Assembly: GCA_964371655.1 (NCBI GenBank)
Contig: CAYJOD010000007.1
Span: 81,145 to 145,144, forward strand
From: an uncultured Candidatus Binatia bacterium
GTDB lineage: Bacteria; Desulfobacterota; Binatia; HRBIN30
Direction of reading: 5' to 3'
DNA length: 64,000 nucleotides
In this document: positions 1 through 64,000 of the stretch, one piece after another
How positions within the stretch are numbered: the first letter of the stretch is position 1
Layout of the letters: every line of letters starts with the position of its first letter
Program-made: the position numbers and the translations under genes
The notes under the pieces: generated by a model
What the model saw: only the letters and a program-made list of their open reading frames with translations
Database searches by the model: none
Told to the model about the DNA's origin: nothing

Positions 1-1048
1 CCGGCACGTGCGGATCGCCGTCGAGCACGCCGTGCTCGTTTTCGTAGAAGGTGATGATCTCGTCGGGCCGGCGCCGGCGCTTGATCGTCTCGACGCGCAC
101 GCGAAACGGCTCCCAGACCTCTTTGCCGGCAATGACGCGGCGGTAGCGCCCATCGCGGCAGTCCTCGATCCAGGAGTCGATGGCATCCATGAAGGTGTAG
201 GTCGCGCCCCAGGCGAGGTCGTTGGTGCGACCGAGCAGCGTCCCGGGCAGCCCCGGCATGGTAGCGGCGACGCAGTAGCGTTCGCCCCATTCGAGGACGA
301 CTTCCGCCCACACGGCCGGCAAGCGGTTGGCTTCGAGGTGCGGATCGTTGGCCAGCAAGGCGCGACCGCTGGCGGTCTTGCGGCCGCAGATCGCCCAGTT
401 GTTGGAGGCGACGGCGCGCGGCAGGGCCACGTTCCAGCGCACCTCCGGCGGCACCATGCGCTCGCCGAGCTGCACACGCTTGACCAGATCCACGTCGAGA
501 GCCGTGAGTAATCCGGGAAACAGCGCCTCCAGGTGGACGCGCGACACACCCGCTTGCACCATCTCGACGAGCAGGCGCTCCATCTGCCCCTGGCTCTGCG
601 CCAGGGCGACGTAACCGGTAAGCCGCGCCATCAGGATGGAGTCGCGAATGGTCCAGGGCTCGAAGCGGTAGCCCAGGAGCCGCAACTCCCATGGCAGACG
701 GCGCGCCAAGACCGCGTTGGCGCCGTCGCAGTAGGCCTGCGCGATGCGCCGCGGGCCCTCGGCAAGGCGCTCGACTTCCACCCCGGCGCCGCCGTCGAAG
801 TGCATTCGCCGGAAGAAGCGATCGAGCCCAAGCATCTCGTCGCTGTCACGTAGTAACTCGCAGGCGCGCCCTTGCCCGAGGATGCGTACCAACAGCATCT
901 GCAAGCCGCGGTCGCGCGCGTGGCAGTCGCCGAGACCGCGATAGAGGTCGGCCTCGGTAGAGGCGAGCACGTGCGGTACGCCGTGCTCGTCACGGTGGAT
1001 GCTTATCTCCGCGTCGCCATGGATGGTCCAGGAGTCCCGCCGTCGCAT
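1..1048 (-). CDS. Penicillin acylase / peptidase S45 (Ntn-hydrolase) family protein; N-terminal part only, 3' end runs off window start
   Basis: Minus-strand translation from ATG at 1046-1048: MRRRDSWTIHGDAEISIHRDEHGVPHV...DCHARDRGLQMLL...ASNNWAI...LLANDPHLE. The RDEhGVPHI alpha-subunit start and the SNNW beta-subunit Ser-nucleophile motif are typical of penicillin/AHL acylases. The + ORF 8..511 is an antisense artifact. Confidence 0.75.
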   Translation of the reverse strand, partial: MRRRDSWTIHGDAEISIHRDEHGVPHVLASTEADLYRGLGDCHARDRGLQMLLVRILGQGRACELLRDSDEMLGLDRFFRRMHFDGGAGVEVERLAEGPRRIAQAYCDGANAVLARRLPWELRLLGYRFEPWTIRDSILMARLTGYVALAQSQGQMERLLVEMVQAGVSRVHLEALFPGLLTALDVDLVKRVQLGERMVPPEVRWNVALPRAVASNNWAICGRKTASGRALLANDPHLEANRLPAVWAEVVLEWGERYCVAATMPGLPGTLLGRTNDLAWGATYTFMDAIDSWIEDCRDGRYRRVIAGKEVWEPFRVRVETIKRRRRPDEIITFYENEHGVLDGDPHVP

Positions 1049-1128
1049 CGATGCAGATCCTTTCCGGTACGGCTTGCTAGCGTGTTGAGAAGTCCATCGG
1101 AAAGCCGCAGACCCGGTCGAACGGAAGA

Positions 1129-1510
1129 ACCCTCACCCTAACCCTCTCCCAGGGAGATCGTCGATTTTCTCCGGCACGGCGGTTGCGCGAGTTTCATGCC
1201 GCCTGGTAGGGCCGGCTGTGCCGGCCTTATTCTCCACCCGACCGGCCGGTACAACCGGCCCTACGCGACTTTATCGACAGTCTCAAGGGGGAGAGGGGAG
1301 CTTTACCTTCTCCCTCTCCCTTTGAGACTGTCGATAAATCCGAATGGAAAACAGGAAACGGGAAACCGGAAACCGGACACTGGGCTATGCTTACGCAGAA
1401 TGGCCGGTTTTTGATTTTCGGTCTCCGGTTTCCTGTTCTCCATTCTCCGAGCGACGGCCTGTTGCAGAGAAAATCGACAGTCTCCTTTGGGAGAGGGACG
1501 GGGTGAGGGC
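1129..1510 (+). repeat. Composite F1 palindromic MITE-like element (half element plus full element with 105-bp core hairpin GAATGGAAAACAGGAAACGGGAAACCGG...CCGGTTTCCTGTTCTCCATTC)
   Basis: The same architecture recurs at 8024-8253, 24002-24185, 31540-31736 and 57586-57790. Ends are ccctcaccc...gagactgtcgat / atcgacagtctc...gggtgaggg. Core hairpin 1342-1446. Confidence 0.8.
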
Positions 1511-1564
1511 GACGGCGCACGCACACGTGCCTCATGGTCTTCGGTGAACTTTCAACTCAGCACT

Positions 1565-2095
1565 CTACTCGCCCAAGACCGCCAGGCGCTTATCGAGCTC
1601 TTCCCTGGGCAGGGTAGCCGGGTAGCGCCAGATCGCATCCATGAGCAAACGCAACTCCTCGAAGCGCGGGCTGAGGGGGTCAGCCGCGCACAGCGGGCGG
1701 GCCTGATCGCGCCATAGCTCCGCCTCGACGAGACGCGTCAGCAAGTCCGCCGCCAGCCCGCCTTGCGGGTCGCGCTCGTGCCAGTGTCCCTTACCTGTCC
1801 GCAGCGCGGCTTCCATCTTGGCGATCGCCGCTGCACATGACTCGGCTTTGTACGAAGCCAACGCCGCCAGGGCTTTCTGACGTTCGCGGCGCTCGTCCTC
1901 TTCCTCACGCTGCTCGGCATCGTCACTGTCGGGCTGCTCTGGTTTGGCGGCGAGCTCGTGCTCCGCCTTGGCGGCGATCGGTTGCGGCTTGGGCTCGGGG
2001 GCACACGAGCTCGTGCAGCCGAGCATACCGCCGGCGAGAAGCGCGCCGAACAACGGCATGGCAAGGAGGTGGATTCGCATCTGCGGACTGTTCAT
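1565..2095 (-). CDS. Hypothetical lipoprotein (signal peptide with lipobox LLAGGMLGC, acidic/coiled-coil region)
   Basis: 176-aa ORF with an N-terminal signal peptide and Cys lipobox. No recognisable catalytic domain. Confidence 0.5.
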   Translation of the reverse strand: MNSPQMRIHLLAMPLFGALLAGGMLGCTSSCAPEPKPQPIAAKAEHELAAKPEQPDSDDAEQREEEDERRERQKALAALASYKAESCAAAIAKMEAALRTGKGHWHERDPQGGLAADLLTRLVEAELWRDQARPLCAADPLSPRFEELRLLMDAIWRYPATLPREELDKRLAVLGE

Positions 2096-2187
2096 ACACG
2101 TTTCGGGTCACGATCCAAGCGGGCGCGAATGCGTGGGGACCACACTCATCCACGCTGCCCCCGGAGCTAGAAGAGCGCGGACAATCC

Positions 2188-2321
2188 CACGAATCACCGC
2201 TCCCTAACGGTCGCGGCTCAGGTCGATATCCTCCGGTTTTTTGCCAGGTCAGAGCCGCGCGCGTCAGCAAGCGGTTAGCGCGTGAATGCTCCCGTAGACG
2301 CACGACGGGCCGTGCATCTAC
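2188..2321 (+). repeat. F3 conserved ~135-bp element (cacGAATCACCGCTCCCTAACGGTCGCGGCTCAGGTCGA...CAGAGCCGCGCGCGTAAGCAAGCGGT...TGCATCTAC)
   Basis: Near-identical copies at 13500-13632 (+) and 26250-26395 (-). Partial copies at 20441-20510 (-) and 4627-4675 (-). Confidence 0.8.
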
Positions 2322-2390
2322 ATTCTCCAACCGATCCACCGTCGGACCGTCGACCTAGCCGCCGGCGCTGTGCCCTCGCGCCGGTTCGCT

Positions 2391-3206
2391 TCAAATCAAC
2401 AAGCCACCGCCGACACCGATCTCATAAGCCATCGACAGGCCGAGACCGAGGCTGACCAGCGCCGCCATGGCGCGCACCGTGACGTGCACGCGGCCGAAGC
2501 GATCAGGAGTGAAGTGAAGAGGCAGGGCGAGCAAGACACTCATACCCATCATGCCGCCGATCGAGCCCACTCCGAACGCCGCAACGTAGGCGAGTCCGAG
2601 CCGCGGCGACGGAATCGTCGACAACACCAGGAGCATCAACGCGGCGCTGCCGGCGAGGCCATGGACGATGCCGATGAGAAGCGGCCGCGTGCTGAATCCC
2701 AACCCGTGATGCGTGTGGGTGGCAGGCTCGGGGGATCCGTCGTGCACATGCGGATGCAGATGCGCATGCCCGCCATGCTGGTGCCGGTGCAGGTGCAAAC
2801 GCGCCCCGCGCCCGATCTTCCACAACGCGTTGCCGCCGAGCCCGATCAGCATCAGCGCCACGACGAGCTCGAGCCCCAACTGGGTGCGCGCGCTGATCTC
2901 GACGTGCAGGACCATCACGACAACCGCCGCTACGCCCAGCGCCAGCGTGTGCCCGATGCCCCAGGCGGCGCCGACCAGCGACGAGCTGAACACGCTCTTG
3001 CGCGCGCCGACGATCGTCCACACCGCGGCCAAATGATCCGCGTCGAGGGCGTGCTTCAACCCGAAGACGAGGCCGGCGCCGAGAATGGATAGGGCCGGCA
3101 CCCACGATGTAGCGAAGCTGTCGCGACCGAGGCTGGCGAGCACAGCGCCCAACACGGTGTTGCCGGGTTCAATTGCGACGACGAGCCCGGGCACGATGCC
3201 ATTCAT
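2391..3206 (-). CDS. Nickel/cobalt transporter, NicO/RcnA (HoxN/UreH-like) family
   Basis: Polytopic membrane protein with the HALDADH signature and a His-rich loop HLHRHQHGGHAHLHPHVHD typical of RcnA/NicO. Confidence 0.8.
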   Translation of the reverse strand: MNGIVPGLVVAIEPGNTVLGAVLASLGRDSFATSWVPALSILGAGLVFGLKHALDADHLAAVWTIVGARKSVFSSSLVGAAWGIGHTLALGVAAVVVMVLHVEISARTQLGLELVVALMLIGLGGNALWKIGRGARLHLHRHQHGGHAHLHPHVHDGSPEPATHTHHGLGFSTRPLLIGIVHGLAGSAALMLLVLSTIPSPRLGLAYVAAFGVGSIGGMMGMSVLLALPLHFTPDRFGRVHVTVRAMAALVSLGLGLSMAYEIGVGGGLLI

Positions 3207-3377
3207 GCTTGGTCCTCTACATCAATCCGTGTCGCTCGCGCTACCTGTCGCACCGACAAAGCGGGAGCACGCTTGTCCTGAACCGCGTCGAAGGGCTCTC
3301 GCGCGCCAAAGGCACGGCTGGTTACGGGTACAGGGTCGGGTTGATTCCGAACGCAGCTTGCTCCGTTCGGAATCACG

Positions 3378-3752
3378 TCAGGGAGGTGGCTGCTGCGTAG
3401 CTGGATGGGTAACCGCCGACGGTTGGCGTGTAAGAAAATCGGCAATTACGGATGTAAGGTGATTGCTAAGCAAGTAGCCGGTAAGCGCAACGATACCGGC
3501 AACGACAAAAATTGCACCGCGGACAAAGCTCACCTGGTGACGCAGTTGGTCTATCTTGTCTCCTTGGGTGCCGATGTCGGAAATGGCTCGATCTAACTTT
3601 GACATCACGGCTCCAAGGTCGCGTTGAACCGCCATTACTGCTTGGAGCGTAAACGAATGGTCAGCTTGGCCAGGGCCATAGCCGATAGTTTCCGGCTTGT
3701 CCGCTGGCTCGGTGCGTTCCTGACGCGGCTCTGATCGCTTTGTCGCCACCAT
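3378..3752 (-). CDS. Hypothetical protein with C-terminal transmembrane helix (low-GC island gene 2)
   Basis: ATG (MVATKR...) lies 4 nt after the stop of the upstream small gene. Sequence shows a coiled-coil region then a TM helix VRGAIFVVAGIVALTGYLL. Local GC is markedly lower than the surroundings. Confidence 0.45.
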   Translation of the reverse strand: MVATKRSEPRQERTEPADKPETIGYGPGQADHSFTLQAVMAVQRDLGAVMSKLDRAISDIGTQGDKIDQLRHQVSFVRGAIFVVAGIVALTGYLLSNHLTSVIADFLTRQPSAVTHPATQQPPP

Positions 3753-3756
3753 GTCC

Positions 3757-4032
3757 TCAGGAAGGCTCCTTTTCCCAGTGGAGCTTGAACCACTCCCAAA
3801 TATCAGGGTTGGCCCGCCCCGCATAATTTTGAACGGAAAGACAGAGCCCTGCCGTCGACGACTCACCGCTGCGTATTCCGATTGATTCAGCTAGATCGCG
3901 GATTGCTCCATCGTAATGGACCAACCATGCATTTTCGGCCAATTTGTAGCGATTCGTCGCCTCAATTTTCTCTTCGAGATTCGCGGCGACCTTCGCTGGA
4001 TCACGCAATGCGATTACTGTGAAGACCGGCAT
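3757..4032 (-). CDS. Hypothetical small soluble protein (low-GC island gene 1)
   Basis: Start MPVFTVIALRD is preceded by GAGGA, by a TATAAT about 17 nt upstream, and by a hairpin gccggcattccgcatcct/aggatgccggc spanning the start region. Sequence is AT-richer than neighbours. Confidence 0.45.
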   Translation of the reverse strand: MPVFTVIALRDPAKVAANLEEKIEATNRYKLAENAWLVHYDGAIRDLAESIGIRSGESSTAGLCLSVQNYAGRANPDIWEWFKLHWEKEPS

Positions 4033-4219
4033 TCCGCATCCTCGATTATAGGATGCCGGCGCAAGAGACAAGGACAGGAGCGATGCCTACTTCAGAATGA
4101 CCACGCCCCGGCCACGAAGGTCGTTGCCAATCGCGGCCGGTCGTGCCAGTCGAATGGAGTGCAGATAGAGCGTTGCCGACGACACGTTGCCGACCCGATC
4201 GCGTATTGAGGAGTCTCCC

Positions 4220-4552
4220 ATGACTAGTCTTGCCGAACGCCAGTGTATTCCCTGTAAAGGCGGCGTACCGCCGTTGAGCGGCGCCGAGAGCGCGCGCTTG
4301 CTCGCCGAGCTCGACGGCTGGCAGGTCGTCGACAACCATCATCTCGAGAAGCAGTACACGTTCAAGAACTTCGTCGACGCGCTGGCCTTGGTGAACCGTA
4401 TCGGTGCGATCGCCGAGGAGCAGAACCATCACCCCGACTTGTTCCTGGCTTGGGGAAAGGTCGGCGTGACGATCTGGACCCACAAGATCAACGGCCTCAC
4501 CGAAAGCGACTTCGTGCTCGCGGCGAAGTGCGACGTCGCGGCCGCCTCGTAG
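4220..4552 (+). CDS. phhB: 4a-hydroxytetrahydrobiopterin dehydratase (pterin-4-alpha-carbinolamine dehydratase)
   Basis: EEQNHHPDLFLAWGKVGVTIWTHKINGLTESDFVLAAK matches the PCD/DCoH signature. GAGGAG RBS before ATG at 4220. Confidence 0.85.
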   Translation: MTSLAERQCIPCKGGVPPLSGAESARLLAELDGWQVVDNHHLEKQYTFKNFVDALALVNRIGAIAEEQNHHPDLFLAWGKVGVTIWTHKINGLTESDFVLAAKCDVAAAS

Positions 4553-4879
4553 CCCGCATCTCGTATCTCGCTGCCCAGCGACGAGCCGACCTCACAAACG
4601 CCGCCACCGGCGTTTGTCGGCGCAGAGCCGCGACCGTAAGCGAGCGGTGATTCGTGGGATTCCCGCGCCCGACTGGTGCCCCTGTATCAGAACCTCCGCA
4701 ATGATCTCGGCCCCTCTCTGGCCCGATCCGAAGATCATTCTCGCGCCAAGACGCAAAGCCGCAAAGGAGAGAACCACACCAATAGCTATTTGAATCTCGC
4801 TCGGATGGGATTCACTTCGCACTCCAACTCAACCCGAAAACATCAGTTGGACTGCCAGGTCGCGATCAGTCTGGTAGTG

Positions 4880-5035
4880 CGCGCCCTTCGAGACGCGACC
4901 TGAGAACCCTTCGATACGCTTCGCTACTCAGGAGGCCGCTCCTCAGGGCGAACGGGAAAAATTGGTGCAACTGTCGTTACACCGTTCGCCCTGAGGAGGC
5001 GCCCGCTTTTGGCGCCGTCTCGAAGGGCGCATCAG
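4880..5035 (+). repeat. F5 element: TIR gcgcccttcgagacg...cgtctcgaagggcgc enclosing the cccttcgatacgc motif and an inner hairpin ctcaggaggccgctcctcagggcgaacgg/ccgttcgccctgaggaggcgcc
   Basis: Related cccttcgatacgccgccaag / cgtatcgaaggg motifs at 23955-23999, 26085-26145, 26670-26760, 34548-34600 and 46455-46530. Confidence 0.7.
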
Positions 5036-5214
5036 TGACCGCAGACGGAAAGTGAGGTCTTCGGGCTCAACGTCTTGTCCTTTGCGCCTTGGCGCCTTTG
5101 CGCGAGCCCTTCTTTCTTCGGATCAGGCCGCACCCTCCCCGCTGGAACACGCCCCTGGGGCGGCGTTCCGTCTGCGCTTGCAACACGCCGGGTTCTGAGA
5201 TCAGAAGGTTTGCC

Positions 5215-7365
5215 GTGAGCACTCACCTCCGCACCTGCAATCTCTGCGAAGCAATGTGCGGCCTCGTCGTCACGACCGAAGCGGCGCACGTCGTCGAAAT
5301 CAAGCCGGATCACGACGACCCGTTCAGCCGCGGTCATATCTGTCCCAAAGCGATCGCTCTCCAGGATCTACATGAAGACCCGGATCGCCTGCGTCATCCG
5401 CTGCGCCGGACGGCAGCGGGCTGGGAGCGGATCAGCTGGGACGATGCGTTTGCGGAGATTACGCAACAGGTCACCGCCATCCGCCGCGCCCATGGTCGTA
5501 ATGCGCTGGCGGTCTATCGCGGCAATCCGATCAGCCACAACTACGGGCTCGCCCTGTTTTCTCAGATTCTGGTTGAATCGCTGCGTACGGTGAACGTGTA
5601 CTCGTCCGGATCGGTGGACCAGTTTCCGGTGCAGCTCGCTTCGCTGCTCATGTTCGGCCATCAGTTCGTGTGGCCGGTGCCGGACATCGACCGCACCGAC
5701 TACTGGCTGATGCTGGGTGCCAACCCGGCGGTGTCCAACGGCAGCGCCATGACCGCGCCAGGGGTGACGAAACGCATTGCTGCCATCCGCGCGCGCGGCG
5801 GCAAGGTCGTTCTCATCGATCCGCGCCGCAACGAAACCGCCGCACTCGTCGACGAGCACCACTTCATTCGCCCGGGCGCCGATGCCTTGTTGCTGGCCGC
5901 CATGCTGCACACGCTGTCCACCGACGGAGCCATCAAGCTCGGACGCTTGGAAGGGCTGACAACCGGCAAGGCCGCGATTCACGTCATCGTCAAAGATTTC
6001 GCGCCGGAGCGCGTGGCGGCTGCCGTCGGCATCGAGGCGAGCACGATTCGCCGCTTGGCGCGCGAGTTCGCCGCCGCACCCACAGCGGTGAGTTACGGCC
6101 GCATGGGCACCTGCGCGCAGGAATTCGGCGCCACCACAAGCTGGCTCATCAACGTCCTCAACATCGTCACCGAGAATTTCGATCGCGCCGGCGGCGCCAT
6201 GTTCACGACCCCGGCGGTCGACATGCTCCTCAGTCGCCAGTTCGCCGGCAGCTATGCACGCCGGCACAGCCGCGTGCGCGGCCTGCCTGAGTTCGCCGAT
6301 GAGCTCCCCGTCGCCACCCTGGCCGATGAGATCGAAACGGCGGGAGCGGGTCAGATCCGTGGTCTGATCACGGTGGCGGGCAACCCGGTGCTGTCGGCGC
6401 CGAACGGAACCCGTCTCGATCGCGCTCTCGCGGAGCTGCCGTTCATGGTGTCGATCGACTACTACCTGAACGAAACGACGCGACACGCGAACATCATCCT
6501 GCCGCCGTTATCGCCGTTCGAGCGCGATCACTATGATGTCGTTTATGCGGCTCTCGCCGTGCACAACGTGGCCAAGTACAGCCCGGCGATTTTCGCCGCA
6601 GCGCCAGAGAGTCGCGACGATTGGGAGATCTGCCTCGAGGTCGCCATGCGCCTGCAGAAGGCGGACGGCTGGGTCGGCAACCTCGGCGCGCGCGCGCTGG
6701 GACCGTTGCTGCGCCGCCTCGGACCACGGCGAATGCTCAACCTCATGTTGCGTTTCGGGCCCTACGGCGATCGCTTCGGCTGGTCGGGCAAAGGGATCTC
6801 GGTGCAACGACTCCTACGTGAGCCGCACGGCATCGATCTCGGAGCGCTGCAGCCTTGTCTGCCACAACGGCTGGCGACCAAGGATGGGCACATCGATCTG
6901 GCCCCCGCCGTCTTTCGCGCCGACATTCAACGTCTGCAAAGCCGGCTGACCGCAAACGGCGTACGCACCAACGGCGACCTGCTGCTGATCGGGCGCCGGC
7001 AACTGCGCAGCAGCAACTCGTGGATGCACAACTGGGAGCGCCTGGTGCGCGGCCGTGAGCGCTGCACCCTGTTCATGCATCCGACCGACGCCGCGGCGCG
7101 TGGCGTGCACGACGAGCAGATGGTTCGCGTGACCTCGCGCACCGGTACGATCGAGGTTGCGGTAGCGATCACCGACGACATCATGCCCGGGGTCATCAGC
7201 CTGCCCCACGGCTGGGGGCACAACCGTGCCGGCACCCGGCTGCAGATCGCTGCGGCCCATCCGGGCGTGAGCCTCAACGACATTGCCGACGAAGATTTGC
7301 TGGATCCACTTTCGGGCACGGCCGCCTTGAACGGAATCCCCGCCACCGTCATCCCCGCGGGCTAG
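5215..7365 (+). CDS. Molybdopterin (bis-MGD) oxidoreductase family protein, MopB superfamily, substrate unknown
   Basis: N-terminal CNLCEAMCG Fe-S motif, about 717 aa. GTG start at 5215 preceded by AGAAGG. The ATG at 5089 lacks an RBS and lies upstream of the conserved N-terminus. Confidence 0.8.
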   Translation: MSTHLRTCNLCEAMCGLVVTTEAAHVVEIKPDHDDPFSRGHICPKAIALQDLHEDPDRLRHPLRRTAAGWERISWDDAFAEITQQVTAIRRAHGRNALAVYRGNPISHNYGLALFSQILVESLRTVNVYSSGSVDQFPVQLASLLMFGHQFVWPVPDIDRTDYWLMLGANPAVSNGSAMTAPGVTKRIAAIRARGGKVVLIDPRRNETAALVDEHHFIRPGADALLLAAMLHTLSTDGAIKLGRLEGLTTGKAAIHVIVKDFAPERVAAAVGIEASTIRRLAREFAAAPTAVSYGRMGTCAQEFGATTSWLINVLNIVTENFDRAGGAMFTTPAVDMLLSRQFAGSYARRHSRVRGLPEFADELPVATLADEIETAGAGQIRGLITVAGNPVLSAPNGTRLDRALAELPFMVSIDYYLNETTRHANIILPPLSPFERDHYDVVYAALAVHNVAKYSPAIFAAAPESRDDWEICLEVAMRLQKADGWVGNLGARALGPLLRRLGPRRMLNLMLRFGPYGDRFGWSGKGISVQRLLREPHGIDLGALQPCLPQRLATKDGHIDLAPAVFRADIQRLQSRLTANGVRTNGDLLLIGRRQLRSSNSWMHNWERLVRGRERCTLFMHPTDAAARGVHDEQMVRVTSRTGTIEVAVAITDDIMPGVISLPHGWGHNRAGTRLQIAAAHPGVSLNDIADEDLLDPLSGTAALNGIPATVIPAG

Positions 7366-7375
7366 CCAGATTTTT

Positions 7376-7459
7376 TCACCGCAGAGACGCGGAGACGCAG
7401 AGAGATCTATGGTTCGCAGAACATCTTTCTTCTCTGCGCCTCTGCGTCTCTGCGGTGAA
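7376..7459 (+). terminator. F4-family long perfect hairpin ttcaccgcagagacgcggagacgcagagag...ctctgcgcctctgcgtctctgcggtgaa between convergent genes
   Basis: A 30-bp inverted repeat begins 11 nt after the oxidoreductase stop and precedes the convergent thioesterase stop. It shares the CACAGAG motif family with 14871-15101, 17975-18103 and 28334-28636. Confidence 0.7.
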
Positions 7460-7478
7460 AAACTTTGTCCGATCGAGG

Positions 7479-7895
7479 TCAGTCAGCCCGGCTCTTCTCC
7501 CGTAGCTTGGCGTCGAACTTGGCGCGGTCGACGACGTAGCGGATGTGAATGCCTTCACCGACCTTCTCACGCTCGTCGAATGCGGTCACCTTGAACGTCA
7601 GCTTGCGGCCATCGACGGCGGCGAGCTCGGACGACACCCGCACCTGTGAGCCTACCGGGGTTGGCGCAAAGTGAGAGATCTCGTTGCGTGAGCCGACCGT
7701 CATCTGGGTTGGATCGAGATGGGCGGCGGCCAGGGTCGCCGAGACGATTTCCATCCTGGCAATCATGTCGGGCGTCGACCACACCGCCGGCAGCGCAACA
7801 CCGTCGGCCCCCTCACGCTCGGCGAGTGCGGCGGCGGTGACCTCGTGAGTGACCGTGTAGGTTCGTTCGGCAGCGATTCCCGGTTCGATGGACAT
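7479..7895 (-). CDS. Hotdog-fold thioesterase family protein
   Basis: 138-aa ORF with a hotdog-like pattern, similar in arrangement to FlK/4HBT-type thioesterases. Confidence 0.65.
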   Translation of the reverse strand: MSIEPGIAAERTYTVTHEVTAAALAEREGADGVALPAVWSTPDMIARMEIVSATLAAAHLDPTQMTVGSRNEISHFAPTPVGSQVRVSSELAAVDGRKLTFKVTAFDEREKVGEGIHIRYVVDRAKFDAKLREKSRAD

Positions 7896-8023
7896 GTCGA
7901 TCTCCCTTCTCGTATCTCGTATCTCGTTTCAGAAGAACCGGTAAGCCCCACGTCGATGCTAGGGTCCTGAGTCGTAAGTTCGCGACGAAAATGGAGCCTC
8001 GATAATTGCCATCGCCCTCACCC

Positions 8024-8253
8024 CGGCCCTCTCCCAGAGGGAGAAAGGCAAGCTCCCCTCTCCCTCTGGAGATTTTCGATAAATGCGAATGGAAAACAGG
8101 AAACGGGAAACCGGGGACCGAAAACTGGGCAATGCTCATGCAGAAAGGCCGGTTTTCCATTTTCGGTTTCCGGTTTCCTGTTTTTCATTCTCCGATCGAC
8201 GGCCGGTCGCGGAGATAATCGACAGTCTCTCTGGGAGAGGGTTAGGGTGAGGG
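8024..8253 (+). repeat. F1 palindromic element copy (core hairpin 8097-8190)
   Basis: ccctcaccccggccctctcccagagggaga...gaatggaaaacaggaaacgggaaaccgg...ccggtttcctgtttttcattc...gggagagggttagggtgaggg. Confidence 0.8.
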
Positions 8254-8372
8254 CTCTTCGTTCAGACGACCCGGTAGTTCTTCGGCGAACATCTGACTCA
8301 GGACACTAGCGCATCATGGCGGCCCAACGATGTCGCCTTGCCTTGAGCGTCGAATCCTGCAACCACGCCGCG

Positions 8373-9506
8373 ATGGCACTCGAGCGTATCGCGGTGGGAG
8401 TTGCGTACGCTGCGTTGTTCTTCGGTGCCGGGGTGTGGGCTCCGTATTTCCCTCTCTATCTGGCGCATCTGGGTTTCAGCGGTGGACAGATCGGCGCCAT
8501 CATCGGCACCGCACCGCTGCTGCGCTGGAGCAGCGCGATCGGGTGGGGATACCTCGCCGATCGTTGGCGGCGGCGGCACTTGCTGCTGGTGCTGGCCTCA
8601 TTCACCGGATGCTTGTTCTTTGTTCCCTTGCTGTTCGTGCGCAGCTTTGTCGCGATCGCGGCCGTGCTCACCTGCATCAACCTGTTTCACGGCGCCATGC
8701 TGCCGATGCTCGACGCCACGGTGATGGACCATCTGCAGCGCCTGGGTGGCGACTACGGCCGCCTGCGTTTGTGGGGATCCCTCGGCTTCATCGCCGGGGC
8801 GCTGGTGAGTGCACCGATCATTCAGCTGTCTTCGCCGGCAGCCGTGCCGGCGCTGCTGCTGGCGCCGGCGTTCTTCCTGGTACCCGCCCTCTATTATCTG
8901 CCGCACGAGCAGCTCGGCAGCTCCGGACGCTTTCGCGCGCCATGGAAGCTTCTCAACCCAGCGCTGTCGGCGTTTCTGGCGACGGCCTTCCTACTCCAGA
9001 TCAGCTGCGGCGCTTGGGGCGGCTTCTTCGCGGTGCACAGCGCGCGGCTGGGTTTCTCCGACGCCATCCCCGGAATCACCTGGGGGCTAGCGGTAATCAT
9101 CGAGGTCGGGGTGCTGTTTTGGGGAAGGCAGATCGTCGAACGTTTCGATGCCGCCGGGATGATCGTGTTCACGCTGATCGTCACCGTCGGGCGCTGGGCC
9201 CTCACTGCGGTCGCAACCGACGAGGTCGCCGTCGTGGCGCTCCAGCTCGCCCACTCGATTACGTTCGCCGTCTTCCACCTCGCCGCCTTGTTGCTGCTGA
9301 CCCGTTTGGTTCCGCCCCAAAACAGCACCAGCGGACAATCCCTCTACGGCATGGTCAGCTTCGGATTCGGCGGCAGCGCCGGCATCGCCCTCGCCGGCGC
9401 GCTCATCGACCGCATCGGTAGCAGCGCCCTATTCGGCGTCGAAGCGTGCATCGCCGCGCTCGCCCTGTTGCCGGCCTGGCAGCTGCGCCACCACCTGCGG
9501 CGCTGA
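8373..9506 (+). CDS. MFS transporter (MFS_1-like, 12 TM)
   Basis: Hydrophobic 12-helix pattern with GxLaDRxGRR-like motifs. ATG at 8373 (MALERIAVG). Confidence 0.75.
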   Translation: MALERIAVGVAYAALFFGAGVWAPYFPLYLAHLGFSGGQIGAIIGTAPLLRWSSAIGWGYLADRWRRRHLLLVLASFTGCLFFVPLLFVRSFVAIAAVLTCINLFHGAMLPMLDATVMDHLQRLGGDYGRLRLWGSLGFIAGALVSAPIIQLSSPAAVPALLLAPAFFLVPALYYLPHEQLGSSGRFRAPWKLLNPALSAFLATAFLLQISCGAWGGFFAVHSARLGFSDAIPGITWGLAVIIEVGVLFWGRQIVERFDAAGMIVFTLIVTVGRWALTAVATDEVAVVALQLAHSITFAVFHLAALLLLTRLVPPQNSTSGQSLYGMVSFGFGGSAGIALAGALIDRIGSSALFGVEACIAALALLPAWQLRHHLRR

Positions 9507-9587
9507 GCGATCGCTTCTTCCTCTCGGAGGAAGTGGAAACTTCGCCGGACCGGCGCAATCCGCCACCTCTCGAGAATCATCGGATCA

Positions 9588-9660
9588 TGGTGGGGCAGGC
9601 CTCCGTGCCTGCCCGGCTGCGCAGGCAGGGACACCTGCGCCACCAGAACTGGGCAGCCTT
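9588..9660 (+). repeat. F8 element GGTGGGGCAGGCCTCCGTGCCTGCCCGGCTGCGCAGGCAGGGACACCTGCGCCACCAG
   Basis: Copies at 46333-46410 (-) and 54028-54095 (+). Confidence 0.7.
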
Positions 9661-9681
9661 CACAGCCTAACGAGATACGAT

Positions 9682-10098
9682 TCACGAACGACGAGACACG
9701 CTCGCAAGCGGCTGCAAACGCGGCGGATCGCGCCGGAAACGCCGCTCGTCGAAATGCCCGTGCCGCAGGCCTTCCACGTCTTCACGCACGCGTGCACGCA
9801 AGCCCTCGAGGTTGATCGCCCCGGCCTGGGGTGCAAACGCCTCGACCTTGCTTAGCGCCTTCTCGAGCATGGCCGCGGCCGCGGAAAGTGATCCCTGGCT
9901 GACCTTATGATACCCGACCGCAATCTGAATCAGGCCGACGAAGAGATCCCAGAGGTCGTCCGGAACGTCGTCGAGGTGATCCTCGATCGCTTCGTGCGCT
10001 TCGAAGTAACGCCCGGCGTTGAATTGCTGCGCCGCTGCGATGACGGCGGCGCGTAGACGGTCGGGCGCGGCGGCCGCCGGCGCAGGGTCTTGCCTCAC
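9682..10098 (-). CDS. DUF309 domain protein
   Basis: FNAGRYFEAHEAIEDHLDD...W motif. GTG start overlaps the upstream stop as GTGA. Confidence 0.6.
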   Translation of the reverse strand: MRQDPAPAAAAPDRLRAAVIAAAQQFNAGRYFEAHEAIEDHLDDVPDDLWDLFVGLIQIAVGYHKVSQGSLSAAAAMLEKALSKVEAFAPQAGAINLEGLRARVREDVEGLRHGHFDERRFRRDPPRLQPLASVSRRS

Positions 10099-10538
10099 TT
10101 GCGCCTGCCGCCCGTCCTCGTGGTCGTCTTGGCGGTCGTCTTCGGAGGTTTCGCTGGCGCGGAGTTGCTGGCAGCGGCGACGGCAGCGAGCTGTGCGGCT
10201 ACCTTCTTCGGCGCCGTCATGAGGTAACTGTCGGTCAGCAAGTCGCGCACCTCGTCCCAGTCGACATCGACATCGAGACGCAGACCGATCCAGCCCTTGT
10301 GTCCGACATAGGGTGGTACGAAGAAGCGTTCCGGTGCGGCCCCGACCAGGATCTCCTGCACCCCTCCCGGCGCCTTGCACCACATAGCGAAGCGCGCGTC
10401 GTCGTCGCGGTCATCGACCCACATTGCGAACATCTTGTCGCGCACGCGGAAGGTCGGCGTTCCCCACGCTTCCTTCTCGACACTCTCCGGGAACGACAGG
10501 CACGCGGCTCGGAAGCTGTCGAGCACGTTATTGTTCAT
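10095..10538 (-). CDS. MmcQ/YjbR family DNA-binding protein
   Basis: FPESVEKEAWGTPTFRVRDKMFAMW...GWIGLRLD pattern of the YjbR family. Confidence 0.7.
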   Translation of the reverse strand: MNNNVLDSFRAACLSFPESVEKEAWGTPTFRVRDKMFAMWVDDRDDDARFAMWCKAPGGVQEILVGAAPERFFVPPYVGHKGWIGLRLDVDVDWDEVRDLLTDSYLMTAPKKVAAQLAAVAAASNSAPAKPPKTTAKTTTRTGGRRK

Positions 10539-10625
10539 CGAGGTTCCTCATGAATCACGCCTGCCCGCCACGCTCTGGTGAGGCCGCCTCAAGATCCACC
10601 AAGGAGGGCGCGCCGCCGCGCGCCC

Positions 10626-11015
10626 CTACTTAGAAGATTTGAGATCGAGGAGGACGTAGCCCGGAAAATCGGCGAGTCGAAGCGCGTCGCGTAGCAGCGG
10701 CGGCAGATGCGGGTATGCCGCCGCGGTGCCGATGATGCGCGGGTTGCGGACGTGGTGGCGGCGTCCGAGCCGCTGGATTTCGCCGCCCTTGGCGGCGACG
10801 AGATTGCGCGCCCAATCGACGTCGCGCCCGTACGTCATCGGGATCACAAACCCCTTCGTCGTCGGGAACGCGACCACCGGGCTTTGGTAGTTGCGCTGGC
10901 TCTTGCGGCCGACGTGGTGCACGATCGCCAGCGGCGGAAGCAGCCAGGCGAAGGTTCCCATGATCGGGTTGGTGAAGACACGATTGACTCGGCGCATGAA
11001 GTTGGGGAGGTGCAT
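10626..11015 (-). CDS. Deazaflavin (F420)-dependent nitroreductase / PPOX-class DUF385 family protein
   Basis: MHLPNFMRRVNRVFTNPIMG...QRNYQSPVVAFPTTKGFVI...GRDVDWARNL is a typical DUF385 N-terminus. The 94 codons upstream in the track ORF look non-coding. Confidence 0.65.
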   Translation of the reverse strand: MHLPNFMRRVNRVFTNPIMGTFAWLLPPLAIVHHVGRKSQRNYQSPVVAFPTTKGFVIPMTYGRDVDWARNLVAAKGGEIQRLGRRHHVRNPRIIGTAAAYPHLPPLLRDALRLADFPGYVLLDLKSSK

Positions 11016-11326
11016 GCGCGCGAAGCTACCACCATTTCGACGGGGTGTGAATGCGGTAGAGCCCACCGCGCAGGGCCACGGCAGAGTCGCTGACGGAGCC
11101 TGCGTGCACCGCAGAGGTGCTGAGCAAAGCGGGCGGGCCGCCCGCGCTCCCGGCGATGATATTCCGCTCGGGGCGCTGGTTTCAGGCAATCGCTGGGAGC
11201 GCGGACGGCTCGTCCGCCGGAGGGTGGAAATAAGCGATTCTTCGGCCGAAGCCCTCCGTGACCCGACTTTGCCGTGGCCCTGACCGCACCGCGACATATC
11301 GCGATTCTATCGCGATCCTGCCACCG

Positions 11327-11878
11327 CTACGCCGTCGAGCCTTGACGCTGGTACCAGAGGAGACCGGTGTAGACGTAATGAGTTCCCGAGGCGGCTACGG
11401 TTGCACCCGTCACCCACCAGGCGATCGGATTGGCCGTGGCCATGGGCATGTCCGGTCGCGCCAAGGTCGCCAGCGCCATCGTCACCGTGATCATCTCCAT
11501 GCAGGTATTGACCTTGCCCAACGTGGTTGGTGCGATCTCGATGGGCTTCGAGAAGAAGTAGATCGTCAAGAAGCCACTGAGGATGATGATGTCGCGCATC
11601 ATCACCAGAATCATCAGCGACACCGGGATAGCGCCGAGCCAGGTCAGCATGACGTACGAGCTGACTAGAAAGAGCTTGTCCGCGAGTGGATCGAGCGCGG
11701 CGCCGAGATCGCTCTTCGAATCCGTGATGCGCGCAATCACACCGTCGAACGCGTCGGTGATCCCGGCCGCCATGAACAGCACCAGCGCCGCACCGTAGCG
11801 GTGGTTGGTGAGCAGGACCAAGAACACGGGCACCGACAGGATTCGGAGCAGGGTGAGAAAGTTCGGGACGGTTAGCAT
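11327..11878 (-). CDS. pgsA: CDP-diacylglycerol--glycerol-3-phosphate 3-phosphatidyltransferase
   Basis: CDP-alcohol phosphatidyltransferase motif DAFDGVIARITDSKSDLGAALDPLADK. Start MLTVPNFLTLLR. Confidence 0.8.
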   Translation of the reverse strand: MLTVPNFLTLLRILSVPVFLVLLTNHRYGAALVLFMAAGITDAFDGVIARITDSKSDLGAALDPLADKLFLVSSYVMLTWLGAIPVSLMILVMMRDIIILSGFLTIYFFSKPIEIAPTTLGKVNTCMEMITVTMALATLARPDMPMATANPIAWWVTGATVAASGTHYVYTGLLWYQRQGSTA

Positions 11879-11947
11879 GAGTACGCTACGCGGCTGCACC
11901 CTCTTTTGCCCCAGCAGCGTCGACCATGGCAAGAGGGCGGGGTGCCG

Positions 11948-12008
11948 GGTGTTGGGAAAGTTGACAGTCGACAGTTAACAGTCGACCGTTGACGGTTGAC
12001 TGTCGACC
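11948..12008 (+). promoter_or_regulatory. Three direct TTGAC(A/T)GTCGAC repeats (SalI-palindrome cores) between hflX and pgsA
   Basis: gttgacagtcgacagttaacagtcgaccgttgacggttgactgtcgac. A related gtcgactgttgactgtcg lies at 20510-20530 upstream of the histidine kinase. Confidence 0.4.
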
Positions 12009-12015
12009 GTGCGCT

Positions 12016-13341
12016 CTAGCGGCGAGCGGCGTCCTTGGTCATCTTACGCAGCTGTCCGGCGAGCTTGGGTGGCACGAACGCGGTCACCTCGACCTCGCCC
12101 TCGTCGTAGTCCTCCTGCAACACCGAACCGGAGCGCCGCATCAAGGCGATCAGATCGCCACGGTCGGCCGGCAGCCGCAGGTGCACGCGTTCGCGATGTG
12201 ATTGCAGGGCGCGCTCGATCGCCTCGCGCAACGACAGGATGCCGTCGCCCTTGAGCGCCGAGATCGTACAGCTCTCGCCGCTCACCACGGGCGGGCGTTG
12301 CTGCGACGGCAGCCGATCCGCCTTGTTGAACACGGTGAGGCGCGGGGTTTCGCCCACACCGAGCTCGCCCAGGACGCGGTCGACAATCTCGATATGCGCG
12401 GGCGCCTGGGCGTCGCTGGCGTCGATCACATGCAACAAGAGGTCGGCTTCCTGCACCTCTTCGAGGGTGCTCTTGAACGCGTCGACGAAGCCGTGCGGCA
12501 ACTTGTTGATGAAGCCCACCGTATCGATGAGCAGAGCCACGGCGCCACTTGGGAGCTGCAGACGGCGCACGGTCGGATCGAGGGTGGCGAACAGCTTATC
12601 TTCGACAAAAACTTCGGCGGCCGTCAGGCGATTCATCAGCGTCGACTTCCCGGAGTTCGTGTAGCCGACGAGCGCCACGGTCGGATACGGCACGCTGGCG
12701 CGGCTTTCGCGATGCAGGCGCCGCGTGCGCATCACCTCCTGCAGCTGACGGCGCAAGCGCCCCAGGCGCTCGCGCACGCGGCGGCGGTCGACTTCCAGCT
12801 GTGTCTCGCCGGGCCCGCGTGTACCGACGCCGCCGCCCAGGCGCGACAAATGCTGCCAGTGCCGCGTCAGCCGCGGCAGCAGATACTGCAGCTGCGCCAG
12901 CTCGACCTGCAGCTTGCCGGCCTGGCTGTGCGCACGTCGCGCAAAGATGTCGAGGATCAGCTGGCTGCGGTCGATGACCTTGACCTTGGTTTCCGTCTCC
13001 AGATTGCGCTGCTGTGCGGGCGACAAGGCGTCGTCGAAAATAATCACGTTAGCGCCGAGGTCGTGCGCCAGCGCGCCAACTTCCTTGACCTTGCCGCTGC
13101 CGATGAAGGTTGCCGGATGAACACGCCGCACCTGCTGCATCGCCTTGCCAAGGACACGCACGTCGGCGGTTTCGGCGAGACGCTCGAGCTCGGCGAGCGA
13201 CTCCTCGCCGCTGAAGATCGCATTCTCGTCGAGGACCGCAGCGACGAGGATCGCAGCCTCCGGCCCTTTGTGGGCCGCGACGTCCTCACCACCGCGACGC
13301 CGCCGCGGCCGTACCTCCTGATCATCCGCATCTGTGCCCAT
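12016..13341 (-). CDS. hflX: GTPase HflX
   Basis: HflX N-domain, then G-domain with [14 protein letters not shown] and DTVGF motifs. Confidence 0.9.
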
Positions 13342-13499
13342 TGAGGCTCCGTTCTACTCCATCCGGACCCGCCGCGCTCACAGCGAGCGGCGTGATTACA
13401 TCGGAGAACCCCGCGCAGCGCAATCGCCGTCCGCGCCCGGTCGTCGGGTCGGTTGCAGATCAACGGTACGCCGGCGCGATGAGCACGCGGGAGAGAGCC

Positions 13500-13632
13500 C
13501 TCGAATCACCGCTCCCTAACGGTCGCGGCTCCGGTCGAGGTCCGCCGGTTTTCGGCATGTCAGAGCCGCGCGCGTAAGCAAGCGGTCAGCAGGTGGATGC
13601 TTCCCTCGAGGCACGGCATGCCGTCCATCTCC
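13500..13632 (+). repeat. F3 element copy in the divergent hflX / methyltransferase promoter region
   Basis: About 85% identical to 2188-2321 over roughly 135 bp. Confidence 0.8.
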
Positions 13633-13721
13633 AGTCTCAAACCCACATTTTTGCTCGGGTGCACTCGCGCCCGTGGCGTGAGGCGAGGAACGCCGGTACA
13701 TCTGTGCGACAAGGAGAAGAA

Positions 13722-14741
13722 ATGCGAGCGCAAACGGCAATCGAAATCCTTCGCCAAGGTCAGATGCGGGTCTTGCTGCGCGCCATGCGTCTGGCGACTC
13801 CCTATTACCGCCTGGTGTGGCTGGTCGCCGCGTTCCGCGCCGGACTGCTGGCGCGTTTGTCGGGCGGCGCCGCGTCGTTTCAGGAATTGGCCAAAGACAT
13901 GGCGCGCCAGCGCAGCGATCATGATTGGTTGAGGAAGTGGCTCGAACTGGGGGTGCGAGTCGGTGAGCTGCGCTGCAACAACGACCGCTATACTCTCGCC
14001 GGCTTCCTGGCGCGTGCGCTTGCGCGTCCGCAAAACGACGCGATCGTCGCCATCCTCGAAGAGGTGGCCACTCTCCATCATGCCCTCGTGCTCGACACAC
14101 CACCGCGACTGGCGCGCGCGGATCGTTTCACTCTCGCCGAGCAGGATGGTGTCTTGATTGCCCGCTCGTCGCCGCTCGTCAGACCCTTCGTCCACGAGGC
14201 CATCGACGAAGTCGTTCCCCGCCGCGGCGCCTGGCGCCTGCTCGAAGTCGGGGCCGGGTCCGGCACCTACATCCGTCACGCCGCCGAGCGTAACCCCGAG
14301 CTGACGGCCCTGGGCCTTGAGCTGCAGCCACAGGTGGCGGAGCTGGCCAACTCCAACCTACGCCACTGGGGGCTTGCCGGTCGCGCCGTCGTCGACACCG
14401 GAGACGTGCGCCAACGAGCTGCCGAGGCCGCCTTCGACCTCGTCACCTTCCACAACAACATCTACTACTTTGCGGTCGATGAGCGTGTGGCGCTGCTGCG
14501 TCACGCGCGTTCGTTCCTCAAGCCCGGGGGACGTCTGCTGCTCACCACCGCATGCAGCGGCGGCGGGCCCGTGGGCGTCGCCCTCGATATCTGGAGCGCC
14601 GGTACCGAAGGCTGCGGGCGCTTACCCGCGGCCGCGGAGTTGGTCGCACAGATGCGCGAAGCGGGCTTTGCCGACGCGAGCAGCCGGAGCTTGGTCCCGG
14701 GTGACAGCTACTACGCCTTCTTCGCGGCGCGACCGGGTTGA
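13722..14741 (+). CDS. Class I SAM-dependent methyltransferase (O-methyltransferase-like)
   Basis: LEVGAGSGTY motif I. AAGGAGAAG RBS before ATG at 13722. Confidence 0.75.
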   Translation: MRAQTAIEILRQGQMRVLLRAMRLATPYYRLVWLVAAFRAGLLARLSGGAASFQELAKDMARQRSDHDWLRKWLELGVRVGELRCNNDRYTLAGFLARALARPQNDAIVAILEEVATLHHALVLDTPPRLARADRFTLAEQDGVLIARSSPLVRPFVHEAIDEVVPRRGAWRLLEVGAGSGTYIRHAAERNPELTALGLELQPQVAELANSNLRHWGLAGRAVVDTGDVRQRAAEAAFDLVTFHNNIYYFAVDERVALLRHARSFLKPGGRLLLTTACSGGGPVGVALDIWSAGTEGCGRLPAAAELVAQMREAGFADASSRSLVPGDSYYAFFAARPG

Positions 14742-14870
14742 GCGCAAGGCAGGGGAGTTCACCTTGCTACTGCAAGAGGAAGGACTCACCGCAGAGAACG
14801 CAGAGTGCGCAAAGGCTGGCGCAACGCATGTTTGAGGAGGGTCCGTGACCAGAGATTTGGGCCAGGCCGG

Positions 14871-15101
14871 AGAGAACCACAGAGAACACAGCCCGGCCGC
14901 AACCAAAGAAAAGAATTGAACAGGAGCTAACGGAGGGAACGGAGGAAGGCTTAGAGGACCCGGAGAGGAAAGCCTCTGTTCTCTCCGTTTCCTCCTGTTC
15001 AAAGAAGTGAAACGTTTGTTACACAGAGAAGAAAGAGACGAGGGCGTCCTCCTCTTTTCGTGGTTTCTTTCTTCTCTGTGCTCTCTGTGGCCTCTGTGGT
15101 T
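14871..15101 (+). repeat. F4 element: TIR gagaaccacagagaacacag...ctctgtgctctctgtggcctctgtggtt with nested inner hairpin gaacaggagctaacggagggaacggagg/cctctgttctctccgtttcctcctgttc
   Basis: Lies between convergent genes (methyltransferase stop 14741 and the BOF-like gene stop at 15135). Confidence 0.75.
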
Positions 15102-15134
15102 GAAGATCCGAATCTTCGACGATCGCTCGCCGCG

Positions 15135-15917
15135 CTACTCCACCGCGACGGCAGCATCCTCGATGATGATGTCGTAGTGGTACCCGGAGCCCAGGTCTTT
15201 GTCGGTGCTCAGCTTGCCACGCACCAACACCAGATTACCGACGGCGGCAGAGGCGCTCGTCGAGACGGTCAGGTCGTTGGTGCCGGCGCTGCCACTGCCG
15301 TCTTGCACGTGCATCCAGTTCTTACCCATCACTTGCGCGGTGAACTTGACGACGCGGCCGCGTACCGCCACGTCTTTCCCAACCAACGCCGCCTTGCCGG
15401 CGAATAGCTCAGCCACAGTCTGACCACCGTCGGCCTTCTTGATGTTCGTCAGATCGACGGCAGCGGTGGCGCCAGCTGCCGCGCCGTGGGCGCCGCCACC
15501 GACTCCCGCTGCGCCGTGGGCGGCAGCGACCGGGTCCTTTGCCACCTGGCCGCCGGCCACCTCGATCGCACCCACGAAGTAAACGAGATCGAATTTCCGC
15601 CCCAGGGTCTTGCTCTCGAAGTTCTCCATCGGCATGCCGCTGGGCACCACGACCTTGTCGCCGACGGCGACGGCAAACTTCGGCGCCGCGGCCCAGATCT
15701 TCTTGGCTCCGTCATCGACCTGCACGTACGTGTAGGCTCCGGCGTCCATCGTCTCCACGACTTTGCCCGTGATGCTGGGCGCGGCGGCCGCGTCGACAGC
15801 CGGCGCTCCACCCGGTGCGGCGGGCGGTTGCGCCACGGCCGCATGCACGTGAGTCCCGCAGGCGACCACGGCTGCAGTGGTAAGACCGACAACGAACGAC
15901 GAAATGGGATGCTTCAC
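15135..15917 (-). CDS. Secreted protein with two tandem OB-fold (BOF/YgiW-like) domains
   Basis: GTG at 15917 with GGAGGA RBS. Signal peptide, then two repeats of G(K/R)VV..(x)..vqDGsG..V.V.G pattern (GKVVETMDAGAYTYVQVDDGAKKIW ; GRVVKFTAQVMGKNWMHVQDGSGSAG). Confidence 0.55.
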   Translation of the reverse strand: MKHPISSFVVGLTTAAVVACGTHVHAAVAQPPAAPGGAPAVDAAAAPSITGKVVETMDAGAYTYVQVDDGAKKIWAAAPKFAVAVGDKVVVPSGMPMENFESKTLGRKFDLVYFVGAIEVAGGQVAKDPVAAAHGAAGVGGGAHGAAAGATAAVDLTNIKKADGGQTVAELFAGKAALVGKDVAVRGRVVKFTAQVMGKNWMHVQDGSGSAGTNDLTVSTSASAAVGNLVLVRGKLSTDKDLGSGYHYDIIIEDAAVAVE

Positions 15918-16192
15918 AGTAGTTCCTCCGCTTGCGTATTGGTGGGCGGCCCGCACTGCGGGCACGGCCCGTGTCGTACACCGCCGCCGCCGCCATTCCT
16001 AGTGGATTACTGCCTAATGAGAGAGAAACCGAAACTACTCAGGCTCAGAGTGCATTCGCACCCAAGCTTGATCGGCACCGCGCCGCGTTGCATAGCTCTT
16101 CGGATTTCGCGGGCATCGGCGTGTAGCGGCAGTTCCAGCCAAGATGTTACGTCTGAGCGCGCACAGGGGCCGCACGATCGCGACAGGAGGAG

Positions 16193-17233
16193 ATGATGAA
16201 AGCGCTTCAAATGACACAGTTTCAGGCGCCGCCGGAGCTTGTCGACGTGGACATGCGCGAGCCCGGGCCGGGGGAGGTTTTGGTCAAGATCGGCGGGGCC
16301 GGGGCGTGTCACTCCGATCTGCATATCCTCGACTATCCGCCCGGCGCCCTGCCCTTCACCCTGCCGTTCACCCTGGGCCACGAGAACGCCGGCTGGGTGG
16401 AACGGATCGGCGCTGGCGTCCAAGGCGTGGCGGCGGGCGACCCCGTGGTCGTGTACGGCGTGTGGGGCTGCGGTCAATGCGCGACCTGTCGGAGCGGCGC
16501 CGAGAACTACTGCGAGCGTAGCCCGCTGTTGGTCCCCGGTGGCGGACTTGGATTCGACGGCGGCATGGCCACGCATATGATCGTGCCTTCGGCGCGCTTT
16601 CTGTGTCCGCTCAACGGACTCGATCCGCGCCAAGCGGCGCCGCTGACCGATGCCGGTCTGACCACCTATCACGCCATCAAACGTTCGCTGGCGGTCCTGC
16701 GCCCTGGAGCCACCGCCGTGGTCATCGGCGCCGGCGGGCTCGGGCAGATGGCCGTTCAGATTCTCAGAGCCATATCGCCGGCGCGCGTGATCGCGGTCGA
16801 CGTCGCTGCCGACAAGCTGGCGAGTGCGAAGGAGCTTGGTGCAGACGAGGTGGTGATCTGCGACGACGAGGCCGCGCTGCATGTCCGCGAGCTGACGCAT
16901 GGTGCCGGCGCGGAGCTGGTGCTCGACATCGTCGGTTCCGATGCCACCCTCCAGCTCGCGCTCGCCGTGTCGCGACGCTTGGGCCATCTCACTGTGGTCG
17001 GGATCGCCGGCGGGACCCTTCCATTCAACTACCTGATGGTGCCCAACGAGCTCTCGGTCGCGTCTGTATTCTACGGCAGTATCCCCGAGCTCATCGAAGT
17101 GGTCGCGCTAGCCGCGGCCGGAAAGATTCGCGCTCAGATCGAGTTGTTTCCTCTCGATCAGGCCGGGCTCGCTTACCAGCGCTTGCGCGACGGCAAGATC
17201 CCGGGCCGCGCCGTCGTCACACCGAACGGCTAG
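16193..17233 (+). CDS. Zinc-dependent NAD(P) alcohol dehydrogenase
   Basis: GAGACHSDLH zinc motif, GxGxxG at IGAGGLG. AGGAGG RBS. Confidence 0.85.
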   Translation: MMKALQMTQFQAPPELVDVDMREPGPGEVLVKIGGAGACHSDLHILDYPPGALPFTLPFTLGHENAGWVERIGAGVQGVAAGDPVVVYGVWGCGQCATCRSGAENYCERSPLLVPGGGLGFDGGMATHMIVPSARFLCPLNGLDPRQAAPLTDAGLTTYHAIKRSLAVLRPGATAVVIGAGGLGQMAVQILRAISPARVIAVDVAADKLASAKELGADEVVICDDEAALHVRELTHGAGAELVLDIVGSDATLQLALAVSRRLGHLTVVGIAGGTLPFNYLMVPNELSVASVFYGSIPELIEVVALAAAGKIRAQIELFPLDQAGLAYQRLRDGKIPGRAVVTPNG

Positions 17234-17526
17234 GTAACAGCTCATCTGACACAATCGGGGCGCCGCACAAGAAACAGCGGCGCGCATAGGGCGGAAAGCA
17301 CGAGCTTCGAGCTCCCTGGTCAAGGTACCGACCTCGTGTGCAGTGGGTCTTGTAGGAACTGCAGCGCGCTGGGTAAATTCTTCCAACCTCCAACTGCCGC
17401 GGGTTGTCGCGGTGTCCTACGCATGCGCACGGACCCTTGGCACGAAGTCAGCTTCTCGTGCTGCGTGGCAATGCTTGGGTTCCGAACACGCGGAGCACAG
17501 CTTGCCGCAGAAAGAAGGAGGATACG

Positions 17527-17922
17527 ATGAAGATGACAGGTTACGTCCTCGGCGGGGTCTGGCTTGCCCTGATCTGGGCGCTTCCCTCGTACGGATGGTC
17601 TTCCGGAATCTCGAGCGACAGCGCGGTGACGGTGGCCGCCCTCCAAGTCAACCACGGCGTCGCCTCCGGAGTGTTGATCAATAACGCCCAAGGCACGGTA
17701 CGTGACGTCAAGTTACTGGTTCGCGAGCAGTGGTACTGGAGAAACGAATTCCGTCCGGGCGCCGAGAGCCCGGGCCGGAGCGGCTACGTCACCATTGACG
17801 GGGCGATCCCGCCTGGTGGTCGTTTTCCGTTCAGCTTCGAGGTCGAGCCTAACCCCGCACGCGCCGACGGACATTTTGAGACGGAGGTCGAAGTTGTCGC
17901 CTACACGGAAATCAGCCGCTAG
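17527..17922 (+). CDS. Hypothetical secreted protein
   Basis: AGGAGG RBS, then MKMTGYVLGGVWLALIWALPSYG signal peptide. Confidence 0.5.
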   Translation: MKMTGYVLGGVWLALIWALPSYGWSSGISSDSAVTVAALQVNHGVASGVLINNAQGTVRDVKLLVREQWYWRNEFRPGAESPGRSGYVTIDGAIPPGGRFPFSFEVEPNPARADGHFETEVEVVAYTEISR

Positions 17923-17974
17923 TGAGGCTTGCATCAGAAATTGAAACCCAAGCTCCGTACGGAGAAAGCGGAGC

Positions 17975-18103
17975 AACCGCAGAGACACAGAGGACGCCGA
18001 AAAGAACCCCCGAGGATCTGAGTGCAACCGGTGTGTTGACCTCTCAGCCCCATCTCTCTGTGGGCTCTGTGCCTCTCTCTGTGGACTCTGGGCCTCCGTG
18101 GTT
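17975..18103 (+). repeat. F4 element copy (aaccgcagagacacagagg ... cctctctctgtggactctgggcctccgtggtt)
   Basis: Shares the CACAGAG/CTCTGTG arm motifs with 7376-7459, 14871-15101 and 28334-28636. Confidence 0.65.
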
Positions 18104-18181
18104 CATTTTCTGTTTTTCTTGCAAGCATCACTCGTATCCAGGCTCAGGATCGAGACAACACAAGATGGGAGGTATCTAGAC

Positions 18182-18832
18182 ATGACTCGAAAACTTCAGG
18201 TCCTCACGGCACTCGCTCTCCTGATCACGACACACACCGCCTTCGCTCTCTACACACCAAACCCCGCCGGGCGCTGGGAGCCAAATCGTTTCACCTTGGC
18301 CGGCGACTTTCAGTTCAACAGCGAAAAGGGCATCGATTTCCCGAACAGCGCCAGCGCCAACTTGAACGATATGGTCGGCGTGTTCGTACGTCCGGGCTAC
18401 AGCATTGCCCGTAACGTCATCATCTACGGACGTCTGGGCTTTCAAGACGCGGATGGTGTCGATACCGGTTTCGCCGGTGGCTTCGGTGTGCAAGGTGCCT
18501 ACGTGTTGCCTGGCGCCCCGGCGTGGGCGATCGGCGGTGCCTTCGACTACATTCACTGGGCGGCGGATATCAGTCATACCGGCACGAATATCGATTGGAA
18601 CGAGTTTCAGCTCACGCCGGCGGTGAGCTACAAAGTCAAAGAGGTTCCCGGCCTGACGCCGTACGCCGGGCTCATGCTGGATTTCGTCGACGCACGCAAT
18701 CAAAGCGAGAGCGATCCGGTGGGTTTGGCCTTCGGGACGAACTTTGATCCGAACCCACACCTACGCCTCGACGGACAGATCCGGGTCATCTCGGAAACCG
18801 GCTTCTCGTTCAGCGTCGCCTACATTTTCTGA
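18182..18832 (+). CDS. Outer-membrane beta-barrel protein (OmpW/porin-like)
   Basis: GGGAGG RBS, signal peptide, alternating beta-strand pattern, C-terminal ...SFSVAYIF aromatic terminus typical of OM barrels. Confidence 0.6.
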   Translation: MTRKLQVLTALALLITTHTAFALYTPNPAGRWEPNRFTLAGDFQFNSEKGIDFPNSASANLNDMVGVFVRPGYSIARNVIIYGRLGFQDADGVDTGFAGGFGVQGAYVLPGAPAWAIGGAFDYIHWAADISHTGTNIDWNEFQLTPAVSYKVKEVPGLTPYAGLMLDFVDARNQSESDPVGLAFGTNFDPNPHLRLDGQIRVISETGFSFSVAYIF

Positions 18833-18914
18833 TCAGCGGCGACTTTGCCCAAGCGATCGATGCGCGAGTGCGGAGCTCCGATTGGAGCTCCGCCTGTAGG
18901 CTGTTGCTGGCGGC

Positions 18915-19334
18915 TTACGCGGCGGAATCCACCACGCTCCCAGATTGGTCGCCGCGTGCCACGGGAACGGGCCGGGGATTGCGCGCGGCGTGTACGCGCA
19001 CGCGGCCGCGCTGTTGGCGCAGCAGGCCCTGGCGCAGGTTGGAAGAGTCAAGGCCGAGAACGTCGCAGACGTTCACGAACGAGAACGGCCACATTCTGTC
19101 ATCAGACATGAACCAGGTTTCGGCTTCTCGGGCCTCACGCTGGTTGCTCTTGCCACCCGGGGACAAGGCAGTTCTCTGAAAGCAATTGATCGCGTCCGCG
19201 AGGACGGCCGCCAGGAGGCGACGCTCGGGATCGGCGTGCCGCGCCTGGGCATCAAACTGCTGTACGGGCAGAAAGCTCTCGGCCGCGAAGAGCGGATTGG
19301 AGCCGAGGCCTTGATCGCTACGTTCATTGTTCAT
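18915..19334 (-). CDS. Hypothetical protein
   Basis: ATG MNNERSDQG.... No recognisable domain. Last gene of a three-gene minus-strand cluster. Confidence 0.4.
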   Translation of the reverse strand: MNNERSDQGLGSNPLFAAESFLPVQQFDAQARHADPERRLLAAVLADAINCFQRTALSPGGKSNQREAREAETWFMSDDRMWPFSFVNVCDVLGLDSSNLRQGLLRQQRGRVRVHAARNPRPVPVARGDQSGSVVDSAA

Positions 19335-19353
19335 AGTGCACCGGTAACGCGGG

Positions 19354-19713
19354 TCATAGGTAGAAGAGGAACAGGCGGCTGAATCCGCGGTCGCGAAATA
19401 CGCCGGGAGGTTCCTTCCAGAAATGCGGCTCCGAATAGGCGGGGTGCTCGCACAGGCAGCGCTCGCAGTGTGGACAGATCTTCGAGGGCTGAACACCCTG
19501 GTGCGCACACCACTCGGCGGCGAACAGGTCGAAGCAGTGCTCGCAGTAGGGACAGGGCATCAGGTGTACGATCGGCGCCAACCTCTCGGTAGGCATGGGG
19601 ATGCTTAGCCCCCGGTACGCGCTGTCCAGCCTCGGGGGCGCGCTGGGCCGGGTCGAACCGACACCGCACGCCTGCCTGCCACCACCTCCCAATTTGTCGA
19701 GCTCAGCCATCAT
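19354..19713 (-). CDS. Cysteine-rich (zinc-ribbon-like) small protein
   Basis: MPCPYCEHCF...WCAH...CPHCERCLCEHP contains several CxxC pairs. ATG overlaps the upstream stop (ATGA), suggesting coupling. Confidence 0.4.
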   Translation of the reverse strand: MMAELDKLGGGGRQACGVGSTRPSAPPRLDSAYRGLSIPMPTERLAPIVHLMPCPYCEHCFDLFAAEWCAHQGVQPSKICPHCERCLCEHPAYSEPHFWKEPPGVFRDRGFSRLFLFYL

Positions 19714-20108
19714 CCTCTCCTCGGTCTCCTCGCGGATTGCGTTGTTCCTACCGCATCGCGGAGGAGTACTTTCGTGCCGCGGATGTCACGCCCAGCACAG
19801 GTCCTGCACAAGCGTTGCTGTGCGCCAGAGTAAGAGAGACCCTTCAAGCCTCGCCCACACGTCGTACATGGAAGCGCCCTTGAGGCACGATGATCGATCC
19901 TCCAGACCTGACCGTTCACCTCGAGCGACGCACCACCAGGGGCTCCCGCGCAGTGGGCGGCGTGCTCGAACAGTACCTCCCACTCATACGGCGTTTCTAC
20001 GCAAACGAAGAATGCGCCACCTCCGGACACCACCCGAGCCGCGGCACCCGCCCGTATCGCGTACGGAACGCGCTCGCTTCCGGTTCGTTGGGAGACAAGA
20101 TATTCCAC
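19710..20108 (-). CDS. Hypothetical protein with CxxC...CxxC
   Basis: First ORF of the minus-strand trio. CTTCGRGL...CRTCAGRD. Start position uncertain. Confidence 0.3.
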   Translation of the reverse strand: MEYLVSQRTGSERVPYAIRAGAAARVVSGGGAFFVCVETPYEWEVLFEHAAHCAGAPGGASLEVNGQVWRIDHRASRALPCTTCGRGLKGLSYSGAQQRLCRTCAGRDIRGTKVLLRDAVGTTQSARRPRRG

Positions 20109-20727
20109 GCGATCTCTCTACTCTGGCGGCGATGCGCCCAACAATTCGGAGAGCGCTGTATTTCGCAAAGGGAGAGTCCTGTAGGCGTATGCTGGATTGC
20201 TTCCAGGTTCGTTCGACGGTTGGAACAGTGGACACGAACCTAGCCTGCCCACGCTGCGTCGCTCTTGCCGAAGCTGTCATGCCGAAGCCCGCGGCTGCTC
20301 ATGACGGATGCGGTCATCCGCAAATCCTCGTTTAGGGATGGTTCCCTTCCGTGTCGCGCCATCGACGATCGGAAGGCCCTGCGCCGAATGGGCTGACAAG
20401 GGCAACAGCACGGAAGGAGAGAGTGAGGAACGAATCTCCACGCCCGACCGCATCGCTGCGGATATCGACCAGAGCCGCGACCGTGAGGGAGCAGTGATTC
20501 ATGGGTGTCCTCCAGTCGACTGTTGACTGTCGCCCCCACGACGATCTTGGCCCTGTCCCGAACCCTCCCCGTTGCTGGAATCGGCAATCAGGGAGGCGAG
20601 CTGATCAGCGAGCCAACATGGTTTCGCTAGGGTAGATTTCCGACCGCCCTACAGATTCCGCCGTATTGCTCGCGATGGCCCTGCTCCCGTACGGTGGCGG
20701 CCGATTGTCTGCTCGAGGGCCAACACC

Positions 20728-23262
20728 ATGATGGCGGGGACCGACGCCGCTGGGATTGCGACGACTCCCCACCTGCCGCCGCTCGAAGCTCCGTTGCCGG
20801 AGACGTCGACGTCGTGGTCTCTCGAAGTTTCCTCGTCCGACCTGGGGAGATGCGCCGTACTGGCAGCCGTCTACGCGATCACGGCGCTCGGCGGTTTGTG
20901 GTTGCACGCCATCAATGATGTCGCCGCGGTGGTGTGGCCGCCGAGCGGTATCGCCCTCGCCGCCCTGCTTCTCTTTGGTTGCCGCCTGTGGCCGGGCATC
21001 GCGTGTGGTGCCCTAATCGCCTGCTTGAACACTGGCGTTCCTACCCTGGCGGCTGCGGCCATTGCCGCCGGCAATACCTCCGAAGCTCTGCTGGCGGTGT
21101 ACCTGTTGCGCCGATGCGGGTTTCGCCAGGGGCTCGATCGCCTACACGACGTGTTCAACCTAGTCGTTGTGGCGGCGCTGTTCAGCACACTGGTGGCCGC
21201 GAGCATTGGCGTCATCTGCGCCTGGCTGAGCGGCCACACGCCGTCGGCCGATTTTGCGGTCGCCTGGCTGTCGTGGTGGCTGGGGGATGCCGTCGGTGTC
21301 GTCGTTGTAACTCCGTTACTGCTCACATGGAGCGTGCCGCCACCTCTGCGGAAACATGCCACGTGGTACGCCGAGCTCGGAGCTGTGCTCGGCCTGCAGC
21401 TCCTGTTTGGCGGGTTCGTCCTCGCCCGTGTCCACGGTCCGATCCTGTGGACCTTCTTCCCCTTCGTCATTTGGACCGCCCTGCGTTGCGGGCAGCACGG
21501 AACAACGGCGGCAGTTCTCGTGGCGTCGGGGATCAGCCTGTGGATCGCCGCAACCCATTCGGGGCCATTCGCTGGAATCGAAATGCACCAGGGCCTGACG
21601 TCCTTGCAGCTCTTCCTGGGTGTCCTCAGCTTCACCGGCATCGCGCTGGCCGCCGGCGACAGCGAGCGCCAACGCGCCGAGACTCGCGCACGCGAAGGCG
21701 AACAGCGCTTTCACGCCCTCATCGATCACAGTCAGGACGCGATCATTCTCATCGACGCGCGCGGGATCATCGTGTACGCCAGCCCGTCGAGCGTGCATGC
21801 CCATGGGGAAGGTGTGGAGGCAAATCGCTCGGTCATCGACGTGGTCCACCCCGAGGAGCGCGACAAGCTCGCCGCGATGCTGGCGGATTTTAGACAGAAG
21901 CCGGGACATGTGATGACGGCTGAATTTCGCCTGAGGCATCGCGATGGCTCGTGGCACTGGGCGGAGGGTACCGGGACCAACCTTCTCGCCGACCCACGGG
22001 TGCGTGCCATCGTGGTCAACTACCGCGACGTGACGGCGCGTAAGAAAGGGGTCGCAGCGCTCGGCCAAGCCCGCGGCGAGCTCGACTTGCGGGTCCAGGA
22101 GCGCAATGCGCTTTTTGAAGGGGCACCGACGGGGATCGTCATCGCCGACGTCGACGGGCGCATCGTCTCGGCCAATGCTCAGATCGAAACCATGTTCGGC
22201 TACGAGCGCCAAGCCCTCATCGGACAACCGGTAGAGATGCTGCTGCCGGGTCGCTTCCGTGCTGCCCATGTCGGCTATCGCCGCGGCTACGCTGCCGATC
22301 CGGTGCGGCGCGCCATGGGCCGTGGCAGCGATCTTACCGCTGTCCGACGCGACGGGACGGAGTTTGCCGTGGAGGTTGGTCTCAGTCCCATCCGCACTAA
22401 GGCTGGCGTGTTGATTGCCGCGCACCTCAACGACGTCACGGCCCGGCACGAGGCCGTCGCTGCCTTGCGCGCCGCCCACGACGAGCTCGAACGCCGCGTC
22501 GAGGAGCGCACGTCGCAACTGCACCAAGCCAACGAGGCTCTGCAAAGACTCTCCAGTCGCTTGTTGACGTTACAAGACGAGGAGCGCCGACGCATCGGCC
22601 GCGAGCTGCACGAGAGCACGGCGCAGACTCTCGCCTGCATTGGGATGAATCTGGGTATCGTGCACGGCGCTGCAGAGCAGCTGCTACCTTCAGCGAGTCG
22701 GGCCCTGGCGGAGAGCACCAGGCTCGTCGACCAATGCGTCCGTGAGATCCGTACCCTGTCCTACGTCATGCATCCCCCGTTGCTCGACGACATCGGCCTG
22801 GTGCCGGCGCTGCGCTGGTACGCCGAAGGCTTCGCCAGCCACAGCGGCGTCGCGGTCGACGTGGAGGCGCCACCGGCGCTGGGTCGCTTGACACAGGAGC
22901 TCGAGACGGCATTGTTTCGTATCGTGCAAGAATTCCTGGTCAACGTGCATCGGCACAACGGATCGGAGAGCGTCTGCATTCAGGTCGCGCGTCTGGCGGA
23001 CGCCGTGACCCTCAGCATCGAAGACCGGCGAGCGAGAGCGGCGGCGGTAATGGGACCTGCCCCAGAGCTCACCGAGGGGCTCACCGAAGCGGAGCTGCAG
23101 GCTGGAGTGGGAATCATGAGCATGCGCGAGCGGGTGCGTTTGCTTGGCGGCGAGTTCGAGATCAGCTCCAGCGACACGGGAACGGTTGTGTGTACACGCC
23201 TGCCGTTGACTGGGTCGTCCGCCACGCCGCGCGGCTCCAGCCCGGGGTCGGTCGCCGCATGA
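20728..23262 (+). CDS. Sensor histidine kinase: MASE1 membrane domain, two PAS domains, HisKA_3 and HATPase (NarL-partner type)
   Basis: Eight N-terminal TM helices, PAS signatures, H-box LHESTAQTLACIG, G-boxes in C-terminus. Confidence 0.85.
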   Translation: MMAGTDAAGIATTPHLPPLEAPLPETSTSWSLEVSSSDLGRCAVLAAVYAITALGGLWLHAINDVAAVVWPPSGIALAALLLFGCRLWPGIACGALIACLNTGVPTLAAAAIAAGNTSEALLAVYLLRRCGFRQGLDRLHDVFNLVVVAALFSTLVAASIGVICAWLSGHTPSADFAVAWLSWWLGDAVGVVVVTPLLLTWSVPPPLRKHATWYAELGAVLGLQLLFGGFVLARVHGPILWTFFPFVIWTALRCGQHGTTAAVLVASGISLWIAATHSGPFAGIEMHQGLTSLQLFLGVLSFTGIALAAGDSERQRAETRAREGEQRFHALIDHSQDAIILIDARGIIVYASPSSVHAHGEGVEANRSVIDVVHPEERDKLAAMLADFRQKPGHVMTAEFRLRHRDGSWHWAEGTGTNLLADPRVRAIVVNYRDVTARKKGVAALGQARGELDLRVQERNALFEGAPTGIVIADVDGRIVSANAQIETMFGYERQALIGQPVEMLLPGRFRAAHVGYRRGYAADPVRRAMGRGSDLTAVRRDGTEFAVEVGLSPIRTKAGVLIAAHLNDVTARHEAVAALRAAHDELERRVEERTSQLHQANEALQRLSSRLLTLQDEERRRIGRELHESTAQTLACIGMNLGIVHGAAEQLLPSASRALAESTRLVDQCVREIRTLSYVMHPPLLDDIGLVPALRWYAEGFASHSGVAVDVEAPPALGRLTQELETALFRIVQEFLVNVHRHNGSESVCIQVARLADAVTLSIEDRRARAAAVMGPAPELTEGLTEAELQAGVGIMSMRERVRLLGGEFEISSSDTGTVVCTRLPLTGSSATPRGSSPGSVAA

Positions 23263-23912
23263 CACGGGCGCGGGTATTGATCGCCGATGATCATGAGGTC
23301 GTACGGCGCGGGATTCGATCTCTCCTCGAAAACCAACCCAGCTGGGAGGTCTGCGGCGAAGCCGTCACCGGGCGGGAAGCGGTCGAGAAAACGATACAGC
23401 TGACACCGGATGTCGTCGTTCTGGATGTCGGCATGCCGGAGCTCAACGGCCTCGAAGCCGCCCGGCAGATCCTGAAAGTGCTCCCGCACACGGAGATCCT
23501 GATTCTCACGATGCATGATTCGACACAGCTCATTCACGAGGTGCTCGCCGCCGGGGCACGCGGCTACGTGCTCAAGTCCGATGCCGGGCGCGATTTAGTC
23601 GCCGCGGTCGATGCCCTGTGCCGGCACAAGCCATTCTTTGCACCCAGCATTTCCGGGGTCGTGCTGGACGGGTTCCGGAAGAACGCGAACGGGGCGAGCG
23701 CGCCCACCAGCGCCGATCCGCTGACAGCGCGCGAGCGTGAGATCCTGCAGCTCTTGGCCGAAGGCAAGAGCAACAAGGACGTCGCCACGATTCTGGGGAT
23801 CAGCGTCAAGACCGCCGAGACGCATCGCACCAACGTCATGCGCAAGCTCGAGCTGCACTCGGTGAGCGAGCTCGTGCGCTACGCGATCCGCAACAGCATC
23901 ATCGAGGCCTGA
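23259..23912 (+). CDS. NarL/FixJ-family response regulator (REC + LuxR HTH)
   Basis: VLIADDHEVVRRGIR...DVGMPELNG... and LTAREREILQLLAEGKSNKDVA HTH. ATGA overlap with the kinase stop. Confidence 0.9.
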   Translation: MTRARVLIADDHEVVRRGIRSLLENQPSWEVCGEAVTGREAVEKTIQLTPDVVVLDVGMPELNGLEAARQILKVLPHTEILILTMHDSTQLIHEVLAAGARGYVLKSDAGRDLVAAVDALCRHKPFFAPSISGVVLDGFRKNANGASAPTSADPLTAREREILQLLAEGKSNKDVATILGISVKTAETHRTNVMRKLELHSVSELVRYAIRNSIIEA

Positions 23913-24001
23913 CCCGGTTCACCGGGTCAGGCCGGCTTTGCCCGCCAATTGAGATGGAGCACCCTTCGATACGCCGCCAAGAGAAGGCGGCTACACCGCG
24001 C

Positions 24002-24304
24002 GAGAGGGGAGTGTCGATTTTCTCCGCAACAGCCCGCCGCTCGGAGAATGGAAAACAGGAAACCGGAAACCGAAAATGGAAAACCGGCCTTTCTGCGTGA
24101 GTATTGCCCAGTTTCCGGTGCCCGGTTTTCCATTTCCTGTTTTCCATTCGGCTTTATCGACAGTCTCAGAGGGCGGGGGTGAGGGATCTACTTTCCCACG
24201 CGGAGCTCCGCCACACGTCCGCCGCAGGGCTCCGGAGTGCGGGCCCATCCCCGCCGCCTCGGTTCCTCACCCTAACCCGCAAGTAATGCGGGCGAGGGAG
24301 CTGG
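24002..24304 (-). repeat. F1 element (24002-24185, inverted orientation) fused to F2 element (24176-24304)
   Basis: gagaggggagtgtcgattttctcc...ggagaatggaaaacagg...ccattcggctttatcgacagtctcagagggcgggggtgagggatc...cctcaccctaacccgcaagtaatgcgggcgagggagctgg. Confidence 0.8.
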
Positions 24305-24361
24305 CTTTGCAAACCTCAACCGCAGCGGTTTGCGTCGCGACGTCCACGCACCGCAGCGCAG

Positions 24362-25981
24362 CTACAAATCGTTCTTGTCGAGGAGGTCGATCACCAGCTT
24401 GGTGCTGTTGTTGGTCGTGTCTGGATCGGGGTCGGTTGGTCCGGTGGCGGTGATTGTCGCCGTGCACCGTTGCGGCGACTTGGCGTTTCCGGTCGTGACC
24501 GCCGCGGCATCGAAGGTCAGCGATAGCTGCCCCTTCGCGGTCTTGCCGCCGTCGACGAGTATGCTCGATTGGTTGCCGTCCACGTCGCGATCCATGTCGA
24601 GCGTAACCGTCGGCGGCCCGGGACAAGCGCTCACATCCACCGTGACATTGATCGCGTCGCCGCTGTCCGGCGCCGGCAAGATGTCGGCGTTGCCGACGAT
24701 CGCCTTGGTCTTCTTGGTCGCCGTCGCGTTCCCCGCAGCGATCTTCACCTTCAAGGGCTTCGGACTGACGGTGAACGACTCGTGCGGGGGCGAGGCGCTC
24801 TCTGCATCGTTGGCGTCGAAGACATTGAGCTCGGCGGTCATCGCGTTGTTGCTGCCGGTCGGATCGAGGTTGCTCACGACCGGGACGTTGCCGCCACCGC
24901 CCGGCGGGTTGGTAGCCGTTGTCGTCGATGTGAACGTCAACGTACACCGTTTCCGGGCCTTCGAATTGAATGTGGTGAACGCACCATCGGTTACGGTGAC
25001 CGCCACCGAAGCGGCGGCCTTGCGACCCGCATCCACCACGGCTTCGTCGCCGAGACCGCTGAAGTCCGGTGTACCGACGGTGACGCCAGCCGGACAGTCG
25101 CTCGACGCCATCAGCTTGATGGTGTCATTACCGCCCTCGACGACGTCGGCGTTGACCACCTTCACTTTCACGGTTTTCGTCACTGTCATCGGCGCGGGCG
25201 CAGGAATTTTCACCTTGATCGGCTTCACCGGCAGGACAACCGAGTCGTGTGTCGGGCAGACACAGTCCGCCTGGCATCCCCCGGGACACGCGGTTGCGTC
25301 GACACCGTCGCACTGCTCGGCGAACTCCTTGATGCCGTTGCCGCACACCGGGCAAGCGGAGGCGTCGGTATACGCGCCCGCGACACCGGCGTTGTTGGTG
25401 GGCGCGGCCGTGTCGGCGCAGTCGAAGTCGGCACGGCTGTCGTTGGTATCGTCGCCTTCCTGCAAGGTGGCAGGGTTGCCATGACTGATGTCGCGCCGGA
25501 CGGCGTGGCCGGATTGTACCCCGTCGGGATATCCGAACGGGGTGCCACTCGGCGACGGCGAACTACTGCTACCGCTGAAATTACCCCACGACACGCAGTC
25601 GAGGTTCTCGTAACACACCTTGCCGCCGGACGCGGTGATCACCGGCGCGATGACCAGGTCTGCGGTGACCGAGAAGAACGTCTCGGCCTCGGCCGTGGCG
25701 AGCAGGATGTAGGCTTGGTTGGCGCCGTTGGCGACGTCAGCCGCAAACGTAAAGGAGCCGGCGACTGTGCCGGAAGCGTCATACAAGGTAACCGTTTTTC
25801 CAGCCACGAAGTTCTGTCCCGCGGAGTACATCTGCAGCATGACGTACTGAGCGTTCGGATCTCCTGCCTTGCCCGCGAAGATCTCGCGGATCTTGATCAG
25901 GTGGAAGGTTGCGGATGACACGGACGGAATCGCCAGGGCCAACATCCCCGCGACAACGGCTACGAGAGCTCGGTGCGCCAT
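24362..25981 (-). CDS. Secreted protein: lamin-tail-like domain + Myxococcus cysteine-rich repeat (CxxCGNG...EQCD) + Ig/DUF11-like repeats
   Basis: AGGAAGGGG RBS, signal peptide MAHRALVAVVAGMLALAIPSVSSA. Then FHLIKIREI...GQNFVAGKTVTLYD (LTD-like) and CPVCGNGIKEFAEQCDGVDATACPGGCQADCVCP. Confidence 0.7.
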   Translation of the reverse strand: MAHRALVAVVAGMLALAIPSVSSATFHLIKIREIFAGKAGDPNAQYVMLQMYSAGQNFVAGKTVTLYDASGTVAGSFTFAADVANGANQAYILLATAEAETFFSVTADLVIAPVITASGGKVCYENLDCVSWGNFSGSSSSPSPSGTPFGYPDGVQSGHAVRRDISHGNPATLQEGDDTNDSRADFDCADTAAPTNNAGVAGAYTDASACPVCGNGIKEFAEQCDGVDATACPGGCQADCVCPTHDSVVLPVKPIKVKIPAPAPMTVTKTVKVKVVNADVVEGGNDTIKLMASSDCPAGVTVGTPDFSGLGDEAVVDAGRKAAASVAVTVTDGAFTTFNSKARKRCTLTFTSTTTATNPPGGGGNVPVVSNLDPTGSNNAMTAELNVFDANDAESASPPHESFTVSPKPLKVKIAAGNATATKKTKAIVGNADILPAPDSGDAINVTVDVSACPGPPTVTLDMDRDVDGNQSSILVDGGKTAKGQLSLTFDAAAVTTGNAKSPQRCTATITATGPTDPDPDTTNNSTKLVIDLLDKNDL

Positions 25982-26249
25982 GAATTTCCCCTTCCTCGCT
26001 TGCTTTGGCTGCATCCTATCACGGTCACCTGCGATCGGAACCTTCATTTCATGCAACCGTCTAGCCGTATGAACTTGAAGGCTGCATGCACCCGAGGAGC
26101 AGCCCCTCGATACGCCGCCAAGAAAGGGCGGCTACTCGGGGCGAGCGGTTTGGTTTGTATGCCCAGCAGCTCTTGTCCGTTCGTCCCGAGAAGACCCCTC
26201 CTGAGCCACTAGCGAATCGTTCTTACCAACATGTTGAGAGAACGCGACA

Positions 26250-26395
26250 GCGTGGATGCATGGCCTGCCGTGCATCTACGGAAACACTCACCCGCTGACC
26301 GCTTGCTTACGCGCGCGGCTCTGCCATGGCGAAAACCTGCGGACCTCGACCTGAGCCGCGACCGTCAGGGAGCGGTGATTCGTGGGATCTCCCAC
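26250..26395 (-). repeat. F3 element copy (inverted orientation)
   Basis: The reverse complement aligns along its full length with 2188-2321 and 13500-13632. Confidence 0.8.
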
Positions 26396-26450
26396 ACCTG
26401 TATTACGAAATCTTGTCGGCGTGCGAGGATTGTCGAGTCGTGGCGCAAAG

Positions 26451-26627
26451 CCAGCTCCCCTAGCCCGCAATACTTGCGGCAGAGGGTTAGGGTGAGGGAA
26501 CCGAGGCGACGGGGATGGGCCCGCACTCCGGAGCCCTGCGGCGGACGTGTGGTGGAGCTCCGCGTCGGGAAAGCGGATCCCTCACCCCCGCCCTCTCCCG
26601 CAGTGATGCGGGAGAGGGGGTGCTTCC
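26451..26627 (-). repeat. F2 element copy with terminal tctcccgca(a/g)t(a/g)(c/a)t(t/g)gcgg(c/g)agaggg hairpins
   Basis: Shares ccgcagggctccggagtgcgggcccatcc and ccctcaccctaaccc segments with 24176-24304, 57780-57882 and 60378-60569. Confidence 0.75.
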
Positions 26628-26836
26628 AAACACCGGCGTGCGTTGCAGGCGTCAGCTCGCGCTAGGTAGGCGCCTTCTCGGGCGCCGTATCGAAGGGCTC
26701 CCAGGGGCCGTATCGAGGGGCCGCTGTCGCCCGGTTTCTTCCCGACAGAGGGCGCCCCCGGCGCTGACGGAGGACTCTATTGCTCCTTCCTTACAAGACA
26801 GATAAAGTAAGCTATCTAAGACTAGGGAGGAGAGCG

Positions 26837-27100
26837 ATGGATTCAGCGTATGTAACGACGAAGGGGCAACTTGTGGTGCCGGCGCGGCTGCGCCGCAAGT
26901 ACGGCATCACGGCGGGGACGCGAGTCCGCTTCCTGGAGCGTGATCGCGAGATCATCCTGCAACCTCTCACCCGCCAGTACATCCGCAGCGTCTGTGGCTT
27001 GCTCGCGGACGCGGGTCCAGCCACGCCGGAGTTATTGAAAGAGCGCACGCGGGAGCGACAACGAGAGGAGGCGCGAGGTGGCAAGTCCCGTCCTCGATAG
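26837..27100 (+). CDS. AbrB/MazE/SpoVT-type antitoxin
   Basis: GGGAGGAG RBS. MDSAYVTTKGQLVVPARLRRKYGI swapped-hairpin motif. Confidence 0.7.
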   Translation: MDSAYVTTKGQLVVPARLRRKYGITAGTRVRFLERDREIILQPLTRQYIRSVCGLLADAGPATPELLKERTRERQREEARGGKSRPR

Positions 27101-27476
27101 CTTTGCGTTGCTCGTGTTCCTGTTCAAAGAGAAGGGGCACGCCAAGCTGGTCGACGTATTCGACCAGGCCGCGGAAGATGACGAGTCTGTCTCGATCGCG
27201 GCACCGAACTGGGCTGAGGTGCGTTACATCGTGCAGCGCAAGGTGGGATTGGAGCGCTGGGGTGAGGTCCGCTCCACGATCCTGGCGCTTCCTCTGGAGG
27301 TAGTCGCCGTAGACCAAGCGCTGGCCGAAGCGGCCGGCGCCCTGAAGGCGACGAAGAAGATGTCGCTCGCCGATTGCTTCGCCGCCGCGCTGGCGCAGCA
27401 CAAGCAGGTCGCGGTGTACACCGGCGATCCGGAGTTCAAAGCGGTGGAGGACGAAGTTGAGGTCGTCTGGCTGTGA
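27078..27476 (+). CDS. PIN-domain (VapC-like) toxin
   Basis: GTG start overlaps the antitoxin 3' end. VLDSFALLVFL...D...AAALAQHKQVAVYTGDPEF has a PIN-like acidic residue pattern. Confidence 0.7.
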   Translation: MASPVLDSFALLVFLFKEKGHAKLVDVFDQAAEDDESVSIAAPNWAEVRYIVQRKVGLERWGEVRSTILALPLEVVAVDQALAEAAGALKATKKMSLADCFAAALAQHKQVAVYTGDPEFKAVEDEVEVVWL

Positions 27477-27569
27477 GGAGAAAGCCGCCGCCGTGCGTGC
27501 GTCGCCGCGATTGCAGCTTGAACAACGGTAGCGGCCGCTTTACCGTTGTTCTCGGTACGCAGTTACTCC

Positions 27570-28316
27570 ATGACCCGCCCCGTACGCTCTTGGGTGTTCG
27601 CGCTGGCCGTGTGCATCGCACACGCGAACGCCGCTCCCGGGCTCAGTGATGTCTACCGGTATCAAGTCTCGTGGAATGGCATTCCGGCCGCACTGGCGAC
27701 CATCGCGTTGACCAACGACCCGCTGCCTGAGGCGGCAATCACCCATGTGGCGGCGGAGATCCGCACCAACCGCTTCGTGGATTTGTTCTGGAGCTTACGC
27801 GCCAGTGCCAGCGCCGACGTGGATGCGGTCACGCTACGCTCGCAACGCTTCGTGTTCGAGCGCCGTGTCCGCGGCCAACCGGAGCGGACCGACATCGAGA
27901 CCGAGCCCGACGGCACTCTCACCGGCCGCTACGCCCGCCCCGGTCGCTACCGGCTCATCGAGGTGAGCGATCCGAAGGCGTTGGATCCGATCGCCGCCAT
28001 CCTCCAAGCCCGGCGCGATCTGCCGGACGACGGGCGGCCCATCGCCTACGACATCTTCACCGGCGAGGGCCGCTTCCGGATCGCCTTGCGCCGCACCGGC
28101 TCCGAGGAGATCCGTGTGGGTGCCGGTCGCTTCGCAGCCGTACGCATCGAGCCGACGATCTGGAAAATCGAGAGTGGAACCAACAAACCCGACGACCGCG
28201 TCCGCCACCTCACCCTGTGGGTTACCGAAGCCAGCCCGCATATCCCTCTGAGAGTTCGGAGCGAGGTGTTCATCGGTGCGGTGTACTGCGACCTCGTCGA
28301 CATCGCACGGAAGTGA
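27570..28316 (+). CDS. DUF3108-like secreted protein
   Basis: Signal peptide, then YRYQVSWNGIPAA..., typical of DUF3108 start. Confidence 0.5.
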   Translation: MTRPVRSWVFALAVCIAHANAAPGLSDVYRYQVSWNGIPAALATIALTNDPLPEAAITHVAAEIRTNRFVDLFWSLRASASADVDAVTLRSQRFVFERRVRGQPERTDIETEPDGTLTGRYARPGRYRLIEVSDPKALDPIAAILQARRDLPDDGRPIAYDIFTGEGRFRIALRRTGSEEIRVGAGRFAAVRIEPTIWKIESGTNKPDDRVRHLTLWVTEASPHIPLRVRSEVFIGAVYCDLVDIARK

Positions 28317-28333
28317 GCGCGTCTAGCTCTCAT

Positions 28334-28636
28334 TTCTCACCAATTTCACCACAGAGACACAGAGGACCTATCGCGGGCTTTGCCCGCAACCCAACCTGAA
28401 GATCTGTACTACTTTTGACGTTCAGAATCTTGCTGTTGTCCGATACCGCTTGCCCGGAATCTTCTCGCGGCAGCAAGATTCTGAACGTCAGTAGTACAGA
28501 GAAAACCATGATCTAAAGATGGATGGGAACTCATCTTCCCCAAGACACCTGCAAGATCATGAAGACTTGGACTCCAAGAGCGTTCCTTGGACCAGTCAGT
28601 GTTCCTGACTTCCTCTGTGCCTCTGTGGTGAGAAAT
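28334..28636 (+). repeat. F4 element with 31-bp outer TIR (tttctcaccaatttcaccacagagacacagagg / cctctgtgcctctgtggtgagaaat) and nested perfect 30-bp inner IR (28405-28435 / 28470-28499)
   Basis: Between convergent genes (27570-28316 + and 28671-29291 -). Confidence 0.8.
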
Positions 28637-28670
28637 CCGGACTAGGCGGATGAGCGCGTCGCCCCCAGAG

Positions 28671-29291
28671 TCACTCACCGAGCCGTACGCCGATCTGCAG
28701 CAGCACGCCGATCGAGGGACCGGCGCGGAACGCGAGGGGGAAGGCGAGGCCATATTGCACCGCCCCTTTCGGATCACTCCAGCGCATGCTCCCGGTGAAG
28801 GCGAAACCCAGGTCGCGGTCCTCGAGCCCTTCAAGCTCGAAGGTGTACTGCTGCCACGGCACGGTAAACCCAAGCGCCGGTGCGTTACGGCGCAAACGCA
28901 GCCCCGCCGAGAGCTCCGGCTTGCCGACGCGCGCGCGTAGCCGCAAGGTCGGCCAACTGTCGGTCAGCACACCCGAGGTCAGCTGATACCGGCGCCGACC
29001 TTCGGGATCGCGCTCTTCGAGGAGGGAAAGACCAGCATCATTCAACCAACTCTCGGCCTGGGCGCGCGCATTCTTCAGCTCCATTCGTACCCAGTGCTGC
29101 GGGCGCTCAAGCGGGCGGCCGATTTCCAGCAAGCGAACGGACGGGGCATCGGCCTCTTCGAGAAGACGAATTTCGCGCGAGCTTAGTGGCCTATGGCGGG
29201 AAGGACCCTCGGCAAGACTCCGATCGACGCCGAACCCGTACAAGATGCCGGCTACAACAAAGACTCGAAGCGGCGCGCCATGGGCAACCAT
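28671..29291 (-). CDS. Hypothetical secreted protein
   Basis: 206-aa ORF with hydrophobic N-terminus and codon usage consistent with the genome. Confidence 0.4.
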   Translation of the reverse strand: MVAHGAPLRVFVVAGILYGFGVDRSLAEGPSRHRPLSSREIRLLEEADAPSVRLLEIGRPLERPQHWVRMELKNARAQAESWLNDAGLSLLEERDPEGRRRYQLTSGVLTDSWPTLRLRARVGKPELSAGLRLRRNAPALGFTVPWQQYTFELEGLEDRDLGFAFTGSMRWSDPKGAVQYGLAFPLAFRAGPSIGVLLQIGVRLGE

Positions 29292-29827
29292 GACTTATCC
29301 TCACACCGCAAATTGTGAGCCTCGGAAGCCAAATAGGGAAGAAACTTTCGTTAAGGTGGCGCCGCCCAGGGCCACGGCAAAGTCGTTGGCGGAGGGCGGG
29401 CGGCGACGAACGACGCGCAGCATGGGCACTCCAATCACCGGCGCAGGCTGAAGTCCTGCGCCTACAGCCCGCGTTTGCGGACTGTTCTGAAATGTAGGCG
29501 CAGGACGGCTTTGCACTTCGATTCGAGTCGGAGGGACGTGTAGGGTGGGCTTCGCCCACGCCGCCAGCAGTTTGCCAGTGAAATGATCCAACGCGTGGGC
29601 AGAGCCCACCCTACGAGAGGCCAAAGTGAGAATAAAAGTGCAAAGCCGCGCAGGACTTCAGCCTGCGCCGCGATGTTGATCCCTGCGCGCGGGGCTCCGT
29701 CAGCGACTTCGCCGTGGCCCTGTGGCGTCGCCGGCACCGGCTGGCGTTACCTTCGGAGCGCGCGCAAGACTTACGCCGGATCGGCTCCTACGTCCCCATG
29801 AATCCGCGTAAACAGGAGGAGGACACG

Positions 29828-31534
29828 ATGAGTACCATCACCGGTGGCGAGCTGCTGGCACGTTGTCTCGCCAATGAAGGCGTAAAGTTCTTGTTTGGGC
29901 TGCCGTCTCCGGAGATCGATCCGCTGCTCGCGCAACTCGGTGCTCACGGCATCCGGCTCTTTCCCGTGCGCCACGAAGCGGCGGGGGTGCACATGGCCGA
30001 GGGGCTCTACAAGACGACCGGACAGGTGGCGGCAGTCCTCGGCAACCCCGGCCCCGGCTCCGCCAATCTCCTGCCGGGAGTCATCACGGCGCGGCACGAG
30101 GGCGTTCCCGTCTTGGTGATCACCTCGCAGCACCGCCTCGGCATTGTCTATCCGTCGCCACCGTCGACCTTCCAGGGGCAAGATCAGCTCGACGTGTTCA
30201 AGCCCGTGGTCAAGTGGGGCGGCCCGGTCTTGTCGTGGGAGCGCATTCCGGAAGTCGTGCGCCTGGCCTTCCGCGAAATGTGGACGGGGCGACCCGGTCC
30301 CGTCCACATCGAGTTGCCGGCGCCGTTCCTGTACGCGACCGGCGACGAGCACGGCGCGCCGATCGTGCCGCCCGCGGCCTACCGGGCCTCGAGCCCGCAG
30401 GCTTCCGACGCGCAGCTGCGCCAAGCCGCCGAGTTGCTCGCCAACGCGCAACGGCCGCTGGTGCTTGCCGGGTCCGGCGTCGACCGGGCCGATGCAAACG
30501 CCGCGGTGCTGGAGCTCGTGGAGCTGCTGAACTGTCCGATGATCAGCACCATGGCGGGGCGCTCGTCGGTGCCGCTCGATCATCCGAACTACGTCTTCGG
30601 TTTCGGGCGCGGCGGCGATCTGATCAAGCAGGAAGCCGACGTCGTCCTCGTCGCCGCGTCGCGGCTCGGCAACCTCGACCTCCCGTTCGACAAGTACTGG
30701 GGCGATCCGGCGCGCCAGCGCTTCATCCAGATCGACGTCGACGCGCGCAACATGGGAGTCACGCGCCCGCTGGCTCTCGGCATCGTCGCCGACGCCAAGA
30801 ACGCGCTCGAGGGGCTGGTGCGGGTGCTGCGGGCGATGAAGGCAGGCGGGCGCGACGGCACCGACCTGGCGCGCTACCGCCAAACGGCGCAGGCCTGGTG
30901 GGATGAGCTGTTAGCTCCGGTCGCGAGCTGGAAGGGTCCCGGCATGCACCCGGCGCATGCCCTGCAGGCGATCGGCACGGTGTTCGGGAAGGACGCGGTC
31001 TACACCGCCGACGGCGGCAACACCTCGCTGTGGGCGCATTCGTGTCTGCCGTCGACGCGACCGCGCTCGTATCACAACATCCTCGAGCTCGGCATGCTCG
31101 GCACCGGCATCCCCTCCGCCATCGGCGCCAAGCTCGGAGCGCCGGACCGTGACGTCGTGTGCGTGACCGGCGACGGCGCCGCCGGCTTCAACTTCATGGA
31201 GATGCAGTCGGCGGCGCGCGACGGCGTCAAGATCACGACCATCGTCTTTGCCGAAGGCTCATGGACGATGGAGGAGCCGAACGAGCGCATGCTGTACGGG
31301 CAGACGTTCGGCACCGAGCAAGGAACGGTACGATGGGATCGCGTCGCCGAGGGCCTCGGCTGTCACGGCGAATACGCCGAGCGCATCGAGGACGTCGCCC
31401 CAGCGCTGCAGCGCGCCAAGGCGGCGAAAGGTCCGGCCGTGGTCTGCCTGCATACCGACCGCGACGCCAACCTGGCGATACCGACGGAGCTGATTCTACG
31501 CTTCGCCGAGGTCTATCAGGGGCCACTGGGCTGA
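29828..31534 (+). CDS. Thiamine-pyrophosphate enzyme (acetolactate synthase large-subunit-like)
   Basis: AGGAGG RBS. TPP N-terminal, central and C-terminal domains (GDGAAGFNFMEMQSAARDG TPP-binding motif). Confidence 0.8.
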   Translation: MSTITGGELLARCLANEGVKFLFGLPSPEIDPLLAQLGAHGIRLFPVRHEAAGVHMAEGLYKTTGQVAAVLGNPGPGSANLLPGVITARHEGVPVLVITSQHRLGIVYPSPPSTFQGQDQLDVFKPVVKWGGPVLSWERIPEVVRLAFREMWTGRPGPVHIELPAPFLYATGDEHGAPIVPPAAYRASSPQASDAQLRQAAELLANAQRPLVLAGSGVDRADANAAVLELVELLNCPMISTMAGRSSVPLDHPNYVFGFGRGGDLIKQEADVVLVAASRLGNLDLPFDKYWGDPARQRFIQIDVDARNMGVTRPLALGIVADAKNALEGLVRVLRAMKAGGRDGTDLARYRQTAQAWWDELLAPVASWKGPGMHPAHALQAIGTVFGKDAVYTADGGNTSLWAHSCLPSTRPRSYHNILELGMLGTGIPSAIGAKLGAPDRDVVCVTGDGAAGFNFMEMQSAARDGVKITTIVFAEGSWTMEEPNERMLYGQTFGTEQGTVRWDRVAEGLGCHGEYAERIEDVAPALQRAKAAKGPAVVCLHTDRDANLAIPTELILRFAEVYQGPLG

Positions 31535-31539
31535 GAGAG

Positions 31540-31736
31540 CCAGCTCCCCTGAGACTGTCGATAGATCCGAATGGAAAACAGGAAACGGAAAACCGGGAAC
31601 CGGAAACTGGGCAATGCTCACGCAGAAAGGCGGGTTTTCCATTCTCGGTTTCCGGTTTCCTGTTTTCCATTCTCCGAGCGACGGCCTGTTGCGGAGAAAA
31701 TCGACACTCCCCTCTGGGAGCGGGTTAGGGTGAGGG
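31540..31736 (+). repeat. F1 palindromic element copy
   Basis: gagactgtcgatagatccgaatggaaaacaggaaacggaaaaccgggaaccgg...ttccggtttcctgttttccattctccgagcgacggcctgttgcggagaaaatcgacactcccctctgggagcgggttagggtgaggg. Confidence 0.8.
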
Positions 31737-31795
31737 CTCTTCGCTTCAGGCGGCCCGGCATGTGTTCGGCGAACATCTGACTCAGGACAAACTAG

Positions 31796-33055
31796 GTGAA
31801 CGACCCCCAGTCAGCTCTGGTCCGACTGCTGGTCGCGGCGCTGGTGGGAATGCTCATCGGGCTCGACCGCGAACGCGCGGTCACCCGTAAAGCTCACAAG
31901 CTGTTTGCCGGTATCCGCACCTTTCCGTTGATTGCCCTCGCCGGCGCGGTGCCGATGTTGCTGCTGCCGCAGGTTGGGCCGGCGCTGTTGATCGTCAGCT
32001 TCGTCGCGGTGGGGCTGGTGGCGATCGTGTCCTACGTGCGCAGCTCGGCCACGGGCGATTTCGGCGCGACCACCGAGATGGCAGCGTTGGCGACGTTTCT
32101 CCTGGGGGCCCTCGCCGGTAGCGGCCAGCTGATCGTGGCCGCGGCCACGGGCGTAGCGCTTGCCGTCTTGTTGGTGGCCAAGCCGCGCCTCGAACGCTTC
32201 TCGCGCCAGTTGCCCGAGTACGAGTTGGCTGCGGCGTTGGAGCTTGCCGTCGTGTCGGTGATCGTTCTGCCGCTTGTCCCCAATCGCGGCTACGGCCCGT
32301 GGGAGCTACTCAATCCGTTCGACATCTGGCTGGTCGTCGTACTGGTCAGTGGCTTGTCGTTCTGCGGCTTCGTGACCATGCGCCTGTTCGGCCAAGGCAA
32401 GGGCATGCTGATCGCCGGAGCGGTCGGCGCCATGGTTTCGAGCACGGCGGTGACGGTGACGATGGCGCGCCAATCGGCGACGTCGAAGCCGACAGCCAGG
32501 TTGGCTGCCGCCGCCGCCGTTCTCGCGTCGGCGATCATGGGGGTGCGTGTCGCGTTGCTTGCCGGCTTCGTCAATCCCGGCATCCTGCCGCGCCTGCTGC
32601 CGGTGGTGATCGCGATGGGCGCGGAAGGATTGCTGGCAACGCAGGTGCTGCGACTACGCGCCGGCGGCCCGGTGGCGAGGTCGGCGCACAAGGTGACTAG
32701 CCCGACCAACTTGACCACGGCGATTGCCTTTGCCGCGATCTACACCCTGGTCTTGCTGCTCGTACATGCGGCGCAGGAGTATGTGGGTCCGGCCGCGATG
32801 TACGCCACGGCGGCGCTGTCGTCGCTAGCCGACGTCGATGCCGTCGCCATCGCCTTTGCGCACATGGGTGACAGTTCCGACCAGTTGCGCATCGCGGCTC
32901 TCGGAGTGACGATCGCCCTGGTCACCAATACATTGTCCAAGCTCGCCATCGGGCTGTTCATCGGCCACGGCCAGTTTCGCCGCGACCTGGCCGTGGCTCT
33001 GTCGCTGATGGCCGTCGTCGGAGCGCTCTGCGGCGCCGTCGTCGCGTGGATGTAG
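31796..33055 (+). CDS. MgtC/SapB family membrane protein fused to DUF4010
   Basis: LVRLLVAALVGMLIGLDRERA is an MgtC-type N-terminus, followed by multiple TM helices. Confidence 0.7.
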   Translation: MNDPQSALVRLLVAALVGMLIGLDRERAVTRKAHKLFAGIRTFPLIALAGAVPMLLLPQVGPALLIVSFVAVGLVAIVSYVRSSATGDFGATTEMAALATFLLGALAGSGQLIVAAATGVALAVLLVAKPRLERFSRQLPEYELAAALELAVVSVIVLPLVPNRGYGPWELLNPFDIWLVVVLVSGLSFCGFVTMRLFGQGKGMLIAGAVGAMVSSTAVTVTMARQSATSKPTARLAAAAAVLASAIMGVRVALLAGFVNPGILPRLLPVVIAMGAEGLLATQVLRLRAGGPVARSAHKVTSPTNLTTAIAFAAIYTLVLLLVHAAQEYVGPAAMYATAALSSLADVDAVAIAFAHMGDSSDQLRIAALGVTIALVTNTLSKLAIGLFIGHGQFRRDLAVALSLMAVVGALCGAVVAWM

Positions 33056-33153
33056 GCGGCGCACCGCCAGACGATTTGGCGACGAGGGTCACGATATATT
33101 TGCCTGGACCAAGCTAGCAGAGTAACGTTCCCTCCGTCGGAGGAGGCCACGCC

Positions 33154-33432
33154 ATGATGGACCAAGAGACGGTCGAGAAGCGGAGAATTCTAAAGCAGTC
33201 TGGTTTCCTGCCGATCCCGAGCGTTCAGGTTCGCTTTAGCGTTGTTGAGCGGAAGATCATTTCCAATTCAATCGTGGATCGGATCAACACTGCCGATCTC
33301 GACAAATGGATATCGTCACCAACAACGCCACCGCCGGGATGGCAACTATGGATCGAGGCGAATCCACCTGAAGCCGCCGTGATCTTGGAGGCCGTGAACA
33401 GCGCCCTCAAGTCATTCTTCGAGAATGTTTAG
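33154..33432 (+). CDS. Hypothetical small protein (low-GC island, gene 1 of 3)
   Basis: GGAGGAGG RBS. 92 aa, no recognisable domain. GC clearly below flanks. Confidence 0.5.
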   Translation: MMDQETVEKRRILKQSGFLPIPSVQVRFSVVERKIISNSIVDRINTADLDKWISSPTTPPPGWQLWIEANPPEAAVILEAVNSALKSFFENV

Positions 33433-33964
33433 CAAGGCAGTATTGGCGATCCTGGCGCGTCGGATGCGGCAAATTGTTGATCGCGTCTCGTACAAGCGGA
33501 ACAAGCTCTTACGCCCATTTATCCCCGAGCGCGTGTGGTTACAGCGGGAGATTAGCCGTGTCTATCGGCGATACAATTGGAATGTTGAGGATGCGCGAAC
33601 TGCGAAGGAAAGAGGCATGCTCGATGCCGAACTGTCCATGGATATGGAGGATATGCAGGACAGACTCGATTCCATCGATACGGCGCACTGGGTATATCAG
33701 GCAGTCAGTAACAACGTTCGACGGCCACCCAAGCCGAGCGGTCATGAAAGCAGCGAGTTTTGGGAATATCGTAACGGTCTTTGTTTCCACGTACTCACGA
33801 ACGAAGGAAAGGCCGCGATCCGTCGCGAACTTCGCGAAGAGTTAGGCTGGCGTCGAGAGCAGCGAACCGCGTGGGCATTGGCCATTGGAGCGATCCTGTC
33901 GGCGGTAGCGGCACTCTTCGGAGCGTTAGCTGGAACCCTGATTGCGGGATTGGTGTGCAAATGA
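33425..33964 (+). CDS. Hypothetical protein with C-terminal TM anchor (low-GC island, gene 2 of 3)
   Basis: ATG overlaps the gene-1 stop by 8 nt. Basic N-terminus, C-terminal AIGAILSAVAALFGALAGTLIAGLV helix. Confidence 0.5.
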   Translation: MFSKAVLAILARRMRQIVDRVSYKRNKLLRPFIPERVWLQREISRVYRRYNWNVEDARTAKERGMLDAELSMDMEDMQDRLDSIDTAHWVYQAVSNNVRRPPKPSGHESSEFWEYRNGLCFHVLTNEGKAAIRRELREELGWRREQRTAWALAIGAILSAVAALFGALAGTLIAGLVCK

Positions 33965-34500
33965 CGGATATCGGTGAGGCGATAGACAAGGAATCGACGT
34001 CCCTGCGCGACATCCTAGTTCAGAAATTCAATTGGACGGATGAGTCGTTTGGCCACAGTGGGTTCGCCAGCCTTGGGTATCGCAAGAAGCAGCAGCTCTT
34101 CAGTCCGCGCAAGACATTCGTTCAACGATTGATCGGCGGAAGCTCGGGCCGGGCGATCCCTGTCGCCGAAGTGATCGCGGTCGGTAGTCTTCTGAAGTTT
34201 TCGATTCCCGCCGCAGAGGCTCGGGGCACTGCCGACTTTTCTTGGTGGCGCGGCATGTTCGACCGAGAAGTGCGCTACTCGACTATCTCGCACGGCTTGG
34301 TGTTTGATCGCTGGGTCGCATTTCGAGGATTACAGACGGGTGGATTTGACTTCGATGTGTCGTACCTAGATGGCGATGTTGCCGCCAGAATCCCGACGAC
34401 GGTCCTAGTTGCCGTCGACTGGATTCGATTGGCGCCCAACGAAGCCGCCCATCGGAGCCTTGTCGAATTGTTCAAGTCAATTGGCACCGGCGTGCCGTGA
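33961..34500 (+). CDS. Hypothetical protein (low-GC island, gene 3 of 3)
   Basis: ATGA overlap with gene 2. 179 aa, no recognisable domain. Confidence 0.5.
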   Translation: MTDIGEAIDKESTSLRDILVQKFNWTDESFGHSGFASLGYRKKQQLFSPRKTFVQRLIGGSSGRAIPVAEVIAVGSLLKFSIPAAEARGTADFSWWRGMFDREVRYSTISHGLVFDRWVAFRGLQTGGFDFDVSYLDGDVAARIPTTVLVAVDWIRLAPNEAAHRSLVELFKSIGTGVP

Positions 34501-34762
34501 CGCAGGACGGGAGAATGAGCAGCTTATTGAGCCTCGTGAAATATGTTGACAGCGAACCGCCCTTCGATACGCCGCCAAGCACCAAGCTCTAGCAGGGAGG
34601 GGCATTGGGGAAGGTGGATCGTCATGGAGATCTGGCGGCGTAGGAACAACCCACGTAAGTCCGCAGTCGATTTCAAGAGAGCTCTGTGAGTCACTCGCTC
34701 ATAAGACACCACGATCGAGTTACGTGAGATACGTTCGTCCCCAAGTGCCTTGCCGCTTGCGT

Positions 34763-35194
34763 TCACGCCGCCTTGTCGATCTCGACGCGCAGCACTAGGC
34801 CGAGCGCACTCAAGACAGCCTCGACCTGATCGAGCTTCGAGGCGTGTCGCAGATCCAAGACACGATCGACCTGCGGCAAGTGCCACCCCAGCCGGCGCGC
34901 GAGCTCCGCCTTGCCCATGCGGCGATGGCGCATTTCCTGATAGGCAGCCAACTTCATGCACGACAGTGGAGAGGGGCGGGTGACTCGCGTTCCCTTCTTC
35001 GTACGACTCGGCACCGGCAAGTCTCTGCCATCCCTGACGTAGGATGCGAGGACGGTTTCGAGTGCGTCGACCGCTCTCTGTAGAGCCTCGGACTCACCCT
35101 CTCCCTCGGTGACTCCCGGCAGGTCCGCAAACGTGACGGTTACGACGCCGCGCTTGTCCGACTCCAGCCTGACGGGGTATTCAAAGTTGCGCAT
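34763..35194 (-). CDS. hicB: HicB-family antitoxin with C-terminal HTH
   Basis: RNase-H-like N-domain, then KAELARRLGWHLPQVDRVL HTH. Lies downstream of hicA. Confidence 0.75.
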   Translation of the reverse strand: MRNFEYPVRLESDKRGVVTVTFADLPGVTEGEGESEALQRAVDALETVLASYVRDGRDLPVPSRTKKGTRVTRPSPLSCMKLAAYQEMRHRRMGKAELARRLGWHLPQVDRVLDLRHASKLDQVEAVLSALGLVLRVEIDKAA

Positions 35195-35205
35195 CTGCCT
35201 TCCTC

Positions 35206-35394
35206 CTAATCGTCCAACAACCCCAGGTCTCGCTTGATGGCGCGCTCGGTGCCCTTTGCCAATTCGCGCTTACCGCCATGCATCGGCAGTGTTGAAACGC
35301 GGCCGGCGAGACGAACGGTGAGGTGTCCACCTTTGCCGGGCTCGAAGTTCGCGCCCTGCTTCGTCAGCCAGCGCTTGAGCTCGGCGCTCGTCAT
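35206..35394 (-). CDS. hicA: HicA-family mRNA interferase toxin
   Basis: MTSAELKRWLTKQGANFEPGKGGHLTVRLAGRVSTLPMHGGKRELAKGTERAIKRDLGL. Confidence 0.8.
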   Translation of the reverse strand: MTSAELKRWLTKQGANFEPGKGGHLTVRLAGRVSTLPMHGGKRELAKGTERAIKRDLGLLDD

Positions 35395-35559
35395 GGAACG
35401 AGAATAACAGTTCTGTTGTGCAAGGCAACACAACTGTTGCGTGGGCAGCGGAGATCCAGCGGCATCGAATCGATTTCGTGGGACCTCGGCATCGCGGTCC
35501 CACGGAATCGCAGCCGCTCCCTTGATCCGGCGGTCGTCGGGAACGTACTATGGCGCGCC

Positions 35560-36114
35560 ATGCTGATCACAATCTCGGGGACACCTGGAAGCGGCAAGAC
35601 GACGGTGGCGCGGTTGCTCGCCAAGCAATTGGGGATCGCGCACGTCTATGCCGGTGACCTTTACCGCCGTGCCGCCGAGGCGCGTGGGCTGTCCCTCGAA
35701 GCCTTCAACCGCCTGGCGGAGAAGGATCACTCGATCGATCGCGAGCTCGACGCCAGGATGGCCGAGTATGCGCGCCGTGGCGGCGTCATCCTCGAAGGCC
35801 GCTTGGCTGCCTTTCTCGCTTTGCAAGAAGACACCGACGCCTTGAAGGTCTGGCTCACGGCCAGCGACGGCGTGCGCGCCCAGCGGGTCTCGCAACGCGA
35901 GGGCGGTGATCAGCGCGAGCAGCTGCGCGTCAACGACGAACGCCAGCGCTCCGATGCGCGGCGCTACCTTGAGATCTACGGATTCGATCTCGAAGACATC
36001 TCCATCTACGATCTCATCCTCTATAGTGATGACCAGTCGCCCGAATCCTTGGCCGAGACCATCGCGCGCCAAGCGCGCCAAAGGTTCGGCCCGCAGGCGG
36101 CGACGAACGAATGA
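35560..36114 (+). CDS. Cytidylate kinase-like (archaeal-type CMP kinase family) P-loop protein
   Basis: MLITISGTPGSGKTTVARLLA P-loop. 184 aa. Stop overlaps the rel start. Confidence 0.7.
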   Translation: MLITISGTPGSGKTTVARLLAKQLGIAHVYAGDLYRRAAEARGLSLEAFNRLAEKDHSIDRELDARMAEYARRGGVILEGRLAAFLALQEDTDALKVWLTASDGVRAQRVSQREGGDQREQLRVNDERQRSDARRYLEIYGFDLEDISIYDLILYSDDQSPESLAETIARQARQRFGPQAATNE

Positions 36115-38258
36115 ATCTGAACAGCCTCATCGAGCGCGTACGCGCGTATGACAGCGACGCCGACACCGAGCTGATTCGGCGCGCCTATGACTTCTCCGCC
36201 AAGGTCCATCACGGACAGACTCGCAAGTCCGGCGAGCCCTACTTCATCCACCCGGTGGAGGTGGCCGGCATCATCGCCGACCTCAAGCTCGATGTCCCCA
36301 GCGTCGTAACCGGCTTGCTGCACGATACCGTGGAGGACACTCTCACCACCCTCGAGCAAGTCGAGAGCACCTTCGGCACCGAGGTAGCCACTCTCGTCGA
36401 CGGCGTCACCAAGATCAGTCAGATCAGCTTCAGCAGCCGCGAGGAGAAGCAGGCCGAGAACTTCCGCAAGATGATTCTGGCGATGGCGCGCGACATTCGC
36501 GTGATCCTGGTGAAGCTCGCCGACCGCACCCACAACATGCGCACGCTGGAATCGCTCGCGCCGGAGCGGCAGCACGACATCGCGCAGGAGACCCTCGACA
36601 TTTACGCGCCGCTGGCCCATCGCCTCGGGGTCTATTGGATGAAGAGCGAGCTCGAGGATGCGGCGCTGCATTACCTGCACCCGGAGGTCTACTACCAACT
36701 CAAACGCAACGTCGCCAAGAAGAAGGCGGAACGCGAACGCTACATCCACGAGGTGCTCGCCCTGCTCTCCAAACGACTCGAGGAGCAAGGCATCGACGCC
36801 GAGGTCACCGGGCGTCCGAAGCACTTCTATTCGATCTACCAGAAGATGCAGTCGCAAAATCTGCTCTACGACCAGATCTTCGATGTCGTCGCCTTTCGCG
36901 TCCTCGTCGATTCCGTCGGCCAGTGTTACGAGGCGCTCGGCGTCGTGCACGCCAACTGGAAGCCGATCTCCGGACGCTTCAAAGACTACATCGCACTCCC
37001 CAAGGCCAACATGTACCAGTCGTTGCACACGACGGTGATCGGCCCCTACGGCGAGCGCATGGAGGTGCAGATCCGCACCCACGAGATGCACCGCATCGCC
37101 GAGTCCGGGATCGCCGCGCACTGGCGCTACAAAGGCGGCGGCCGCGCCAGCGAAGAGGATGCGGAGAAGTTTACCTGGCTGCGCCAACTGCTCGAGTGGC
37201 AACAGAACGAGCAGGATCCGCAGGAGTTCCTGCGCTCGGTCAAAGAGGACTTGTTCAGCGAGGAAGTGTACGTGTTCACGCCGAAGGGCGACCTGCTCAA
37301 CTTCCCGGAAGGATCGGGCGCCGTCGACTTTGCCTATCGCGTGCACTCCGAGGTCGGGCACCACTGCGCCGGCGCCCGCGTCAACGGTCGCATGGTGCCG
37401 CTGCGCTACCGGCTGCGCAGCGGCGACACGGTCGAGATCATCACCACCGCGACGCAGACACCCAGCAAGGACTGGCTTGGCTTCGTCAAGACCAGCCGCG
37501 CCAAGCAGAAGATCCGCAACTGGATCAAGTTCCAGCAGCGCACGCGCAGCGTCGCCATCGGGCGCGAAATTCTCGACCGCGATCTGGGGCGCTACCACTT
37601 GGATCTGGCGAAGCTGCGCAAGGACGGCCGCCTCGCCCAAGTGATCGAGGCTCTCTCCCAGCGCGACGAGGAGACGCTGCTCGCCAGCATCGGCTACGGC
37701 CGCATCACCGCGCCGCACGTGCTCAGCAAGCTGCTGCCGCCCGACGTCCTCAAGCAGGGACCCGCCGAAGACGGAGCGCTACGCCGACTGTTCCGCACGA
37801 TCACGCGCCAGAAGGACAATTCCGGCGTGCGCGTCAGCGGCATCGAAGACATGCTGGTCCGTTTCGGCAAGTGCTGCGCGCCGCTGCCCGGTGAACGCAT
37901 CCTCGGTTTCACGACCCGCGGCCGCGGTGTGACCGTTCACGCCGTCGATTGCCCGCGCGTGCTCGAAAGTGACCCCGAGCGCCGCATCGAAGCGCACTGG
38001 GAAGCGGACGCCAGCGGACCGCGCCAGGTGAACTTGGAGGTCATGTGCATCGACGAGCCGGGACTGCTCGCGAACATGAGCAAAGCGATCGGCAACGTCG
38101 GCGTGAACATCAGCCGCGCCGAGGTGCAGAGCGTGCCCGACAAGAAGGCCATCAACCGCTTCGAGGTCGTGGTCAACCACGTCGACCAGCTCAATCGCGT
38201 CATGCGCGCCATCGGCAAGGTGCGGGGAGTGATGAAGGTCGGTCGCACGCGTGGATGA
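36111..38258 (+). CDS. rel: Bifunctional (p)ppGpp synthetase/hydrolase Rel/SpoT
   Basis: HD domain HHGQTRKSGEPYFIHPVEVA, synthetase domain, TGS and ACT regions. 715 aa. Confidence 0.9.
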   Translation: MNLNSLIERVRAYDSDADTELIRRAYDFSAKVHHGQTRKSGEPYFIHPVEVAGIIADLKLDVPSVVTGLLHDTVEDTLTTLEQVESTFGTEVATLVDGVTKISQISFSSREEKQAENFRKMILAMARDIRVILVKLADRTHNMRTLESLAPERQHDIAQETLDIYAPLAHRLGVYWMKSELEDAALHYLHPEVYYQLKRNVAKKKAERERYIHEVLALLSKRLEEQGIDAEVTGRPKHFYSIYQKMQSQNLLYDQIFDVVAFRVLVDSVGQCYEALGVVHANWKPISGRFKDYIALPKANMYQSLHTTVIGPYGERMEVQIRTHEMHRIAESGIAAHWRYKGGGRASEEDAEKFTWLRQLLEWQQNEQDPQEFLRSVKEDLFSEEVYVFTPKGDLLNFPEGSGAVDFAYRVHSEVGHHCAGARVNGRMVPLRYRLRSGDTVEIITTATQTPSKDWLGFVKTSRAKQKIRNWIKFQQRTRSVAIGREILDRDLGRYHLDLAKLRKDGRLAQVIEALSQRDEETLLASIGYGRITAPHVLSKLLPPDVLKQGPAEDGALRRLFRTITRQKDNSGVRVSGIEDMLVRFGKCCAPLPGERILGFTTRGRGVTVHAVDCPRVLESDPERRIEAHWEADASGPRQVNLEVMCIDEPGLLANMSKAIGNVGVNISRAEVQSVPDKKAINRFEVVVNHVDQLNRVMRAIGKVRGVMKVGRTRG

Positions 38259-38309
38259 GCGCAGAGGGAAAGGCCCGTGCTGCAGCCAAGCACAGAGCAG
38301 GAGAGAGGT

Positions 38310-38687
38310 ATGAAGAAAGAGATAACCAGCAGTTTGGCGCCGAAGGCGATTGGTCCGTACGCACAGGCGGTGCGTAGCGGCAACTTGGTTTTCTGCTCCG
38401 GTCAGATCGGTCTGCACCCGGCCACCGGAGAGATGGTGACCGGTGGGGTCGTGGCGGAAACCCAGCGTATCTTGGGCAATCTGCACGCCGTGTTGGCGGC
38501 GGCCGGGGCGACGCTGGACGACGTCGTGCGCACGACGATCTATCTCACCGACCTCGCCGACTTCGCGGCGGTGAACGAGGTCTACGGGATATTCTTCTCG
38601 GCACCGTTCCCGGCACGTGCCACGGTGGGAGTTGCTTCCCTGCCGCGCGGCGCCAAGGTGGAGATCGACGCCATCGCTGCACTCTGA
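38310..38687 (+). CDS. ridA: RidA family reactive-intermediate deaminase
   Basis: YjgF/RidA pattern AIGPYAQAV...VFCSGQIGL...RTTIYL. Confidence 0.85.
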   Translation: MKKEITSSLAPKAIGPYAQAVRSGNLVFCSGQIGLHPATGEMVTGGVVAETQRILGNLHAVLAAAGATLDDVVRTTIYLTDLADFAAVNEVYGIFFSAPFPARATVGVASLPRGAKVEIDAIAAL

Positions 38688-38696
38688 CAGAAACGA

Positions 38697-38722
38697 CAAA
38701 GGCGAGCCCCAGGGCTCGCCTT
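38697..38722 (+). terminator. Bidirectional stem-loop aaggcgagccccagggctcgcctt between ridA (+) and rpmB (-)
   Basis: 10-bp GC stem between convergent gene ends. Confidence 0.55.
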
Positions 38723-38766
38723 CAATTCGACCGTCGACTCGAAACCGTCGACTTCGGTGGCCTGCT

Positions 38767-38958
38767 TTAGGCCGCCTTCGCAATCTTACCGGAACGCAGA
38801 CACCGCGTGCACACCTTGACGCGCTGCACGCCGCCGGAGATCACGGCGCGGACGCGCTGCAGATTCGGCCGCCAGGTGCGCTTGGTCTTGTTGTTCGCGT
38901 GGCTGACGGTGTTGCCGACGGATGGATGCTTGCCGCAGATTTCACAGACACGTGCCAT
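38767..38958 (-). CDS. rpmB: 50S ribosomal protein L28
   Basis: [34 protein letters not shown]. Confidence 0.9.
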
Positions 38959-39039
38959 GGGTTCACTCCTCGAAGGGCGCCTTCCCTAGCGAAGGTGTTG
39001 GGGATTGTCAAAGGATGGGACCGATCGGGATCAGACCGA

Positions 39040-39561
39040 TCAGACCGATCGGTCTGATCCCCGCCGACGCCCCGCCGCCTTCTGGGCAAGGCGCGTGGTC
39101 GAGTAGCCTTGCGCAAACGGCAGAGAGCGCACTTTGCCTCCCGCGGCGCGTACCACATCGGCGCCGACGATCTGCTCGGGCTTCCAATCGCCGCCTTTCA
39201 CCAACACGTCCGGTTGCAGGAGCTTGATCAGGTCGTAGGGCGTGTCCTGATCGAAGACGGTGACATAGTCGACCATCTCGAGCGCGGCCATGACCTCGCA
39301 GCGGTCTTGCTGCCGCACCAGAGGTCGGCTCGGTCCCTTCAGGCGGCGCACCGACGCATCGCTGTTGAGGGCGACGATCAGCACGTCACCAAGCTTCTTG
39401 GCAGCGCGCAGGTAGCGGATGTGTCCCGGATGAATGAGGTCGAAACAACCGTTGGTGAACACCACCCGCTGCTGGCCCCGGCGAGCCGCGGCGATGCGGC
39501 TCTTGAGGGTCCGCCAAGACGCGATTTTCCGATGCCGCGAGCCAACTCCCATCACATTCAC
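39040..39561 (-). CDS. rfaE: D-glycero-beta-D-manno-heptose 1-phosphate adenylyltransferase (RfaE domain II / cytidylyltransferase-like)
   Basis: [18 protein letters not shown] nucleotidyltransferase motif. The hairpin gatcagaccgatcagaccgatcggtctgatc at about 39020-39062 lies just downstream. Confidence 0.8.
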
Positions 39562-39687
39562 TCCACGTGTCTTGCCGATAGCAAACTCGTGCCGTCTGCA
39601 GCAAAGGCCGAGGTTCGATTCCTAGTCGACAGTTGTACGCGCACTGGGTAATTATTTGCGTCAGTATTTCTGAACCAGGAGGACACG

Positions 39688-40842
39688 ATGACGTCACGGC
39701 AAGCTCGAAGCAAGTCGCAGCGGGTGACGCTGCTGGTGGCCACGAAGAAGGGAGCGTTTCTGCTCCGCTCCGATGCTTCGCGTCGGAGCTGGAAGCTGGA
39801 GGGCCCGCAGTTCCTCGGTCACATCGTCCATCACATCATGCTCGATCCGCGCGATCGACGCACGTTGCTGCTCGCCGCCAAGACCGGGCACCTGGGGCCG
39901 ACCGTGTTCCGATCGACCGATCACGGCAAGACCTGGAAGGAGGCGGCGCGACCGCCGTCGTTCCGCAAAGTCGCCGCCGGCGAAAAAGGGCGTGTCGTCG
40001 ATCACGTATTTTGGCTGACTCCCGGACACGCGAGCGAACCAGGTTGCTGGTACGCGGGTAGCTCACCACAAGGCCTGTTTCGCTCAGAGGATAACGGCGG
40101 CACCTGGGAGCCGGTGGCCGGCTTCAATGATCACCCGATGTACAGACAGTGGACGGGAGGCGACCAGGACGGCACGCCGGACGGCCCAAAGATGCACTCG
40201 GTGATCGTCGATCCGCGCACCGCCTCACACTTGTACATCGGCATGTCGAGCGGCGGCGTTTTCGAGAGCACCGACAAGGGCGCGAGCTGGCAGCCGCTCA
40301 ACGCCGGTAGCATGGCCGTCAACCCGGACCCCTTTCCTGAATACGGCCAAGACCCACACTGTGTCCGCCTGCACCCGCTGGCGCCGGACATCCTGTATCA
40401 ACAGAATCACTGCGGCATCTATCGCATGGAGCGAAGCGAGGGCCGCTGGCAGCGGATCGGTGAGAACATGCCGAAGAAGGTCGGCGACATTGGTTTCCCC
40501 ATGGTGCTGCACCCGCGCGATCCGAAAACCGCGTGGGTGTTCCCGATGGACGGAAGCACGGTGTGGCCCCGCACCAGCCCGGATGGCAAGCCGGCGGCCT
40601 ACGTGACCCGCAACTCCGGGAAGACGTGGAAGCGACTCGATCAAGGCTTGCCCAAGAGTCAGGCGTGGTTGACGGTCTTTCGCCAGGCGATGACCTGCGA
40701 CAGCGCCGACCCGGTCGGCATCTACTTTGGGACCACCACCGGCGAGCTGTGGGCGAGTCGCAACGAGGGTGAGCGCTGGACCTGCATCGCGCGCCATCTG
40801 CCACACGTCTACGCGATCGAGACGGCCGAGCTTGGTCGATGA
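39688..40842 (+). CDS. BNR/Asp-box repeat beta-propeller protein (sialidase-like / glycosyl-hydrolase-like)
   Basis: Four Asp-boxes: STDHGKTW, SEDNGGTW, STDKGASW, TRNSGKTW. Confidence 0.7.
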   Translation: MTSRQARSKSQRVTLLVATKKGAFLLRSDASRRSWKLEGPQFLGHIVHHIMLDPRDRRTLLLAAKTGHLGPTVFRSTDHGKTWKEAARPPSFRKVAAGEKGRVVDHVFWLTPGHASEPGCWYAGSSPQGLFRSEDNGGTWEPVAGFNDHPMYRQWTGGDQDGTPDGPKMHSVIVDPRTASHLYIGMSSGGVFESTDKGASWQPLNAGSMAVNPDPFPEYGQDPHCVRLHPLAPDILYQQNHCGIYRMERSEGRWQRIGENMPKKVGDIGFPMVLHPRDPKTAWVFPMDGSTVWPRTSPDGKPAAYVTRNSGKTWKRLDQGLPKSQAWLTVFRQAMTCDSADPVGIYFGTTTGELWASRNEGERWTCIARHLPHVYAIETAELGR

Positions 40843-41099
40843 AGGTGTTCGTCCCGACACCGTTGCGCTCCTACGTCGGCAAGCAGGCGCAGGTGGACGC
40901 GGCCGGGCAGACACTCGCGGAGCTGCTCCTCGACCTCGATCGACGCTACCCCGGCATGCGTTTCCGGATGGTCACCGAGCAAGATGAGCTGCGGCCGCAC
41001 ATGCGTATCTTCGTCAACGGCGACGAGTCGCGGGATCTCAGCACGCCTCTGCGGCCGCAGGACGAAGTCCACATCCTCCAGGCCCTGAGCGGCGGCTGA
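40839..41099 (+). CDS. MoaD/ThiS-family ubiquitin-like sulfur-carrier protein (C-terminal Gly-Gly)
   Basis: 86 aa ending ...ILQALSGG. ATGA overlap with the preceding BNR gene. Confidence 0.6.
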   Translation: MKVFVPTPLRSYVGKQAQVDAAGQTLAELLLDLDRRYPGMRFRMVTEQDELRPHMRIFVNGDESRDLSTPLRPQDEVHILQALSGG

Positions 41100-41158
41100 G
41101 CAATCGACATAAGGGTGCGCGGCAGCGCACCTGCGGCGATAGTTGGATCGTCCGCGCG

Positions 41159-41497
41159 CTACTGCCCAGGTGGCAATCCGAGCGCAACGCCCAAGGCGCG
41201 ATTGAAATGAGCTAGCTTCGGGGGTGCGAGAGTCCCGACGAACTGCGTCAGCTTGCTCTTGAACATCAGTGTAAGGAAGTCGCAGCGGATCGCACAAATC
41301 CTTGGCAGACCGTCTTCGGGGCCCAAGACGACTTCCGTGGAGAGCCCGAGGACGTCACTGTAAACTGGGGCACATATGACCGTTGATACATCGTCGTGTC
41401 GGGCAATGAAGGCTCTCGAGGCGACGACGTAGAAACCCGGCTTGTCTCCTCTTTCGGCGACTCGTTCGCGCGTGCGGTAAATTTCGCCGCGATTCAC
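41159..41497 (-). CDS. MazF/PemK-family toxin
   Basis: GEIYRTRERVAERGDKPGFYVVASRAF...VICAPVYSD pattern. Confidence 0.65.
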   Translation of the reverse strand: MNRGEIYRTRERVAERGDKPGFYVVASRAFIARHDDVSTVICAPVYSDVLGLSTEVVLGPEDGLPRICAIRCDFLTLMFKSKLTQFVGTLAPPKLAHFNRALGVALGLPPGQ

Positions 41498-41730
41498 GAG
41501 CGTGCCTGAGCGGCCACCAGTGCTTTAGCCTGCCGATTCAGACGAGCCCGGTTTCGCCGCAGAATCTCGCCCTCCTTCGCTTCCTGGCTGCGGCGACTTT
41601 CGCGCTCCGCCAACTCACGGACCGCGAGACGGATTCCGGCCGAGCGATTACGGATACGCGGTGAGGTCTTGGTCAACTCCTCAAGCAAACCCAGAGTATC
41701 TTCATCGATGGTCACGGCGATGGTCTTCAT
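41494..41730 (-). CDS. Ribbon-helix-helix (CopG-like) antitoxin
   Basis: MKTIAVTIDEDTLGLLEEL RHH N-terminus. 4-nt overlap with the toxin. Confidence 0.65.
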   Translation of the reverse strand: MKTIAVTIDEDTLGLLEELTKTSPRIRNRSAGIRLAVRELAERESRRSQEAKEGEILRRNRARLNRQAKALVAAQARS

Positions 41731-41889
41731 ATTGCGATCCTATATAGTTTCTACGTCTACCGAGCAACGTGACGTCGAATCCAACAGCGCGCTCCAGCCT
41801 CTGCGTGCCGGGCTTCCTTGCCAAGCCCACCCTCAAAAGGTAGTTTGCCCGCTATGCCCGACTATCGGCGGCGCGCGGCGCGCGCGGCT

Positions 41890-43257
41890 ATGAGCGTGAA
41901 ACTCGACGTCAACGGAATGATGGCGGAAGCCATCGGTGACGCCGGCGTCGGGCGCGAGGATGTGGAAGCTTTGGCGCCCCGGCTCTCCGAGGTCACGCAC
42001 ACCCTCAAGGGACGGCGTGGCGCCGGCGAGCTGCCCTTCTGCGAGCTTCCCTACCAGAAGAGCGCGCTCGCACGCATCAAGGCCCTCGCCGCCGAGGTGC
42101 GCGACGAAGTCGACACTCTGGTGGTTCTCGGTATCGGCGGATCGGCGTTGGGGACCAAGACGCTCATGCAAGCCTGCGGGTCCGAATCGCCGCGTGTGAT
42201 CGTTGCCGACAACGTCGATCCGTGGACGTTCTGCAAACTCGTCGACGGGCTCGATCTGCAGCGCACGGCCTTCAACGTCATCAGCAAGTCCGGTGAAACC
42301 GCCGAGACGATGGCGCAGTTTCTCATCGTCCGCGATCTGTTGCTGCGCACGCTGGGGGGCGTCGACTATGCCAAACGTGTGATCATCACCACCGATTCCG
42401 ATCGTGGCGCGCTGCGCCAGGTCGTGCACGACGAGGGCTTTCGCGATCTCATCATCCCCGCCGGCGTCGGCGGACGCTTTTCGGTGCTGACGTCGGTGGG
42501 CCTGTTCCCGGCGGCGTTCGCCGGCCTGCGCGTCGACGACCTGCTCGCCGGGGCGGCGTGGATGGACAGCCGCTGTCAGGACGCCGATGTGTGGCAGAAT
42601 CCGGCGCACCTGTTGGCCACGTTGCTGTACCTGGCCGACACCCGCCACAAGCAGAACATCGTCGTGATGATGCCCTACAGCGACCGCCTGTTCTGGTTCT
42701 CGGCATGGTTTGCCCAACTCTGGGCGGAAAGCCTCGGCAAAGCGCTGACCCTCGAAGGAAGCGCGGCCCACGTCGGTCAGACTCCGGTCACAGCCGTGGG
42801 GGCCACCGACCAGCACTCTCTCGTGCAGCTGTTCACCGAAGGCCCGTTCGACAAGGTCGTGTGCATGCTGCGGGTCGAGGACCACGGTCGTGAGCTGCCG
42901 GTACCGGCGGCGTATGGTGACATCGAGAGCCTCGGCTATCTGGGCGGCACCGGTCTCGGCGCTCTCCTCAACCTCGAGCAGCGCGCCACCGAGCTGGCAC
43001 TGATCAAACAGGGGCGCCCGGTGACGACTTTGACCTTGCCGCAGATCAACGAGTTCACCCTCGGCCAACTCTTCTATCTATTCGAGGTCGCCGTCGTGTT
43101 TGCCGGCGGCCTCTACCGCGTCAACCCCTTCGACCAGCCCGGCGTCGAAGAGGGCAAGCGCCTGACCTATGCCCAAGTGGGTCGCAAAGGGTTCGACGCC
43201 AAGCGCGTCGAGGTCGAGTCGCTCCTGGGTCGCAAGCGACCCGAGTACATTCTGTGA
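41890..43257 (+). CDS. pgi: Glucose-6-phosphate isomerase
   Basis: SIS-domain motifs VVLGIGGSALG, ISKSGETAET. Alternative ATG at 41854. Confidence 0.8.
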   Translation: MSVKLDVNGMMAEAIGDAGVGREDVEALAPRLSEVTHTLKGRRGAGELPFCELPYQKSALARIKALAAEVRDEVDTLVVLGIGGSALGTKTLMQACGSESPRVIVADNVDPWTFCKLVDGLDLQRTAFNVISKSGETAETMAQFLIVRDLLLRTLGGVDYAKRVIITTDSDRGALRQVVHDEGFRDLIIPAGVGGRFSVLTSVGLFPAAFAGLRVDDLLAGAAWMDSRCQDADVWQNPAHLLATLLYLADTRHKQNIVVMMPYSDRLFWFSAWFAQLWAESLGKALTLEGSAAHVGQTPVTAVGATDQHSLVQLFTEGPFDKVVCMLRVEDHGRELPVPAAYGDIESLGYLGGTGLGALLNLEQRATELALIKQGRPVTTLTLPQINEFTLGQLFYLFEVAVVFAGGLYRVNPFDQPGVEEGKRLTYAQVGRKGFDAKRVEVESLLGRKRPEYIL

Positions 43258-43259
43258 GC

Positions 43260-45149
43260 ATGACCGAAGCCGCGGCCGATGCTCGCCGTGGCCGCATCGA
43301 AGTTCTACCACCCGAGGTTGCCGATAAGATCGCTGCCGGCGAAGTCGTCGAACGGCCGGCATCCGTCGTCAAGGAGCTGGTCGAGAACTCGATCGACGCC
43401 GGGGCCCGGCAAATTCGCGTCGAGCTCGAAGACGCGGGGATTGGCCTGATCGCGGTGGTCGATGACGGCGAGGGCATGACGGCGGACGACGCGGTCACCG
43501 CCGTGCAGCGTCATGCGACCAGCAAGGTCCGCTGCGTCGACGATTTGTTTCGCATCACCACCCTGGGTTTTCGCGGCGAAGCCCTCGCCAGCATCGCCGC
43601 GGTGTCGACGATGACTCTGGTGACGCGGCGCGGCGACGACCTCAGCGGTACACAGATTTCGGTGCGCGGCAGCCACCTCGAAGACGTGCGCAGCGTCGGC
43701 ACGGCGGCGGGGACGCGCGTCGAGGTCGTCGATCTCTTCGGCAACACACCGGCGCGGCGCAAGTTTCTCAAGGCACCGGCAACCGAGGTCGGCCACGTCA
43801 GTGAGCTCATCACACGCACCGCGTTGGCGTGGCCACAGGTGAGCTTCTCGCTCAAGCACGGTACCCGTAAGCTTGCCGAGTATGCCGCGGTCAGCGATCC
43901 GCGCGAACGTGTCTTGCAGGTGTTCGGCAAGGAGCGTGGCGCCGCGCTGCTGGCATTCCAGGGGCACAGCGGAATCGGCGCCATTCGCGGCTGGCTGACC
44001 GGATCGCATTACAGCCTGCCGACGCCGCGCCAGATCTTCACCTACGTCAACGGGCGCTATGTTCGCGACAAGCTGGTGAGCCACGCCCTCGTCGCCGGCT
44101 ACAGCACCTTGCTCATGCACGGCCGCTATCCGGCCGCGGTGGTGTTCATCGACGTGGCGCCGGACGAGGTCGACGTCAACGTTCACCCGGCCAAGTCCGA
44201 GGTGCGCTTCCGCCGCGGCGGCGCCGTTCACGATCTGATCACGCGCACCGTCATGGAGCGACTGCGCACCCAGACCGGCGGCTTCGCCACATCCGATCCG
44301 CCGCACCTGGCGGGGGCGGACGACTCCAGTCTGCAGCTCGCGATCGGGTTGCGTCCCCTTGCCGGTGACGCGCCACTTCGCCTGGTGCCTTTTCCGCAGG
44401 CGGGACGGGCTCCCGACAGCGCTCCGAGCCTCGATCCCGATTCGATTGTGCATGCGTTTCACTCACAGGACGCGACCCAGGCCGCCAACATGGATACGCC
44501 CGCCTCCACACCGCGCTCGCCGTGGACCTCGCTGACGATGCGCGCGCCGGCACCCACGGCGAGCGGCTTCTTCAGCGGCCTGCGTGTGATCGGTCAAGCT
44601 TTCGAGGGCTATGTCATCTGCGAAAACGGCAGCACCCTGGTGGTGATCGACCAGCACGCCGCGCACGAACGGGTCACCTTCGAGCGCTTGCGCCACGCCT
44701 ACGCCAGCGGCGGCGTCAATCGCCAACGCCTGTTGATTCCGATCGTCGTCGACGTCGGCGCGCAAGCGGCGCCGCTGCTCGCGGAGCGACTGGGCGAGCT
44801 GGAAGGATTGGGCTTCGAGCTCGAGGCCTACGGCGGCAGCAGTTTCGCCGTGCGCGGCGTGCCGGCGTTGCTGAGCGACACCGATCCGACCGTGCTGGTG
44901 CGCGACCTCGCGGAGGAGCTCACCGACGTCGGGCGCTCGCGGCGTCTGACTCAAGCCGCCGAGTCGGTACTGGCACGGCTCGCTTGCCACAACGCCGTCC
45001 GCGTCGGGCAGAGTCTCGGCGCCGAACAGATTCGCGCCCTGCTGACGGCGATGGACAGCGTCGACTTCGCCGGCAACTGCCCGCATGGCCGTCCGGCGTT
45101 CATTACTCTGCCGCGTACCGATCTGGAGCGGCTGTTCAAACGTACGTGA
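43260..45149 (+). CDS. mutL: DNA mismatch repair protein MutL
   Basis: IAAGEVVERPASVVKELVENSIDAG GHKL ATPase N-terminus, MutL C-terminal dimerisation region. In-frame GTG at 43254 overlaps the pgi stop. Confidence 0.9.
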   Translation: MTEAAADARRGRIEVLPPEVADKIAAGEVVERPASVVKELVENSIDAGARQIRVELEDAGIGLIAVVDDGEGMTADDAVTAVQRHATSKVRCVDDLFRITTLGFRGEALASIAAVSTMTLVTRRGDDLSGTQISVRGSHLEDVRSVGTAAGTRVEVVDLFGNTPARRKFLKAPATEVGHVSELITRTALAWPQVSFSLKHGTRKLAEYAAVSDPRERVLQVFGKERGAALLAFQGHSGIGAIRGWLTGSHYSLPTPRQIFTYVNGRYVRDKLVSHALVAGYSTLLMHGRYPAAVVFIDVAPDEVDVNVHPAKSEVRFRRGGAVHDLITRTVMERLRTQTGGFATSDPPHLAGADDSSLQLAIGLRPLAGDAPLRLVPFPQAGRAPDSAPSLDPDSIVHAFHSQDATQAANMDTPASTPRSPWTSLTMRAPAPTASGFFSGLRVIGQAFEGYVICENGSTLVVIDQHAAHERVTFERLRHAYASGGVNRQRLLIPIVVDVGAQAAPLLAERLGELEGLGFELEAYGGSSFAVRGVPALLSDTDPTVLVRDLAEELTDVGRSRRLTQAAESVLARLACHNAVRVGQSLGAEQIRALLTAMDSVDFAGNCPHGRPAFITLPRTDLERLFKRT

Positions 45150-45400
45150 GGTAGGGTGCGGGGGTTCTGGGGTTCTGGGGTGCGGGAGTGCGGGAGTGCG
45201 GGGGTTCATCGAGCAAGGTTCAGCGGTTGTAGCGGCACCCTCAAGACTCATGAGATCAGATCGCAGCGCGGGTTGACGCCCGCGTTCGAATGAAGACAAC
45301 CGACTCAGATACACTGAGAAGGCACCCCCGAACCCCAGCACCTCAGCACCCTATGAACCCCCGCACCCCCGCACCCCAGCACCCCCGAACCCTTCCACGT
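45150..45400 (+). repeat. Inverted pair of tandem heptamer-like arrays (gggtgcgggggttctggggttctggggtgcgggagtgcgggagtgcggggg ... cccccgcacccccgcaccccagcacccccgaaccc)
   Basis: Sits between mutL and miaA. The track ORF 45290.. translates the right arm as PRTPAPQHP repeats. Confidence 0.7.
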
Positions 45401-46303
45401 GTCGTCGCCCTCGTCGGACCCACGGCTTCCGGGAAGACCGAGCTCGGCATCGCCCTCGCCGAACGTTTCGGGGCCGAGATCGTCAACGCCGACTCGCGTC
45501 AGGTCTACCGTCGTCTCGACATCGGCAGCGCCAAGCCGACTCCGGCGCAACGGGCTCGGGTTCGACATCACCTGATCGACGTGGCTGAGCCCAACGAGCA
45601 CTTCGACTGCGCCCGCTATCGAGAGCTGGCGTCGGCGGCGATCGCGGATATCGACGCGCGCGGCAAGCGCGTGCTCGTCGTCGGCGGCACCGGTCTCTAT
45701 GTGAAGGTGCTGCTGCGCGGTGTATTTGAAGGACCGCACCGGCATCCGCTTCTACGTGCCGCGCTCGAGCAGGAAGAGCACGAGGCCCCCGGCAGCCTGC
45801 ATCGGCGTCTGAGCGCCGTGGACCCGGCGACGGCGGCACGCCTGCATCGCAACGATCGCTCTCGTCTGATCCGTGCGCTCGAGGTGTACGAGCTGACGGG
45901 CAAGCCCATCAGCGTGTGGCAAGATGAACACCGCTTCCAGCAACGCCAGTTCGACAACCTGTCGCTGGCCCTAGAGTTGCCGCGCCCTGAGCTTTACGCC
46001 CGCATCGACGCGCGCTGCGACGAGATGCTCGCGGGGGGCCTGATCGAAGAGGTGCGCCAGCTGCTGGCCGATGGGATCGCAACCAACGCTGAGGCTATGC
46101 ACAGCCCGGGCTACCGCGAGGTTGCCGAATACCTGCTTGGCAACGGCGATCTCGCGAGCACGCGCCGGCGCATGGCACAAGCGACGCGCCGGCTGGCGAA
46201 ACGTCAGCTCACCTGGTTTCGCGGCGATCCGGAAACGCACTGGTGTGCACCAGACCTTGCGGAGCTCGAGCGTCGCGTCGAACCGTTTTGGACGCACGGA
46301 TGA
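45353..46303 (+). CDS. miaA: tRNA dimethylallyltransferase
   Basis: VALVGPTASGKTELGIALA P-loop, ADSRQVYRRLDIGSAKP. True start uncertain because the 5' end overlaps the repeat array. Confidence 0.8.
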   Translation: MNPRTPAPQHPRTLPRVVALVGPTASGKTELGIALAERFGAEIVNADSRQVYRRLDIGSAKPTPAQRARVRHHLIDVAEPNEHFDCARYRELASAAIADIDARGKRVLVVGGTGLYVKVLLRGVFEGPHRHPLLRAALEQEEHEAPGSLHRRLSAVDPATAARLHRNDRSRLIRALEVYELTGKPISVWQDEHRFQQRQFDNLSLALELPRPELYARIDARCDEMLAGGLIEEVRQLLADGIATNAEAMHSPGYREVAEYLLGNGDLASTRRRMAQATRRLAKRQLTWFRGDPETHWCAPDLAELERRVEPFWTHG

Positions 46304-46332
46304 GACCTCCGAGGCTGTGAAGAGTTTTCTGG

Positions 46333-46410
46333 TCTGGTGGCGCAGGCGTCTCTGCCTGCGCAGCCGGGCAGGCACGGAGGCCTGCCCCACCAGTGCCTGG
46401 TTCTTACAGA
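46333..46410 (-). repeat. F8 element copy
   Basis: Reverse complement of the 9588-9660 motif. Confidence 0.65.
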
Positions 46411-46658
46411 ACCTCGCACAATATGGTGACAGGGAGCGGTAGAGAGATGTCCGTTCGTCCCGAGTAGGAGCCCTCCTGAGTAGCGAAGCGTATCGAAGGG
46501 TTTTCCGGGCTCCGTATCGAGGGACAGGTGAGGCGCATGAATTTTTCAGGTCAGTGCTCTCGCTCCGAAGTCTCAGCAATTGCTTCACACCAAAGTCGCC
46601 CTTGCGGCTCCGGTCTATGCTCGATAGCTTTGACTGCACAGATGGAGTCCCAACGACG

Positions 46659-46913
46659 ATGGCCAAGGTGATTGTCTACACAACCGACTACTGTCCATAC
46701 TGCCTGCGCGCCAAGAATCTGCTGCGGCACAAGGGCGTGGCGTTCGAAGAGATCGATGTCAGCGAAGATGATGCGCTGCGCGAGCAGGTGGTAGCCAAAT
46801 CCGGGCGGCGGACGGTGCCGCAGATCTTCATCGACGGCAAGTCGATCGGTGGCTTCGATGAGCTCTACGCGCTCGACCAGGAAGGCGAGCTCGACCGCAT
46901 CCTGGCGGCGTAG
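46659..46913 (+). CDS. grxC: Glutaredoxin 3
   Basis: MAKVIVYTTDYCPYCLRAK CPYC active site. Confidence 0.9.
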   Translation: MAKVIVYTTDYCPYCLRAKNLLRHKGVAFEEIDVSEDDALREQVVAKSGRRTVPQIFIDGKSIGGFDELYALDQEGELDRILAA

Positions 46914-46914
46914 C

Positions 46915-47480
46915 AGCTAACCCCAATGCCGGGCGGTTACGAAGTTTCCGCCCCGAAGGGGCAAGAATTCGAAAGCCCAGGGCAACGCCCTGGGAATACC
47001 GTTGTGAACCGATAGAAGCCCTGAAGGGGCGAGATTCGCGCGGCCACTCTATGAGCTTCGCCCTTTCAAGGCTTGCGACTCAGCCCGAATAACTCAGCTG
47101 GAACCTCGGATGGACGCTGATGAACGCCGATAAGACCAGCCAGAAACCGGACATGCAGGGAATCCGGCGTTGATGCCCCTTCGGGGGCTGGCTTTCGTTA
47201 ATGATTTTGACGGGGCGCTGAATCGCTGCGACTGTCCACTGGATTGGACAGGGCAGTCCAGCATTCTGGACACACGACGGATCTTGCGGTGAACCGCGGG
47301 CTGGCTGGACCAGCTTTGCCCAACAATTCGGTTCCGGGTTCGGAGTTCCGCCTTTAGGCGGCCTCAGCGGAATGCCAGCGTTCCAATTGGCACCGCCTAA
47401 AGGCGGAACTCCAAACGGTCCGCGTGTTGCTTGCACACGGGCCCGACGAATTGTTGGGCAAAGCCGGCGGGACCAGACCG
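46915..47480 (+). other. About 560-bp non-coding region packed with GC-rich stem-loops (gccccgaaggggc; gcccagggcaacgccctgggaa; gccccttcgggggc; a 22-bp perfect IR ggagttccgcctttaggcgg/ccgcctaaaggcggaactcc; a 17-bp IR ttgcccaacaattcg/cgaattgttgggcaa)
   Basis: No ORF with coding character except a possible 78-aa minus-strand ORF at its right edge. Confidence 0.5.
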
Positions 47481-47487
47481 CGAACCC

Positions 47488-47724
47488 CTACATCAAGCGC
47501 GCCGCGCAGACTTCGTCTTTCATACGCGACATGAAAGAGGTCAGCGAGCGCATGGCGTCAGTCGGCCAGCTACCCCCCTCGAGTAGCGAGGACATCACCA
47601 TCAGCACGGCGCAGCGAACCAGGGCTTCCGCTTGATCGTCATCCAGGGCCGAGTCCAACACCGGCAGCGCGGTCTCGATGTCGACCGTAAAACCTCCACT
47701 GCTGCAAACGAATAGTCGCGACAT
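47488..47724 (-). CDS. Possible small hypothetical protein (78 aa)
   Basis: AGAGAGGGG RBS 7 nt before ATG (MSRLFVCSSGGF...). No homology recognised. Confidence 0.3.
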   Translation of the reverse strand: MSRLFVCSSGGFTVDIETALPVLDSALDDDQAEALVRCAVLMVMSSLLEGGSWPTDAMRSLTSFMSRMKDEVCAARLM

Positions 47725-48088
47725 CGCATTACCCCTCTCTAGGTGCGGCAAGCTTCCACCTCTGCCGCAGCGGCCTGCCGAACGTTTGGCGAGGAAACAT
47801 GCCAGCACATCGAATGCCATCAGCGCCGACCCGGGATCACGGAACCAACAGCGCGGGCGTGTCCAAAATACTTGGCAGCGGTGAGCTCAAGTTCACCCCG
47901 GCGACCGACTCGTTGTGATTCCACGAGCACGTAACCGGTCCAAGGAACCGCACTGCGTCGATTTGCTATCGAGCGCGCGGCACGCCGTGCACGCACAGCA
48001 GTTCACCGGTTTGACGCTTTTACGAAACCTTAGCCGTTGCTTCTGGCGCGCATGTCGCCTAACGGACATAGCCCTGGAGGGCATTCAA

Positions 48089-48991
48089 ATGAGCAAGCTT
48101 TGCGAGGGTCGGGTAGCGATTGTCACCGGTGCGGGGCGCGGCATCGGGCGCGAGCATGCGCTGATGCTGGCGGCGCATGGAGCGAAGGTCGTTGTCAACG
48201 ACCTCGGCAGCGCACGCGACGGCACCGGCGCTTCCAACGGACCGGCCGAGGAAGTTGTCGCCGCGATCAAAGCGGCGGGCGGCGCAGCGATCGCCAATGG
48301 CAACGACATCAGCGACTGGGCTGGTGCCGAGGCCATGATCAAGCAGGCCCTCGACACCTTCGGACGCCTAGATGTCCTGGTCAACAACGCCGGCATCCTA
48401 CGCGACCGCATGCTGGTCAACATGACCGAGGCGGAGTGGGACGCGGTCATCAAAGTTCACCTGAAGGGCACCTTCTCGCCGGCCCACTTTGCTGCCGTTT
48501 ACTGGCGCGACGAGGCTAAGGCCGGACGTCCGGTCGATGCGCGCATCATCAACACCACCTCGGTCTCCGGCATCTACGGCAACCCCGGACAAACGAACTA
48601 CGGAGCGGCCAAGGCCGGCATCGCGGCGTTCACGATCATCGCCGCGCGCGAGCTGAGACGTTACGGAATCACAGTCAATGCCGTGGCTCCGGGTGCACTG
48701 ACGCGCATGACCGAAGATATCGGCATGGGCCGCGGCACCGACGAGGAGAAGGCGCGATTGCATCCACGCTGGATCGCACCGATCGTCACCTGGCTGGCGA
48801 GCGCCGAGTCGGCACACGTCAGCGGCCGCGTCTTCGAAGCTTCCGGACACCTCCTCGGCATCGCCGAGAGCTGGCACCGCGGGCCGGTAATGGATCCGGT
48901 CGACGACCCGACTCGTCTCGGGCCACTCGTCGACGACATGCTCAAGCGCGCCCGCAAGAACTCCGGCATGGACGGACAGGATCTCGATTGA
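48089..48991 (+). CDS. SDR-family oxidoreductase
   Basis: TGAGRGIG cofactor motif, catalytic YGAAK. GGAGGG RBS. Confidence 0.8.
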   Translation: MSKLCEGRVAIVTGAGRGIGREHALMLAAHGAKVVVNDLGSARDGTGASNGPAEEVVAAIKAAGGAAIANGNDISDWAGAEAMIKQALDTFGRLDVLVNNAGILRDRMLVNMTEAEWDAVIKVHLKGTFSPAHFAAVYWRDEAKAGRPVDARIINTTSVSGIYGNPGQTNYGAAKAGIAAFTIIAARELRRYGITVNAVAPGALTRMTEDIGMGRGTDEEKARLHPRWIAPIVTWLASAESAHVSGRVFEASGHLLGIAESWHRGPVMDPVDDPTRLGPLVDDMLKRARKNSGMDGQDLD

Positions 48992-49019
48992 TGTTGGATT
49001 GTTGACCGTGGGTCAGTTT

Positions 49020-49150
49020 GATGTTTTCGCCCGATGTCATCCCGAGCGGAGTGAGGGATCTGACAGCGTTTGCATTTACGCGGCTGCAGAAGATTCCTCG
49101 CCGCGTAAGTGCGATGGCTCGGAATGACAATCAAACTGATCCACTACCGG
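49020..49150 (+). repeat. F7 element (tttgatgttttcgcccgatgtcatcccgagcggagtgagggatc ... gaagattcctcgccgcgtaagtgcgatggctcggaatgaca)
   Basis: A second copy at 61440-61600 also sits immediately after a gene stop. Confidence 0.7.
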
Positions 49151-49244
49151 ATTGCTGACCGTGGCTTGCAGAAACCTGCAATCTCAAATCTGAAATCTCA
49201 AATCTAAAATTTCATGTGTGTGTGGGAGACTAGGTGTCGATGAA

Positions 49245-49832
49245 ATGAACGAGCGCGGTAGCGTCAACTGGAATGCGCTCACGGCCTTGGCCGCCTTGAT
49301 CACCGCCGCGGCGGCGGTTGCAATGTGCCTGGTTCTAACCATCACGATGCACAGCGACGTGCAGCGCACGCGCTCGGCCACGGCGCTCGATACGCTGTGG
49401 CGGCTCGACGCCGATTGGAATTCGCCCGAGATGGCGGACGCGCGCAGCAACGCGGCGACCGCCTTGCTTGACGGCCGCCCGTCGCGCGAGATCGAAATGG
49501 TGCTCGACTTCTTCGACGAGGTCGCGCTCCTCTTGCAGCGCGATGCCGTCGATGAAGAGCTGGTGTGGTACGAGTTCTACCGCCCGATGGTCAACTACTG
49601 GTACGCCAGCCAGAAATACGTCTCCAAGCAACGCAGCGACGGGGCCACCGCTTGGGAGCAGCTGACCATCGTCATGCCGCGCCTGGTCAAGATCGAGTCG
49701 TTGCGCCGCAACCGCAGCACCGACGACGTGGTCCCGACGATGCCCCAGATCCGCGACTTCCTGAACACCGAGATCGATGCCGGCGAGAGTGAAGACAGTC
49801 ACGAGGCGGGCGTTCGACGCATGCCGTCGTGA
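49245..49832 (+). CDS. Hypothetical membrane-anchored protein
   Basis: MNERGSVNWNALTALAALITAAAAVAMCLVL N-terminal TM helix. Confidence 0.45.
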   Translation: MNERGSVNWNALTALAALITAAAAVAMCLVLTITMHSDVQRTRSATALDTLWRLDADWNSPEMADARSNAATALLDGRPSREIEMVLDFFDEVALLLQRDAVDEELVWYEFYRPMVNYWYASQKYVSKQRSDGATAWEQLTIVMPRLVKIESLRRNRSTDDVVPTMPQIRDFLNTEIDAGESEDSHEAGVRRMPS

Positions 49833-49869
49833 GGGTGCGCTGCGGCCGCGGCGCACCGATCCGCGGTAG

Positions 49870-50304
<435 letters not shown>

Positions 50305-50861
50305 TCCGCGAAGGCCACGGCGAACGATGGACGTCGGCGACAACCTCGACGTGTTTCGGCGCCTTGAACGCGGCGAGGCTCACAGATTGCGTGCGAGCTC
50401 CCTGTGGATCAAGTCGTCATCCGCGGATGAGCGGCCCTCGCTGAGCTCCTGAAGTCTGAGGCCCGAAGCCTGAAGCCCACGCCGAATCCCATCGACCGCG
50501 TTGACTTCCTCTCTCTTTCACGCGATATGCGGCGACGCTGCTGGTGTCAAAGGGAAGTCGGTGTAATGCCGACACGGCCCCCGCCACTGTAACTGGAACG
50601 AACGCGGCAGATTCGCCACTGTCCGAAGGGATGGGAAGGCGCCGCAAGTAGGTCGCCGGAAGTCAGGAAACCTGACCCAACAGCACGTTCGAAGTCCTCC
50701 GGGGTGTGAGGATGAGATTGCTGTAGGCCGTCTCCTTCATACCCGGAAGCGCTTAGGCGCGACCGGGTTTCTTGTTTGCGGCAGCAACCTCCCATTCTCG
50801 CTCAGCGGCCCGGCGTGTGTCCGCGTTTCGCATCGGAGCGCCAGAAACGGGAGGTTTCATC

Positions 50862-52292
50862 ATGCGCGTTTTCTCTTGTCGGTATTCTCACAACCCTAAC
50901 CCAGTCAGCGGCCGCCGGCGCGACGCGATGGTTGCAGCAGCCGTGCTTGCCCTCGCGACGGCGCCGGCACAAGCGACAATCACAGCTTCGGCGGGATACA
51001 TCTACAGCAGCCTGGCGGTCGGCAACACCACGCAGAGCTGCGTTGCCGCCGCTCCGGGCGGCACCTTCGTCGGCGTTGGGCCTGGGTACACCGCCAACGC
51101 CAACTCAATCGTGCAGGTGAGCGAGTCGGGAGCCGTGCGTACGGTGGCGACCGGGTTCAACTCGATTTCGGATTGCGCCTACGACGTCGCCACCGACGTC
51201 CTCTACGTCGGCGACAACGCCGACAGCGGCGATCTCCCGGGCGCCCTCACCGGCGACACCGTGTTCGCTCTTCCCGCCGCCTCCACGGCGACGGGTCTCA
51301 GCGCCGTCGGCCATGAGCTGGTCCCACAAAATAGCGTGCCCGCGGTCGGTGGAATCGCGATCAACTCCGCGGGGGATGTGTTCGCCGCCGACTCGACCGG
51401 TGGCGGGGCGGGCACGGTGCAAAGGATCACGCCCAGCCAGTCAACCTTTGCCTCACCCTTCGACTATACCGCCGGTCTCGCGTTCGACCCGAGCGACGGG
51501 ACCCTGCTGGTGTCCGAGAGCACATCCTCCTTCGACTCGAAGATCACACGCTACAGTGCCGCGGGTGCTTTCGTCTCGACATTCGCGGGTCCCAACACCG
51601 CGTTCGGTTCGTACGACCTCGCCTTCAGCCACGACGGCTTTCTTCTCGCCACCGGCAGCGGCAACATTGCCGCCTTCGACTCGGTGGGAAACCAAAGCAC
51701 GTTCGCCAGCGGCTTTTCATTCCCCACCGGGATTTCGACGAGCTCGTTTACCGGCCGTGTCGAGATCCTCGATAGCTTCTCGGGCACGGCGAGCGATTCG
51801 ATGGTCCACCGCTTCACACCCATTGCCAAGCTTGTCCCCGGCGGCAGCCGAGCCGGCACCGAATGCATCCATGAGCTCTATGGACTCGAGTTGGTCGCGA
51901 CACGACCAGACCAGACACCGCGCAGTGCCATCTGCGTCGACGGCGACGCTTGCGACGCCGACGGCGTGGTCAACGATCAATGCGTCTTTCCGGTCGGGTT
52001 CTGTTTCAAGGTAACGGACCCACGTTTTCCAACCTGTCCGAACAACAATGTCTCCGACGTCGCCATCACCAGCAGACCGACCTCAGCTGGATTGACGGCG
52101 CTCTCAGAGCAGATCCAGGCCACGCTGCCGATCACCGCGCCTTCGTGCTTCTTCAGCGACGGGATCACGGTTGCGGTGAAGACTACAACGAGAGGGAAGA
52201 GGAGCGGCAGCGGCAAGGTCAACGTCAGGGCAGCCACGGCAGCCGGCAGAGACAACGATACCGTTCGCCTGGTTTGCCAACCGGCCCCTTGA
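50862..52292 (+). CDS. Secreted repeat protein (beta-propeller-like repeats, Cys-rich C-terminus)
   Basis: GGGAGG RBS. Signal peptide MVAAAVLALATAPAQA, repeated GxxxVAxDxxGN-like segments, C-terminal CxxxxC clusters. Confidence 0.5.
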   Translation: MRVFSCRYSHNPNPVSGRRRDAMVAAAVLALATAPAQATITASAGYIYSSLAVGNTTQSCVAAAPGGTFVGVGPGYTANANSIVQVSESGAVRTVATGFNSISDCAYDVATDVLYVGDNADSGDLPGALTGDTVFALPAASTATGLSAVGHELVPQNSVPAVGGIAINSAGDVFAADSTGGGAGTVQRITPSQSTFASPFDYTAGLAFDPSDGTLLVSESTSSFDSKITRYSAAGAFVSTFAGPNTAFGSYDLAFSHDGFLLATGSGNIAAFDSVGNQSTFASGFSFPTGISTSSFTGRVEILDSFSGTASDSMVHRFTPIAKLVPGGSRAGTECIHELYGLELVATRPDQTPRSAICVDGDACDADGVVNDQCVFPVGFCFKVTDPRFPTCPNNNVSDVAITSRPTSAGLTALSEQIQATLPITAPSCFFSDGITVAVKTTTRGKRSGSGKVNVRAATAAGRDNDTVRLVCQPAP

Positions 52293-52408
52293 GATGAGCC
52301 ACGTCATGTGGAGTGCGGCGGCCCTTCGACGCGGCAGAGGACAAGGTCGCCGCACTGGGGTTGGACGGTAGAATATGCCACCGGGTTTGAATCTTGGCAT
52401 CGGAGCTC

Positions 52409-52960
52409 CAGGCCTTGGTGGTATAGGCTTCCAGCCACATCATTACACACAACTCGGCATGCACGCGTATCTGGATTCTGGACCCCGAAGGGGTCGGAGG
52501 AATTAGCCGGTGGTTGAGCGAAGCGATACCACCGGATCATACGTGGCCCCCGTATTTCGCACCCCGGTAGGGGTGCAAGCACATCGTGCTCAGCGGGGCG
52601 AGAAGGCTTGCGACAGCTGGCACCCCTACCGGGGTGCACAATCTCCGGCCCGGAAGCCGGTGGTATCGGCCGGTGGCCTCAACCCACCGGCTAATCGCTG
52701 TCATCCCTCCGGGATGCTCCGGGAAGCGCCAAGGCCGGGCTGCGAGTTGTGTGTAACGATGTGGCTTCCAGCCTGTACCGCCAAGGCTCTTCCGGCCTCC
52801 AAATCTTCTCAAGAGACTTGCGTCCAATCATGGGTTGATCGGATCCACCGCTTCGATGGTTGATCCCACCCTTCGACGAAGAGCCATTTGCTAATGCTGG
52901 CTACGACCTGCTCTATAGAAAATGCCCGATGGTACAGGCTGGAAGCCTATACCACCGGGC
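52409..52960 (+). repeat. Cluster of F6 palindromic elements (GGTGGTATAGGCTTCCAGCCTGTACCACC and CATCATTACACACA variants) plus long hairpins (gcaccccggtaggggtgc...gcacccctaccggggtgc)
   Basis: Copies at 52409-52466, 52749-52795 and 52928-52960. More copies at 58981-59035, 59166-59216 and 63926-63990. Confidence 0.75.
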
Positions 52961-52977
52961 CGGCAGTCGCCGACCAA

Positions 52978-54000
52978 ATGTCCCAACCCCAGAGCCGGAA
53001 CAAGCTTCCGCACTCCAAACGTGGACTAGTTGCCGTCGTGGCACTGCTCCTGTGGCCGGCGCTTGCGGTGTGGGCGGCGAGTGATCCGTTCGCGGACGAA
53101 GTTGTCGCCTTCATCGCGGGCGCCCACGCCGGCTTCGGCGCCGACCACTTTCCCAACGTCGTCCTCGGTCCACCCGTCGCCGCCGGCGACCTGCAGGGTT
53201 CCACCGATGTGCTGTCGCTCGGCGACGGCGGCAGCATCGTCCTGCGTTTCGACGAGCCGGGGATCTGCGATCGGCCGGGCCCTGACTTCATCATCTTCGA
53301 AAATGCTTTTCATGTCGGCAGCGCCGACGGTCCGGTGTTCGTCGAGGTCGGTATCGTCGCCGTCAGTGAAGATGGAATCCACTTCGTCGAATTCCCCTAC
53401 GACGCGACGAGCTTCGCCGGCCTCGCCGGCAGGACGCCGGTCTACAGCAATCCCGACAACGGCATCGATCCAACCGACCCGGCCGTTGCCGGTGGCGACG
53501 CCTTCGATCTGGCGACGGTCGGATTGGCATCGGTGCGCTACGTGCGCATCACCGACCCGGGCAACGCCATCCCCGACTCCGGCAGCCGCATCGTGCCCGG
53601 CAACTCCAACGGCTTCGATCTCGACGCGATCGCGGCAATCCACACTTGCCAGGGTGACGCTCCAACCGCGACCCCCTCGCCCACCCCGACACCGACGCCG
53701 GCGTTGTCGCCACCACAAACGATGCAGCCCAGCGCCAGTCCGACCCTCCAATTCCCGACGACCACTCCGACACCGACGCTCACCGTCACCCACACGGTTA
53801 CCAGCGCGCCCCTAGCCACGCACACGCCCCGGCCCGGCGACGTCGACGGAGACGGTAAGCTCGATGACCATGACCTCTCCGCAGTGATCCGTGCGATCTT
53901 CGCAGCCCCGGTTTCGACCAGCGCCGATGTCAACCGCGATAGCCTGGTCTCTGCCGCGGATTGCTCGTGGTTGGTCATTGCCGTGGGAGGGGTGGAATGA
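52978..54000 (+). CDS. Secreted protein with Pro/Thr-rich linker and C-terminal dockerin/EF-hand-like DVDGDGKLDDHD...DVNRDSLVSAAD repeats
   Basis: Signal peptide LVAVVALLLWPALAVWA. Start is inside the F6 repeat region. Confidence 0.55.
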   Translation: MSQPQSRNKLPHSKRGLVAVVALLLWPALAVWAASDPFADEVVAFIAGAHAGFGADHFPNVVLGPPVAAGDLQGSTDVLSLGDGGSIVLRFDEPGICDRPGPDFIIFENAFHVGSADGPVFVEVGIVAVSEDGIHFVEFPYDATSFAGLAGRTPVYSNPDNGIDPTDPAVAGGDAFDLATVGLASVRYVRITDPGNAIPDSGSRIVPGNSNGFDLDAIAAIHTCQGDAPTATPSPTPTPTPALSPPQTMQPSASPTLQFPTTTPTPTLTVTHTVTSAPLATHTPRPGDVDGDGKLDDHDLSAVIRAIFAAPVSTSADVNRDSLVSAADCSWLVIAVGGVE

Positions 54001-54027
54001 CGCAGGGGTGCAGGTTCTCGAAGACTG

Positions 54028-54095
54028 CTCCAGAAATGGTGGGGCAGGCCTCCGTGCCTGCCGGGCCGCGCCCGCAGGCACGCCTGCGCCCCCCA
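54028..54095 (+). repeat. F8 element copy
   Basis: gtggggcaggcctccgtgcctgccgggccgcgcccgcaggcacgcctgcgcc. Confidence 0.65.
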
Positions 54096-54220
54096 AAATA
54101 GCGCCAGACGGTTTTAATAGTCCGGGAGTCATTGGAAGTAATTGCTCGTATACCAACACAGTCAGGGCGCGCCGCCGCGCGCCCCTACGCCCTCGGGTCC
54201 TTCTCGTAGGGGCGCATGGC

Positions 54221-56248
54221 ATGCGCCCTCTTCCGTGGGTTTTGCGAAACTCTCCCTTGGCCTGCGCCGTCATGTTCGCGGTTCTCTTCGAACACACGGT
54301 CATGGCGCAAGATTCACAAACGATGGAGCCCGTCGTCGTCACCGGCAAAGCCATTCACCCGATCGAAGAGCGCGCGCCCACGACGTTCGCCACACAGATC
54401 GATCCGTCCGAGCATACTGAGCAGGCCGAGACGGTGACCGATGTCCTGGCCGAAAGCGTCGGCACCAGCGTACGTCGCTTCGGCGGTCTCGGCTCGTTCA
54501 GCACCATCTCGATTCGCGGCTCGGCGTCCAACCAGGTGCAGATCTATCTCGATGGGATTCCACTATCGCGCGCGCGCGATGAAACCCTGAACCTGGCCGA
54601 CCTGCCGCTCGACAGTCTGGAACGCATCGAGGTCTATCGCGGCTCGACACCGGTAGGCTTCAGCACCGCCGGCATCGGCGGCGTCGTCAACCTGGTCACC
54701 AAGAAGCCAAGCCTGGAGCCGCTGACGCAGATGTCCGCGTCCTACGGCTCCTTCGAAACCCGCAAGGTCGTGGCGTCGCACTCGCAGAAGGTCGGCGGCT
54801 TCGACGTGCTCGGGCACGTTTCCTATCTCGGCAGCAAGGGCGACTTCCCCTACATCGATGACCGCGACACGGCCAATCCTCTCGATGACCGCGAGCGGAC
54901 CCGACAAAATAGTTGGTTCGACTCGACCGAAGGCTTGCTCAAGATCGGGCGCGATCTTCCGAACGGCGTACGCGCCGATCTCACCAGCGACTTCTACTGG
55001 CGCAATCAAGGTCTGCCACAAGTCGGTCACGACGACCCGAAGGGCGCGACCCTCGCGGAGATGCGCTCTCTCAACTACCTGCGTTTCACCAAGGACAAGC
55101 TGGTCGTCGACGCGCTTGCCGGACAGCTGTCGGTGTTCGGCAGCTACGAACGTCATTCCCTTTCCGACCCTCGCGGCCAACTCAACGGCAGTCAGGCGCA
55201 GACCAATCGCTTCACCACCGTCGGCGGCGGTAATTTCACGCTCACCTACACAGCGTCGACATGGAATGAGCTGAGTTGGTTCACCGAGCTCTCACACGAA
55301 CGTTTCGACGCCACCAACGAGCTCGCCACAGTCTCCGACTATCCCGATCAAACACGACTCGACGTGAGCACGGCTCTACAGGATCGGATCAGCGTTTTCG
55401 ACGGCATGCTCTCGTTGTTGCCTGTACTGCGCTACCAGCGCCTCGAAGATCACTTCAGCACAACCGACCCGGCCGGTGAGCCGATCGGATCGTTGCGGCG
55501 CACACACGACCTGTGGGGCCCGTCGATCGGCGCGCAGCTCGAGCCGTGGGAATGGCTCAGCGTGCGCGGCAACCTTGGACGCTATCAGCGTGCTCCCAAC
55601 TTCACCGAGCTCTTCGGGATGCGCGGGTTTGTAAACGGCAACGCCAAGCTCGTGCCGGAAGAAGGCCTCAACCGTGACATCGGCTTCCGACTCCGATCTG
55701 GTCGCCTGGGTTACGCCGACGAGCTGCTGTTGGAGTACGCTTACTTCAACAACGACGCGACGGACCTCATCGTATTCATTCAGAACTCCGCGTCGGTCTT
55801 CGTGCCGACCAACATCGGAGCAGCGCGTCTGCGCGGCCACGAGCTCTCCACGCACGCCGTGTTTCTCGACCATATCGGTTTCGATCTGAACTACACGCGG
55901 CAAGAGACGACGAATCTGACATCGAGCGACACCTATTGGCAGCGCCAACTACCCGGGCGACCGCGCAACGAGTGGTACACGCGCCTGCAGCTCTTCAATG
56001 CCTACGGCAAGCTCTTCTACGAGCTCAATGTCAGCGACGGCAATTATCTCGACCAGGTCAACTACGGCCGTGTGCCGGCGCGCGACATTCATACCGTGGG
56101 TATCGCCGGCAACCCGCGTCCGTGGCTGCGGCTCGCGTTCGAGGCGCGTAACCTCACCGACAATGCAGTGCGCGATTTGCAGGGATTCCCGCTACCCGGC
56201 CTTTCATTCTTCGGAACCGTGCAGGTTCAGCTAGGAGGGGCCACATGA
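54221..56248 (+). CDS. TonB-dependent outer-membrane receptor (BtuB/siderophore-type)
   Basis: Plug domain VVTGKAIHP...SFSTISIRGS..QVQIYLDGIP, 22-strand barrel. Start uncertain. Confidence 0.8.
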   Translation: MRPLPWVLRNSPLACAVMFAVLFEHTVMAQDSQTMEPVVVTGKAIHPIEERAPTTFATQIDPSEHTEQAETVTDVLAESVGTSVRRFGGLGSFSTISIRGSASNQVQIYLDGIPLSRARDETLNLADLPLDSLERIEVYRGSTPVGFSTAGIGGVVNLVTKKPSLEPLTQMSASYGSFETRKVVASHSQKVGGFDVLGHVSYLGSKGDFPYIDDRDTANPLDDRERTRQNSWFDSTEGLLKIGRDLPNGVRADLTSDFYWRNQGLPQVGHDDPKGATLAEMRSLNYLRFTKDKLVVDALAGQLSVFGSYERHSLSDPRGQLNGSQAQTNRFTTVGGGNFTLTYTASTWNELSWFTELSHERFDATNELATVSDYPDQTRLDVSTALQDRISVFDGMLSLLPVLRYQRLEDHFSTTDPAGEPIGSLRRTHDLWGPSIGAQLEPWEWLSVRGNLGRYQRAPNFTELFGMRGFVNGNAKLVPEEGLNRDIGFRLRSGRLGYADELLLEYAYFNNDATDLIVFIQNSASVFVPTNIGAARLRGHELSTHAVFLDHIGFDLNYTRQETTNLTSSDTYWQRQLPGRPRNEWYTRLQLFNAYGKLFYELNVSDGNYLDQVNYGRVPARDIHTVGIAGNPRPWLRLAFEARNLTDNAVRDLQGFPLPGLSFFGTVQVQLGGAT

Positions 56249-57513
56249 TCGCGCGCGTCATCGCAGTTTGCGCCGTGTTGCTGGTGGCCGCGACGAGACT
56301 GTCTGCACAGCCCTGCCCGGGCGACTGCGACACGAGCGGCGGCGTTGGCCTAGAAGAGATCGCCAGCGGGGTGCAGATCGCCCTCGATGCGAGTCGATTC
56401 GACAGCTGCACGCCGGCGGATGGCGACAACGACGGAGTGGTGAACGTGGAGGATCTCGTCCGTGCCGTCGATCGCGCCGACAACGGTTGCGCGCGCCAGC
56501 AGCAGGCATTCGTGGTGGCGACCGACTTCCAGACCGGTTCGTTCGCCACCGTCGGTCTCGCTGCACCACGGCAGGTGGTGCCCAGCGACCCCTCTCGTGT
56601 CGTCGGCAGCGATGCCGTGGTGCGCACGCACGCGGGCGTCGTGTACGTCCTGAACCGCTTCCTCGCCAACAACATCCAGGCCTTCGACTTCGCGAACGAC
56701 TTGCGCCCGACCTTTCAATGCTCGACCGGCTCCGGAACCAACCCGCACGACATCGCCGTCGTCAGCCCGCACAAGGCGTACGTGACCGCTTACGAGACCG
56801 CGCAGCTGCTCATCGTCAACCCGTCGCCGCGGCCGGACTGCGCCGACTTCGTGAGCGGCGGGATCGACCTGTCGGCGTTTGCCGACGCCGACGGTGTGCC
56901 GGAGATGGATCAGATGGTCATCGTCGGCAAGCGACTGTTCGTGTCGCTCGAGCAGCTCGACCGTCGTAACTTCTTCGCACCGGCACGCAACGGAATCCTC
57001 GTCGTGATCGATACCGAGCACGATACCGTCGTCGGCTCGATCGCCCTGAGCGGCGGCAATCCGTTTGCCTCGACCAAGGGACTGCCCGTCATCAACGGCG
57101 ACATTGTGATATCGGAGAGCGGGCACATCGGAGTCAACGACGGAGGGATCGAGCGCGTGAATCTTGCCAACCAAACGGCTTCCGGCTTCTTCATCAGCGA
57201 AGCAGATCTCGGCGGCGACCTCACCGACTTCGTGATTGTGTCGGCGCGGCTGGGCTACGCGGCGGTGTCCGGTGAGGCTTCGACCAAGGTCGTCGGCTTC
57301 GATCCCTCACAGCACCGCGTCCTGCGCACGGTGTACGATCGCGGTGGCTTTGTGCCCGACATCGAAGTCAACGATCGCGGCGAGCTGTTCGTGAGCGACC
57401 GGACCTTCAGCCGTCCCGGCCTGCGCATCTACCGCGCCGCCGACGGCGTCGAGCTCACGACGGGAGTGTTGCCGGTAGGGCTGCCGCCGTTCGACCTCGT
57501 GTTTCTGCCATGA
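56245..57513 (+). CDS. Secreted YncE/YVTN-like beta-propeller protein with N-terminal dockerin-like Ca-binding repeats
   Basis: ATGA overlap with the receptor gene. Signal peptide, then CPGDCDTSGGVGLEEI...DGDNDGVVNVEDLV. Confidence 0.6.
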   Translation: MIARVIAVCAVLLVAATRLSAQPCPGDCDTSGGVGLEEIASGVQIALDASRFDSCTPADGDNDGVVNVEDLVRAVDRADNGCARQQQAFVVATDFQTGSFATVGLAAPRQVVPSDPSRVVGSDAVVRTHAGVVYVLNRFLANNIQAFDFANDLRPTFQCSTGSGTNPHDIAVVSPHKAYVTAYETAQLLIVNPSPRPDCADFVSGGIDLSAFADADGVPEMDQMVIVGKRLFVSLEQLDRRNFFAPARNGILVVIDTEHDTVVGSIALSGGNPFASTKGLPVINGDIVISESGHIGVNDGGIERVNLANQTASGFFISEADLGGDLTDFVIVSARLGYAAVSGEASTKVVGFDPSQHRVLRTVYDRGGFVPDIEVNDRGELFVSDRTFSRPGLRIYRAADGVELTTGVLPVGLPPFDLVFLP

Positions 57514-57585
57514 GGAGTGTGGCACGGCAGAGCCCCTTGCGGGCTGCGCTCGCAGCCGCAGCTGCGCCGGTGTTGGGAAGCGCGC

Positions 57586-57882
57586 CCTCTCCCGCAACAC
57601 CTGCGGGAGAGGAGACTGTCGATGTTCTCCGCAACAGGCCGCCACTCGGAGAACGGAAAATCAGAAACCGGAAACCGAAAATGGAAAACCGGCCTTTCTG
57701 CCTGAGCATTGCCCAGTTTCCGGTTTCCTGTTTTTTGTTTTCGGTTTTGCATTCGCGTTTATCGACACCCTCAGAGGGTGGGGGTGAGGGATCCAATTCA
57801 TCGCAACCTTTGCTGCGCCCATCCGCGCCGCGTCGGTTCCCTCACCCTAACCCCCCACAAGTAATGCGGGCGGGAGCTGGCC
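57586..57882 (-). repeat. F1 element (57586-57790, inverted) fused to F2 element (57780-57882), inside the uptake gene cluster
   Basis: Same core as 1342-1446 and same F2 tail as 24176-24304. Confidence 0.8.
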
Positions 57883-58028
57883 TGGGAGCCCCAACTTGGA
57901 AATCGTCCCGCGGCGACAAGATTCTTGGGCTGGCCTGGGAGCGCCGGCATCTTGCCGGCGCGGAGAACGGATTCGCGCCGCTTAGAAGGCGGCGCTCCCA
58001 GGCAGGGCAAGGCACCGGGCATTTTGGG

Positions 58029-58898
58029 TTGCGAGCATTGCTCGCGGTCGGCTTTGTGCTCTGCGTTCTGTGTTTCAATTCTTCCCTTGCGCACGCCGCG
58101 CCGGCGCGCATCGTCTCGCTAGCACCGTCCGTGACCGAGTCCGTCTTCGCCCTCGGTCTCGGCGATCGTCTGGTCGGTGTATCGGTGTACTGCGACTATC
58201 CGCCAGGAGTTGAGAAGATCGACCGCGTCGGCACCTTTCTCACGCCCAACATAGAAGCCATCCTTGCCAAGCGGCCCGATATCGTCCTCGGCGTCCCCTC
58301 GCCGGGCAACCGCGGTCCGGTCGAAGAGCTGCGCCGGCTCGGCGTGCGCGTGGTCGTGGTGGATCCAACCACGATCGACGAGATCAAGCAGGCACAGATC
58401 GATCTCGGGATCGCGCTCGACGTCGAAGCCGCAGCGCACGAGCTGGTGCGTGGCATCGACGCCAGGATCGAGCGTGTCGGCGCCGCTCTGCGCGACGTGC
58501 CCGAGCGCAAGGTATTGATGGTCGTCGGGCAGACGCCGTTGATAGCGGTGGGGAGAGGAACCTATCTCGACGAGTTGATTCGCCTGGCCCACGGCATCAA
58601 CCTGGGTGCCGCAGCCGGCGGCAGTTGGCCGCGGTTGAGCATCGAGTTTGCGATCGCGGCGGGGCCGGAGGTGATCATCGATACGACGATGGGCAACGAG
58701 GAGCAGACCGGCGCGGCGGCCAGCCTCGATTTCTGGAAGAGCTTCGCGACGATCCCGGCGGTCAAGAACGGGCGCGTGCACGGCTACAAGCAGTATCAGC
58801 TGCTGCGCCCCGGCCCGCGCCTGCCCGAGGCGTTGGAGACGATCGCGCGAATCATCCATCCCGAGGCCTTCAGCGAAAGCGGTGCACCGTCACGATGA
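58029..58898 (+). CDS. ABC transporter periplasmic substrate-binding protein, BtuF/FecB (TroA-like class 8) family
   Basis: Signal peptide, then RIVSLAPSVTESVFALGLGDRLVGVS... The 5' 170 codons of the track ORF translate the repeat. Proposed TTG start at 58029 is tentative. Confidence 0.7.
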   Translation: MRALLAVGFVLCVLCFNSSLAHAAPARIVSLAPSVTESVFALGLGDRLVGVSVYCDYPPGVEKIDRVGTFLTPNIEAILAKRPDIVLGVPSPGNRGPVEELRRLGVRVVVVDPTTIDEIKQAQIDLGIALDVEAAAHELVRGIDARIERVGAALRDVPERKVLMVVGQTPLIAVGRGTYLDELIRLAHGINLGAAAGGSWPRLSIEFAIAAGPEVIIDTTMGNEEQTGAAASLDFWKSFATIPAVKNGRVHGYKQYQLLRPGPRLPEALETIARIIHPEAFSESGAPSR

Positions 58899-58980
58899 TC
58901 CGGGGTGAGCCCTATTGCCGGAAACGTCGCCGCTTTGCAGGGACTCGGGGTAGGCCTACGGGCGGCGCACTGGAGCTTGG

Positions 58981-59216
58981 TCCTTTGGCCGGCGATCGCC
59001 GGCCCGGTGGTATAGGCTTCCAGCCTGTACCACCGGGCACTTGCTCTAGCGCGGGTGACAGCGCGCATCCGCAAGAAACTGTTCGCTGCTGGCGAGCATC
59101 AACCAGCGAATCGGCAGATCCGATCCATACACCAATGTGCTCGACTGTCTCGACAAGGTTGGAGGCCGGAACAGCCTTGGTGGTACAGGCTGGAAGCCTA
59201 TACCACCAAGGCCTGG
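58981..59216 (+). repeat. Two F6 palindromes between the SBP and permease genes
   Basis: cggtggtataggcttccagcctgtaccaccgggc and ttggtggtacaggctggaagcctataccaccaagg. Confidence 0.75.
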
Positions 59217-59304
59217 AGCTTCGACGCTCAGGTTCAACCCGGGTGCCACATCCAAAGGGCAAGACTGCGAAATGCCGCCTTCCATATGGCACAGGGAATC
59301 GGCC

Positions 59305-60318
59305 ATGTCGTACTTGACCAAAGCCCACTTCGCGCGAGTCATGCTGGGGCTGGCGGCGCTCCTGCTCGCCACGATCGTCGCCGCGTGCCTGATCGGCAGC
59401 GTGCACATCGATCTTTGGCGCGCCCTGCAACGCGGCCTGCCGCAAAACGTCGACGCCGTCATTCTCTTCGAGACGCGGCTGCCACGAGTGTTGCTGGCGG
59501 CGATTGTCGGCGCGGCGCTGGCCGCCGCCGGTGCGGCGCTGCAAGGTCTATTGCGCAACCCGCTTGCCGAGCCTCATCTCATCGGTATCTCCGGCGGCGC
59601 GGCGCTGGGCGCGGTCGCGGCGGTGATTGTCGGCGGGCGCCAGATCCTGGCAGAGGCGGCGCTGCTGCCGCTGGCGGCATCCGCGGGGGCGCTGCTGTCG
59701 ATGGCCATCGTCTACCGTCTCGCGCTCGTGCATGGACGCCTGCAGCCCTACGTCCTGCTGCTTGCCGGTGTCGTCTACAATGCCTTCACCGGGGCGCTGA
59801 TCATGTGTGTCAACGCGATCGCCGATCTTTACCAAGCCCAAGGTATCCTCTTCTGGCTCATGGGTAACTTGGGCACGCACAGCTACACCCTGGTCGCCGC
59901 CATCAGCGTCTACGTACTCGCCGGCAGCGCCTGGTTACTGTCCCACGCGCGTGCCCTCAACGTTCTCAGTCTCGGGGAAGAAGGCGCCGCACAGCTCGGC
60001 GTCAACGTCGATCGCGCCCGGCGCGCCGTGTTCTTCGGCTCGTCGCTGCTGGTCGGCGCGGTGGTCTCGGTCAGCGGCATGATCGGGTTCGTCGGGCTCA
60101 TCGTCCCGCACGTATTGCGGCTGCTCTTCGGCGCCGACCACCGTCTATTGATTCCGGCTTCGTTTCTTGCCGGTGCGATCTTCCTGATTTGGGCGGACAC
60201 GATCGCGCGCACGGTCCTCGGTGTCGTCGAGGTTCCGGTCGGCGTCGTCACCGCGCTGTGTGGCGGGCCGTTCTTCGTCTACCTGCTCAAGCGCGAAGGG
60301 ACACGGATCGTCGGATGA
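59305..60318 (+). CDS. FecCD/BtuC-family ABC permease
   Basis: Ten TM helices with a FecCD signature region. Confidence 0.85.
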   Translation: MSYLTKAHFARVMLGLAALLLATIVAACLIGSVHIDLWRALQRGLPQNVDAVILFETRLPRVLLAAIVGAALAAAGAALQGLLRNPLAEPHLIGISGGAALGAVAAVIVGGRQILAEAALLPLAASAGALLSMAIVYRLALVHGRLQPYVLLLAGVVYNAFTGALIMCVNAIADLYQAQGILFWLMGNLGTHSYTLVAAISVYVLAGSAWLLSHARALNVLSLGEEGAAQLGVNVDRARRAVFFGSSLLVGAVVSVSGMIGFVGLIVPHVLRLLFGADHRLLIPASFLAGAIFLIWADTIARTVLGVVEVPVGVVTALCGGPFFVYLLKREGTRIVG

Positions 60319-60377
60319 GCACGAACACCTCATCGCGCGCTACACCCGCAACCGAAGCAGCGCCGACGGTTGGAAGC

Positions 60378-60569
60378 ACTCCCTCTCCCGCAATACTTGC
60401 GGGAGAGGGTAGGGGTGAGGGATCCGACTTCAATGTTTGCTGCGCACGTCCGCCGCAGGGCTCCGTCCTCCGCAGGGCTCCGGAGGACGGGTCCGGAGTG
60501 TACCCATCCGACGGCCCTCACCCTAACCCTCTCCCGCGCCGGAATTGGCGCGGGCGAGGGGAGCTGGCC
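60378..60569 (-). repeat. F2 element copy between the permease and ATPase genes
   Basis: ctctcccgcaatacttgcgggagagggtaggggtgagggatcc...ccctcaccctaaccctctcccgcgccggaattggcgcgggcgaggggagctggcc. Confidence 0.8.
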
Positions 60570-60586
60570 TTGCTGAGGTTTTCGGG

Positions 60587-61414
60587 ATGAGCACAACCAC
60601 GGTCTTGGAGGCGGGCCACGTCGTGTTCCGATACGGTGACAACCGCGTGCTCGACGACGTGTCGTTGGCGCTGCGCGGGGGTGAGATGTTGGGCGTGATC
60701 GGACCCAACGGCTCGGGGAAGTCGACGCTGCTGCGTTTGCTCAGCGGTGTGCTGCGGCCCGCAGCCGGCGAGGTCGAGCTGCACGGACGCGCGGTCGGCA
60801 GCTACACCCAGCGCGAGCTGGCGCGTCGCGTCGCCGTGGTGCCGCAGGAGACGCTGATCGAGTTCCCATTCTCTGTGACCGAGGTGGTGCTGATGGGGCG
60901 CTCGCCGCATCTCGGCGGCTTTGCCTTCGAGGGCGATCGCGACATCGAGGTGGCGCAGCTCGCCATGCAGCGCACCGGCGTGTTGCATCTCGCCAAGCGT
61001 TCGATTCACGAGCTCAGCGGCGGCGAGCGCCAGCGTGTCATCCTGGCGCGCGCGCTGGCGCAGGAAGCGCAGGTCTTCCTACTCGACGAGCCGGCTGCCT
61101 TTCTCGATATCCGCCACGCCGTCGAGCTCTACGACCTGCTCGCCGATTTGCTGAAAGAGGGAAAGAGCGTGCTCACCGTCCTGCACGATCTCAACCTCGC
61201 GGCGATGTACTGCGATCGCGTCGGCTTGTTGAAGGGCGGGCGCCTGATCCAGGTCGGCGCACCGACCGACGTGATCACCTACGCCAACATCACCGCGGCG
61301 TACGAGACCGAGGTCTATGTCGACACCAACGACATCACCGGTGCGGTGAACGTTCTGCCGCTGAGCCGCGCCTACCGCGAGCACCTGCGCCGCGCCGCAG
61401 CGGACAAGAGCTGA
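60587..61414 (+). CDS. ABC transporter ATP-binding protein (FecE/BtuD-like)
   Basis: Walker A GPNGSGKST, LSGGERQRV signature, Walker B FLLDEP. Confidence 0.9.
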   Translation: MSTTTVLEAGHVVFRYGDNRVLDDVSLALRGGEMLGVIGPNGSGKSTLLRLLSGVLRPAAGEVELHGRAVGSYTQRELARRVAVVPQETLIEFPFSVTEVVLMGRSPHLGGFAFEGDRDIEVAQLAMQRTGVLHLAKRSIHELSGGERQRVILARALAQEAQVFLLDEPAAFLDIRHAVELYDLLADLLKEGKSVLTVLHDLNLAAMYCDRVGLLKGGRLIQVGAPTDVITYANITAAYETEVYVDTNDITGAVNVLPLSRAYREHLRRAAADKS

Positions 61415-61439
61415 GAATCGATATGACCCGACGCCGTAG

Positions 61440-61600
61440 TGTATCAGGTTGATCTTTTGACCGATGTCATTCCGAGCGGAAGCGAGGAATCTCGCGTAGG
61501 TCGGTCGTTGCGATTGTCGCGCAGCCCGGAAGATTCCTCGCCACGGAAGTGTGGAATGCTCGGAATGACCAGTGGATCAGGAATCAAACTCATACACCAG
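61440..61600 (+). repeat. F7 element copy
   Basis: ttttgaccgatgtcattccgagcggaagcgaggaatctc...gaagattcctcgccacggaagtgtggaatgctcggaatgacca. Confidence 0.7.
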
Positions 61601-61730
61601 CGACGACGCTGCGAATTTGACCGCCGGCCCCAACCCGTAGTATCGACCGGGAGCAACTGGGCTCCCAGTTCTGACGGGGGGGAGGCCACAATCCCGCAAG
61701 CGAGCTCCCGCGCTTGAGAGGAGGACAGCC

Positions 61731-63809
61731 GTGATCGACTACGTCTTGCAAGTCTTGCCCTACTGGCCTTATGCCGTGGCCCTCTTGGCTCTGGTCATGG
61801 TCTACTCGTCCATCGTCATCGTGGGCGGCACCGAGATCGCCGTGATGGAGCGTAGGTATTTCGGAACCAAGATGCCCCAGGGTCGTGTGATTGCGCTCGC
61901 GAACGAGATCGGTATCCAGGCGCGCACCCTCGGGCCGGGGCTTCATTTCCTCATCCCCTTCATCTACGCGGCAAGGAAGTATCCGTTCGCCAACATCACC
62001 GAGAACGAAGTCGGCTTTGTGGAGTCGATCGACGGCGATCCCGTGCTTCCGGGCAAGATCTTCGCCCGCGTGGTCGAGGGGCACAATTCCTTTCAGGACG
62101 GCGAGTCGTTCCTCAGGAACGGGGGGCAGAAGGGTCCGCAGATTCAGATCCTTCCTCCCGGCACCTACCGCATCAATCCCGTGCTCTTCAAAGTGCGCAA
62201 GGACAAGGCCAGAACCATCGACAAGGGGATGATCGGCGTCGTGAGCGCGCTCGACGGCCAATCGATCGCTGCCGGAAGGCTGCTCGCACACAAGGTGGAG
62301 GGGCACAGCAACTTCGAGAACGGGCAGGCCTTCCTCGACAACCAGGGCCAGAAGGGTCCGCAGATCCAGATCCTCCTGCCCGGCACCTACCGCATCAATC
62401 CCGATCTCTTCAAAGTCGAGATCCTCGACGCCACCGTGATCCCGCCGATGAAGATCGGGCTGGTGACAGCGCTCGATGGGCGGCCCCTTCCCGAAGCGGA
62501 GTACGTGGCCAAGTCGGTGCCGGGACACAGCGACTTCCAGGACGCGTCCCAGTTTCTTCAGGCAGGCGGCGAGCGCGGCCCGCAGTTCGATGTGCTCCGG
62601 CCGGGCACGTATTACGTCAATCCGCTCATGTTCAACGTCGACATGGACGACGTCGCGGTGGTCGAACGCGGCCAGGTGGCGGTGGTGGTCTCGAACGTCG
62701 GTGACGAGCCGGTCCAGGTGCGCGAGGCGATCGAGGCGGCGGCGCAGAAGGAGGGGGCGGAGGCCGGCAGCGACCTGTACCGAAACATTGAGAAGCGTTT
62801 CGAGACCGGGATCGAGCGCTACGTGGTACCCAAGGGTGTCCGCGGCATCCAGCAGGAGGTGGCCGGGCCGGGCGTGTACTACCTCAATCGCCGCGCCTAC
62901 ATCGCCTACATCGTCGACACCACGAACATCACCATCGACTGGGATGACGCCAAGGAGACGCGCTTCGACCCGCTCCGGGTGATCTCGCGCGACGGCTTCC
63001 AGATCAGCGTTTCGGTCAAGGTGGTCATCCGCGTACGACCCGATCAGGCCCCCTACATGGTGGCCAAGATCGGTTCGATCGAGAACCTCATTCTCCACGT
63101 GATCCACCCGATGATCGATTCGAGCTTCCGCAACCAGGCGTCCTCGACGTCGGCGATGAACTTCATGCAGGACCGGCAGGATGAGCAGCGCAAGGCGGAG
63201 GACCGCGCCAAGGCGGAGCTCGATCGCTACCACGTGGAGTGCGTGTCGGTGCTCATCTGTCAGATCAACCTGCCCCAGGACCTGATGGACACGCAAACCA
63301 AGAAGATCATCGCCCAACAGCAGCAGGCGATGTACCAGGATCAGCAGAAGGCCGAGCAAACCCGCATCGCGACCGAGAAGACGCGCGCCGAGGCGGATCA
63401 GCAGAAGAACCTGGTCGAGGCCGAGATCGGCGTGAAGATCGCCGAGCAGAACAAGCAGAAGGCAATCCGGTTCGCCGAGGGAGAGTCCGAGAGCATTCGG
63501 CTCCGGGCTGAAGGTGAGGCGAGGGGGATCAAGGCAAACGGCGATGCGGAAGGCGCGCGTATTCTGGCGATCGGCGAGTCGACGGCAAAGGCCTACGAGC
63601 TGCAGAACAAAGCGGTGGGCCAGCAGGGCGTCACCGCGATCGAAATCGCCAAACAGATCGCCGCGGGCAACATCAAGGTCACACCGGACCTCCTGGTCCA
63701 GGGCGGAGACAACCTCGGCGGACTGCTGGCCGCGTTCCTGACTCGAATCATCACCGGAGACGCGGCGCGGACAATGGTCGCCGAGCCCAGAAAGACGGAC
63801 GACGCGTAG
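61731..63809 (+). CDS. Flotillin / SPFH-domain family protein with triplicated N-terminal segment
   Basis: Three repeats of (V/L)EGHxxFxxGxxFL.NxGQKGPQIQIL.PGTYRINP.LFKV, then a flotillin-like coiled-coil tail (EAEIGVKIAEQNKQKAIRFAEGESESIRL...). Confidence 0.7.
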   Translation: MIDYVLQVLPYWPYAVALLALVMVYSSIVIVGGTEIAVMERRYFGTKMPQGRVIALANEIGIQARTLGPGLHFLIPFIYAARKYPFANITENEVGFVESIDGDPVLPGKIFARVVEGHNSFQDGESFLRNGGQKGPQIQILPPGTYRINPVLFKVRKDKARTIDKGMIGVVSALDGQSIAAGRLLAHKVEGHSNFENGQAFLDNQGQKGPQIQILLPGTYRINPDLFKVEILDATVIPPMKIGLVTALDGRPLPEAEYVAKSVPGHSDFQDASQFLQAGGERGPQFDVLRPGTYYVNPLMFNVDMDDVAVVERGQVAVVVSNVGDEPVQVREAIEAAAQKEGAEAGSDLYRNIEKRFETGIERYVVPKGVRGIQQEVAGPGVYYLNRRAYIAYIVDTTNITIDWDDAKETRFDPLRVISRDGFQISVSVKVVIRVRPDQAPYMVAKIGSIENLILHVIHPMIDSSFRNQASSTSAMNFMQDRQDEQRKAEDRAKAELDRYHVECVSVLICQINLPQDLMDTQTKKIIAQQQQAMYQDQQKAEQTRIATEKTRAEADQQKNLVEAEIGVKIAEQNKQKAIRFAEGESESIRLRAEGEARGIKANGDAEGARILAIGESTAKAYELQNKAVGQQGVTAIEIAKQIAAGNIKVTPDLLVQGGDNLGGLLAAFLTRIITGDAARTMVAEPRKTDDA

Positions 63810-63925
63810 CGACTCGGCCGCGTCGAAGACGCGCTCCCGTCCGCGCCGCCTGCGCATTTGCGCACGCTCTCTTCCATCGTGCGCGTCGCCGTAGCCGCCG
63901 TCGCCAGAGGTTGTCTCGCAACCTC

Positions 63926-63990
63926 GGCAAGGTGGTACAGGCCAAAGGCCACATCATTACACACATCGGCTTGCATCGATTTGTTTCTGG
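63926..63990 (+). repeat. F6 element copy
   Basis: ggtggtacaggccaaaggccacatcattacacacatcggcttgcatcg. Confidence 0.65.
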
Positions 63991-64000
63991 GCTTCGATCC

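Follow-up and report, generated by a model that had tools for sequence, protein, structure and literature searches.

The BoxC sequence, also known as PIT or TM_ECO, has been known from E. coli since the 1990s (Bergler 1992; Bachellier 1999; both as cited by Holder et al. 2015, PMC4666352). In the survey of this motif by Holder et al. (2015, NAR; PMC4666352) the intrastrand purine-motif triplex in single-stranded DNA was tested by CD and NMR on the same sequence blocks that are considered here, and the absence of any transposon association is explicitly reported. Of 5426 E. coli genomes, 4149 contain BoxC, as do many plasmids. This intrastrand-triplex motif was reportedly also worked on by Hoyne and Maher in 2000. 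Three further systems are relevant for comparison: bacterial MITEs such as Correia/NEMIS, ERIC/IRU, RUP, and Nezha (reviewed in PMC3184786 and PMC10969869), insertion sequences that target REP hairpins, i.e., IS1397/ISKpn1 in PU loops as well as the IS110-family elements ISPpu9/ISPpu10 and IS621 (Tobes & Pareja 2006, PMC1525189; PMC12288879), and BIMEs and REPINs with their RAYTs (PMC2817692, PMC3116915, PMC3333891). Membership in the latter group was judged by a 20-40 nt imperfect palindrome with a GTAG-type head, a RAYT flanked by REPs, and the lack of a target duplication.

In the 64-kb window, i.e., the whole stretch of Binatia DNA that was analysed, the sequences CCCTCACCC(TAA)CCCTCTCCC and GGGAGAGGG(TTA)GGGTGAGGG had been considered by the first-pass annotation as the shared termini of one element family. 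They define no single family and are no element ends, but represent the known BoxC/PIT/TM_ECO triplex motif. A BoxC unit consists of the pyrimidine block CCCTCTCCC, a short loop, GGGAGAGGG, 3 nt, and GGGTGAGGG. Using the pattern CCCTC(T/G)CCC, a loop of 3-5 nt, GGGAGAGGG, a 3-nt linker (TTA or CCG), and GGGTGAGGG, nine intact units were identified, whose individual blocks agree with Table 1 of PMC4666352, including both linkers, and which may be triplex-prone. As known for BoxC, the units are always intergenic, lack a strand bias, commonly form inverted pairs, and are linked to local rearrangement. Head-to-head doublets are located at 1130-1509 and 8015-8253, whereas the F2 copies represent tail-to-tail doublets; some doublets bear additional outer flanks of approximately 50 nt (V) bounded by CTAG. 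Doublets of the same kind were also detected in Enterobacter, Variovorax, and E. coli as well as at distant Binatia loci. In contrast to BoxC elsewhere, the density is approximately 30-fold higher (nine intact units in 64 kb, compared to 10 in 2.18 Mb of loci from other Binatia and metagenome relatives and 23 in the 4.6 Mb of E. coli K-12). Further differences are the extension of some hairpins (CCCTCTCCCGCAnnnnnTGCGGGAGAGGG), the incorporation of the units into larger conserved composites (U, core2, tail, V), and the presence of one composite as an insertion with a target duplication, which was previously unreported for BoxC. By these counts, both single units and inverted doublets of BoxC have multiplied strongly in this Binatia genome.

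Self-BLAST of the window recovered the five F1 copies (pairwise E-values of 1e-44 to 1e-84) and the four F2 copies at the previously noted positions, and they do align with one another, in both orientations (three F1 bodies on the plus and two on the minus strand). The conserved F1 body comprises exactly 161 nt in all five copies without a single indel, and ungapped identities range from 82.6 to 94.4%. For F2, 24168-24310 and 26445-26596 share 90% identity (E-value 1e-50) and the copies 57817-57923 and 60334-60573 match at 72-78%. The first-pass annotation had given 85-95%. Terminal inverted repeats of the GAGACTGTCGAT type (GAGACTGTCGAT / ATCGACAGTCTC; over 12-15 nt, GAGACTGTCGATAAA ... AAATCGACAGTCTC) are conserved in all F1 copies. 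The arms of the long hairpin core each contain about five tandem GGAAA(A/C)C heptamers, a small side hairpin is also present, and loop and inner stem are the best conserved parts of the element. The 105-nt core had been described as near-perfect, but its ungapped self-complementarity amounts to only 60-73%; a 240-nt F1-containing unit is nevertheless predicted to fold very strongly (z = -9.3 as DNA, -10.9 as RNA).

All five F1 copies are situated within BoxC hairpins, at CTCT-like tetranucleotides in the loop or the pyrimidine arm. The flanking 4-mers form an exact direct repeat in four copies and match at three of four positions in the fifth, and in silico deletion of the body together with one 4-mer yields canonical BoxC units. 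Copy 1 (1324-1484, plus strand) is flanked by CTTT at 1320-1323 and 1485-1488. It occupies the right hairpin of a twice interrupted head-to-head doublet (1130-1509; CCCTCACCCTAACCCTCTCCCAGG / F1x / AAGGGGGAGAGGGG, spacer, CTCCCTCTCCCTTT / F1 / CTTTGGGAGAGGGACGGGGTGAGGG), with V modules at 1081-1129 (minus strand, adjoining CTAG at 1077-1080) and 1510-1564 (adjoining CTAC). What had been taken for half an element plus a full one at 1129-1510 is in fact two separate insertions, one per hairpin of the doublet. F1x (1154-1284, minus strand) lies in the loop of the left BoxC with the flanks CAGG and AAGG (three of four positions match) and has only the terminal inverted repeats in common with F1, its different 95-nt interior containing two inverted GTAG-type REP-like hairpins; this fits a single transposase serving several MITE families. 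A coreless pair of F1-type terminal repeats occurs in the relative L092.

The region 7963-8305 represents a complete three-layer unit with CTAG on both sides (7959-7962 and 8306-8309). It is composed of V' (7963-8014), a BoxC (8015-8048), a spacer, a BoxC left arm (8055-8068), F1 copy 2 (8069-8229, plus strand; TCTG at 8065-8068 and 8230-8233), the right part of the BoxC (8230-8253), and V (8254-8305). Excision of this copy in silico gives CCCTCTCCCTCTGGGAGAGGGTTAGGGTGAGGG, which is identical at 33 of 33 positions to a BoxC unit of Variovorax paradoxus (L183). Copy 3 (31551-31711, plus strand) is flanked by CCCT and CTCT (three of four positions match) between a BoxC left arm (31540-31550) and right part (31712-31736), followed by V (31737-31791) and CTAG (31792-31795); synteny with the relative L102 stops at 31540. 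Copy 4 (24007-24167) and copy 5 (57612-57772), both on the minus strand, are flanked by AGAG (24003-24006 and 24168-24171; 57608-57611 and 57773-57776). Once they are removed, the sequence can be aligned to uninterrupted F2 copies without a shift in register and, in case of copy 5, an intact F2-type BoxC (CCCTCACCCCCACCCTCTCCCGCAGGTGTTGCGGGAGAGGG) is regained. The empty sites of F1 are “virtual”, i.e., restored BoxC units, and the orthologous alignment to L092 is too scrambled for use. The 4-bp repeats fall in CT-rich sequence of low complexity, and the element boundaries were picked after the repeats had been viewed. F1 seems to end in CCCTCACCC / GGGTGAGGG because it inserts into BoxC.

F2 is a tail-to-tail BoxC doublet which flanks a variable core. 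The stand-alone copy at 26409-26661 (minus strand) comprises U (26618-26661), BoxC (26579-26617), core2 (26499-26578), a second BoxC (26458-26498), and a tail (26409-26457). The F2 remainder at 24168-24310 (plus strand) starts with the purine blocks AGAGGGCGGGGGTGAGGG (to 24185), followed by core2 (24186-24264), BoxC (24265-24298), and the tail GAGCTGGCTTTGC. The copy hosting F1 copy 5 (57539-57925, plus strand) contains U (57539-57584), a BoxC hairpin (57585-57611 plus 57773-57790), core2 (57791-57838), BoxC (57839-57875), and a tail to approximately 57925. It is located in a cobalamin-riboswitch-led transport operon between a gene for a 422-aa protein and a btuF-like gene. The fused F1-F2 arrangements of the first-pass annotation are real (24003-24310 and 57585-57925) and result from F1 having landed in the left BoxC of an F2. 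According to the gene calls of the contigs, all copies are intergenic as had been proposed, except that the called btuF-like start at 57864 overlaps the F2 tail; since the orthologues measure 286-305 aa compared to 344 aa here, this start was probably set too far upstream.

The fourth F2 copy (60323-60584, plus strand, 262 nt) has defined ends (GAACACCTCATC ... U ... tail ... GCTGAGGTTTTCG), which are imperfect inverted repeats of each other (matching at 10 of 12 positions), and consists of U, BoxC (60381-60421), core2, BoxC (60515-60556), and the tail. A 10-bp sequence, GGATGAGCAC, is exactly duplicated on its two sides and occurs only twice in the window, at these two junctions. The left copy (60313-60322, plus strand) supplies the TGA stop of a FecCD-family gene and the right copy (60585-60594) the ATG of an ABC ATPase gene. 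In all five relative contigs compared (L096, L092, L093, L094, and L095, representing four distinct relatives since L093 has the sequence of L092), this stop and start overlap as a spacer-free ATGA, i.e., an orthologous empty site is present. Nucleotide identity is 88-92% for L096 and 74-83% for the other relatives. The 10-bp duplication thus re-created the stop codon of the upstream gene as well as the start codon of the downstream gene. The 262-nt insert is predicted to fold end to end (z = -5.8). As inverted repeats the F2 ends are weak, and the duplication, exact over 10 bp, possibly extends up to approximately 16 bp with indels.

The repeats are no assembly artefacts: they appear unchanged in independent same-strain assemblies from other samples, and many of the contigs are broken within them (at 1172, 1330, 1432, 23983, 23993, 24092, 26629, and 60519). 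The latter breaks also point to a multi-copy status of the elements. Among 14 same-strain contigs from other samples no presence/absence polymorphism was observed, and the copies are 6-17% diverged, so that current activity lacks demonstration. Of the “recent mobility” initially proposed, the mobility stands, while recent applies only in a relative sense. The proposed nature of the repeats as non-coding, multi-copy, palindromic, non-autonomous mobile elements is supported by the empty site of F2, the duplications, and the terminal inverted repeats of F1. The F1 body and the F2 core, for which no search returned a match, can still be considered novel, but the termini cannot. F1 was not found outside this organism, and a peptide from one F1 open reading frame as query gave no protein homologue.

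Like bacterial MITEs, F1 (161 nt) and the F2 insert (262 nt) are small, ORF-less, intergenic elements with terminal inverted repeats, multiple diverged copies, whole-element hairpin folds, and target-site duplications of fixed length (4 bp for F1, 10 bp for F2 at 60323-60584). They differ in lacking sequence similarity to any searchable element, in the restriction of F1 to one repeat as target, and in an autonomous partner that is putative. With the insertion sequences targeting REP hairpins, F1 shares the specific integration at or near the loop of a pre-existing intergenic palindromic repeat, but F1 is a non-autonomous MITE, its target is BoxC rather than REP/PU, and its duplication is 4 bp.

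Taken together, we consider it likely that new MITE families are nested in a greatly amplified known repeat, in three layers. BoxC has been amplified as single units and inverted doublets, some of the latter with V flanks. F1 would be a 161-nt miniature inverted-repeat transposable element, presumably moved with a 4-bp staggered cut by a DDE-type transposase whose gene would lie in another part of the genome. F2 combines the U module, a BoxC, the variable core, an inverted BoxC, and the tail, and at least one copy (60323-60584) was inserted as a whole between two genes that are translationally coupled; a resident F2 which receives F1 in its left BoxC would then appear as a “fusion”. No transposase is encoded in the 64-kb window, and no longer element with F1 terminal repeats was detected in 2.4 Mb of fetched loci of relatives; of this genome itself, approximately 72 kb were covered. 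The elements are probably selfish passengers, whose possible side effects are a widening of operon spacers as well as breakpoints in rearrangements and assemblies.

Alternatively, REP/BIME- or REPIN-type repeats could have been spread by a REP-associated Y1 tyrosine transposase (RAYT), or by recombination, replication slippage, or gene conversion at hairpins, rather than by a DDE transposase, with direct repeats arising by coincidence or microhomology. Indeed, the mosaic hairpin arrays with BoxC units alternating in orientation, conserved sequence in between, and doublets folding into long hairpins resemble BIMEs, classical GTAG-headed REP-like hairpins and doublets are also present in this genome, and a different repeat at the same FecCD/ABC junction in the relative L186 suggests hotspot behaviour. 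Furthermore, BoxC has never been linked to any transposase (PMC4666352). On the other hand, the GTAG head typical of RAYT-associated REPs is absent from BoxC, F1, and F2, none of which falls into the REP/BIME/REPIN-RAYT class, and no RAYT and no Y1_Tnp gene or domain was seen among the proteins of the window. Transposition by Y1 enzymes leaves no target duplication behind, whereas the exact 10 bp at F2 and the 4-bp repeats at four to five of the five F1 copies are present here, and we regard this explanation as unlikely.

Even less probable is that F1 and/or F2 are structured RNAs, i.e., small RNA genes or cis-regulatory or mRNA-stabilising hairpins, kept by selection. Their predicted folds are very stable, two copies lie within an operon and therefore must be transcribed, and V modules stop 7-12 nt upstream of the start codons of two genes with AGGA in between. 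However, the Rfam check of F1 and F2 matched no known family: the gathering threshold was passed in the whole window by the cobalamin riboswitch only, and the E-value mode returned generic sub-threshold miRNA-hairpin noise. Only 2 of 61 pairs covary (covariation term +0.72) and many pairs are broken, orientation relative to neighbouring transcription is mixed (sense, antisense, divergent, convergent), no promoter-like site was detected in the regions scanned, terminator-like matches (two, one per scan) do not exceed shuffled controls, and close relatives lack the elements at the same junctions. Slightly less credible still is a retention of F1 as an iteron-like or nucleoid-organising binding-site array for a host DNA-binding protein. 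The tandem heptamers and the well conserved loop and inner stem would suit such arrays, but a MITE would just as well be expected to carry subterminal repeats, as binding sites for its transposase, no protein is known as a partner, and the F1 copies occur solely inside another repeat and in one lineage. Hence, nested MITEs in amplified BoxC remain the preferred reading.

Few short repeats in bacteria are as conserved as the BoxC/PIT/TM motifs, which are linked to genome instability; we know of no explanation for their conservation across phyla in approximately 30 years, nor of any mobility function tied to them. The window adds a composite with BoxC units observed as an insertion, together with its clean empty site and target duplication, a lineage with approximately 30-fold raised BoxC density, and a new MITE with BoxC as its specific target, and thereby the “IS into REP” phenomenon would be extended to an element that is non-autonomous and to another class of repeats. 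For this organism, the repeats fragment metagenome assemblies and mark synteny breakpoints with relatives (an inversion end at 24003 and a break at 31540). It is tempting, though speculative, to regard BoxC in this lineage as a structural module of transposable F2-type composites with duplications of approximately 10 bp and as a dedicated landing pad for F1. If so, transposases recognising a triplex-prone hairpin would exist, and this genome with its amplified BoxC would be the first system for a direct study of BoxC spread.

The repeats F1, a palindrome of 161 nt, and F2, a composite of several modules, are new MITE-like families, F1 being nested in the BoxC motif and F2 being built from it. 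All copies listed in the first-pass annotation were recovered by repeat detection and self-BLAST of the window, with E-values of 1e-44 to 1e-84 for pairs of F1 copies, 90% identity (E 1e-50) between F2 24168-24310 and 26445-26596, and 72-78% identity for the remaining two F2 copies. The window is chromosomal DNA of about 64% G+C with the housekeeping genes hflX, relA/spoT, pgi, mutL, and miaA. Among named relatives, its RelA/SpoT protein has the best matches, at no more than 80-82% amino-acid identity, in MAGs labelled Candidatus Binatia or "Deltaproteobacteria". The organism is thus assigned to the Binatia (Binatota) as an uncultured member, and its species was absent among the GTDB representatives searched. 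Proteins exactly matching those of the window were located on metagenome contigs of the ENA analyses ERZ136929xx-ERZ136931xx. The same elements are present base for base in independent same-strain assemblies of other samples, and many contigs of other samples stop inside them (window positions 1172, 1330, 1432, 23983, 23993, 24092, 26629, and 60519), as multi-copy repeats make short-read assemblers do. Due to both observations an artefact of a single assembly is ruled out. A CRISPR or tandem array was rejected in view of the dispersed location of the copies, and a coding gene in view of the long palindrome of F1 and of a peptide translated from one open frame, for which no protein homologue was found; a protein database search with the translated frame, aimed at spurious ORFs over further copies, gave no match.

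The observation of these repeats thus stood, but its interpretation was only partly right, since the termini shared by F1 and F2, regarded as the elements' own ends, are the known BoxC/triplex motif according to plasmid BLAST matches and the literature (PMC4666352). Full units matched hundreds of plasmid records, including those of Klebsiella, Enterobacter, Citrobacter, Aeromonas, Azospirillum, Variovorax, and Rhizobium, each match being confined to the CCCTCACCC...CCCTCTCCC...GGGAGAGGG part, i.e., only BoxC blocks were matched in this search and neither the F1 body nor the F2 core. CCCTCACCCCGGCCCTCTCCCTAAGGGAGAGAG-spacer-CCCCTCTCCCTGTGGGAGAGGTTAGGGTGAGGG is present on a plasmid of Enterobacter, and CCCTCTCCCTCTGGGAGAGGGTTAGGGTGAGGG...CCCTCACCCCAGCCCTCTCCCAGAGGGAGAGGG in Variovorax; in E. 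coli, with matches in 4149 of 5426 complete genomes, a BoxC doublet is situated between wzc and wcaA. The unit described by Holder et al. 2015 (PMC4666352), found by full-text search for the strings, is CCCTCTCCC-loop-GGGAGAGGG-(TTA or CCG)-GGGTGAGGG and thus exactly that of the window. This unit, named successively BoxC, PIT element, and TM_ECO, adopts an intrastrand triplex structure in vitro, has 23 copies in E. coli K-12, is spread over more than 260 genomes, is always intergenic and often arranged in inverted pairs, and is tied to local genome instability; no association with transposases or mobile elements was found in that study (PMC4666352). The window contains 9 intact and about 4 interrupted or degenerate units per 64 kb compared to 10 per 2.18 Mb in loci of other Binatia and metagenome relatives, a roughly 30-fold enrichment. 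On L097, a contig running 8 kb past the window start, one unit (16730-16770) has CCATCTCCCGC...GCGGGAGATGG where others have CCCTCTCCC...GGGAGAGGG, both arms being altered with the hairpin preserved.

All five F1 bodies (copies 1 to 3 at 1324-1484, 8069-8229, and 31551-31711 on the plus strand, copies 4 and 5 at 24007-24167 and 57612-57772 on the minus strand) are exactly 161 nt long and, aligned on their inverted repeats, 82.6-94.4% identical. The left end GAGACTGTCGATAAA is followed by a hairpin core of 104 nt with arms of about five tandem GGAAA(A/C)C heptamers, a side hairpin TCCGAGCGACGGCCTGTTGCGGAGA, and the right end AAATCGACAGTCTC; the terminal repeats read GAGACTGTCGAT... With an ungapped core self-complementarity of 60-73%, the earlier description as a near-perfect 105-bp hairpin was overstated. 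For the unit at 8015-8254 (240 nt), which folds over its entire length, the z-scores are -9.3 (DNA) and -10.9 (RNA). Each body is directly flanked by 4-nt direct repeats (in F1 orientation CTTT/CTTT, TCTG/TCTG, CCCT/CTCT, CTCT/CTCT, and CTCT/CTCT for copies 1-5), which stand in CT-rich sequence. When the body and one 4-mer are removed in silico, a canonical BoxC results in 5 out of 5 copies: copy 2 becomes CCCTCTCCCTCTGGGAGAGGGTTAGGGTGAGGG, identical to the Variovorax unit over 33 nt, and copy 5 becomes CCCTCACCCCCACCCTCTCCCGCAGGTGTTGCGGGAGAGGG, the extended BoxC also present at the borders of intact F2 copies. After removal of the F1 body, the two "fused" F1/F2 loci can be aligned to stand-alone F2 copies without a shift in register.

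The insertion sites of F1 are CTCT-like tetranucleotides, which belong to the BoxC loop for copies 1-3 and to the pyrimidine arm for copies 4 and 5. In functional terms this parallels the integration of IS1397/ISKpn1 and of several IS110-family elements into REP hairpins (PMC1525189, PMC12288879). The variant F1x (1154-1284) has both F1 ends and an interior unrelated to F1 with two inverted GTAG-type hairpins. As it occupies the loop of the other BoxC in the doublet that hosts F1 copy 1, the locus 1129-1510 represents one doublet struck twice instead of half an element plus a full one. A short coreless pair of F1 ends is located beside a BoxC in the relative L092. Same ends, variable interiors, flanking duplications of fixed length, and a preferred target together form the signature of a MITE, and it is by a transposase acting in trans that F1 would be moved. 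IS5- or IS701-like insertion sequences with GAGACTGTCGAT ends and a 4-bp duplication are candidates for the mobiliser. A global alignment of the window spacer between the 422-aa protein and btuF genes with the L092 spacer was scrambled and yielded no orthologous empty site for F1.

F2 is a tail-to-tail BoxC doublet with added conserved sequence (24168-24310 as a remainder, 26409-26661, 57539-57925, and 60323-60584). A U module of about 45 nt is followed by BoxC, a variable core (50-110 nt), an inverted BoxC, and the tail GAGCTGGCYTTGC; the ends resemble CGAAAACCTCAGC... The copy 60323-60584 folds as a whole from end to end (z = -5.8), its ends GAACACCTCATC and GCTGAGGTTTTC forming an imperfect inverted repeat. 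The neighbours of this copy are the genes of a FecCD-family permease and of an ABC ATPase in a transport operon led by a cobalamin riboswitch. The 10-mer GGATGAGCAC flanks the copy on both sides and is absent from the rest of the 64 kb; the stop codon of the permease gene comes from the left 10-mer and the start codon of the ATPase gene from the right one. In five contigs representing four distinct relatives (L096 with 88-92% nucleotide identity to the window, L092/L093 as one sequence obtained in two samples, L094, and L095), the spacer is missing and the two genes share an ATGA overlap. This is a textbook pair of empty and filled site and the strongest single evidence of mobility here. The left junction is shared by a variant strain (99.3% identical), and in L186, a relative with 88% identity, a different repeat, CTTGGCGGCGTATCGAAGGG(N)GCTC (1077-1106), directly follows the same permease stop codon. 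The junction entered by F2 in the window was therefore struck independently by another repeat, further copies of which are located in the window at 5011-5040, 23956-23981, 26097-26122, 26676-26700, and 34554-34579.

The riboswitch (Rfam RF00174, 93.9 bits) at 50513-50694 precedes genes for a 506-aa ORF without Pfam match, a dockerin-like protein, a TonB-dependent receptor, the 422-aa protein, a btuF-like protein, the FecCD-family permease, and the ABC ATPase. Three spacers of this operon are occupied by different repeat elements, and in different relatives its spacers hold different small palindromic elements. The btuF/FecCD spacer contains a family at 58967-59251 related to 52373-52995; in L096 it is filled by a palindromic element GATGTCATTCCGAGC...GCTCGGAATGAC (478-583; in the window 49030-49129 and 61461-61569).

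An outer V module of about 50 nt flanks the head-to-head BoxC doublets 1130-1509 and 8015-8253 and the single unit 31540-31736. All five V copies end with ...GACTCAGGAC(N) followed by CTAG (CTAC once). Judged from this arrangement, V-BoxC-spacer-BoxC-V, about 180 nt without F1 insertions, may be a MITE-like unit with CTAG or TA as target.

The point at which synteny with L102, a 92% identical relative, is lost (31540) coincides with the edge of F1 copy 3. In L006/L007 (82% nucleotide identity) the response-regulator gene preceding the 24003 locus is joined directly to window 10629..9255, which implies that about 13 kb were inverted; the breakpoints (10602-10629 and 23912-24003) coincide with a GTAG-type GTAGGGGCGCGCGGCGGCGCGCCC repeat and an F1/F2 locus. 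Further repeats are a dispersed CCCACGAATCACCGCTCCCTAACGGTCGCGGCTC family (about 150 nt, 83-92% identity, both orientations) at 2184-2332, 13484-13643, 26252-26400, 4625-4668, and 20456-20510, with a 19-nt piece in L096 just 3' of the ABC gene; an 80-nt palindrome common to relatives (window 47338-47416, L007 1-72, L102 2743-2869), at which a contig of one sample (NODE_857, 128 kb) stops; and three copies of a GC-rich palindrome, TGGTGGGGCAGGCCTCCGTGCCTGCC..., with 88-89% identity (9587-9668, 46312-46392, and 54036-54093). A Band_7-domain gene contains a diverged direct repeat (about 184 nt, 73%, 62011-62416), and the mutL/miaA spacer a GC-rich inverted and tandem repeat of GCACCCC units (45170-45392).

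As alternatives to transposition in trans, structured RNAs and RAYT/REPIN-type mobilisation were considered. The Rfam check suggested in the first-pass annotation gave no relevant family in gathering or E-value mode. Among the five F1 copies, compensatory changes were found in 2 of 61 predicted pairs, with many pairs broken and a positive covariation term; the orientation of the elements relative to neighbouring transcription is mixed, and the scanned elements contained no promoter-like sites and two terminator-like matches, not above shuffled controls. A selected RNA function is thus unsupported. Mobilisation by RAYT is disfavoured because target duplications are present and a GTAG head is lacking. 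GTAG-type repeats do occur separately in the same genome: REP-like hairpins with this head and REPIN-like inverted doublets, of at least three sequence types, are located at 1208-1266, 10602-10629, 29540-29615, and 54163-54191, in L097 at 13310-13390, and in L006 at 3245-3323, which suggests that a RAYT-type system may also be present.

Unlike BoxC, which spans phyla, the F1 body of the proposed MITE was seen only in the window organism, with five copies, F1x, and a degenerate F1x relative in about 72 kb. Exact-pattern scans of genome and metagenome contig collections for the conserved loop GGGCNATNCTNANGCAGAANGGCNGGTTTT gave no match, and in 2.4 Mb of fetched loci from relatives and same-strain contigs, BLAST and an nhmmer profile matched same-strain contigs alone. 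The search for an autonomous partner revealed neither a transposase in the window nor, in the 2.4 Mb of fetched loci, an element of greater length with the F1 terminal repeats at its ends. Because the copies are 6-17% diverged and no presence/absence polymorphism was found among 14 same-strain contigs from other samples, the claimed recent mobility holds in the sense of activity after the split from the roughly 90% identical relatives, not of ongoing transposition. The F1/F2 system offers a tangible starting point for studying the spread of BoxC repeats.

Follow-up and report, generated by a model that had tools for sequence, protein, structure and literature searches.

A low-GC three-gene operon in a Candidatus Binatia genome and the rare protein family of its third gene

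The operon, its genes and its surroundings

The window is the whole 64,000-nt stretch of Candidatus Binatia contig CAYJOD010000007.1 that was analysed, and all coordinates refer to it. The block at 33154–34500 was tiled exactly by three open reading frames, all on the + strand: ORF1 (33154–33432; 92 aa, or 91 aa from the ATG at 33157; acidic, pI 5.3), ORF2 (33425–33964; 179 aa, or 115 aa from an alternative start at 33617) and ORF3 (33961–34500; 179 aa), the last belonging to a rare unannotated family. A Shine-Dalgarno sequence (GGAGGAGG, 33139–33146, + strand) was read directly from the DNA, 7 nt before the ORF1 ATG at 33154. ORF1 and ORF2 overlapped by 8 nt (ATGTTTAG), and the start of ORF3 overlapped the ORF2 stop by 4 nt (ATGA). 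The original prediction of three coupled ORFs behind a strong ribosome-binding site was borne out in its coordinates, lengths and overlaps as well as in the ribosome-binding site itself. Stop-free stretches of at least 90 codons covered 99.8% of the block; 2000 shuffles averaged 24%, and the observed coverage was reached in 0/2000 of them. The tiling of ORF1–3 is not chance. This exact tiling, the strong Shine-Dalgarno sequence and the ATGA overlap indicated that the block is a true operon, and at least ORF3 is demonstrably a real gene.

No sigma-70-like promoter was found upstream on the + strand, and neither the leader nor the spacer between ORF3 and hicB contained a terminator, an Rfam match or a significant RNA structure (z = −1.5 for the spacer). 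An anti-Shine-Dalgarno hairpin considered for the leader (CCCTCC...GGAGG) was dropped, being unused by the minimum-free-energy fold (z = −1.0).

ORF2 was basic over residues 1–64 (pI 11.5, 17 K+R), acidic in the middle, and had one strong C-terminal hydrophobic helix (residues ~148–178; 19-residue Kyte-Doolittle maximum 2.32 at residue 151). The putative membrane anchor delimited by Kyte-Doolittle hydropathy comprised residues 148–179 (TAWALAIGAILSAVAALFGALAGTLIAGLVCK, 33866–33961, + strand), and ORF2 is predicted to be a tail-anchored membrane protein. These values agree with the earlier description of the middle protein as having a basic N-terminus and a single C-terminal transmembrane anchor. 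Most public gene callers start ORF2 at the ATG at 33617 (115 aa), behind AAGGAAAGAGG, and therefore the 8-nt coupling of ORF1 and ORF2 hinges on the long form. Since the GC periodicity of the first 64 codons (0.56/0.42/0.63) was coding-like, the long form is plausible.

ORF1 and ORF2 had no match in Pfam, PADLOC, NCBIfam, PHROGs, plasmids, phages or IMG/VR, and no helix-turn-helix (HTH) or RHH domain was detected in either with Pfam. ORF1 matches to PDB were all at E ≥ 0.085, and hhalign found ORF1 unrelated to HTH_73. A word-indexed search of 5.8 billion proteins with ORF2 returned only ORF2 itself, a weak negative because the word index also missed a 55%-identical relative of ORF3. The similarity of ORF2 to an RRM-like stretch of PDB 9l5r_Ci (E 4e-4, 23 bits) was judged to be chance, with no Pfam RRM support.

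No other 1347-bp stretch of the window had a GC content as low as the 55.5% of the block (window mean 63.7%, sd 2.2). GC3 values of ORF1, ORF2 and ORF3 were 0.64, 0.60 and 0.66, versus 0.79±0.06 for 19 neighbouring genes, and only a PemK toxin-antitoxin pair (41159–41730) was equally low. The composition of the block is foreign, atypical for its host. The claim that the block is more AT-rich than its flanks was upheld by both GC content and GC3; the figure of roughly 67% given for the flanks fitted mgtC (66.9%) but was too high for hicBA (63%).

A hicA-hicB pair borders the block on the opposite strand, as had been predicted. The hicB antitoxin gene (34763–35194, − strand; 143 aa, HicB N-domain and C-terminal HTH) is convergent to ORF3 and ends 263 bp from it, and the hicA toxin gene lies at 35206–35394 (− strand; 62 aa in the public call). 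HicA matched HicA_toxin (E 1e-8) at 35.6 bits, over the 27-bit cutoff; HicB matched HicB_lk_antitox at 25.3 bits, slightly under the cutoff, and HicB-like_2 among precomputed hits. MazE-PIN and PemK toxin-antitoxin modules were also present in the same Binatia genome. In the convergent intergenic spacer (34501–34762), a remnant of a repeat (family D17) was found at 34554–34579, a 26-nt match (88%) to repeats at 23956 and 26097. Of the F5 repeat debris proposed for 34548–34600, a remnant was present, but it amounted to this 26-nt match.

RelA assigned the window to Candidatus Binatia, the best species-representative relatives being 80–82% identical. At 80 Binatia-type relA loci, cmk-relA and the downstream RidA, L28, CoaD, PGI and MutL genes were syntenic, and ORF1–3, hicAB and mgtC were found upstream of cmk at none of them (0/80). 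In the two closest relatives, DegT-HldE-YicC precede cmk, and these three genes were absent from the whole 64-kb window. Because the 80 loci and the two closest relatives differ upstream of cmk, the cassette lies at a synteny breakpoint; the relatives (RelA ~80%) are too distant to place the insertion borders. Conserved synteny of the block across relatives, which the original prediction had named as evidence against itself, was absent at all 80 loci. Exact ORF3 was encoded by 23 public contigs, all from one metagenome set; the region was 99.7–100% identical among them, indicating one population, with one synonymous SNP in ORF3 and no disrupted variant of the cassette.

No integrase or transposase that would define an islet was found, no tRNA was present in the window, and no direct or inverted repeats flanked the block beyond chance-length matches. 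Thus, of the horizontally acquired islet that had been proposed, the foreign GC and the non-syntenic position were confirmed, but an integrase, a tRNA and flanking repeats were not found.

The ORF3 family and its predicted fold

ORF3 had no match in Pfam, PADLOC, NCBIfam or PHROGs, and a word-indexed search returned only ORF3 itself. An exhaustive HMMER scan of 1.84 billion representatives yielded 10 credible relatives (P0008, P0009, P0010, P0011, P0012, P0013, P0014, P0015, P0016 and P0018), among them P0008 (55% identity, E 6e-51); one further locus, L098, came from scanning JGI metagenomes with a pattern. Two other candidates, P0017 and P0019, were rejected as spurious short repeated-motif matches. 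When the word-indexed search was run with the ORF3 family profile, P0013 and P0014 alone were recovered. None of the 12 family members matched Pfam, PADLOC v2.0.0, NCBIfam or PHROGs (PADLOC E ≤ 1), and neither ORF3 nor the family profile matched any PDB sequence. Judged by these comparisons, the ORF3 family is shown to be real, very rare and unannotated. Clear homology to characterised housekeeping proteins, likewise named beforehand as evidence against the prediction, was found for none of the three proteins in Pfam, PADLOC, NCBIfam or PHROGs.

Searches of plasmids (PLSDB) and phages (INPHARED) by tblastn, and of IMG/VR contigs, turned up no member of the family. Absence from plasmids and phages is atypical for toxin-antitoxin or defence genes.

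The family-wide motifs (ORF3 numbering) were W25, F30, P49, L78-K79-F80, D92, W96-R-G-x-F-D-R-E103, W118, G128-F-D-F131, A-R-I-P145-T and W154-I. The earlier statement that none of the three proteins has a recognisable motif was correct for library domains but not for these motifs of ORF3. Ten of the 33 well-conserved columns were aromatic, the conserved polar residues were K79, D92, R102 and E103 only, and no evident catalytic site was seen in the family. Because the conserved positions are largely aromatic and few are polar, they are suggestive of a binding protein more than of an enzyme.

When ORF3 was modelled with AlphaFold from its single sequence, the result was unusable (pLDDT 32); with an 11-sequence alignment, pLDDT was 89.4 and pTM 0.82. 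This rise in pLDDT from 32 to 89 on supplying the family alignment indicated genuine co-variation. The model consisted of N-terminal helices, a beta-hairpin, a conserved helix (residues 91–103) carrying W-R-G-x-F-D-R-E, and four strands (residues 118–158); the predicted fold is a decorated small beta-barrel, tentatively SH3-like, against which the helices of the N-terminus pack. Small beta-barrel domains usually bind macromolecules. A Foldseek search of the model against PDB and BFVD gave nothing at E ≤ 1e-3, and the modelled fold appears to have no close solved relative.

One explanation of the block is that it is what is left of a decaying mobile element, whether a prophage, an ICE or an integron-like cassette array; ORF3 would then be surviving cargo, and ORF1 and ORF2 degraded or de novo frames that have no function. 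It would account for the lack of relatives of ORF1 and ORF2 within the searches made, for the disagreement of gene callers on the ORF2 start, and for the repeat remnant at 34554–34579 with MITE-like repeats nearby; moreover, P0011, P0012 and the HTH_73 gene of another locus of the family (L102) were truncated or frameshifted. The three frames of the window, however, are intact, tile exactly and have coding-type GC periodicity, and the 23 contigs are identical, with no disrupted variant. Neither the missing integrase, transposase, tRNA and flanking direct or inverted repeats nor the lack of any PHROG or IMG/VR match fits such a remnant, and this explanation is improbable. In a comparison with phage-derived gene sets, neither ORF1–3 nor the ORF3 family had a PHROGs match or occurred in viral contigs.

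Genomic neighbourhoods of the ORF3 relatives

The six-frame ORFs in the 2 kb on either side of each ORF3 relative were searched with ORF1 and ORF2 by phmmer --max, and no counterpart of either was found. The relatives fell into clade A, which includes the window ORF3 together with loci L092, L093, L094, L095/L096, L097, L098 and L103, and clade B (P0014, P0015, P0016 and P0018). An all-vs-all comparison of ±3 kb within clade A revealed no conserved neighbour besides the ORF3-like gene, and the upstream partner of that gene was different at every locus. Among the small upstream proteins, hhalign found HTH_73 unrelated to the 104-aa protein of L092 and to a 72-aa protein of L094, and ORF2 unrelated to the same 104-aa protein. 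As far as tested, ORF1 and ORF2 appear to be orphans, and the three genes do not form a conserved module together. The original prediction of a three-gene module was not sustained, ORF1 and ORF2 having no counterpart beside any ORF3 homologue.

Several clade-A relatives lay among defence, toxin-antitoxin and mobile genes. At L092 (P0008), the 104-aa gene, of no known family, is upstream, with PIN, IS1595 transposase and RhuM genes, and a complete HEC-01A/B pair (E 2e-171 and 7e-66) lies within a type I restriction-modification (R-M) system. At L103 (P0012), PDC-M41A/B (E 8e-21 and 1e-114) begin 147 bp downstream; beyond them come a PDC-S44-like gene and a gene for a type I R-M S subunit, and a PIN pair lies upstream. 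L097 (P0011) has PDC-S32/AbiJ_NTD4, N6/N4 methyltransferase, rve_3, SNase and ImmA/IrrE-HTH genes; directly upstream of P0013 at L093 is the C-terminus of a Snf2-type helicase, with DrmD-like and HKD+Snf2 hits. L098 has an upstream ORF with a weak SIR2_2 match (E 0.0075, under the cutoff) and a DUF4160/DUF2442 pair downstream, L094 (P0009) a group II intron reverse transcriptase, and L095/L096 (P0010) ordinary TetR/RND efflux genes. PADLOC-recognised systems were present within a few kb at ≥4 of the 8 clade-A loci, directly adjacent at two (raw counts). The context typical of defence systems that had been claimed for the block was seen around its ORF3 homologues, but ORF1–3 themselves matched nothing in PADLOC.

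The same neighbourhoods allow another explanation, namely that the operon is neutral or niche-specific accessory cargo, brought by horizontal transfer into a recombination-permissive spot and having no defence or addiction role. ORF3 could then be a small protein with, for instance, a role in binding or regulation, and its co-location with defence genes would come from accessory genes piling into the same variable regions. The absence of any matching defence or toxin-antitoxin model, the change of upstream partner from one clade-A locus to the next, the efflux genes beside the relative at L095/L096 and the mostly aromatic core positions among the conserved ORF3 residues all favour neutral cargo, as does the nature of the defence association, a raw co-occurrence. 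The recognised systems near at least half of the clade-A loci, two of them immediately adjacent, speak against it.

The four clade-B genes all come from a single lineage, in which they occupy the same position between atpA and atpG. Here, an upstream HTH_73 gene (E 3e-14) overlaps the ORF3-like gene; at L100 (P0016) a HicB_N-HTH_73 fusion is directly upstream, with no hicA nearby, and P0018 has a HicB-like gene 1.6 kb away. The overlap of an HTH_73 or HicB-HTH_73 gene with the ORF3-like gene gives a toxin-antitoxin-like layout. Since it came from a single lineage and a single site, the HTH_73 pairing was counted as one observation; no useful literature was found on HTH_73 (PF24718). The atpA-atpG site also stacks Zeta-toxin, methyltransferase, GmrSD, Mrr and Fic genes. 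Between clade-B loci, atpG was 90% identical, versus 30–37% for the ORF3-like proteins and 54–60% for HTH_73. Divergence of this kind is typically seen with conflict genes or where cassettes replace one another. Both the overlapping, toxin-antitoxin-like gene pair and the extreme divergence at a fixed site argue against neutral cargo, which we consider the main alternative, though less likely than not.

The HicB-type domains near clade-B members raise the question of a functional link between ORF3 and the hicBA genes next to it, with ORF3 as a third component or as an alternative toxin under HicB control. The HicB_N-HTH_73 fusion directly upstream of P0016 without hicA, the HicB-like gene near P0018 and, in the window, the 263 bp between hicB and ORF3 are consistent with such a tie. 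In the window, however, ORF1–3 and hicBA converge, and hicA and hicB together make up a full canonical pair. The N-domain of the window HicB shared 31% identity with the HicB-HTH_73 protein encoded at L100, but the C-terminus of the window protein was not HTH_73 and was unrelated to it by hhalign. The HicB cases were all confined to a single lineage at a single site, HicB is absent from the vicinity of most clade-A relatives, and HicA and HicB were found to occur strictly as unique pairs (Makarova, Wolf & Koonin 2009, PMC2701414). A functional tie to hicBA is very improbable, and both it and the decaying remnant are less likely than neutral cargo or a conflict-type cassette.

A candidate conflict-type cassette

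Comparative criteria for toxin-antitoxin (TA) systems include small, adjacent, co-oriented genes, a mobile and strongly non-uniform distribution across genomes, presence on plasmids and phages, and a partner with an HTH or RHH domain (PMC2701414). The defining property of such systems is a toxin that arrests growth and is neutralised by its cognate partner. Like type II TA systems, the window cassette consists of small, overlapping, co-oriented genes, although there are three of them and not two; the ORF3 family is patchy (~11 relatives on unrelated contigs), occurs in variable regions near other TA modules and, in one lineage, is preceded and overlapped by an HTH_73 or HicB_N-HTH_73 gene. Unlike those systems, the family was missing from the plasmid and phage collections searched, no cassette protein of the window has a recognisable DNA-binding domain, and ORF3 falls in no known toxin superfamily. 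The cassette agrees with some of these criteria (small overlapping genes, patchy mobile distribution) and departs from others (plasmids/phages, DNA-binding partner).

HicAB adjoins ORF1–3, and HicB-type domains recur near ORF3 family members in one lineage. ORF1–3, in contrast, have neither a HicA (dsRBD-like) nor a HicB (RNase H-like) domain and lie convergently on the opposite strand, and the hicA-hicB pair of the window is complete on its own. The PADLOC-DB candidates HEC-01, PDC-M41, PDC-S32 and PDC-S44 have ORF3 relatives as neighbours and, like the ORF3 family, are short, unannotated and known by association alone. They differ from it in that neither ORF1–3 nor the 12 family members matched PADLOC v2.0.0, and adjacency is not membership.

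Of the explanations weighed, we tentatively prefer, at somewhat less than even confidence, the one in which the block is a conflict-type cassette, TA-like or defence-like, that arrived by horizontal transfer in a variable spot of the genome; ORF3 is its conserved component, and ORF1 and ORF2 would be private partners. Any toxicity or defence, like the roles given to ORF1 and ORF2, is an inference. In such a conflict-type cassette, ORF3, a cytoplasmic protein of ~19 kDa, would occupy the position of effector or toxin and might bind a cellular or invader macromolecule, by analogy, without acting as a classical enzyme. ORF1 (small, acidic) may be a lineage-private partner, e.g. a neutraliser or regulator, and ORF2 (tail-anchored) another, e.g. 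a membrane tether or co-effector, both presumably translated with ORF3 from one mRNA.

A bolder version, which we regard as unlikely, is that the ORF3 family represents an unrecognised effector or toxin fold of a new, partner-swapping TA or abortive-infection family, of which the window operon would be a three-component variant. One lineage would use an HTH_73- or HicB-type antitoxin as partner, maintained at a cassette hotspot within its ATP-synthase operon; in the Binatia genome of the window, the private acidic protein and the tail-anchored membrane protein would be the partners.

If ORF3 is an effector, toxin-antitoxin and defence systems would gain a fold that is new and very rare. In that case, HicB- or HTH_73-type regulators would also be shown able to pair with a non-HicA partner, against the reported strict pairing of HicA with HicB. 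If the cassette is neutral cargo, it would be an ordinary case of orphan genes in a variable region. The search itself carries a point of method: a word-indexed search called ORF3 an orphan, and exhaustive HMMER found its 55%-identical relative. In practical terms, ORF3 offers a candidate that can be tested: at 179 aa it is short, and its model is confident. The family is a modest lead to a candidate new conflict-system protein, and the substantive finding is the rare ORF3 family itself, with a confidently predicted fold not closely matched in PDB and with recurrent conflict-system neighbours.

Genomic surroundings of the cassette

The surroundings of the cassette (the low-GC ORF1-ORF2-ORF3 operon at 33154–34500, forward strand, beside hicBA) were compared with those of the closest relatives at relA, loci L010 and L011. 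A synteny breakpoint was located at 35434–35560, between hicA and cmk. In both relatives DegT, HldE and YicC lay directly upstream of cmk-relA; because none of these three was present anywhere in the 64-kb window, the entire left flank (TPP enzyme, mgtC, cassette and hicBA) is rearranged relative to the closest relatives. A MITE-like repeat family of ~190 nt occurred in the window in both orientations with 80–94% identity (1323–1510, 8068–8255, 24003–24193, 31546–31737 and 57603–57798), one copy being intergenic, just upstream of mgtC and ~1.4 kb left of the cassette. Searching Rfam with this repeat gave only a sub-threshold match of palindrome type (mir-191, both strands).

Two further toxin-antitoxin modules, a MazE-like plus PIN pair (26837–27476) and PemK with a 78-aa partner (41159–41730), were found within the same 20 kb. 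GC3 of the PemK pair was 0.66, as low as that of ORF1–3. The PemK gene was called in loci L001 and L003 and missing from the calls of L002.

Gene calls and relatives of ORF3

Public annotations gave conflicting lengths for ORF2 (33425–33964): 115 aa with an ATG start at 33617 on most contigs, and 179 aa with an ATG start at 33425 on two short ones (L006 and L007). Calls of ORF1 also varied (91 or 92 aa).

A word-indexed protein search reported no relatives of ORF3 (179 aa), but an exhaustive HMMER scan recovered ten, one of them 55% identical. “Orphan” status drawn from an indexed search alone is thus unreliable for rare families. One family member, P0012, was N-terminally short (128 aa). On the same strand and 147 bp downstream of its gene started PDC-M41, a complete PADLOC candidate system (L103, 6698–8341), with matches to component A at E 8e-21 and to B (DUF5131) at E 1e-114.

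A cassette hotspot between atpA and atpG

The atpA-atpG gap of one lineage is a cassette hotspot within the ATP-synthase operon (L090, 9781–12031; L091; L099, 1–1988; L100, 524–2974; L102, 1–4531). Its content included HTH_73 with an ORF3-like gene, Zeta toxin, HicB-like, EamA, DUF6338 and methyltransferase genes, among others. Between these loci atpG was 90% identical, whereas the ORF3-like proteins were only 30–37% identical. In L099 (~840–980), duplicated fragments of the atpA C-terminal and atpG N-terminal regions lay between cassettes.

HicB-type genes occurred here in two arrangements. In L102 the ORF3-like gene was followed, ~1.6 kb further downstream, by a stand-alone 71-aa gene for a HicB N-domain; the same domain in L100 (76% identical) was fused to an HTH_73 domain (524–997), and no hicA was found near this fusion within the 2976-nt contig. 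A HicB-HTH_73 protein without hicA in L100, on a contig of this length, would break the strict HicA-HicB pairing reported by Makarova et al. 2009 (PMC2701414).

Follow-up and report, generated by a model that had tools for sequence, protein, structure and literature searches.

Insertions of MITE- and REP-like repeats at the gene junctions of a cobalamin-uptake operon, with stop-free frames that may preserve translational continuity

Results

Organization of the cobalamin-uptake operon

In the window analysed here (the whole stretch of 64,000 nucleotides), we identified a seven-gene vitamin B12 (cobalamin) uptake operon with a cobalamin riboswitch at its head. The host of this operon is an uncultured Binatia-like bacterium. 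The riboswitch and genes are as follows:

50513–50694, + strand: cobalamin riboswitch aptamer (Rfam RF00174, 93.9 bits, E 4.6e-22)
50862–52292, + strand: operon gene 1, 476 aa, without a Pfam family (L001 gene call; orthologues in L007 and L008)
52978–54000, + strand: dockerin-domain protein gene (Pfam Dockerin_1; N-terminus aligned to L007 and L008)
54221–56248, + strand: TonB-dependent receptor gene (Pfam Plug and TonB_dep_Rec_b-barrel; gene call)
56245–57513, + strand: YncE/BtuG-like beta-propeller gene, 422 aa (profile match to YncE-family PDB chains, E 3e-4)
58029–58898, + strand: substrate-binding protein (SBP) gene, from a TTG start (Pfam Peripla_BP_2; aligned with the SBPs of L007, L008 and L010)
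59305–60318, + strand: FecCD-type permease gene (Pfam FecCD, E 3e-91)
60587–61414, + strand: ABC ATPase gene (Pfam ABC_tran)

The Pfam matches agree with the original prediction in its reading of the TonB receptor, SBP, permease and ATPase genes, and the 422-aa protein that it read as a propeller resembles YncE-family propellers by a weak profile match. All genes of the operon are intact, with GC3 values of 0.77–0.88, normal codon-position GC and 69–89% protein identity to their orthologues: the propeller is 81% identical to that of L007 and 69% to those of L008 and L010, the permease 88–89% identical to those of L008 and L010, and the ATPase 76–81% identical to those of L010 and L008. The SBP carries the signal peptide LRALLAVGFVLCVLCFNSSLAHA/AP. 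The operon has only one riboswitch, at its head, the same arrangement as in compact relatives, and a head riboswitch is also kept in the orthologous operons of L007, L008 and L025.

Repeats filling the gene junctions

By self-BLAST of the window and repeat search, repeats were found where the original prediction had placed them, in the three gaps from the propeller to the ATPase (gaps 1–3), and also in two junctions further upstream in the operon that it had not covered (junctions 0a and 0b). Five of the six junctions are thus repeat-filled, over 220–700 nt each, the exception being that between the TonB receptor and the propeller. The elements are as follows:

52293–52977, + strand: junction 0a, nested repeats spanning about 685 nt, with repeat blocks at 52373–52436 and 52763–52995
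52437–52762, no strand assigned: nested MITE, 326 nt, with 20-nt terminal inverted repeats, located centrally in an F6 palindrome
54001–54220, + strand: junction 0b, with a palindromic repeat (54036–54093) and a GC hairpin (54164–54188)
57514–58028: gap 1, propeller/SBP, with F2 left arm, F1, F2 right arm and a further hairpin
57539–57612, + strand: F2 left arm, 80% identical to 60335–60408 and 90% to 26592–26638
57603–57798, + strand: F1 element, with four other copies in the window (82–86% identity, E 1e-45 to 1e-63)
about 57790–57923, + strand: F2 right arm, matching 26409–26520 (78%) and 24194–24305
57934–58002, + strand: further hairpin with a 13-bp GC-rich stem, from the fold; single copy within the window
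58899–59304: gap 2, SBP/permease, with two F6 palindromes
58967–59251, no strand assigned: F6 composite block, 285 nt, recurring inverted at 52763–52995 and 52373–52436
59002–59038 and 59175–59211: F6 palindromes, with a 144-nt spacer between
60319–60586: gap 3, permease/ATPase, with one F2 copy
about 60327–60573, + strand: F2 element, 72% identical over 244 nt to 26445–26661

The F2 left arm forms the hairpin CCCTCTCCCGC...GCGGGAGAGG. F1, whose other copies lie at 1306–1486, 8056–8229, 23998–24193 and 31546–31715, is a long hairpin of an A/G-rich against a U-rich arm, with inverted ends GAGACTGTCGAT...ATCGAC. The two 29-nt cores of F6 are exact reverse complements of each other, and this core, including its T.G asymmetry, is 100% identical in most of nine unrelated metagenome contigs. 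The start codon of the dockerin gene is directly preceded by repeat sequence, and copies of the junction 0b repeats occur at 9587–9644, 46334–46391 and 10605–10629. Each block inserted in the operon junctions recurs elsewhere in the window, and repeat sequence makes up about 6.6% of the whole window in roughly 25 blocks; the gap repeats therefore characterise this genome rather than this cluster alone.

Insertion into an ancestrally compact operon

Non-coding, palindromic mobile repeats of MITE/REP-like character, partly nested and from at least five families, account for the gaps, having inserted into a B12-uptake operon that was ancestrally compact. The orthologous junctions of L007, L008 and L010 are either 4-nt stop/start overlaps (ATGA) or spacers of 11–51 nt; in L007 and L008, junction 0a corresponds to a spacer of 11–16 nt and junction 0b to overlapping genes. 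The F2 copy of gap 3 is flanked by the 10-nt direct duplication GGATGAGCAC (60313–60322 and 60585–60594), which duplicates the permease/ATPase stop/start overlap, and the same junction in L008 reads ...GGCGGATGACAGCG... without an insert. Similarly, the 326-nt MITE is flanked by an 11-nt duplication, GGCTTCCAGCC, and deletion of the MITE together with one copy of GGCTTCCAGCC restores an intact F6 palindrome. An independent insertion of 383 nt, made up of related elements and bounded by a CATGACG duplication, is present at the propeller/SBP junction of L008. The junction structure is the same in six independent assemblies. The original view that the spacers are repeats inserted within one former operon was therefore supported by the orthologous loci of L007, L008 and L010, which lack them, and the compact junctions in these relatives argue against ancestral, non-repeat spacers. 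The repeat families are new, and their inverted ends, flanking duplications and empty sites in relatives make them look like mobile elements of the MITE/REP type.

The elements landed on ATGA stop/start overlaps or a few codons downstream, the insert of junction 0b lying about 8 codons inside the ancestral 5' end of the TonB-receptor gene. At the left edge of each insertion, the upstream copy of the ancestral start codon persists with its ribosome-binding context unchanged.

Start site of the SBP gene

The SBP start was originally proposed to lie in or next to repeat sequence, and this was observed for both candidate starts: TTG 58029, which is consistent with homology (length relative to orthologues), lies 26 nt past the last hairpin, and the start chosen by the gene caller, ATG 57864, lies inside F2. 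The ancestral SBP start, ATG 57510, is in frame and upstream of all gap 1 repeats, within the ATGA (57510–57513) at which it overlaps the propeller stop. TTG 58029 has no Shine–Dalgarno motif within about 15 nt upstream, the nearest AAGG being about 20 nt upstream. Shine–Dalgarno-like motifs precede the permease ATG 59305 (AGGGAA) and the ATPase ATG 60587 (GAGG).

Stop-free frames across the insertions

Each of gaps 1, 2 and 3 has one stop-free frame of the six, and in every case this is the frame of the ATG in the upstream ATGA:

57510–58028, + strand: bridge frame 1, beginning at the ancestral SBP ATG, stop-free for 173 codons across all the repeats and in frame with the SBP
58895–59317, + strand: bridge ORF 2, 140 codons, its ATG overlapping the SBP stop (ATGA) and its stop 10 nt beyond the permease ATG
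60315–60590, + strand: bridge ORF 3, 91 codons, with an ATGA at both the permease stop and the ATPase ATG

Neither the ATGA overlaps nor the stop-free frames formed part of the original prediction. In the bridge frames, GC1, GC2 and GC3 are flat at about 0.6 each, compared with the GC3 of the genes, which indicates recent non-coding DNA. The bridge peptides are probably by-products without function. In gap 1, the 173 additional residues encoded before the SBP signal peptide could hinder export, a point against a role of this frame.

These frames are, in our judgement, probably the reason for the persistence of the repeats: selfish insertions would have survived here because translational continuity was preserved, as with the MIRUs of mycobacteria. 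Alternatively, the repeats may be neutral junk, with each downstream gene translated independently from its own start and the stop-free frames arising by coincidence in GC-rich elements with few stop-prone positions; we consider this unlikely, although several observations agree with it. Nearly every F1 copy has one open frame on each strand, and its intrinsically open frame is found in four of five copies irrespective of context. F2 offers few potential stop positions (just two or three stop-prone motifs), the permease and ATPase have the Shine–Dalgarno-like motifs described above, and the probability of an open ATGA frame after dinucleotide shuffling is modest for any single gap (0.03–0.19; gap 1, 0.059; gap 2, 0.026; gap 3, 0.185). 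Against coincidence, the joint shuffle probability was 3e-4 for the three window gaps. It fell to 6e-6 on inclusion of the L008 propeller/SBP insert, in which only the ATGA frame is open, again in frame with the SBP (shuffle probability 0.023); these four cases are not fully independent, as gaps 1 and 3 share the orientation and frame of F2, to which the L008 elements are related. The hypothesis was formed on gap 1; leaving that case aside, the remaining three give a frame-choice probability of only (1/3)^3 to (1/6)^3. Each of the four cases has a single open frame among the six, always that of the ATGA. In contrast, none of 15 sense frames was open in five other repeat-bearing same-strand gaps of the window, every frame of the F2 copy outside the operon, at about 26.5 kb, is interrupted by at least one stop within the tested segment, and the SBP start at TTG 58029 lacks a Shine–Dalgarno motif within about 15 nt. 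In L090, where a non-repeat insertion occupies the same junction, the ATGA frame is closed.

The two upstream junctions count in part against a role of bridge frames. Junction 0a, at 685 nt, is tolerated without a single bridge frame, as the neutral reading would have it; its frame from 52294 has only three stops, with an in-frame start 3–24 nt after each. Junction 0b retains an ATGA (53997–54000), and in the same-population contigs L001 and L002 the frame of ATG 53997 is open to 54209, 11 nt before ATG 54221, but in the window itself it is closed by TAG 54099.

Discussion

Translational continuity across the inserted repeats

Since the ancestral starts and their ribosome-binding context are retained, we infer that ribosomes still initiate at the ATGA start codons and then move into the repeat. 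The stop-free bridge frames would keep translation continuous over 270–520 nt of strongly folding RNA, and translating ribosomes would unfold hairpins in which the next start site would otherwise be sequestered; in the predicted fold of gap 3, the ATPase start region is paired with the left end of F2. In this way, the bridge frames may re-create termination–reinitiation coupling, and ribosome passage may limit Rho-dependent polarity. Expression of the downstream genes would thereby continue under the control of the single riboswitch, and insertions without a bridge frame would be removed by selection.

The hairpins might instead act as determinants of RNA stability or processing, like the BIME/REP elements of Escherichia coli malE–malF or the RNase III-cut Correia elements, blocking 3' exonucleases or creating cleavage sites such that SBP, permease and ATPase levels differ. 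The predicted folds are very stable (−280, −208 and −152 kcal/mol; z −6.5 to −5.4), no shuffled sequence being as stable, and the F6 pair lies directly 3' of the SBP gene. In the malEFG and hisJQMP operons of E. coli, REPs occupy this same position. The identity of the F6 core in most of nine metagenome contigs suggests a constrained site, but the same conservation is equally expected of a transposase or RAYT recognition site. Transcripts containing MITEs are known to be cleaved by RNase III (PMC10969869). However, the insertions are lineage-specific and absent from all relatives examined, so any effect on the RNA would be incidental rather than an evolved part of the operon. Moreover, members of the same repeat families are also found between the genes of convergent and divergent pairs in other parts of the window, no Rfam family matched in the gaps, and the coincidence of the sole open frame with the ATGA frame in each gap is left unexplained. 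We therefore regard this role as doubtful as the main explanation, and such an effect could coexist with that of the bridge frames.

That the hairpins broke up the operon, as the original prediction also allowed, by stopping transcription or causing polarity, so that downstream genes would either use repeat-borne promoters and lose B12 control or be decaying to pseudogenes, is improbable because the genes are intact (76–89% identical to orthologues, with gene-like GC3) and no promoter- or terminator-like sites were found in the gaps; the ancestral ATGA junctions and the one head riboswitch are also retained. Untranslated-looking gaps of 270–700 nt are unusual within an operon, and MITEs may carry promoters (PMC10969869), but a scan of the region for sigma-70-like promoters found none, none of its three plus-strand terminator-like sites lies in a gap, and no hairpin is followed by a U run on the plus strand. 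Binatia promoters are uncharacterised, so such a scan could miss them.

Comparison with known repeat systems

Insertion of selfish repeats with preserved translational continuity, the reading that we favour, can be compared with several known systems. Like the bacterial MITEs (Chunjie of Geobacter uraniireducens, Correia of Neisseria, ERIC), the elements are non-coding, 100–500 bp long, bounded by terminal inverted repeats and 9–11 bp target duplications, and form stable RNA folds, and relatives have empty sites. Chunjie inserts in a phosphate-uptake operon (PMC10969869, PMC3184786), and here too a transport operon was entered without being destroyed. Unlike Chunjie, which is A+T-rich, the present families are GC-rich; no autonomous partner IS element was identified for them, and they fill five of the six junctions in one operon.

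F6 resembles REP, BIME and REPIN sequences as an extragenic, imperfect palindrome of 29–39 nt with a conserved stem mismatch, present as an inverted pair directly after an ABC importer SBP gene, where it would be co-transcribed within the operon. IS elements are known to target REPs (PMC3184786), and an F6 palindrome likewise holds another mobile element at its centre. It differs in its 144-nt spacer, compared with tens of nucleotides in BIMEs and REPINs, and in lacking a GTAG-type 5' motif; no RAYT gene was found among the top Pfam families of the window.

Rickettsia palindromic elements insert in frame into coding sequence and are tolerated as an extra peptide (PMC10969869). Similarly, the gap 1 and L008 inserts are placed about 3–10 codons into the SBP gene, keep its frame and contain no stop. 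However, the Rickettsia elements are about 150 bp long, encode a conserved peptide and sit within mature protein domains, whereas here 129–173 extra codons without coding-type composition precede the signal peptide.

MIRUs, according to the summaries of Supply et al. (1997) in PMC12548453 and PMC3184786, insert at start codons and carry an internal ORF that is coupled at −4 spacing. As far as these summaries describe them, the likeness extends to repeats between the cistrons of an operon, missing from the same site in relatives; to short direct repeats flanking an element inserted at start codons; and to ORF ends that overlap the flanking stop and start codons (−4 spacing), preserving translational coupling. 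No sequence relationship to MIRUs was found, and none is expected. MIRUs are described there as mycobacterial, 40–100 bp long and often in tandem, whereas the elements here are 240–520 nt long, strongly palindromic, nested and of several unrelated families, and in one case the bridge frame continues in frame into the downstream gene instead of ending at its start. Gap 3, with an ATGA at both ends of its bridge ORF, is an exact counterpart of the MIRU arrangement.

The operon and its relatives

The interval in which repeats had been predicted forms the downstream half of a seven-gene operon, transcribed from the + strand.

Genes and riboswitch of the operon
50513–50694, +, cobalamin riboswitch (RF00174, 93.9 bits)
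50862–52292, +, 476-aa protein (ORF1), no Pfam family
52978–54000, +, dockerin-domain protein
54221–56248, +, TonB-dependent receptor
56245–57513, +, 422-aa propeller protein, without Pfam family
End at 58898, +, Peripla_BP_2 binding protein (substrate-binding protein, SBP)
59305–60318, +, FecCD permease
60587–61414, +, ABC ATPase

Because a cobalamin riboswitch conserved in related contigs (L007, 98–272; L008, 5127–5321; L025, 7459–7623) heads the whole cluster, the cluster is a B12 (corrinoid) uptake operon, in which two uncharacterized genes (476-aa and dockerin-domain) precede the TonB receptor gene. The profile of the 422-aa protein family gave weak matches in PDB to YncE-family or 'putative surface layer protein' entries (8okv, 8puj and 8p97; E about 3e-4), while sequence searches of PDB with the propeller protein and with ORF1 returned no match. 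The propeller protein may be a B12-capturing, BtuG-like partner of the receptor, and its homologues carry the name Candidatus Binatia. Its N-terminus is similar to calcium-binding motifs of the EF-hand or dockerin type.

Contigs from six separate ENA metagenome assemblies matched the window with 99.4–99.9% identity. The remainder of the window is ordinary chromosome (MiaA, RelA/SpoT, MutL, HflX, PGI). Downstream of the operon, a direct repeat of ~184 nt (62011–62416; 73% identity, 222-nt spacing) within a 692-aa Band_7-domain gene is probably an internal protein repeat.

Repeat families in the operon and in the window

All the repeats that the original prediction had placed in the cluster gaps were recovered by self-comparison with E values of 1e-10 to 1e-63, indicating that they are not chance similarities. 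The three downstream gaps have the following composition.

Repeat content of the three downstream gaps
57514–58028, gap 1 (propeller/SBP): F2 left arm, F1, F2 right arm and an extra hairpin
57539–57612, F2 left arm of gap 1
57603–57798, F1 of gap 1, with four further copies of 82–86% identity
About 57790–57923, F2 right arm of gap 1
57934–58002, extra hairpin of gap 1
58899–59304, gap 2 (SBP/permease): two F6 palindromes within a 285-nt block
59006–59034 and 59179–59207, 29-nt cores of the F6 palindromes, exact reverse complements of each other
60319–60586, gap 3 (permease/ATPase): a single F2 copy at about 60327–60573

The 285-nt block of gap 2 has an inverted copy at 52763–52995, and the two upstream junctions of the operon, 0a (52293–52977) and 0b (54001–54220), are likewise filled with repeats. 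Overall, repeats make up about 6.6% of the window in ~25 blocks, and the whole genome is rich in repeats; the cluster represents 16% of the window but ~30% of its repeat bases. The families are present in 3–5 copies each within 64 kb, and the elements measure ~196 nt (F1), ~245 nt (F2), ~285 nt (the F6 composite) and 326 nt (an element nested in junction 0a). F1 ends in GAGACTGTCGAT/ATCGACAGTCTC, extended by CCCTCACCCTAACCCTCTCCC motifs, and both F1 and F2 terminate in motifs of the form CCCTCACCCTAACCCTCTCCC / GGGAGAGGG..GGGGTGAGGG. The ends of F2 pair imperfectly in the predicted fold.

The 326-nt element (52437–52762) carries a single mismatch in its 20-nt inverted ends (end sequence ACATCATTACACACAACTCG) and occupies the exact centre of an F6 palindrome (52412–52787), which is restored by its removal. 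The loops of F6 may be the target of this element, much as REPs are for some IS elements; alternatively, F6 may have been derived from the element's ends as a minimal form. The 29-nt core of F6, with a conserved T.G / C.A stem asymmetry, was shared without change by the window and the majority of nine unrelated JGI metagenome contigs, as expected for a REP-type recognition site. A similar junction, joining an F6 half to the 326-nt element, was seen at the right edge of the window (63920–63975).

Further blocks, belonging to at least six families, were located at 1119–1516, 2175–2332, 4623–4668, 8008–8305, 9587–9668, 13486–13643, 20456–20510, 23956–24310, 26096–26661, 31546–31789, 45154–45392 and 46312–46523. 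These blocks are intergenic, lying between convergent, divergent and co-directional genes, and nested or composite arrangements also occur, such as an F1+F2 composite at ~24 kb similar to that of gap 1. No Pfam match was found in the repeats, no transposase family was present among the 25 top Pfam families of the 39 window ORFs, and no RAYT gene was seen among the top Pfam families of the 64-kb window.

Insertion into compact junctions

To obtain orthologous operons, we used contigs encoding propeller homologues. In L007 (propeller 81% identical), the genes are separated by a 16-nt spacer or overlap by 4 nt. L008 (69%) is likewise compact, except for a single 383-nt propeller/SBP gap, and L010 (69%) has spacers of 41 nt and 51 nt, plus a 4-nt overlap. 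These layouts, in conjunction with the riboswitches of L007, L008 and L025, indicate that the ancestral operon was compact and translationally coupled, with one riboswitch. The window's inserts are absent from L007, L008 and L010, so that the spacers are inserted sequence, as the original prediction had supposed; the window lineage has gained insertions at five of the six operon junctions. The original prediction had also considered that the repeats might have broken up the operon, but this is unlikely, since the genes are intact and conserved, with 76–89% protein identity to relatives (permease, 88–89%; SBP, 78–88%; ATPase, 76–81%).

Target duplications, a direct mark of transposition, were detected for three insertions. 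The F2 copy of gap 3 is flanked by a 10-nt duplication, GGATGAGCAC, at 60313–60322 and 60585–60594, with L008 reading uninterrupted as ...GGCGGATGACAGCG...; the 326-nt element is flanked by an 11-nt duplication, GGCTTCCAGCC; and the insertion in L008 is flanked by a 7-nt duplication, CATGACG. In gaps 1 and 2, no clean target duplication was seen.

Alignment of the junctions placed the elements on ATGA stop/start overlaps or a few codons past them. Since the ancestral junctions had no spacers, the elements could not have entered spacers. Insertion took place after ~10 codons of the SBP gene (MRSVARQSPL in the window corresponding to MTRFVDRGLPAL in L007), after ~8 codons of the receptor gene and after ATGATCC of the permease gene, and in the ATPase gene the start region itself was duplicated. 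The ATGA was retained at the left edge of each insertion (53997–54000, 57510–57513, 58895–58898 and 60315–60318). The contig of L007, the closest relative, ends 32 nt past the SBP stop, and here (7049–7083) the ATGA is directly followed by the 15-mer GGGAGCTGGCCTTGC, a sequence restricted within the window to the right ends of F2. A related repeat is thus suggested for the SBP/permease junction of the L007 lineage as well, along with an assembly break caused by that repeat.

A 95-nt presence/absence difference at junction 0b in L003, a contig of the same population, was considered as evidence of mobility and rejected, as it represents an N-containing scaffold join of poor sequence. Two other relatives carry non-repeat inserts: L090 at 3434–3767 (propeller/SBP) and L030 at about 4140–4420 (permease/ATPase).

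Stop-free frames across the insertions

All six reading frames of every gap were scanned for stop codons. Each of gaps 1, 2 and 3 had a single frame free of stops, and in every case it was the frame of the ATG in the retained ATGA (hereafter, the bridge frame). In gap 1, the frame of ATG 57510 has 173 stop-free codons and then joins the SBP gene in register, making an ORF of 462 codons. The gap 2 frame (ATG 58895, 140 codons) stops at 59315–59317, 10 nt beyond the permease ATG at 59305, forming a 13-nt overlap. The gap 3 frame (ATG 60315, 91 codons), whose predicted product includes the peptide MSTNTSSRATPATEAAPTVGSTPSPAILAGEGR, ends with a TGA at 60588–60590 overlapping the ATPase ATG at 60587, thereby creating a second ATGA. 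L008, with its independent insertion, has one open frame, that of ATG 11269, which is in register with the SBP ATG at 11656.

In dinucleotide-preserving shuffles, the probability of an open frame was 0.059, 0.026 and 0.185 for gaps 1–3 and 0.023 for L008 (product, 6e-6). A composition-free test, asking only that the open frame be the ATGA frame, gave (1/6)^4 = 8e-4, or (1/3)^4 = 0.012 for sense frames only. As the idea arose from gap 1, the three later cases constitute the fair test; these alone gave a shuffle product of 1e-4 and a frame-choice probability of 0.005 to 0.04. Nor are the four cases fully independent, because the F2 copies of gaps 1 and 3 agree in orientation and register, and the elements inserted in L008 are relatives of F2. 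In four of its five copies, including those in convergent and divergent contexts, F1 is intrinsically open in one frame, and F2 contains few stop-prone motifs.

As controls, five other repeat-bearing same-strand gaps in the window had no open sense frame, and the 334-nt non-repeat insertion of L090, at the same junction, had a closed ATGA frame. The inserts of L090 and L030 had been candidates for further independent repeat insertions; both being non-repeat with closed ATGA frames, they served as negative controls only. In the scan of the nine F6-bearing metagenome contigs, no examined context was a formerly overlapping junction.

The GC content of the bridge frames is flat over the three codon positions (~0.6 each), compared with a GC3 of 0.77–0.88 in the genes, showing that the bridge frames are non-coding DNA of recent origin in which stops happen to be absent, rather than evolved coding sequence. 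The 173-residue bridge peptide of gap 1 had no match among 5.8 billion proteins, indicating that annotation of these repeats as proteins, or as parts of fusion proteins, is uncommon elsewhere. Translation of the gap 1 frame would place 173 additional residues before the signal peptide of the SBP; one may speculate that such an extended SBP is exported via the internal hydrophobic segment and cleaved after AHA. No Shine–Dalgarno motif was found within ~15 nt upstream of TTG 58029, while AGGGAA precedes the permease start and GAGG the ATPase start.

Automated gene calling was misled by the repeats. The SBP start was set at ATG 57864, in the terminal F2 hairpin loop, and the 70-aa 'gene' predicted across junction 0b (L001, 7753–7965) is spurious. 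An antisense 79-aa ORF was called inside the non-repeat insertion of L090 (3464–3703).

Junctions 0a and 0b

The ATGA frame of junction 0b is closed in the window by TAG 54099. In L001 and L002, two same-population contigs without this TAG, the frame of ATG 53997 is open and ends at a stop located 11 nt upstream of the receptor start. Of the mismatches between the window and the six same-population contigs (L001–L006), nearly all fall within 54002–54162 and 59012–59075, and ~10 kb of coding sequence shows no difference. A>C and T>G transversions from low-coverage contigs predominate; nine of the mismatches (54096–54160), one of which makes or removes TAG 54099, are common to four or five contigs, the window alone deviating. 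We consider these clusters more likely to stem from hairpin-associated errors of sequencing or assembly, or from collapsed repeat copies, than from real hypervariability or DGR-like adenine mutagenesis.

Junction 0a (52293–52977, 685 nt) has no single bridge frame. Frame 52294, which is the frame of the dockerin-protein gene, contains only three stops, followed by in-frame starts 3, 3 and 24 nt later (ATG 52375, GTG 52510 and TTG 52888), and the frame may represent a chain of reinitiating small ORFs. As a statistic for junction 0a such a chain was discarded, since permissive rules allow almost any sequence to be traversed.

RNA folds and transcription signals

The predicted folds of gaps 1, 2 and 3 have energies of -280, -208 and -152 kcal/mol (z -6.5 to -5.4), and in gap 3 the ATPase start region is paired with the F2 left end. 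No sigma-70-like promoter was found in the scanned region. Three terminator-like sites were detected on the + strand of the region, a count equal to that of shuffles, and none of them lies in the gaps. A search of 52200–60700 against Rfam at permissive E-values yielded only chance-level matches (E 0.39 and 0.66).

Origin and tolerance of the insertions

The elements are, with high confidence, selfish repeats of the MITE/REP type. We regard it as somewhat probable that the insertions observed are those let through by selection, and the bridge frames are a statistically supported but unproven sign that translational continuity decides the survival of an insertion. The upstream context of the retained ATGs is unchanged, and ribosomes would therefore start there and read into the repeat. 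An insertion in a coupled junction would be tolerable if the ribosomes from the old start were carried across and delivered at the next start; in gap 3, translation through F2 would also free the ATPase start region from pairing. Such an account fits both models of coupling, RNA unfolding and reinitiation, as well as Rho-dependent polarity on untranslated RNA (PMC12548453), and it agrees with the stable folds predicted for the three gaps.

The hairpins could also act on the RNA in the manner of BIMEs, an effect that can coexist with the passage of ribosomes through the bridge frames. The F6 pair directly 3' of the SBP gene recalls the position of malE–malF; however, the insertions are lineage-specific and the same families occur in all intergenic contexts, so that any such effect would be incidental.

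A stronger reading, which we hold to be improbable, is that F2 and its relatives, perhaps including the F6 composites, are adapted to colonize stop/start overlaps of compact operons, as 'translationally transparent' MITEs that duplicate the ATGA on insertion and bring their own stop-free frame of suitable length, so that translation would run through them. The recurrent insertion at junctions of the same type (in the window, in L008 and possibly in L007) fits such adapted elements and a purely selective filter equally. If adaptation were true, a MIRU-like strategy would have evolved independently, with elements of up to 0.5 kb that are able to invade even important coupled operons.

The locus represents a clean natural experiment: the same seven-gene, riboswitch-controlled operon is compact and coupled in relatives, and here five of six junctions have been opened by 0.2–0.7 kb of hairpin-forming DNA with every gene intact. 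The retained ATGA and the stop-free frames suggest that a coupled operon tolerates insertions that keep ribosomes moving, which makes these sequences suited to direct tests of what translational coupling, RNA unfolding and Rho polarity contribute. The repeats, which probably break metagenome assemblies, include several new families for the poorly known class Binatia; their kind is already known, and the invasion is unusually complete for a single operon.

Comparison with known systems

The elements share the following properties with MITEs. They are small and non-coding (196–326 nt, within the ~50–500 bp of MITEs, flat GC1/2/3, no Pfam match, no homologues of the gap 1 peptide), carry terminal inverted repeats (the 326-nt element and F1; imperfect in the fold of F2), are flanked by target-site duplications (F2 of gap 3, the 326-nt element and the L008 insertion), and occur as dispersed copies with empty sites in relatives (L007, L008 and L010). 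Chunjie in Geobacter provides a precedent for a MITE within a transport operon. F6 itself agrees with REPs, being a 20–40 nt imperfect palindrome, extragenic and highly conserved; the F6 pair is inverted, as in a BIME or REPIN, but its spacer of 144 nt differs from the short defined linker of these. None of the gaps contains an intrinsic terminator (a GC-rich hairpin followed by a U run) or belongs to an Rfam family.

Mechanistically, the closest precedent is offered by the mycobacterial MIRUs, which insert at start codons, with the ORF of the repeat coupled at a -4 spacing (PMC12548453). The present elements likewise lie between cistrons and are absent from relatives, and gap 3 shows the same arrangement, its ORF overlapping the upstream stop and the downstream start with an ATGA at both ends. 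The other junctions show this overlap to different degrees: ATGA and a 13-nt overlap in gap 2, ATGA and in-frame fusion in gap 1, an equivalent at junction 0b only in the L001 and L002 versions, and none at junction 0a. The in-frame tolerance seen in gap 1 and in the L008 insertion recalls that of the Rickettsia palindromic elements. MIRUs are 40–100 bp units of Mycobacterium, often tandem and homologous in sequence; the elements described here are 240–520 nt, non-tandem and from a Binatia-like organism, and these differences in size, structure and host indicate that they are not MIRUs. By analogy, they would work like MIRUs from outside the MIRU family.
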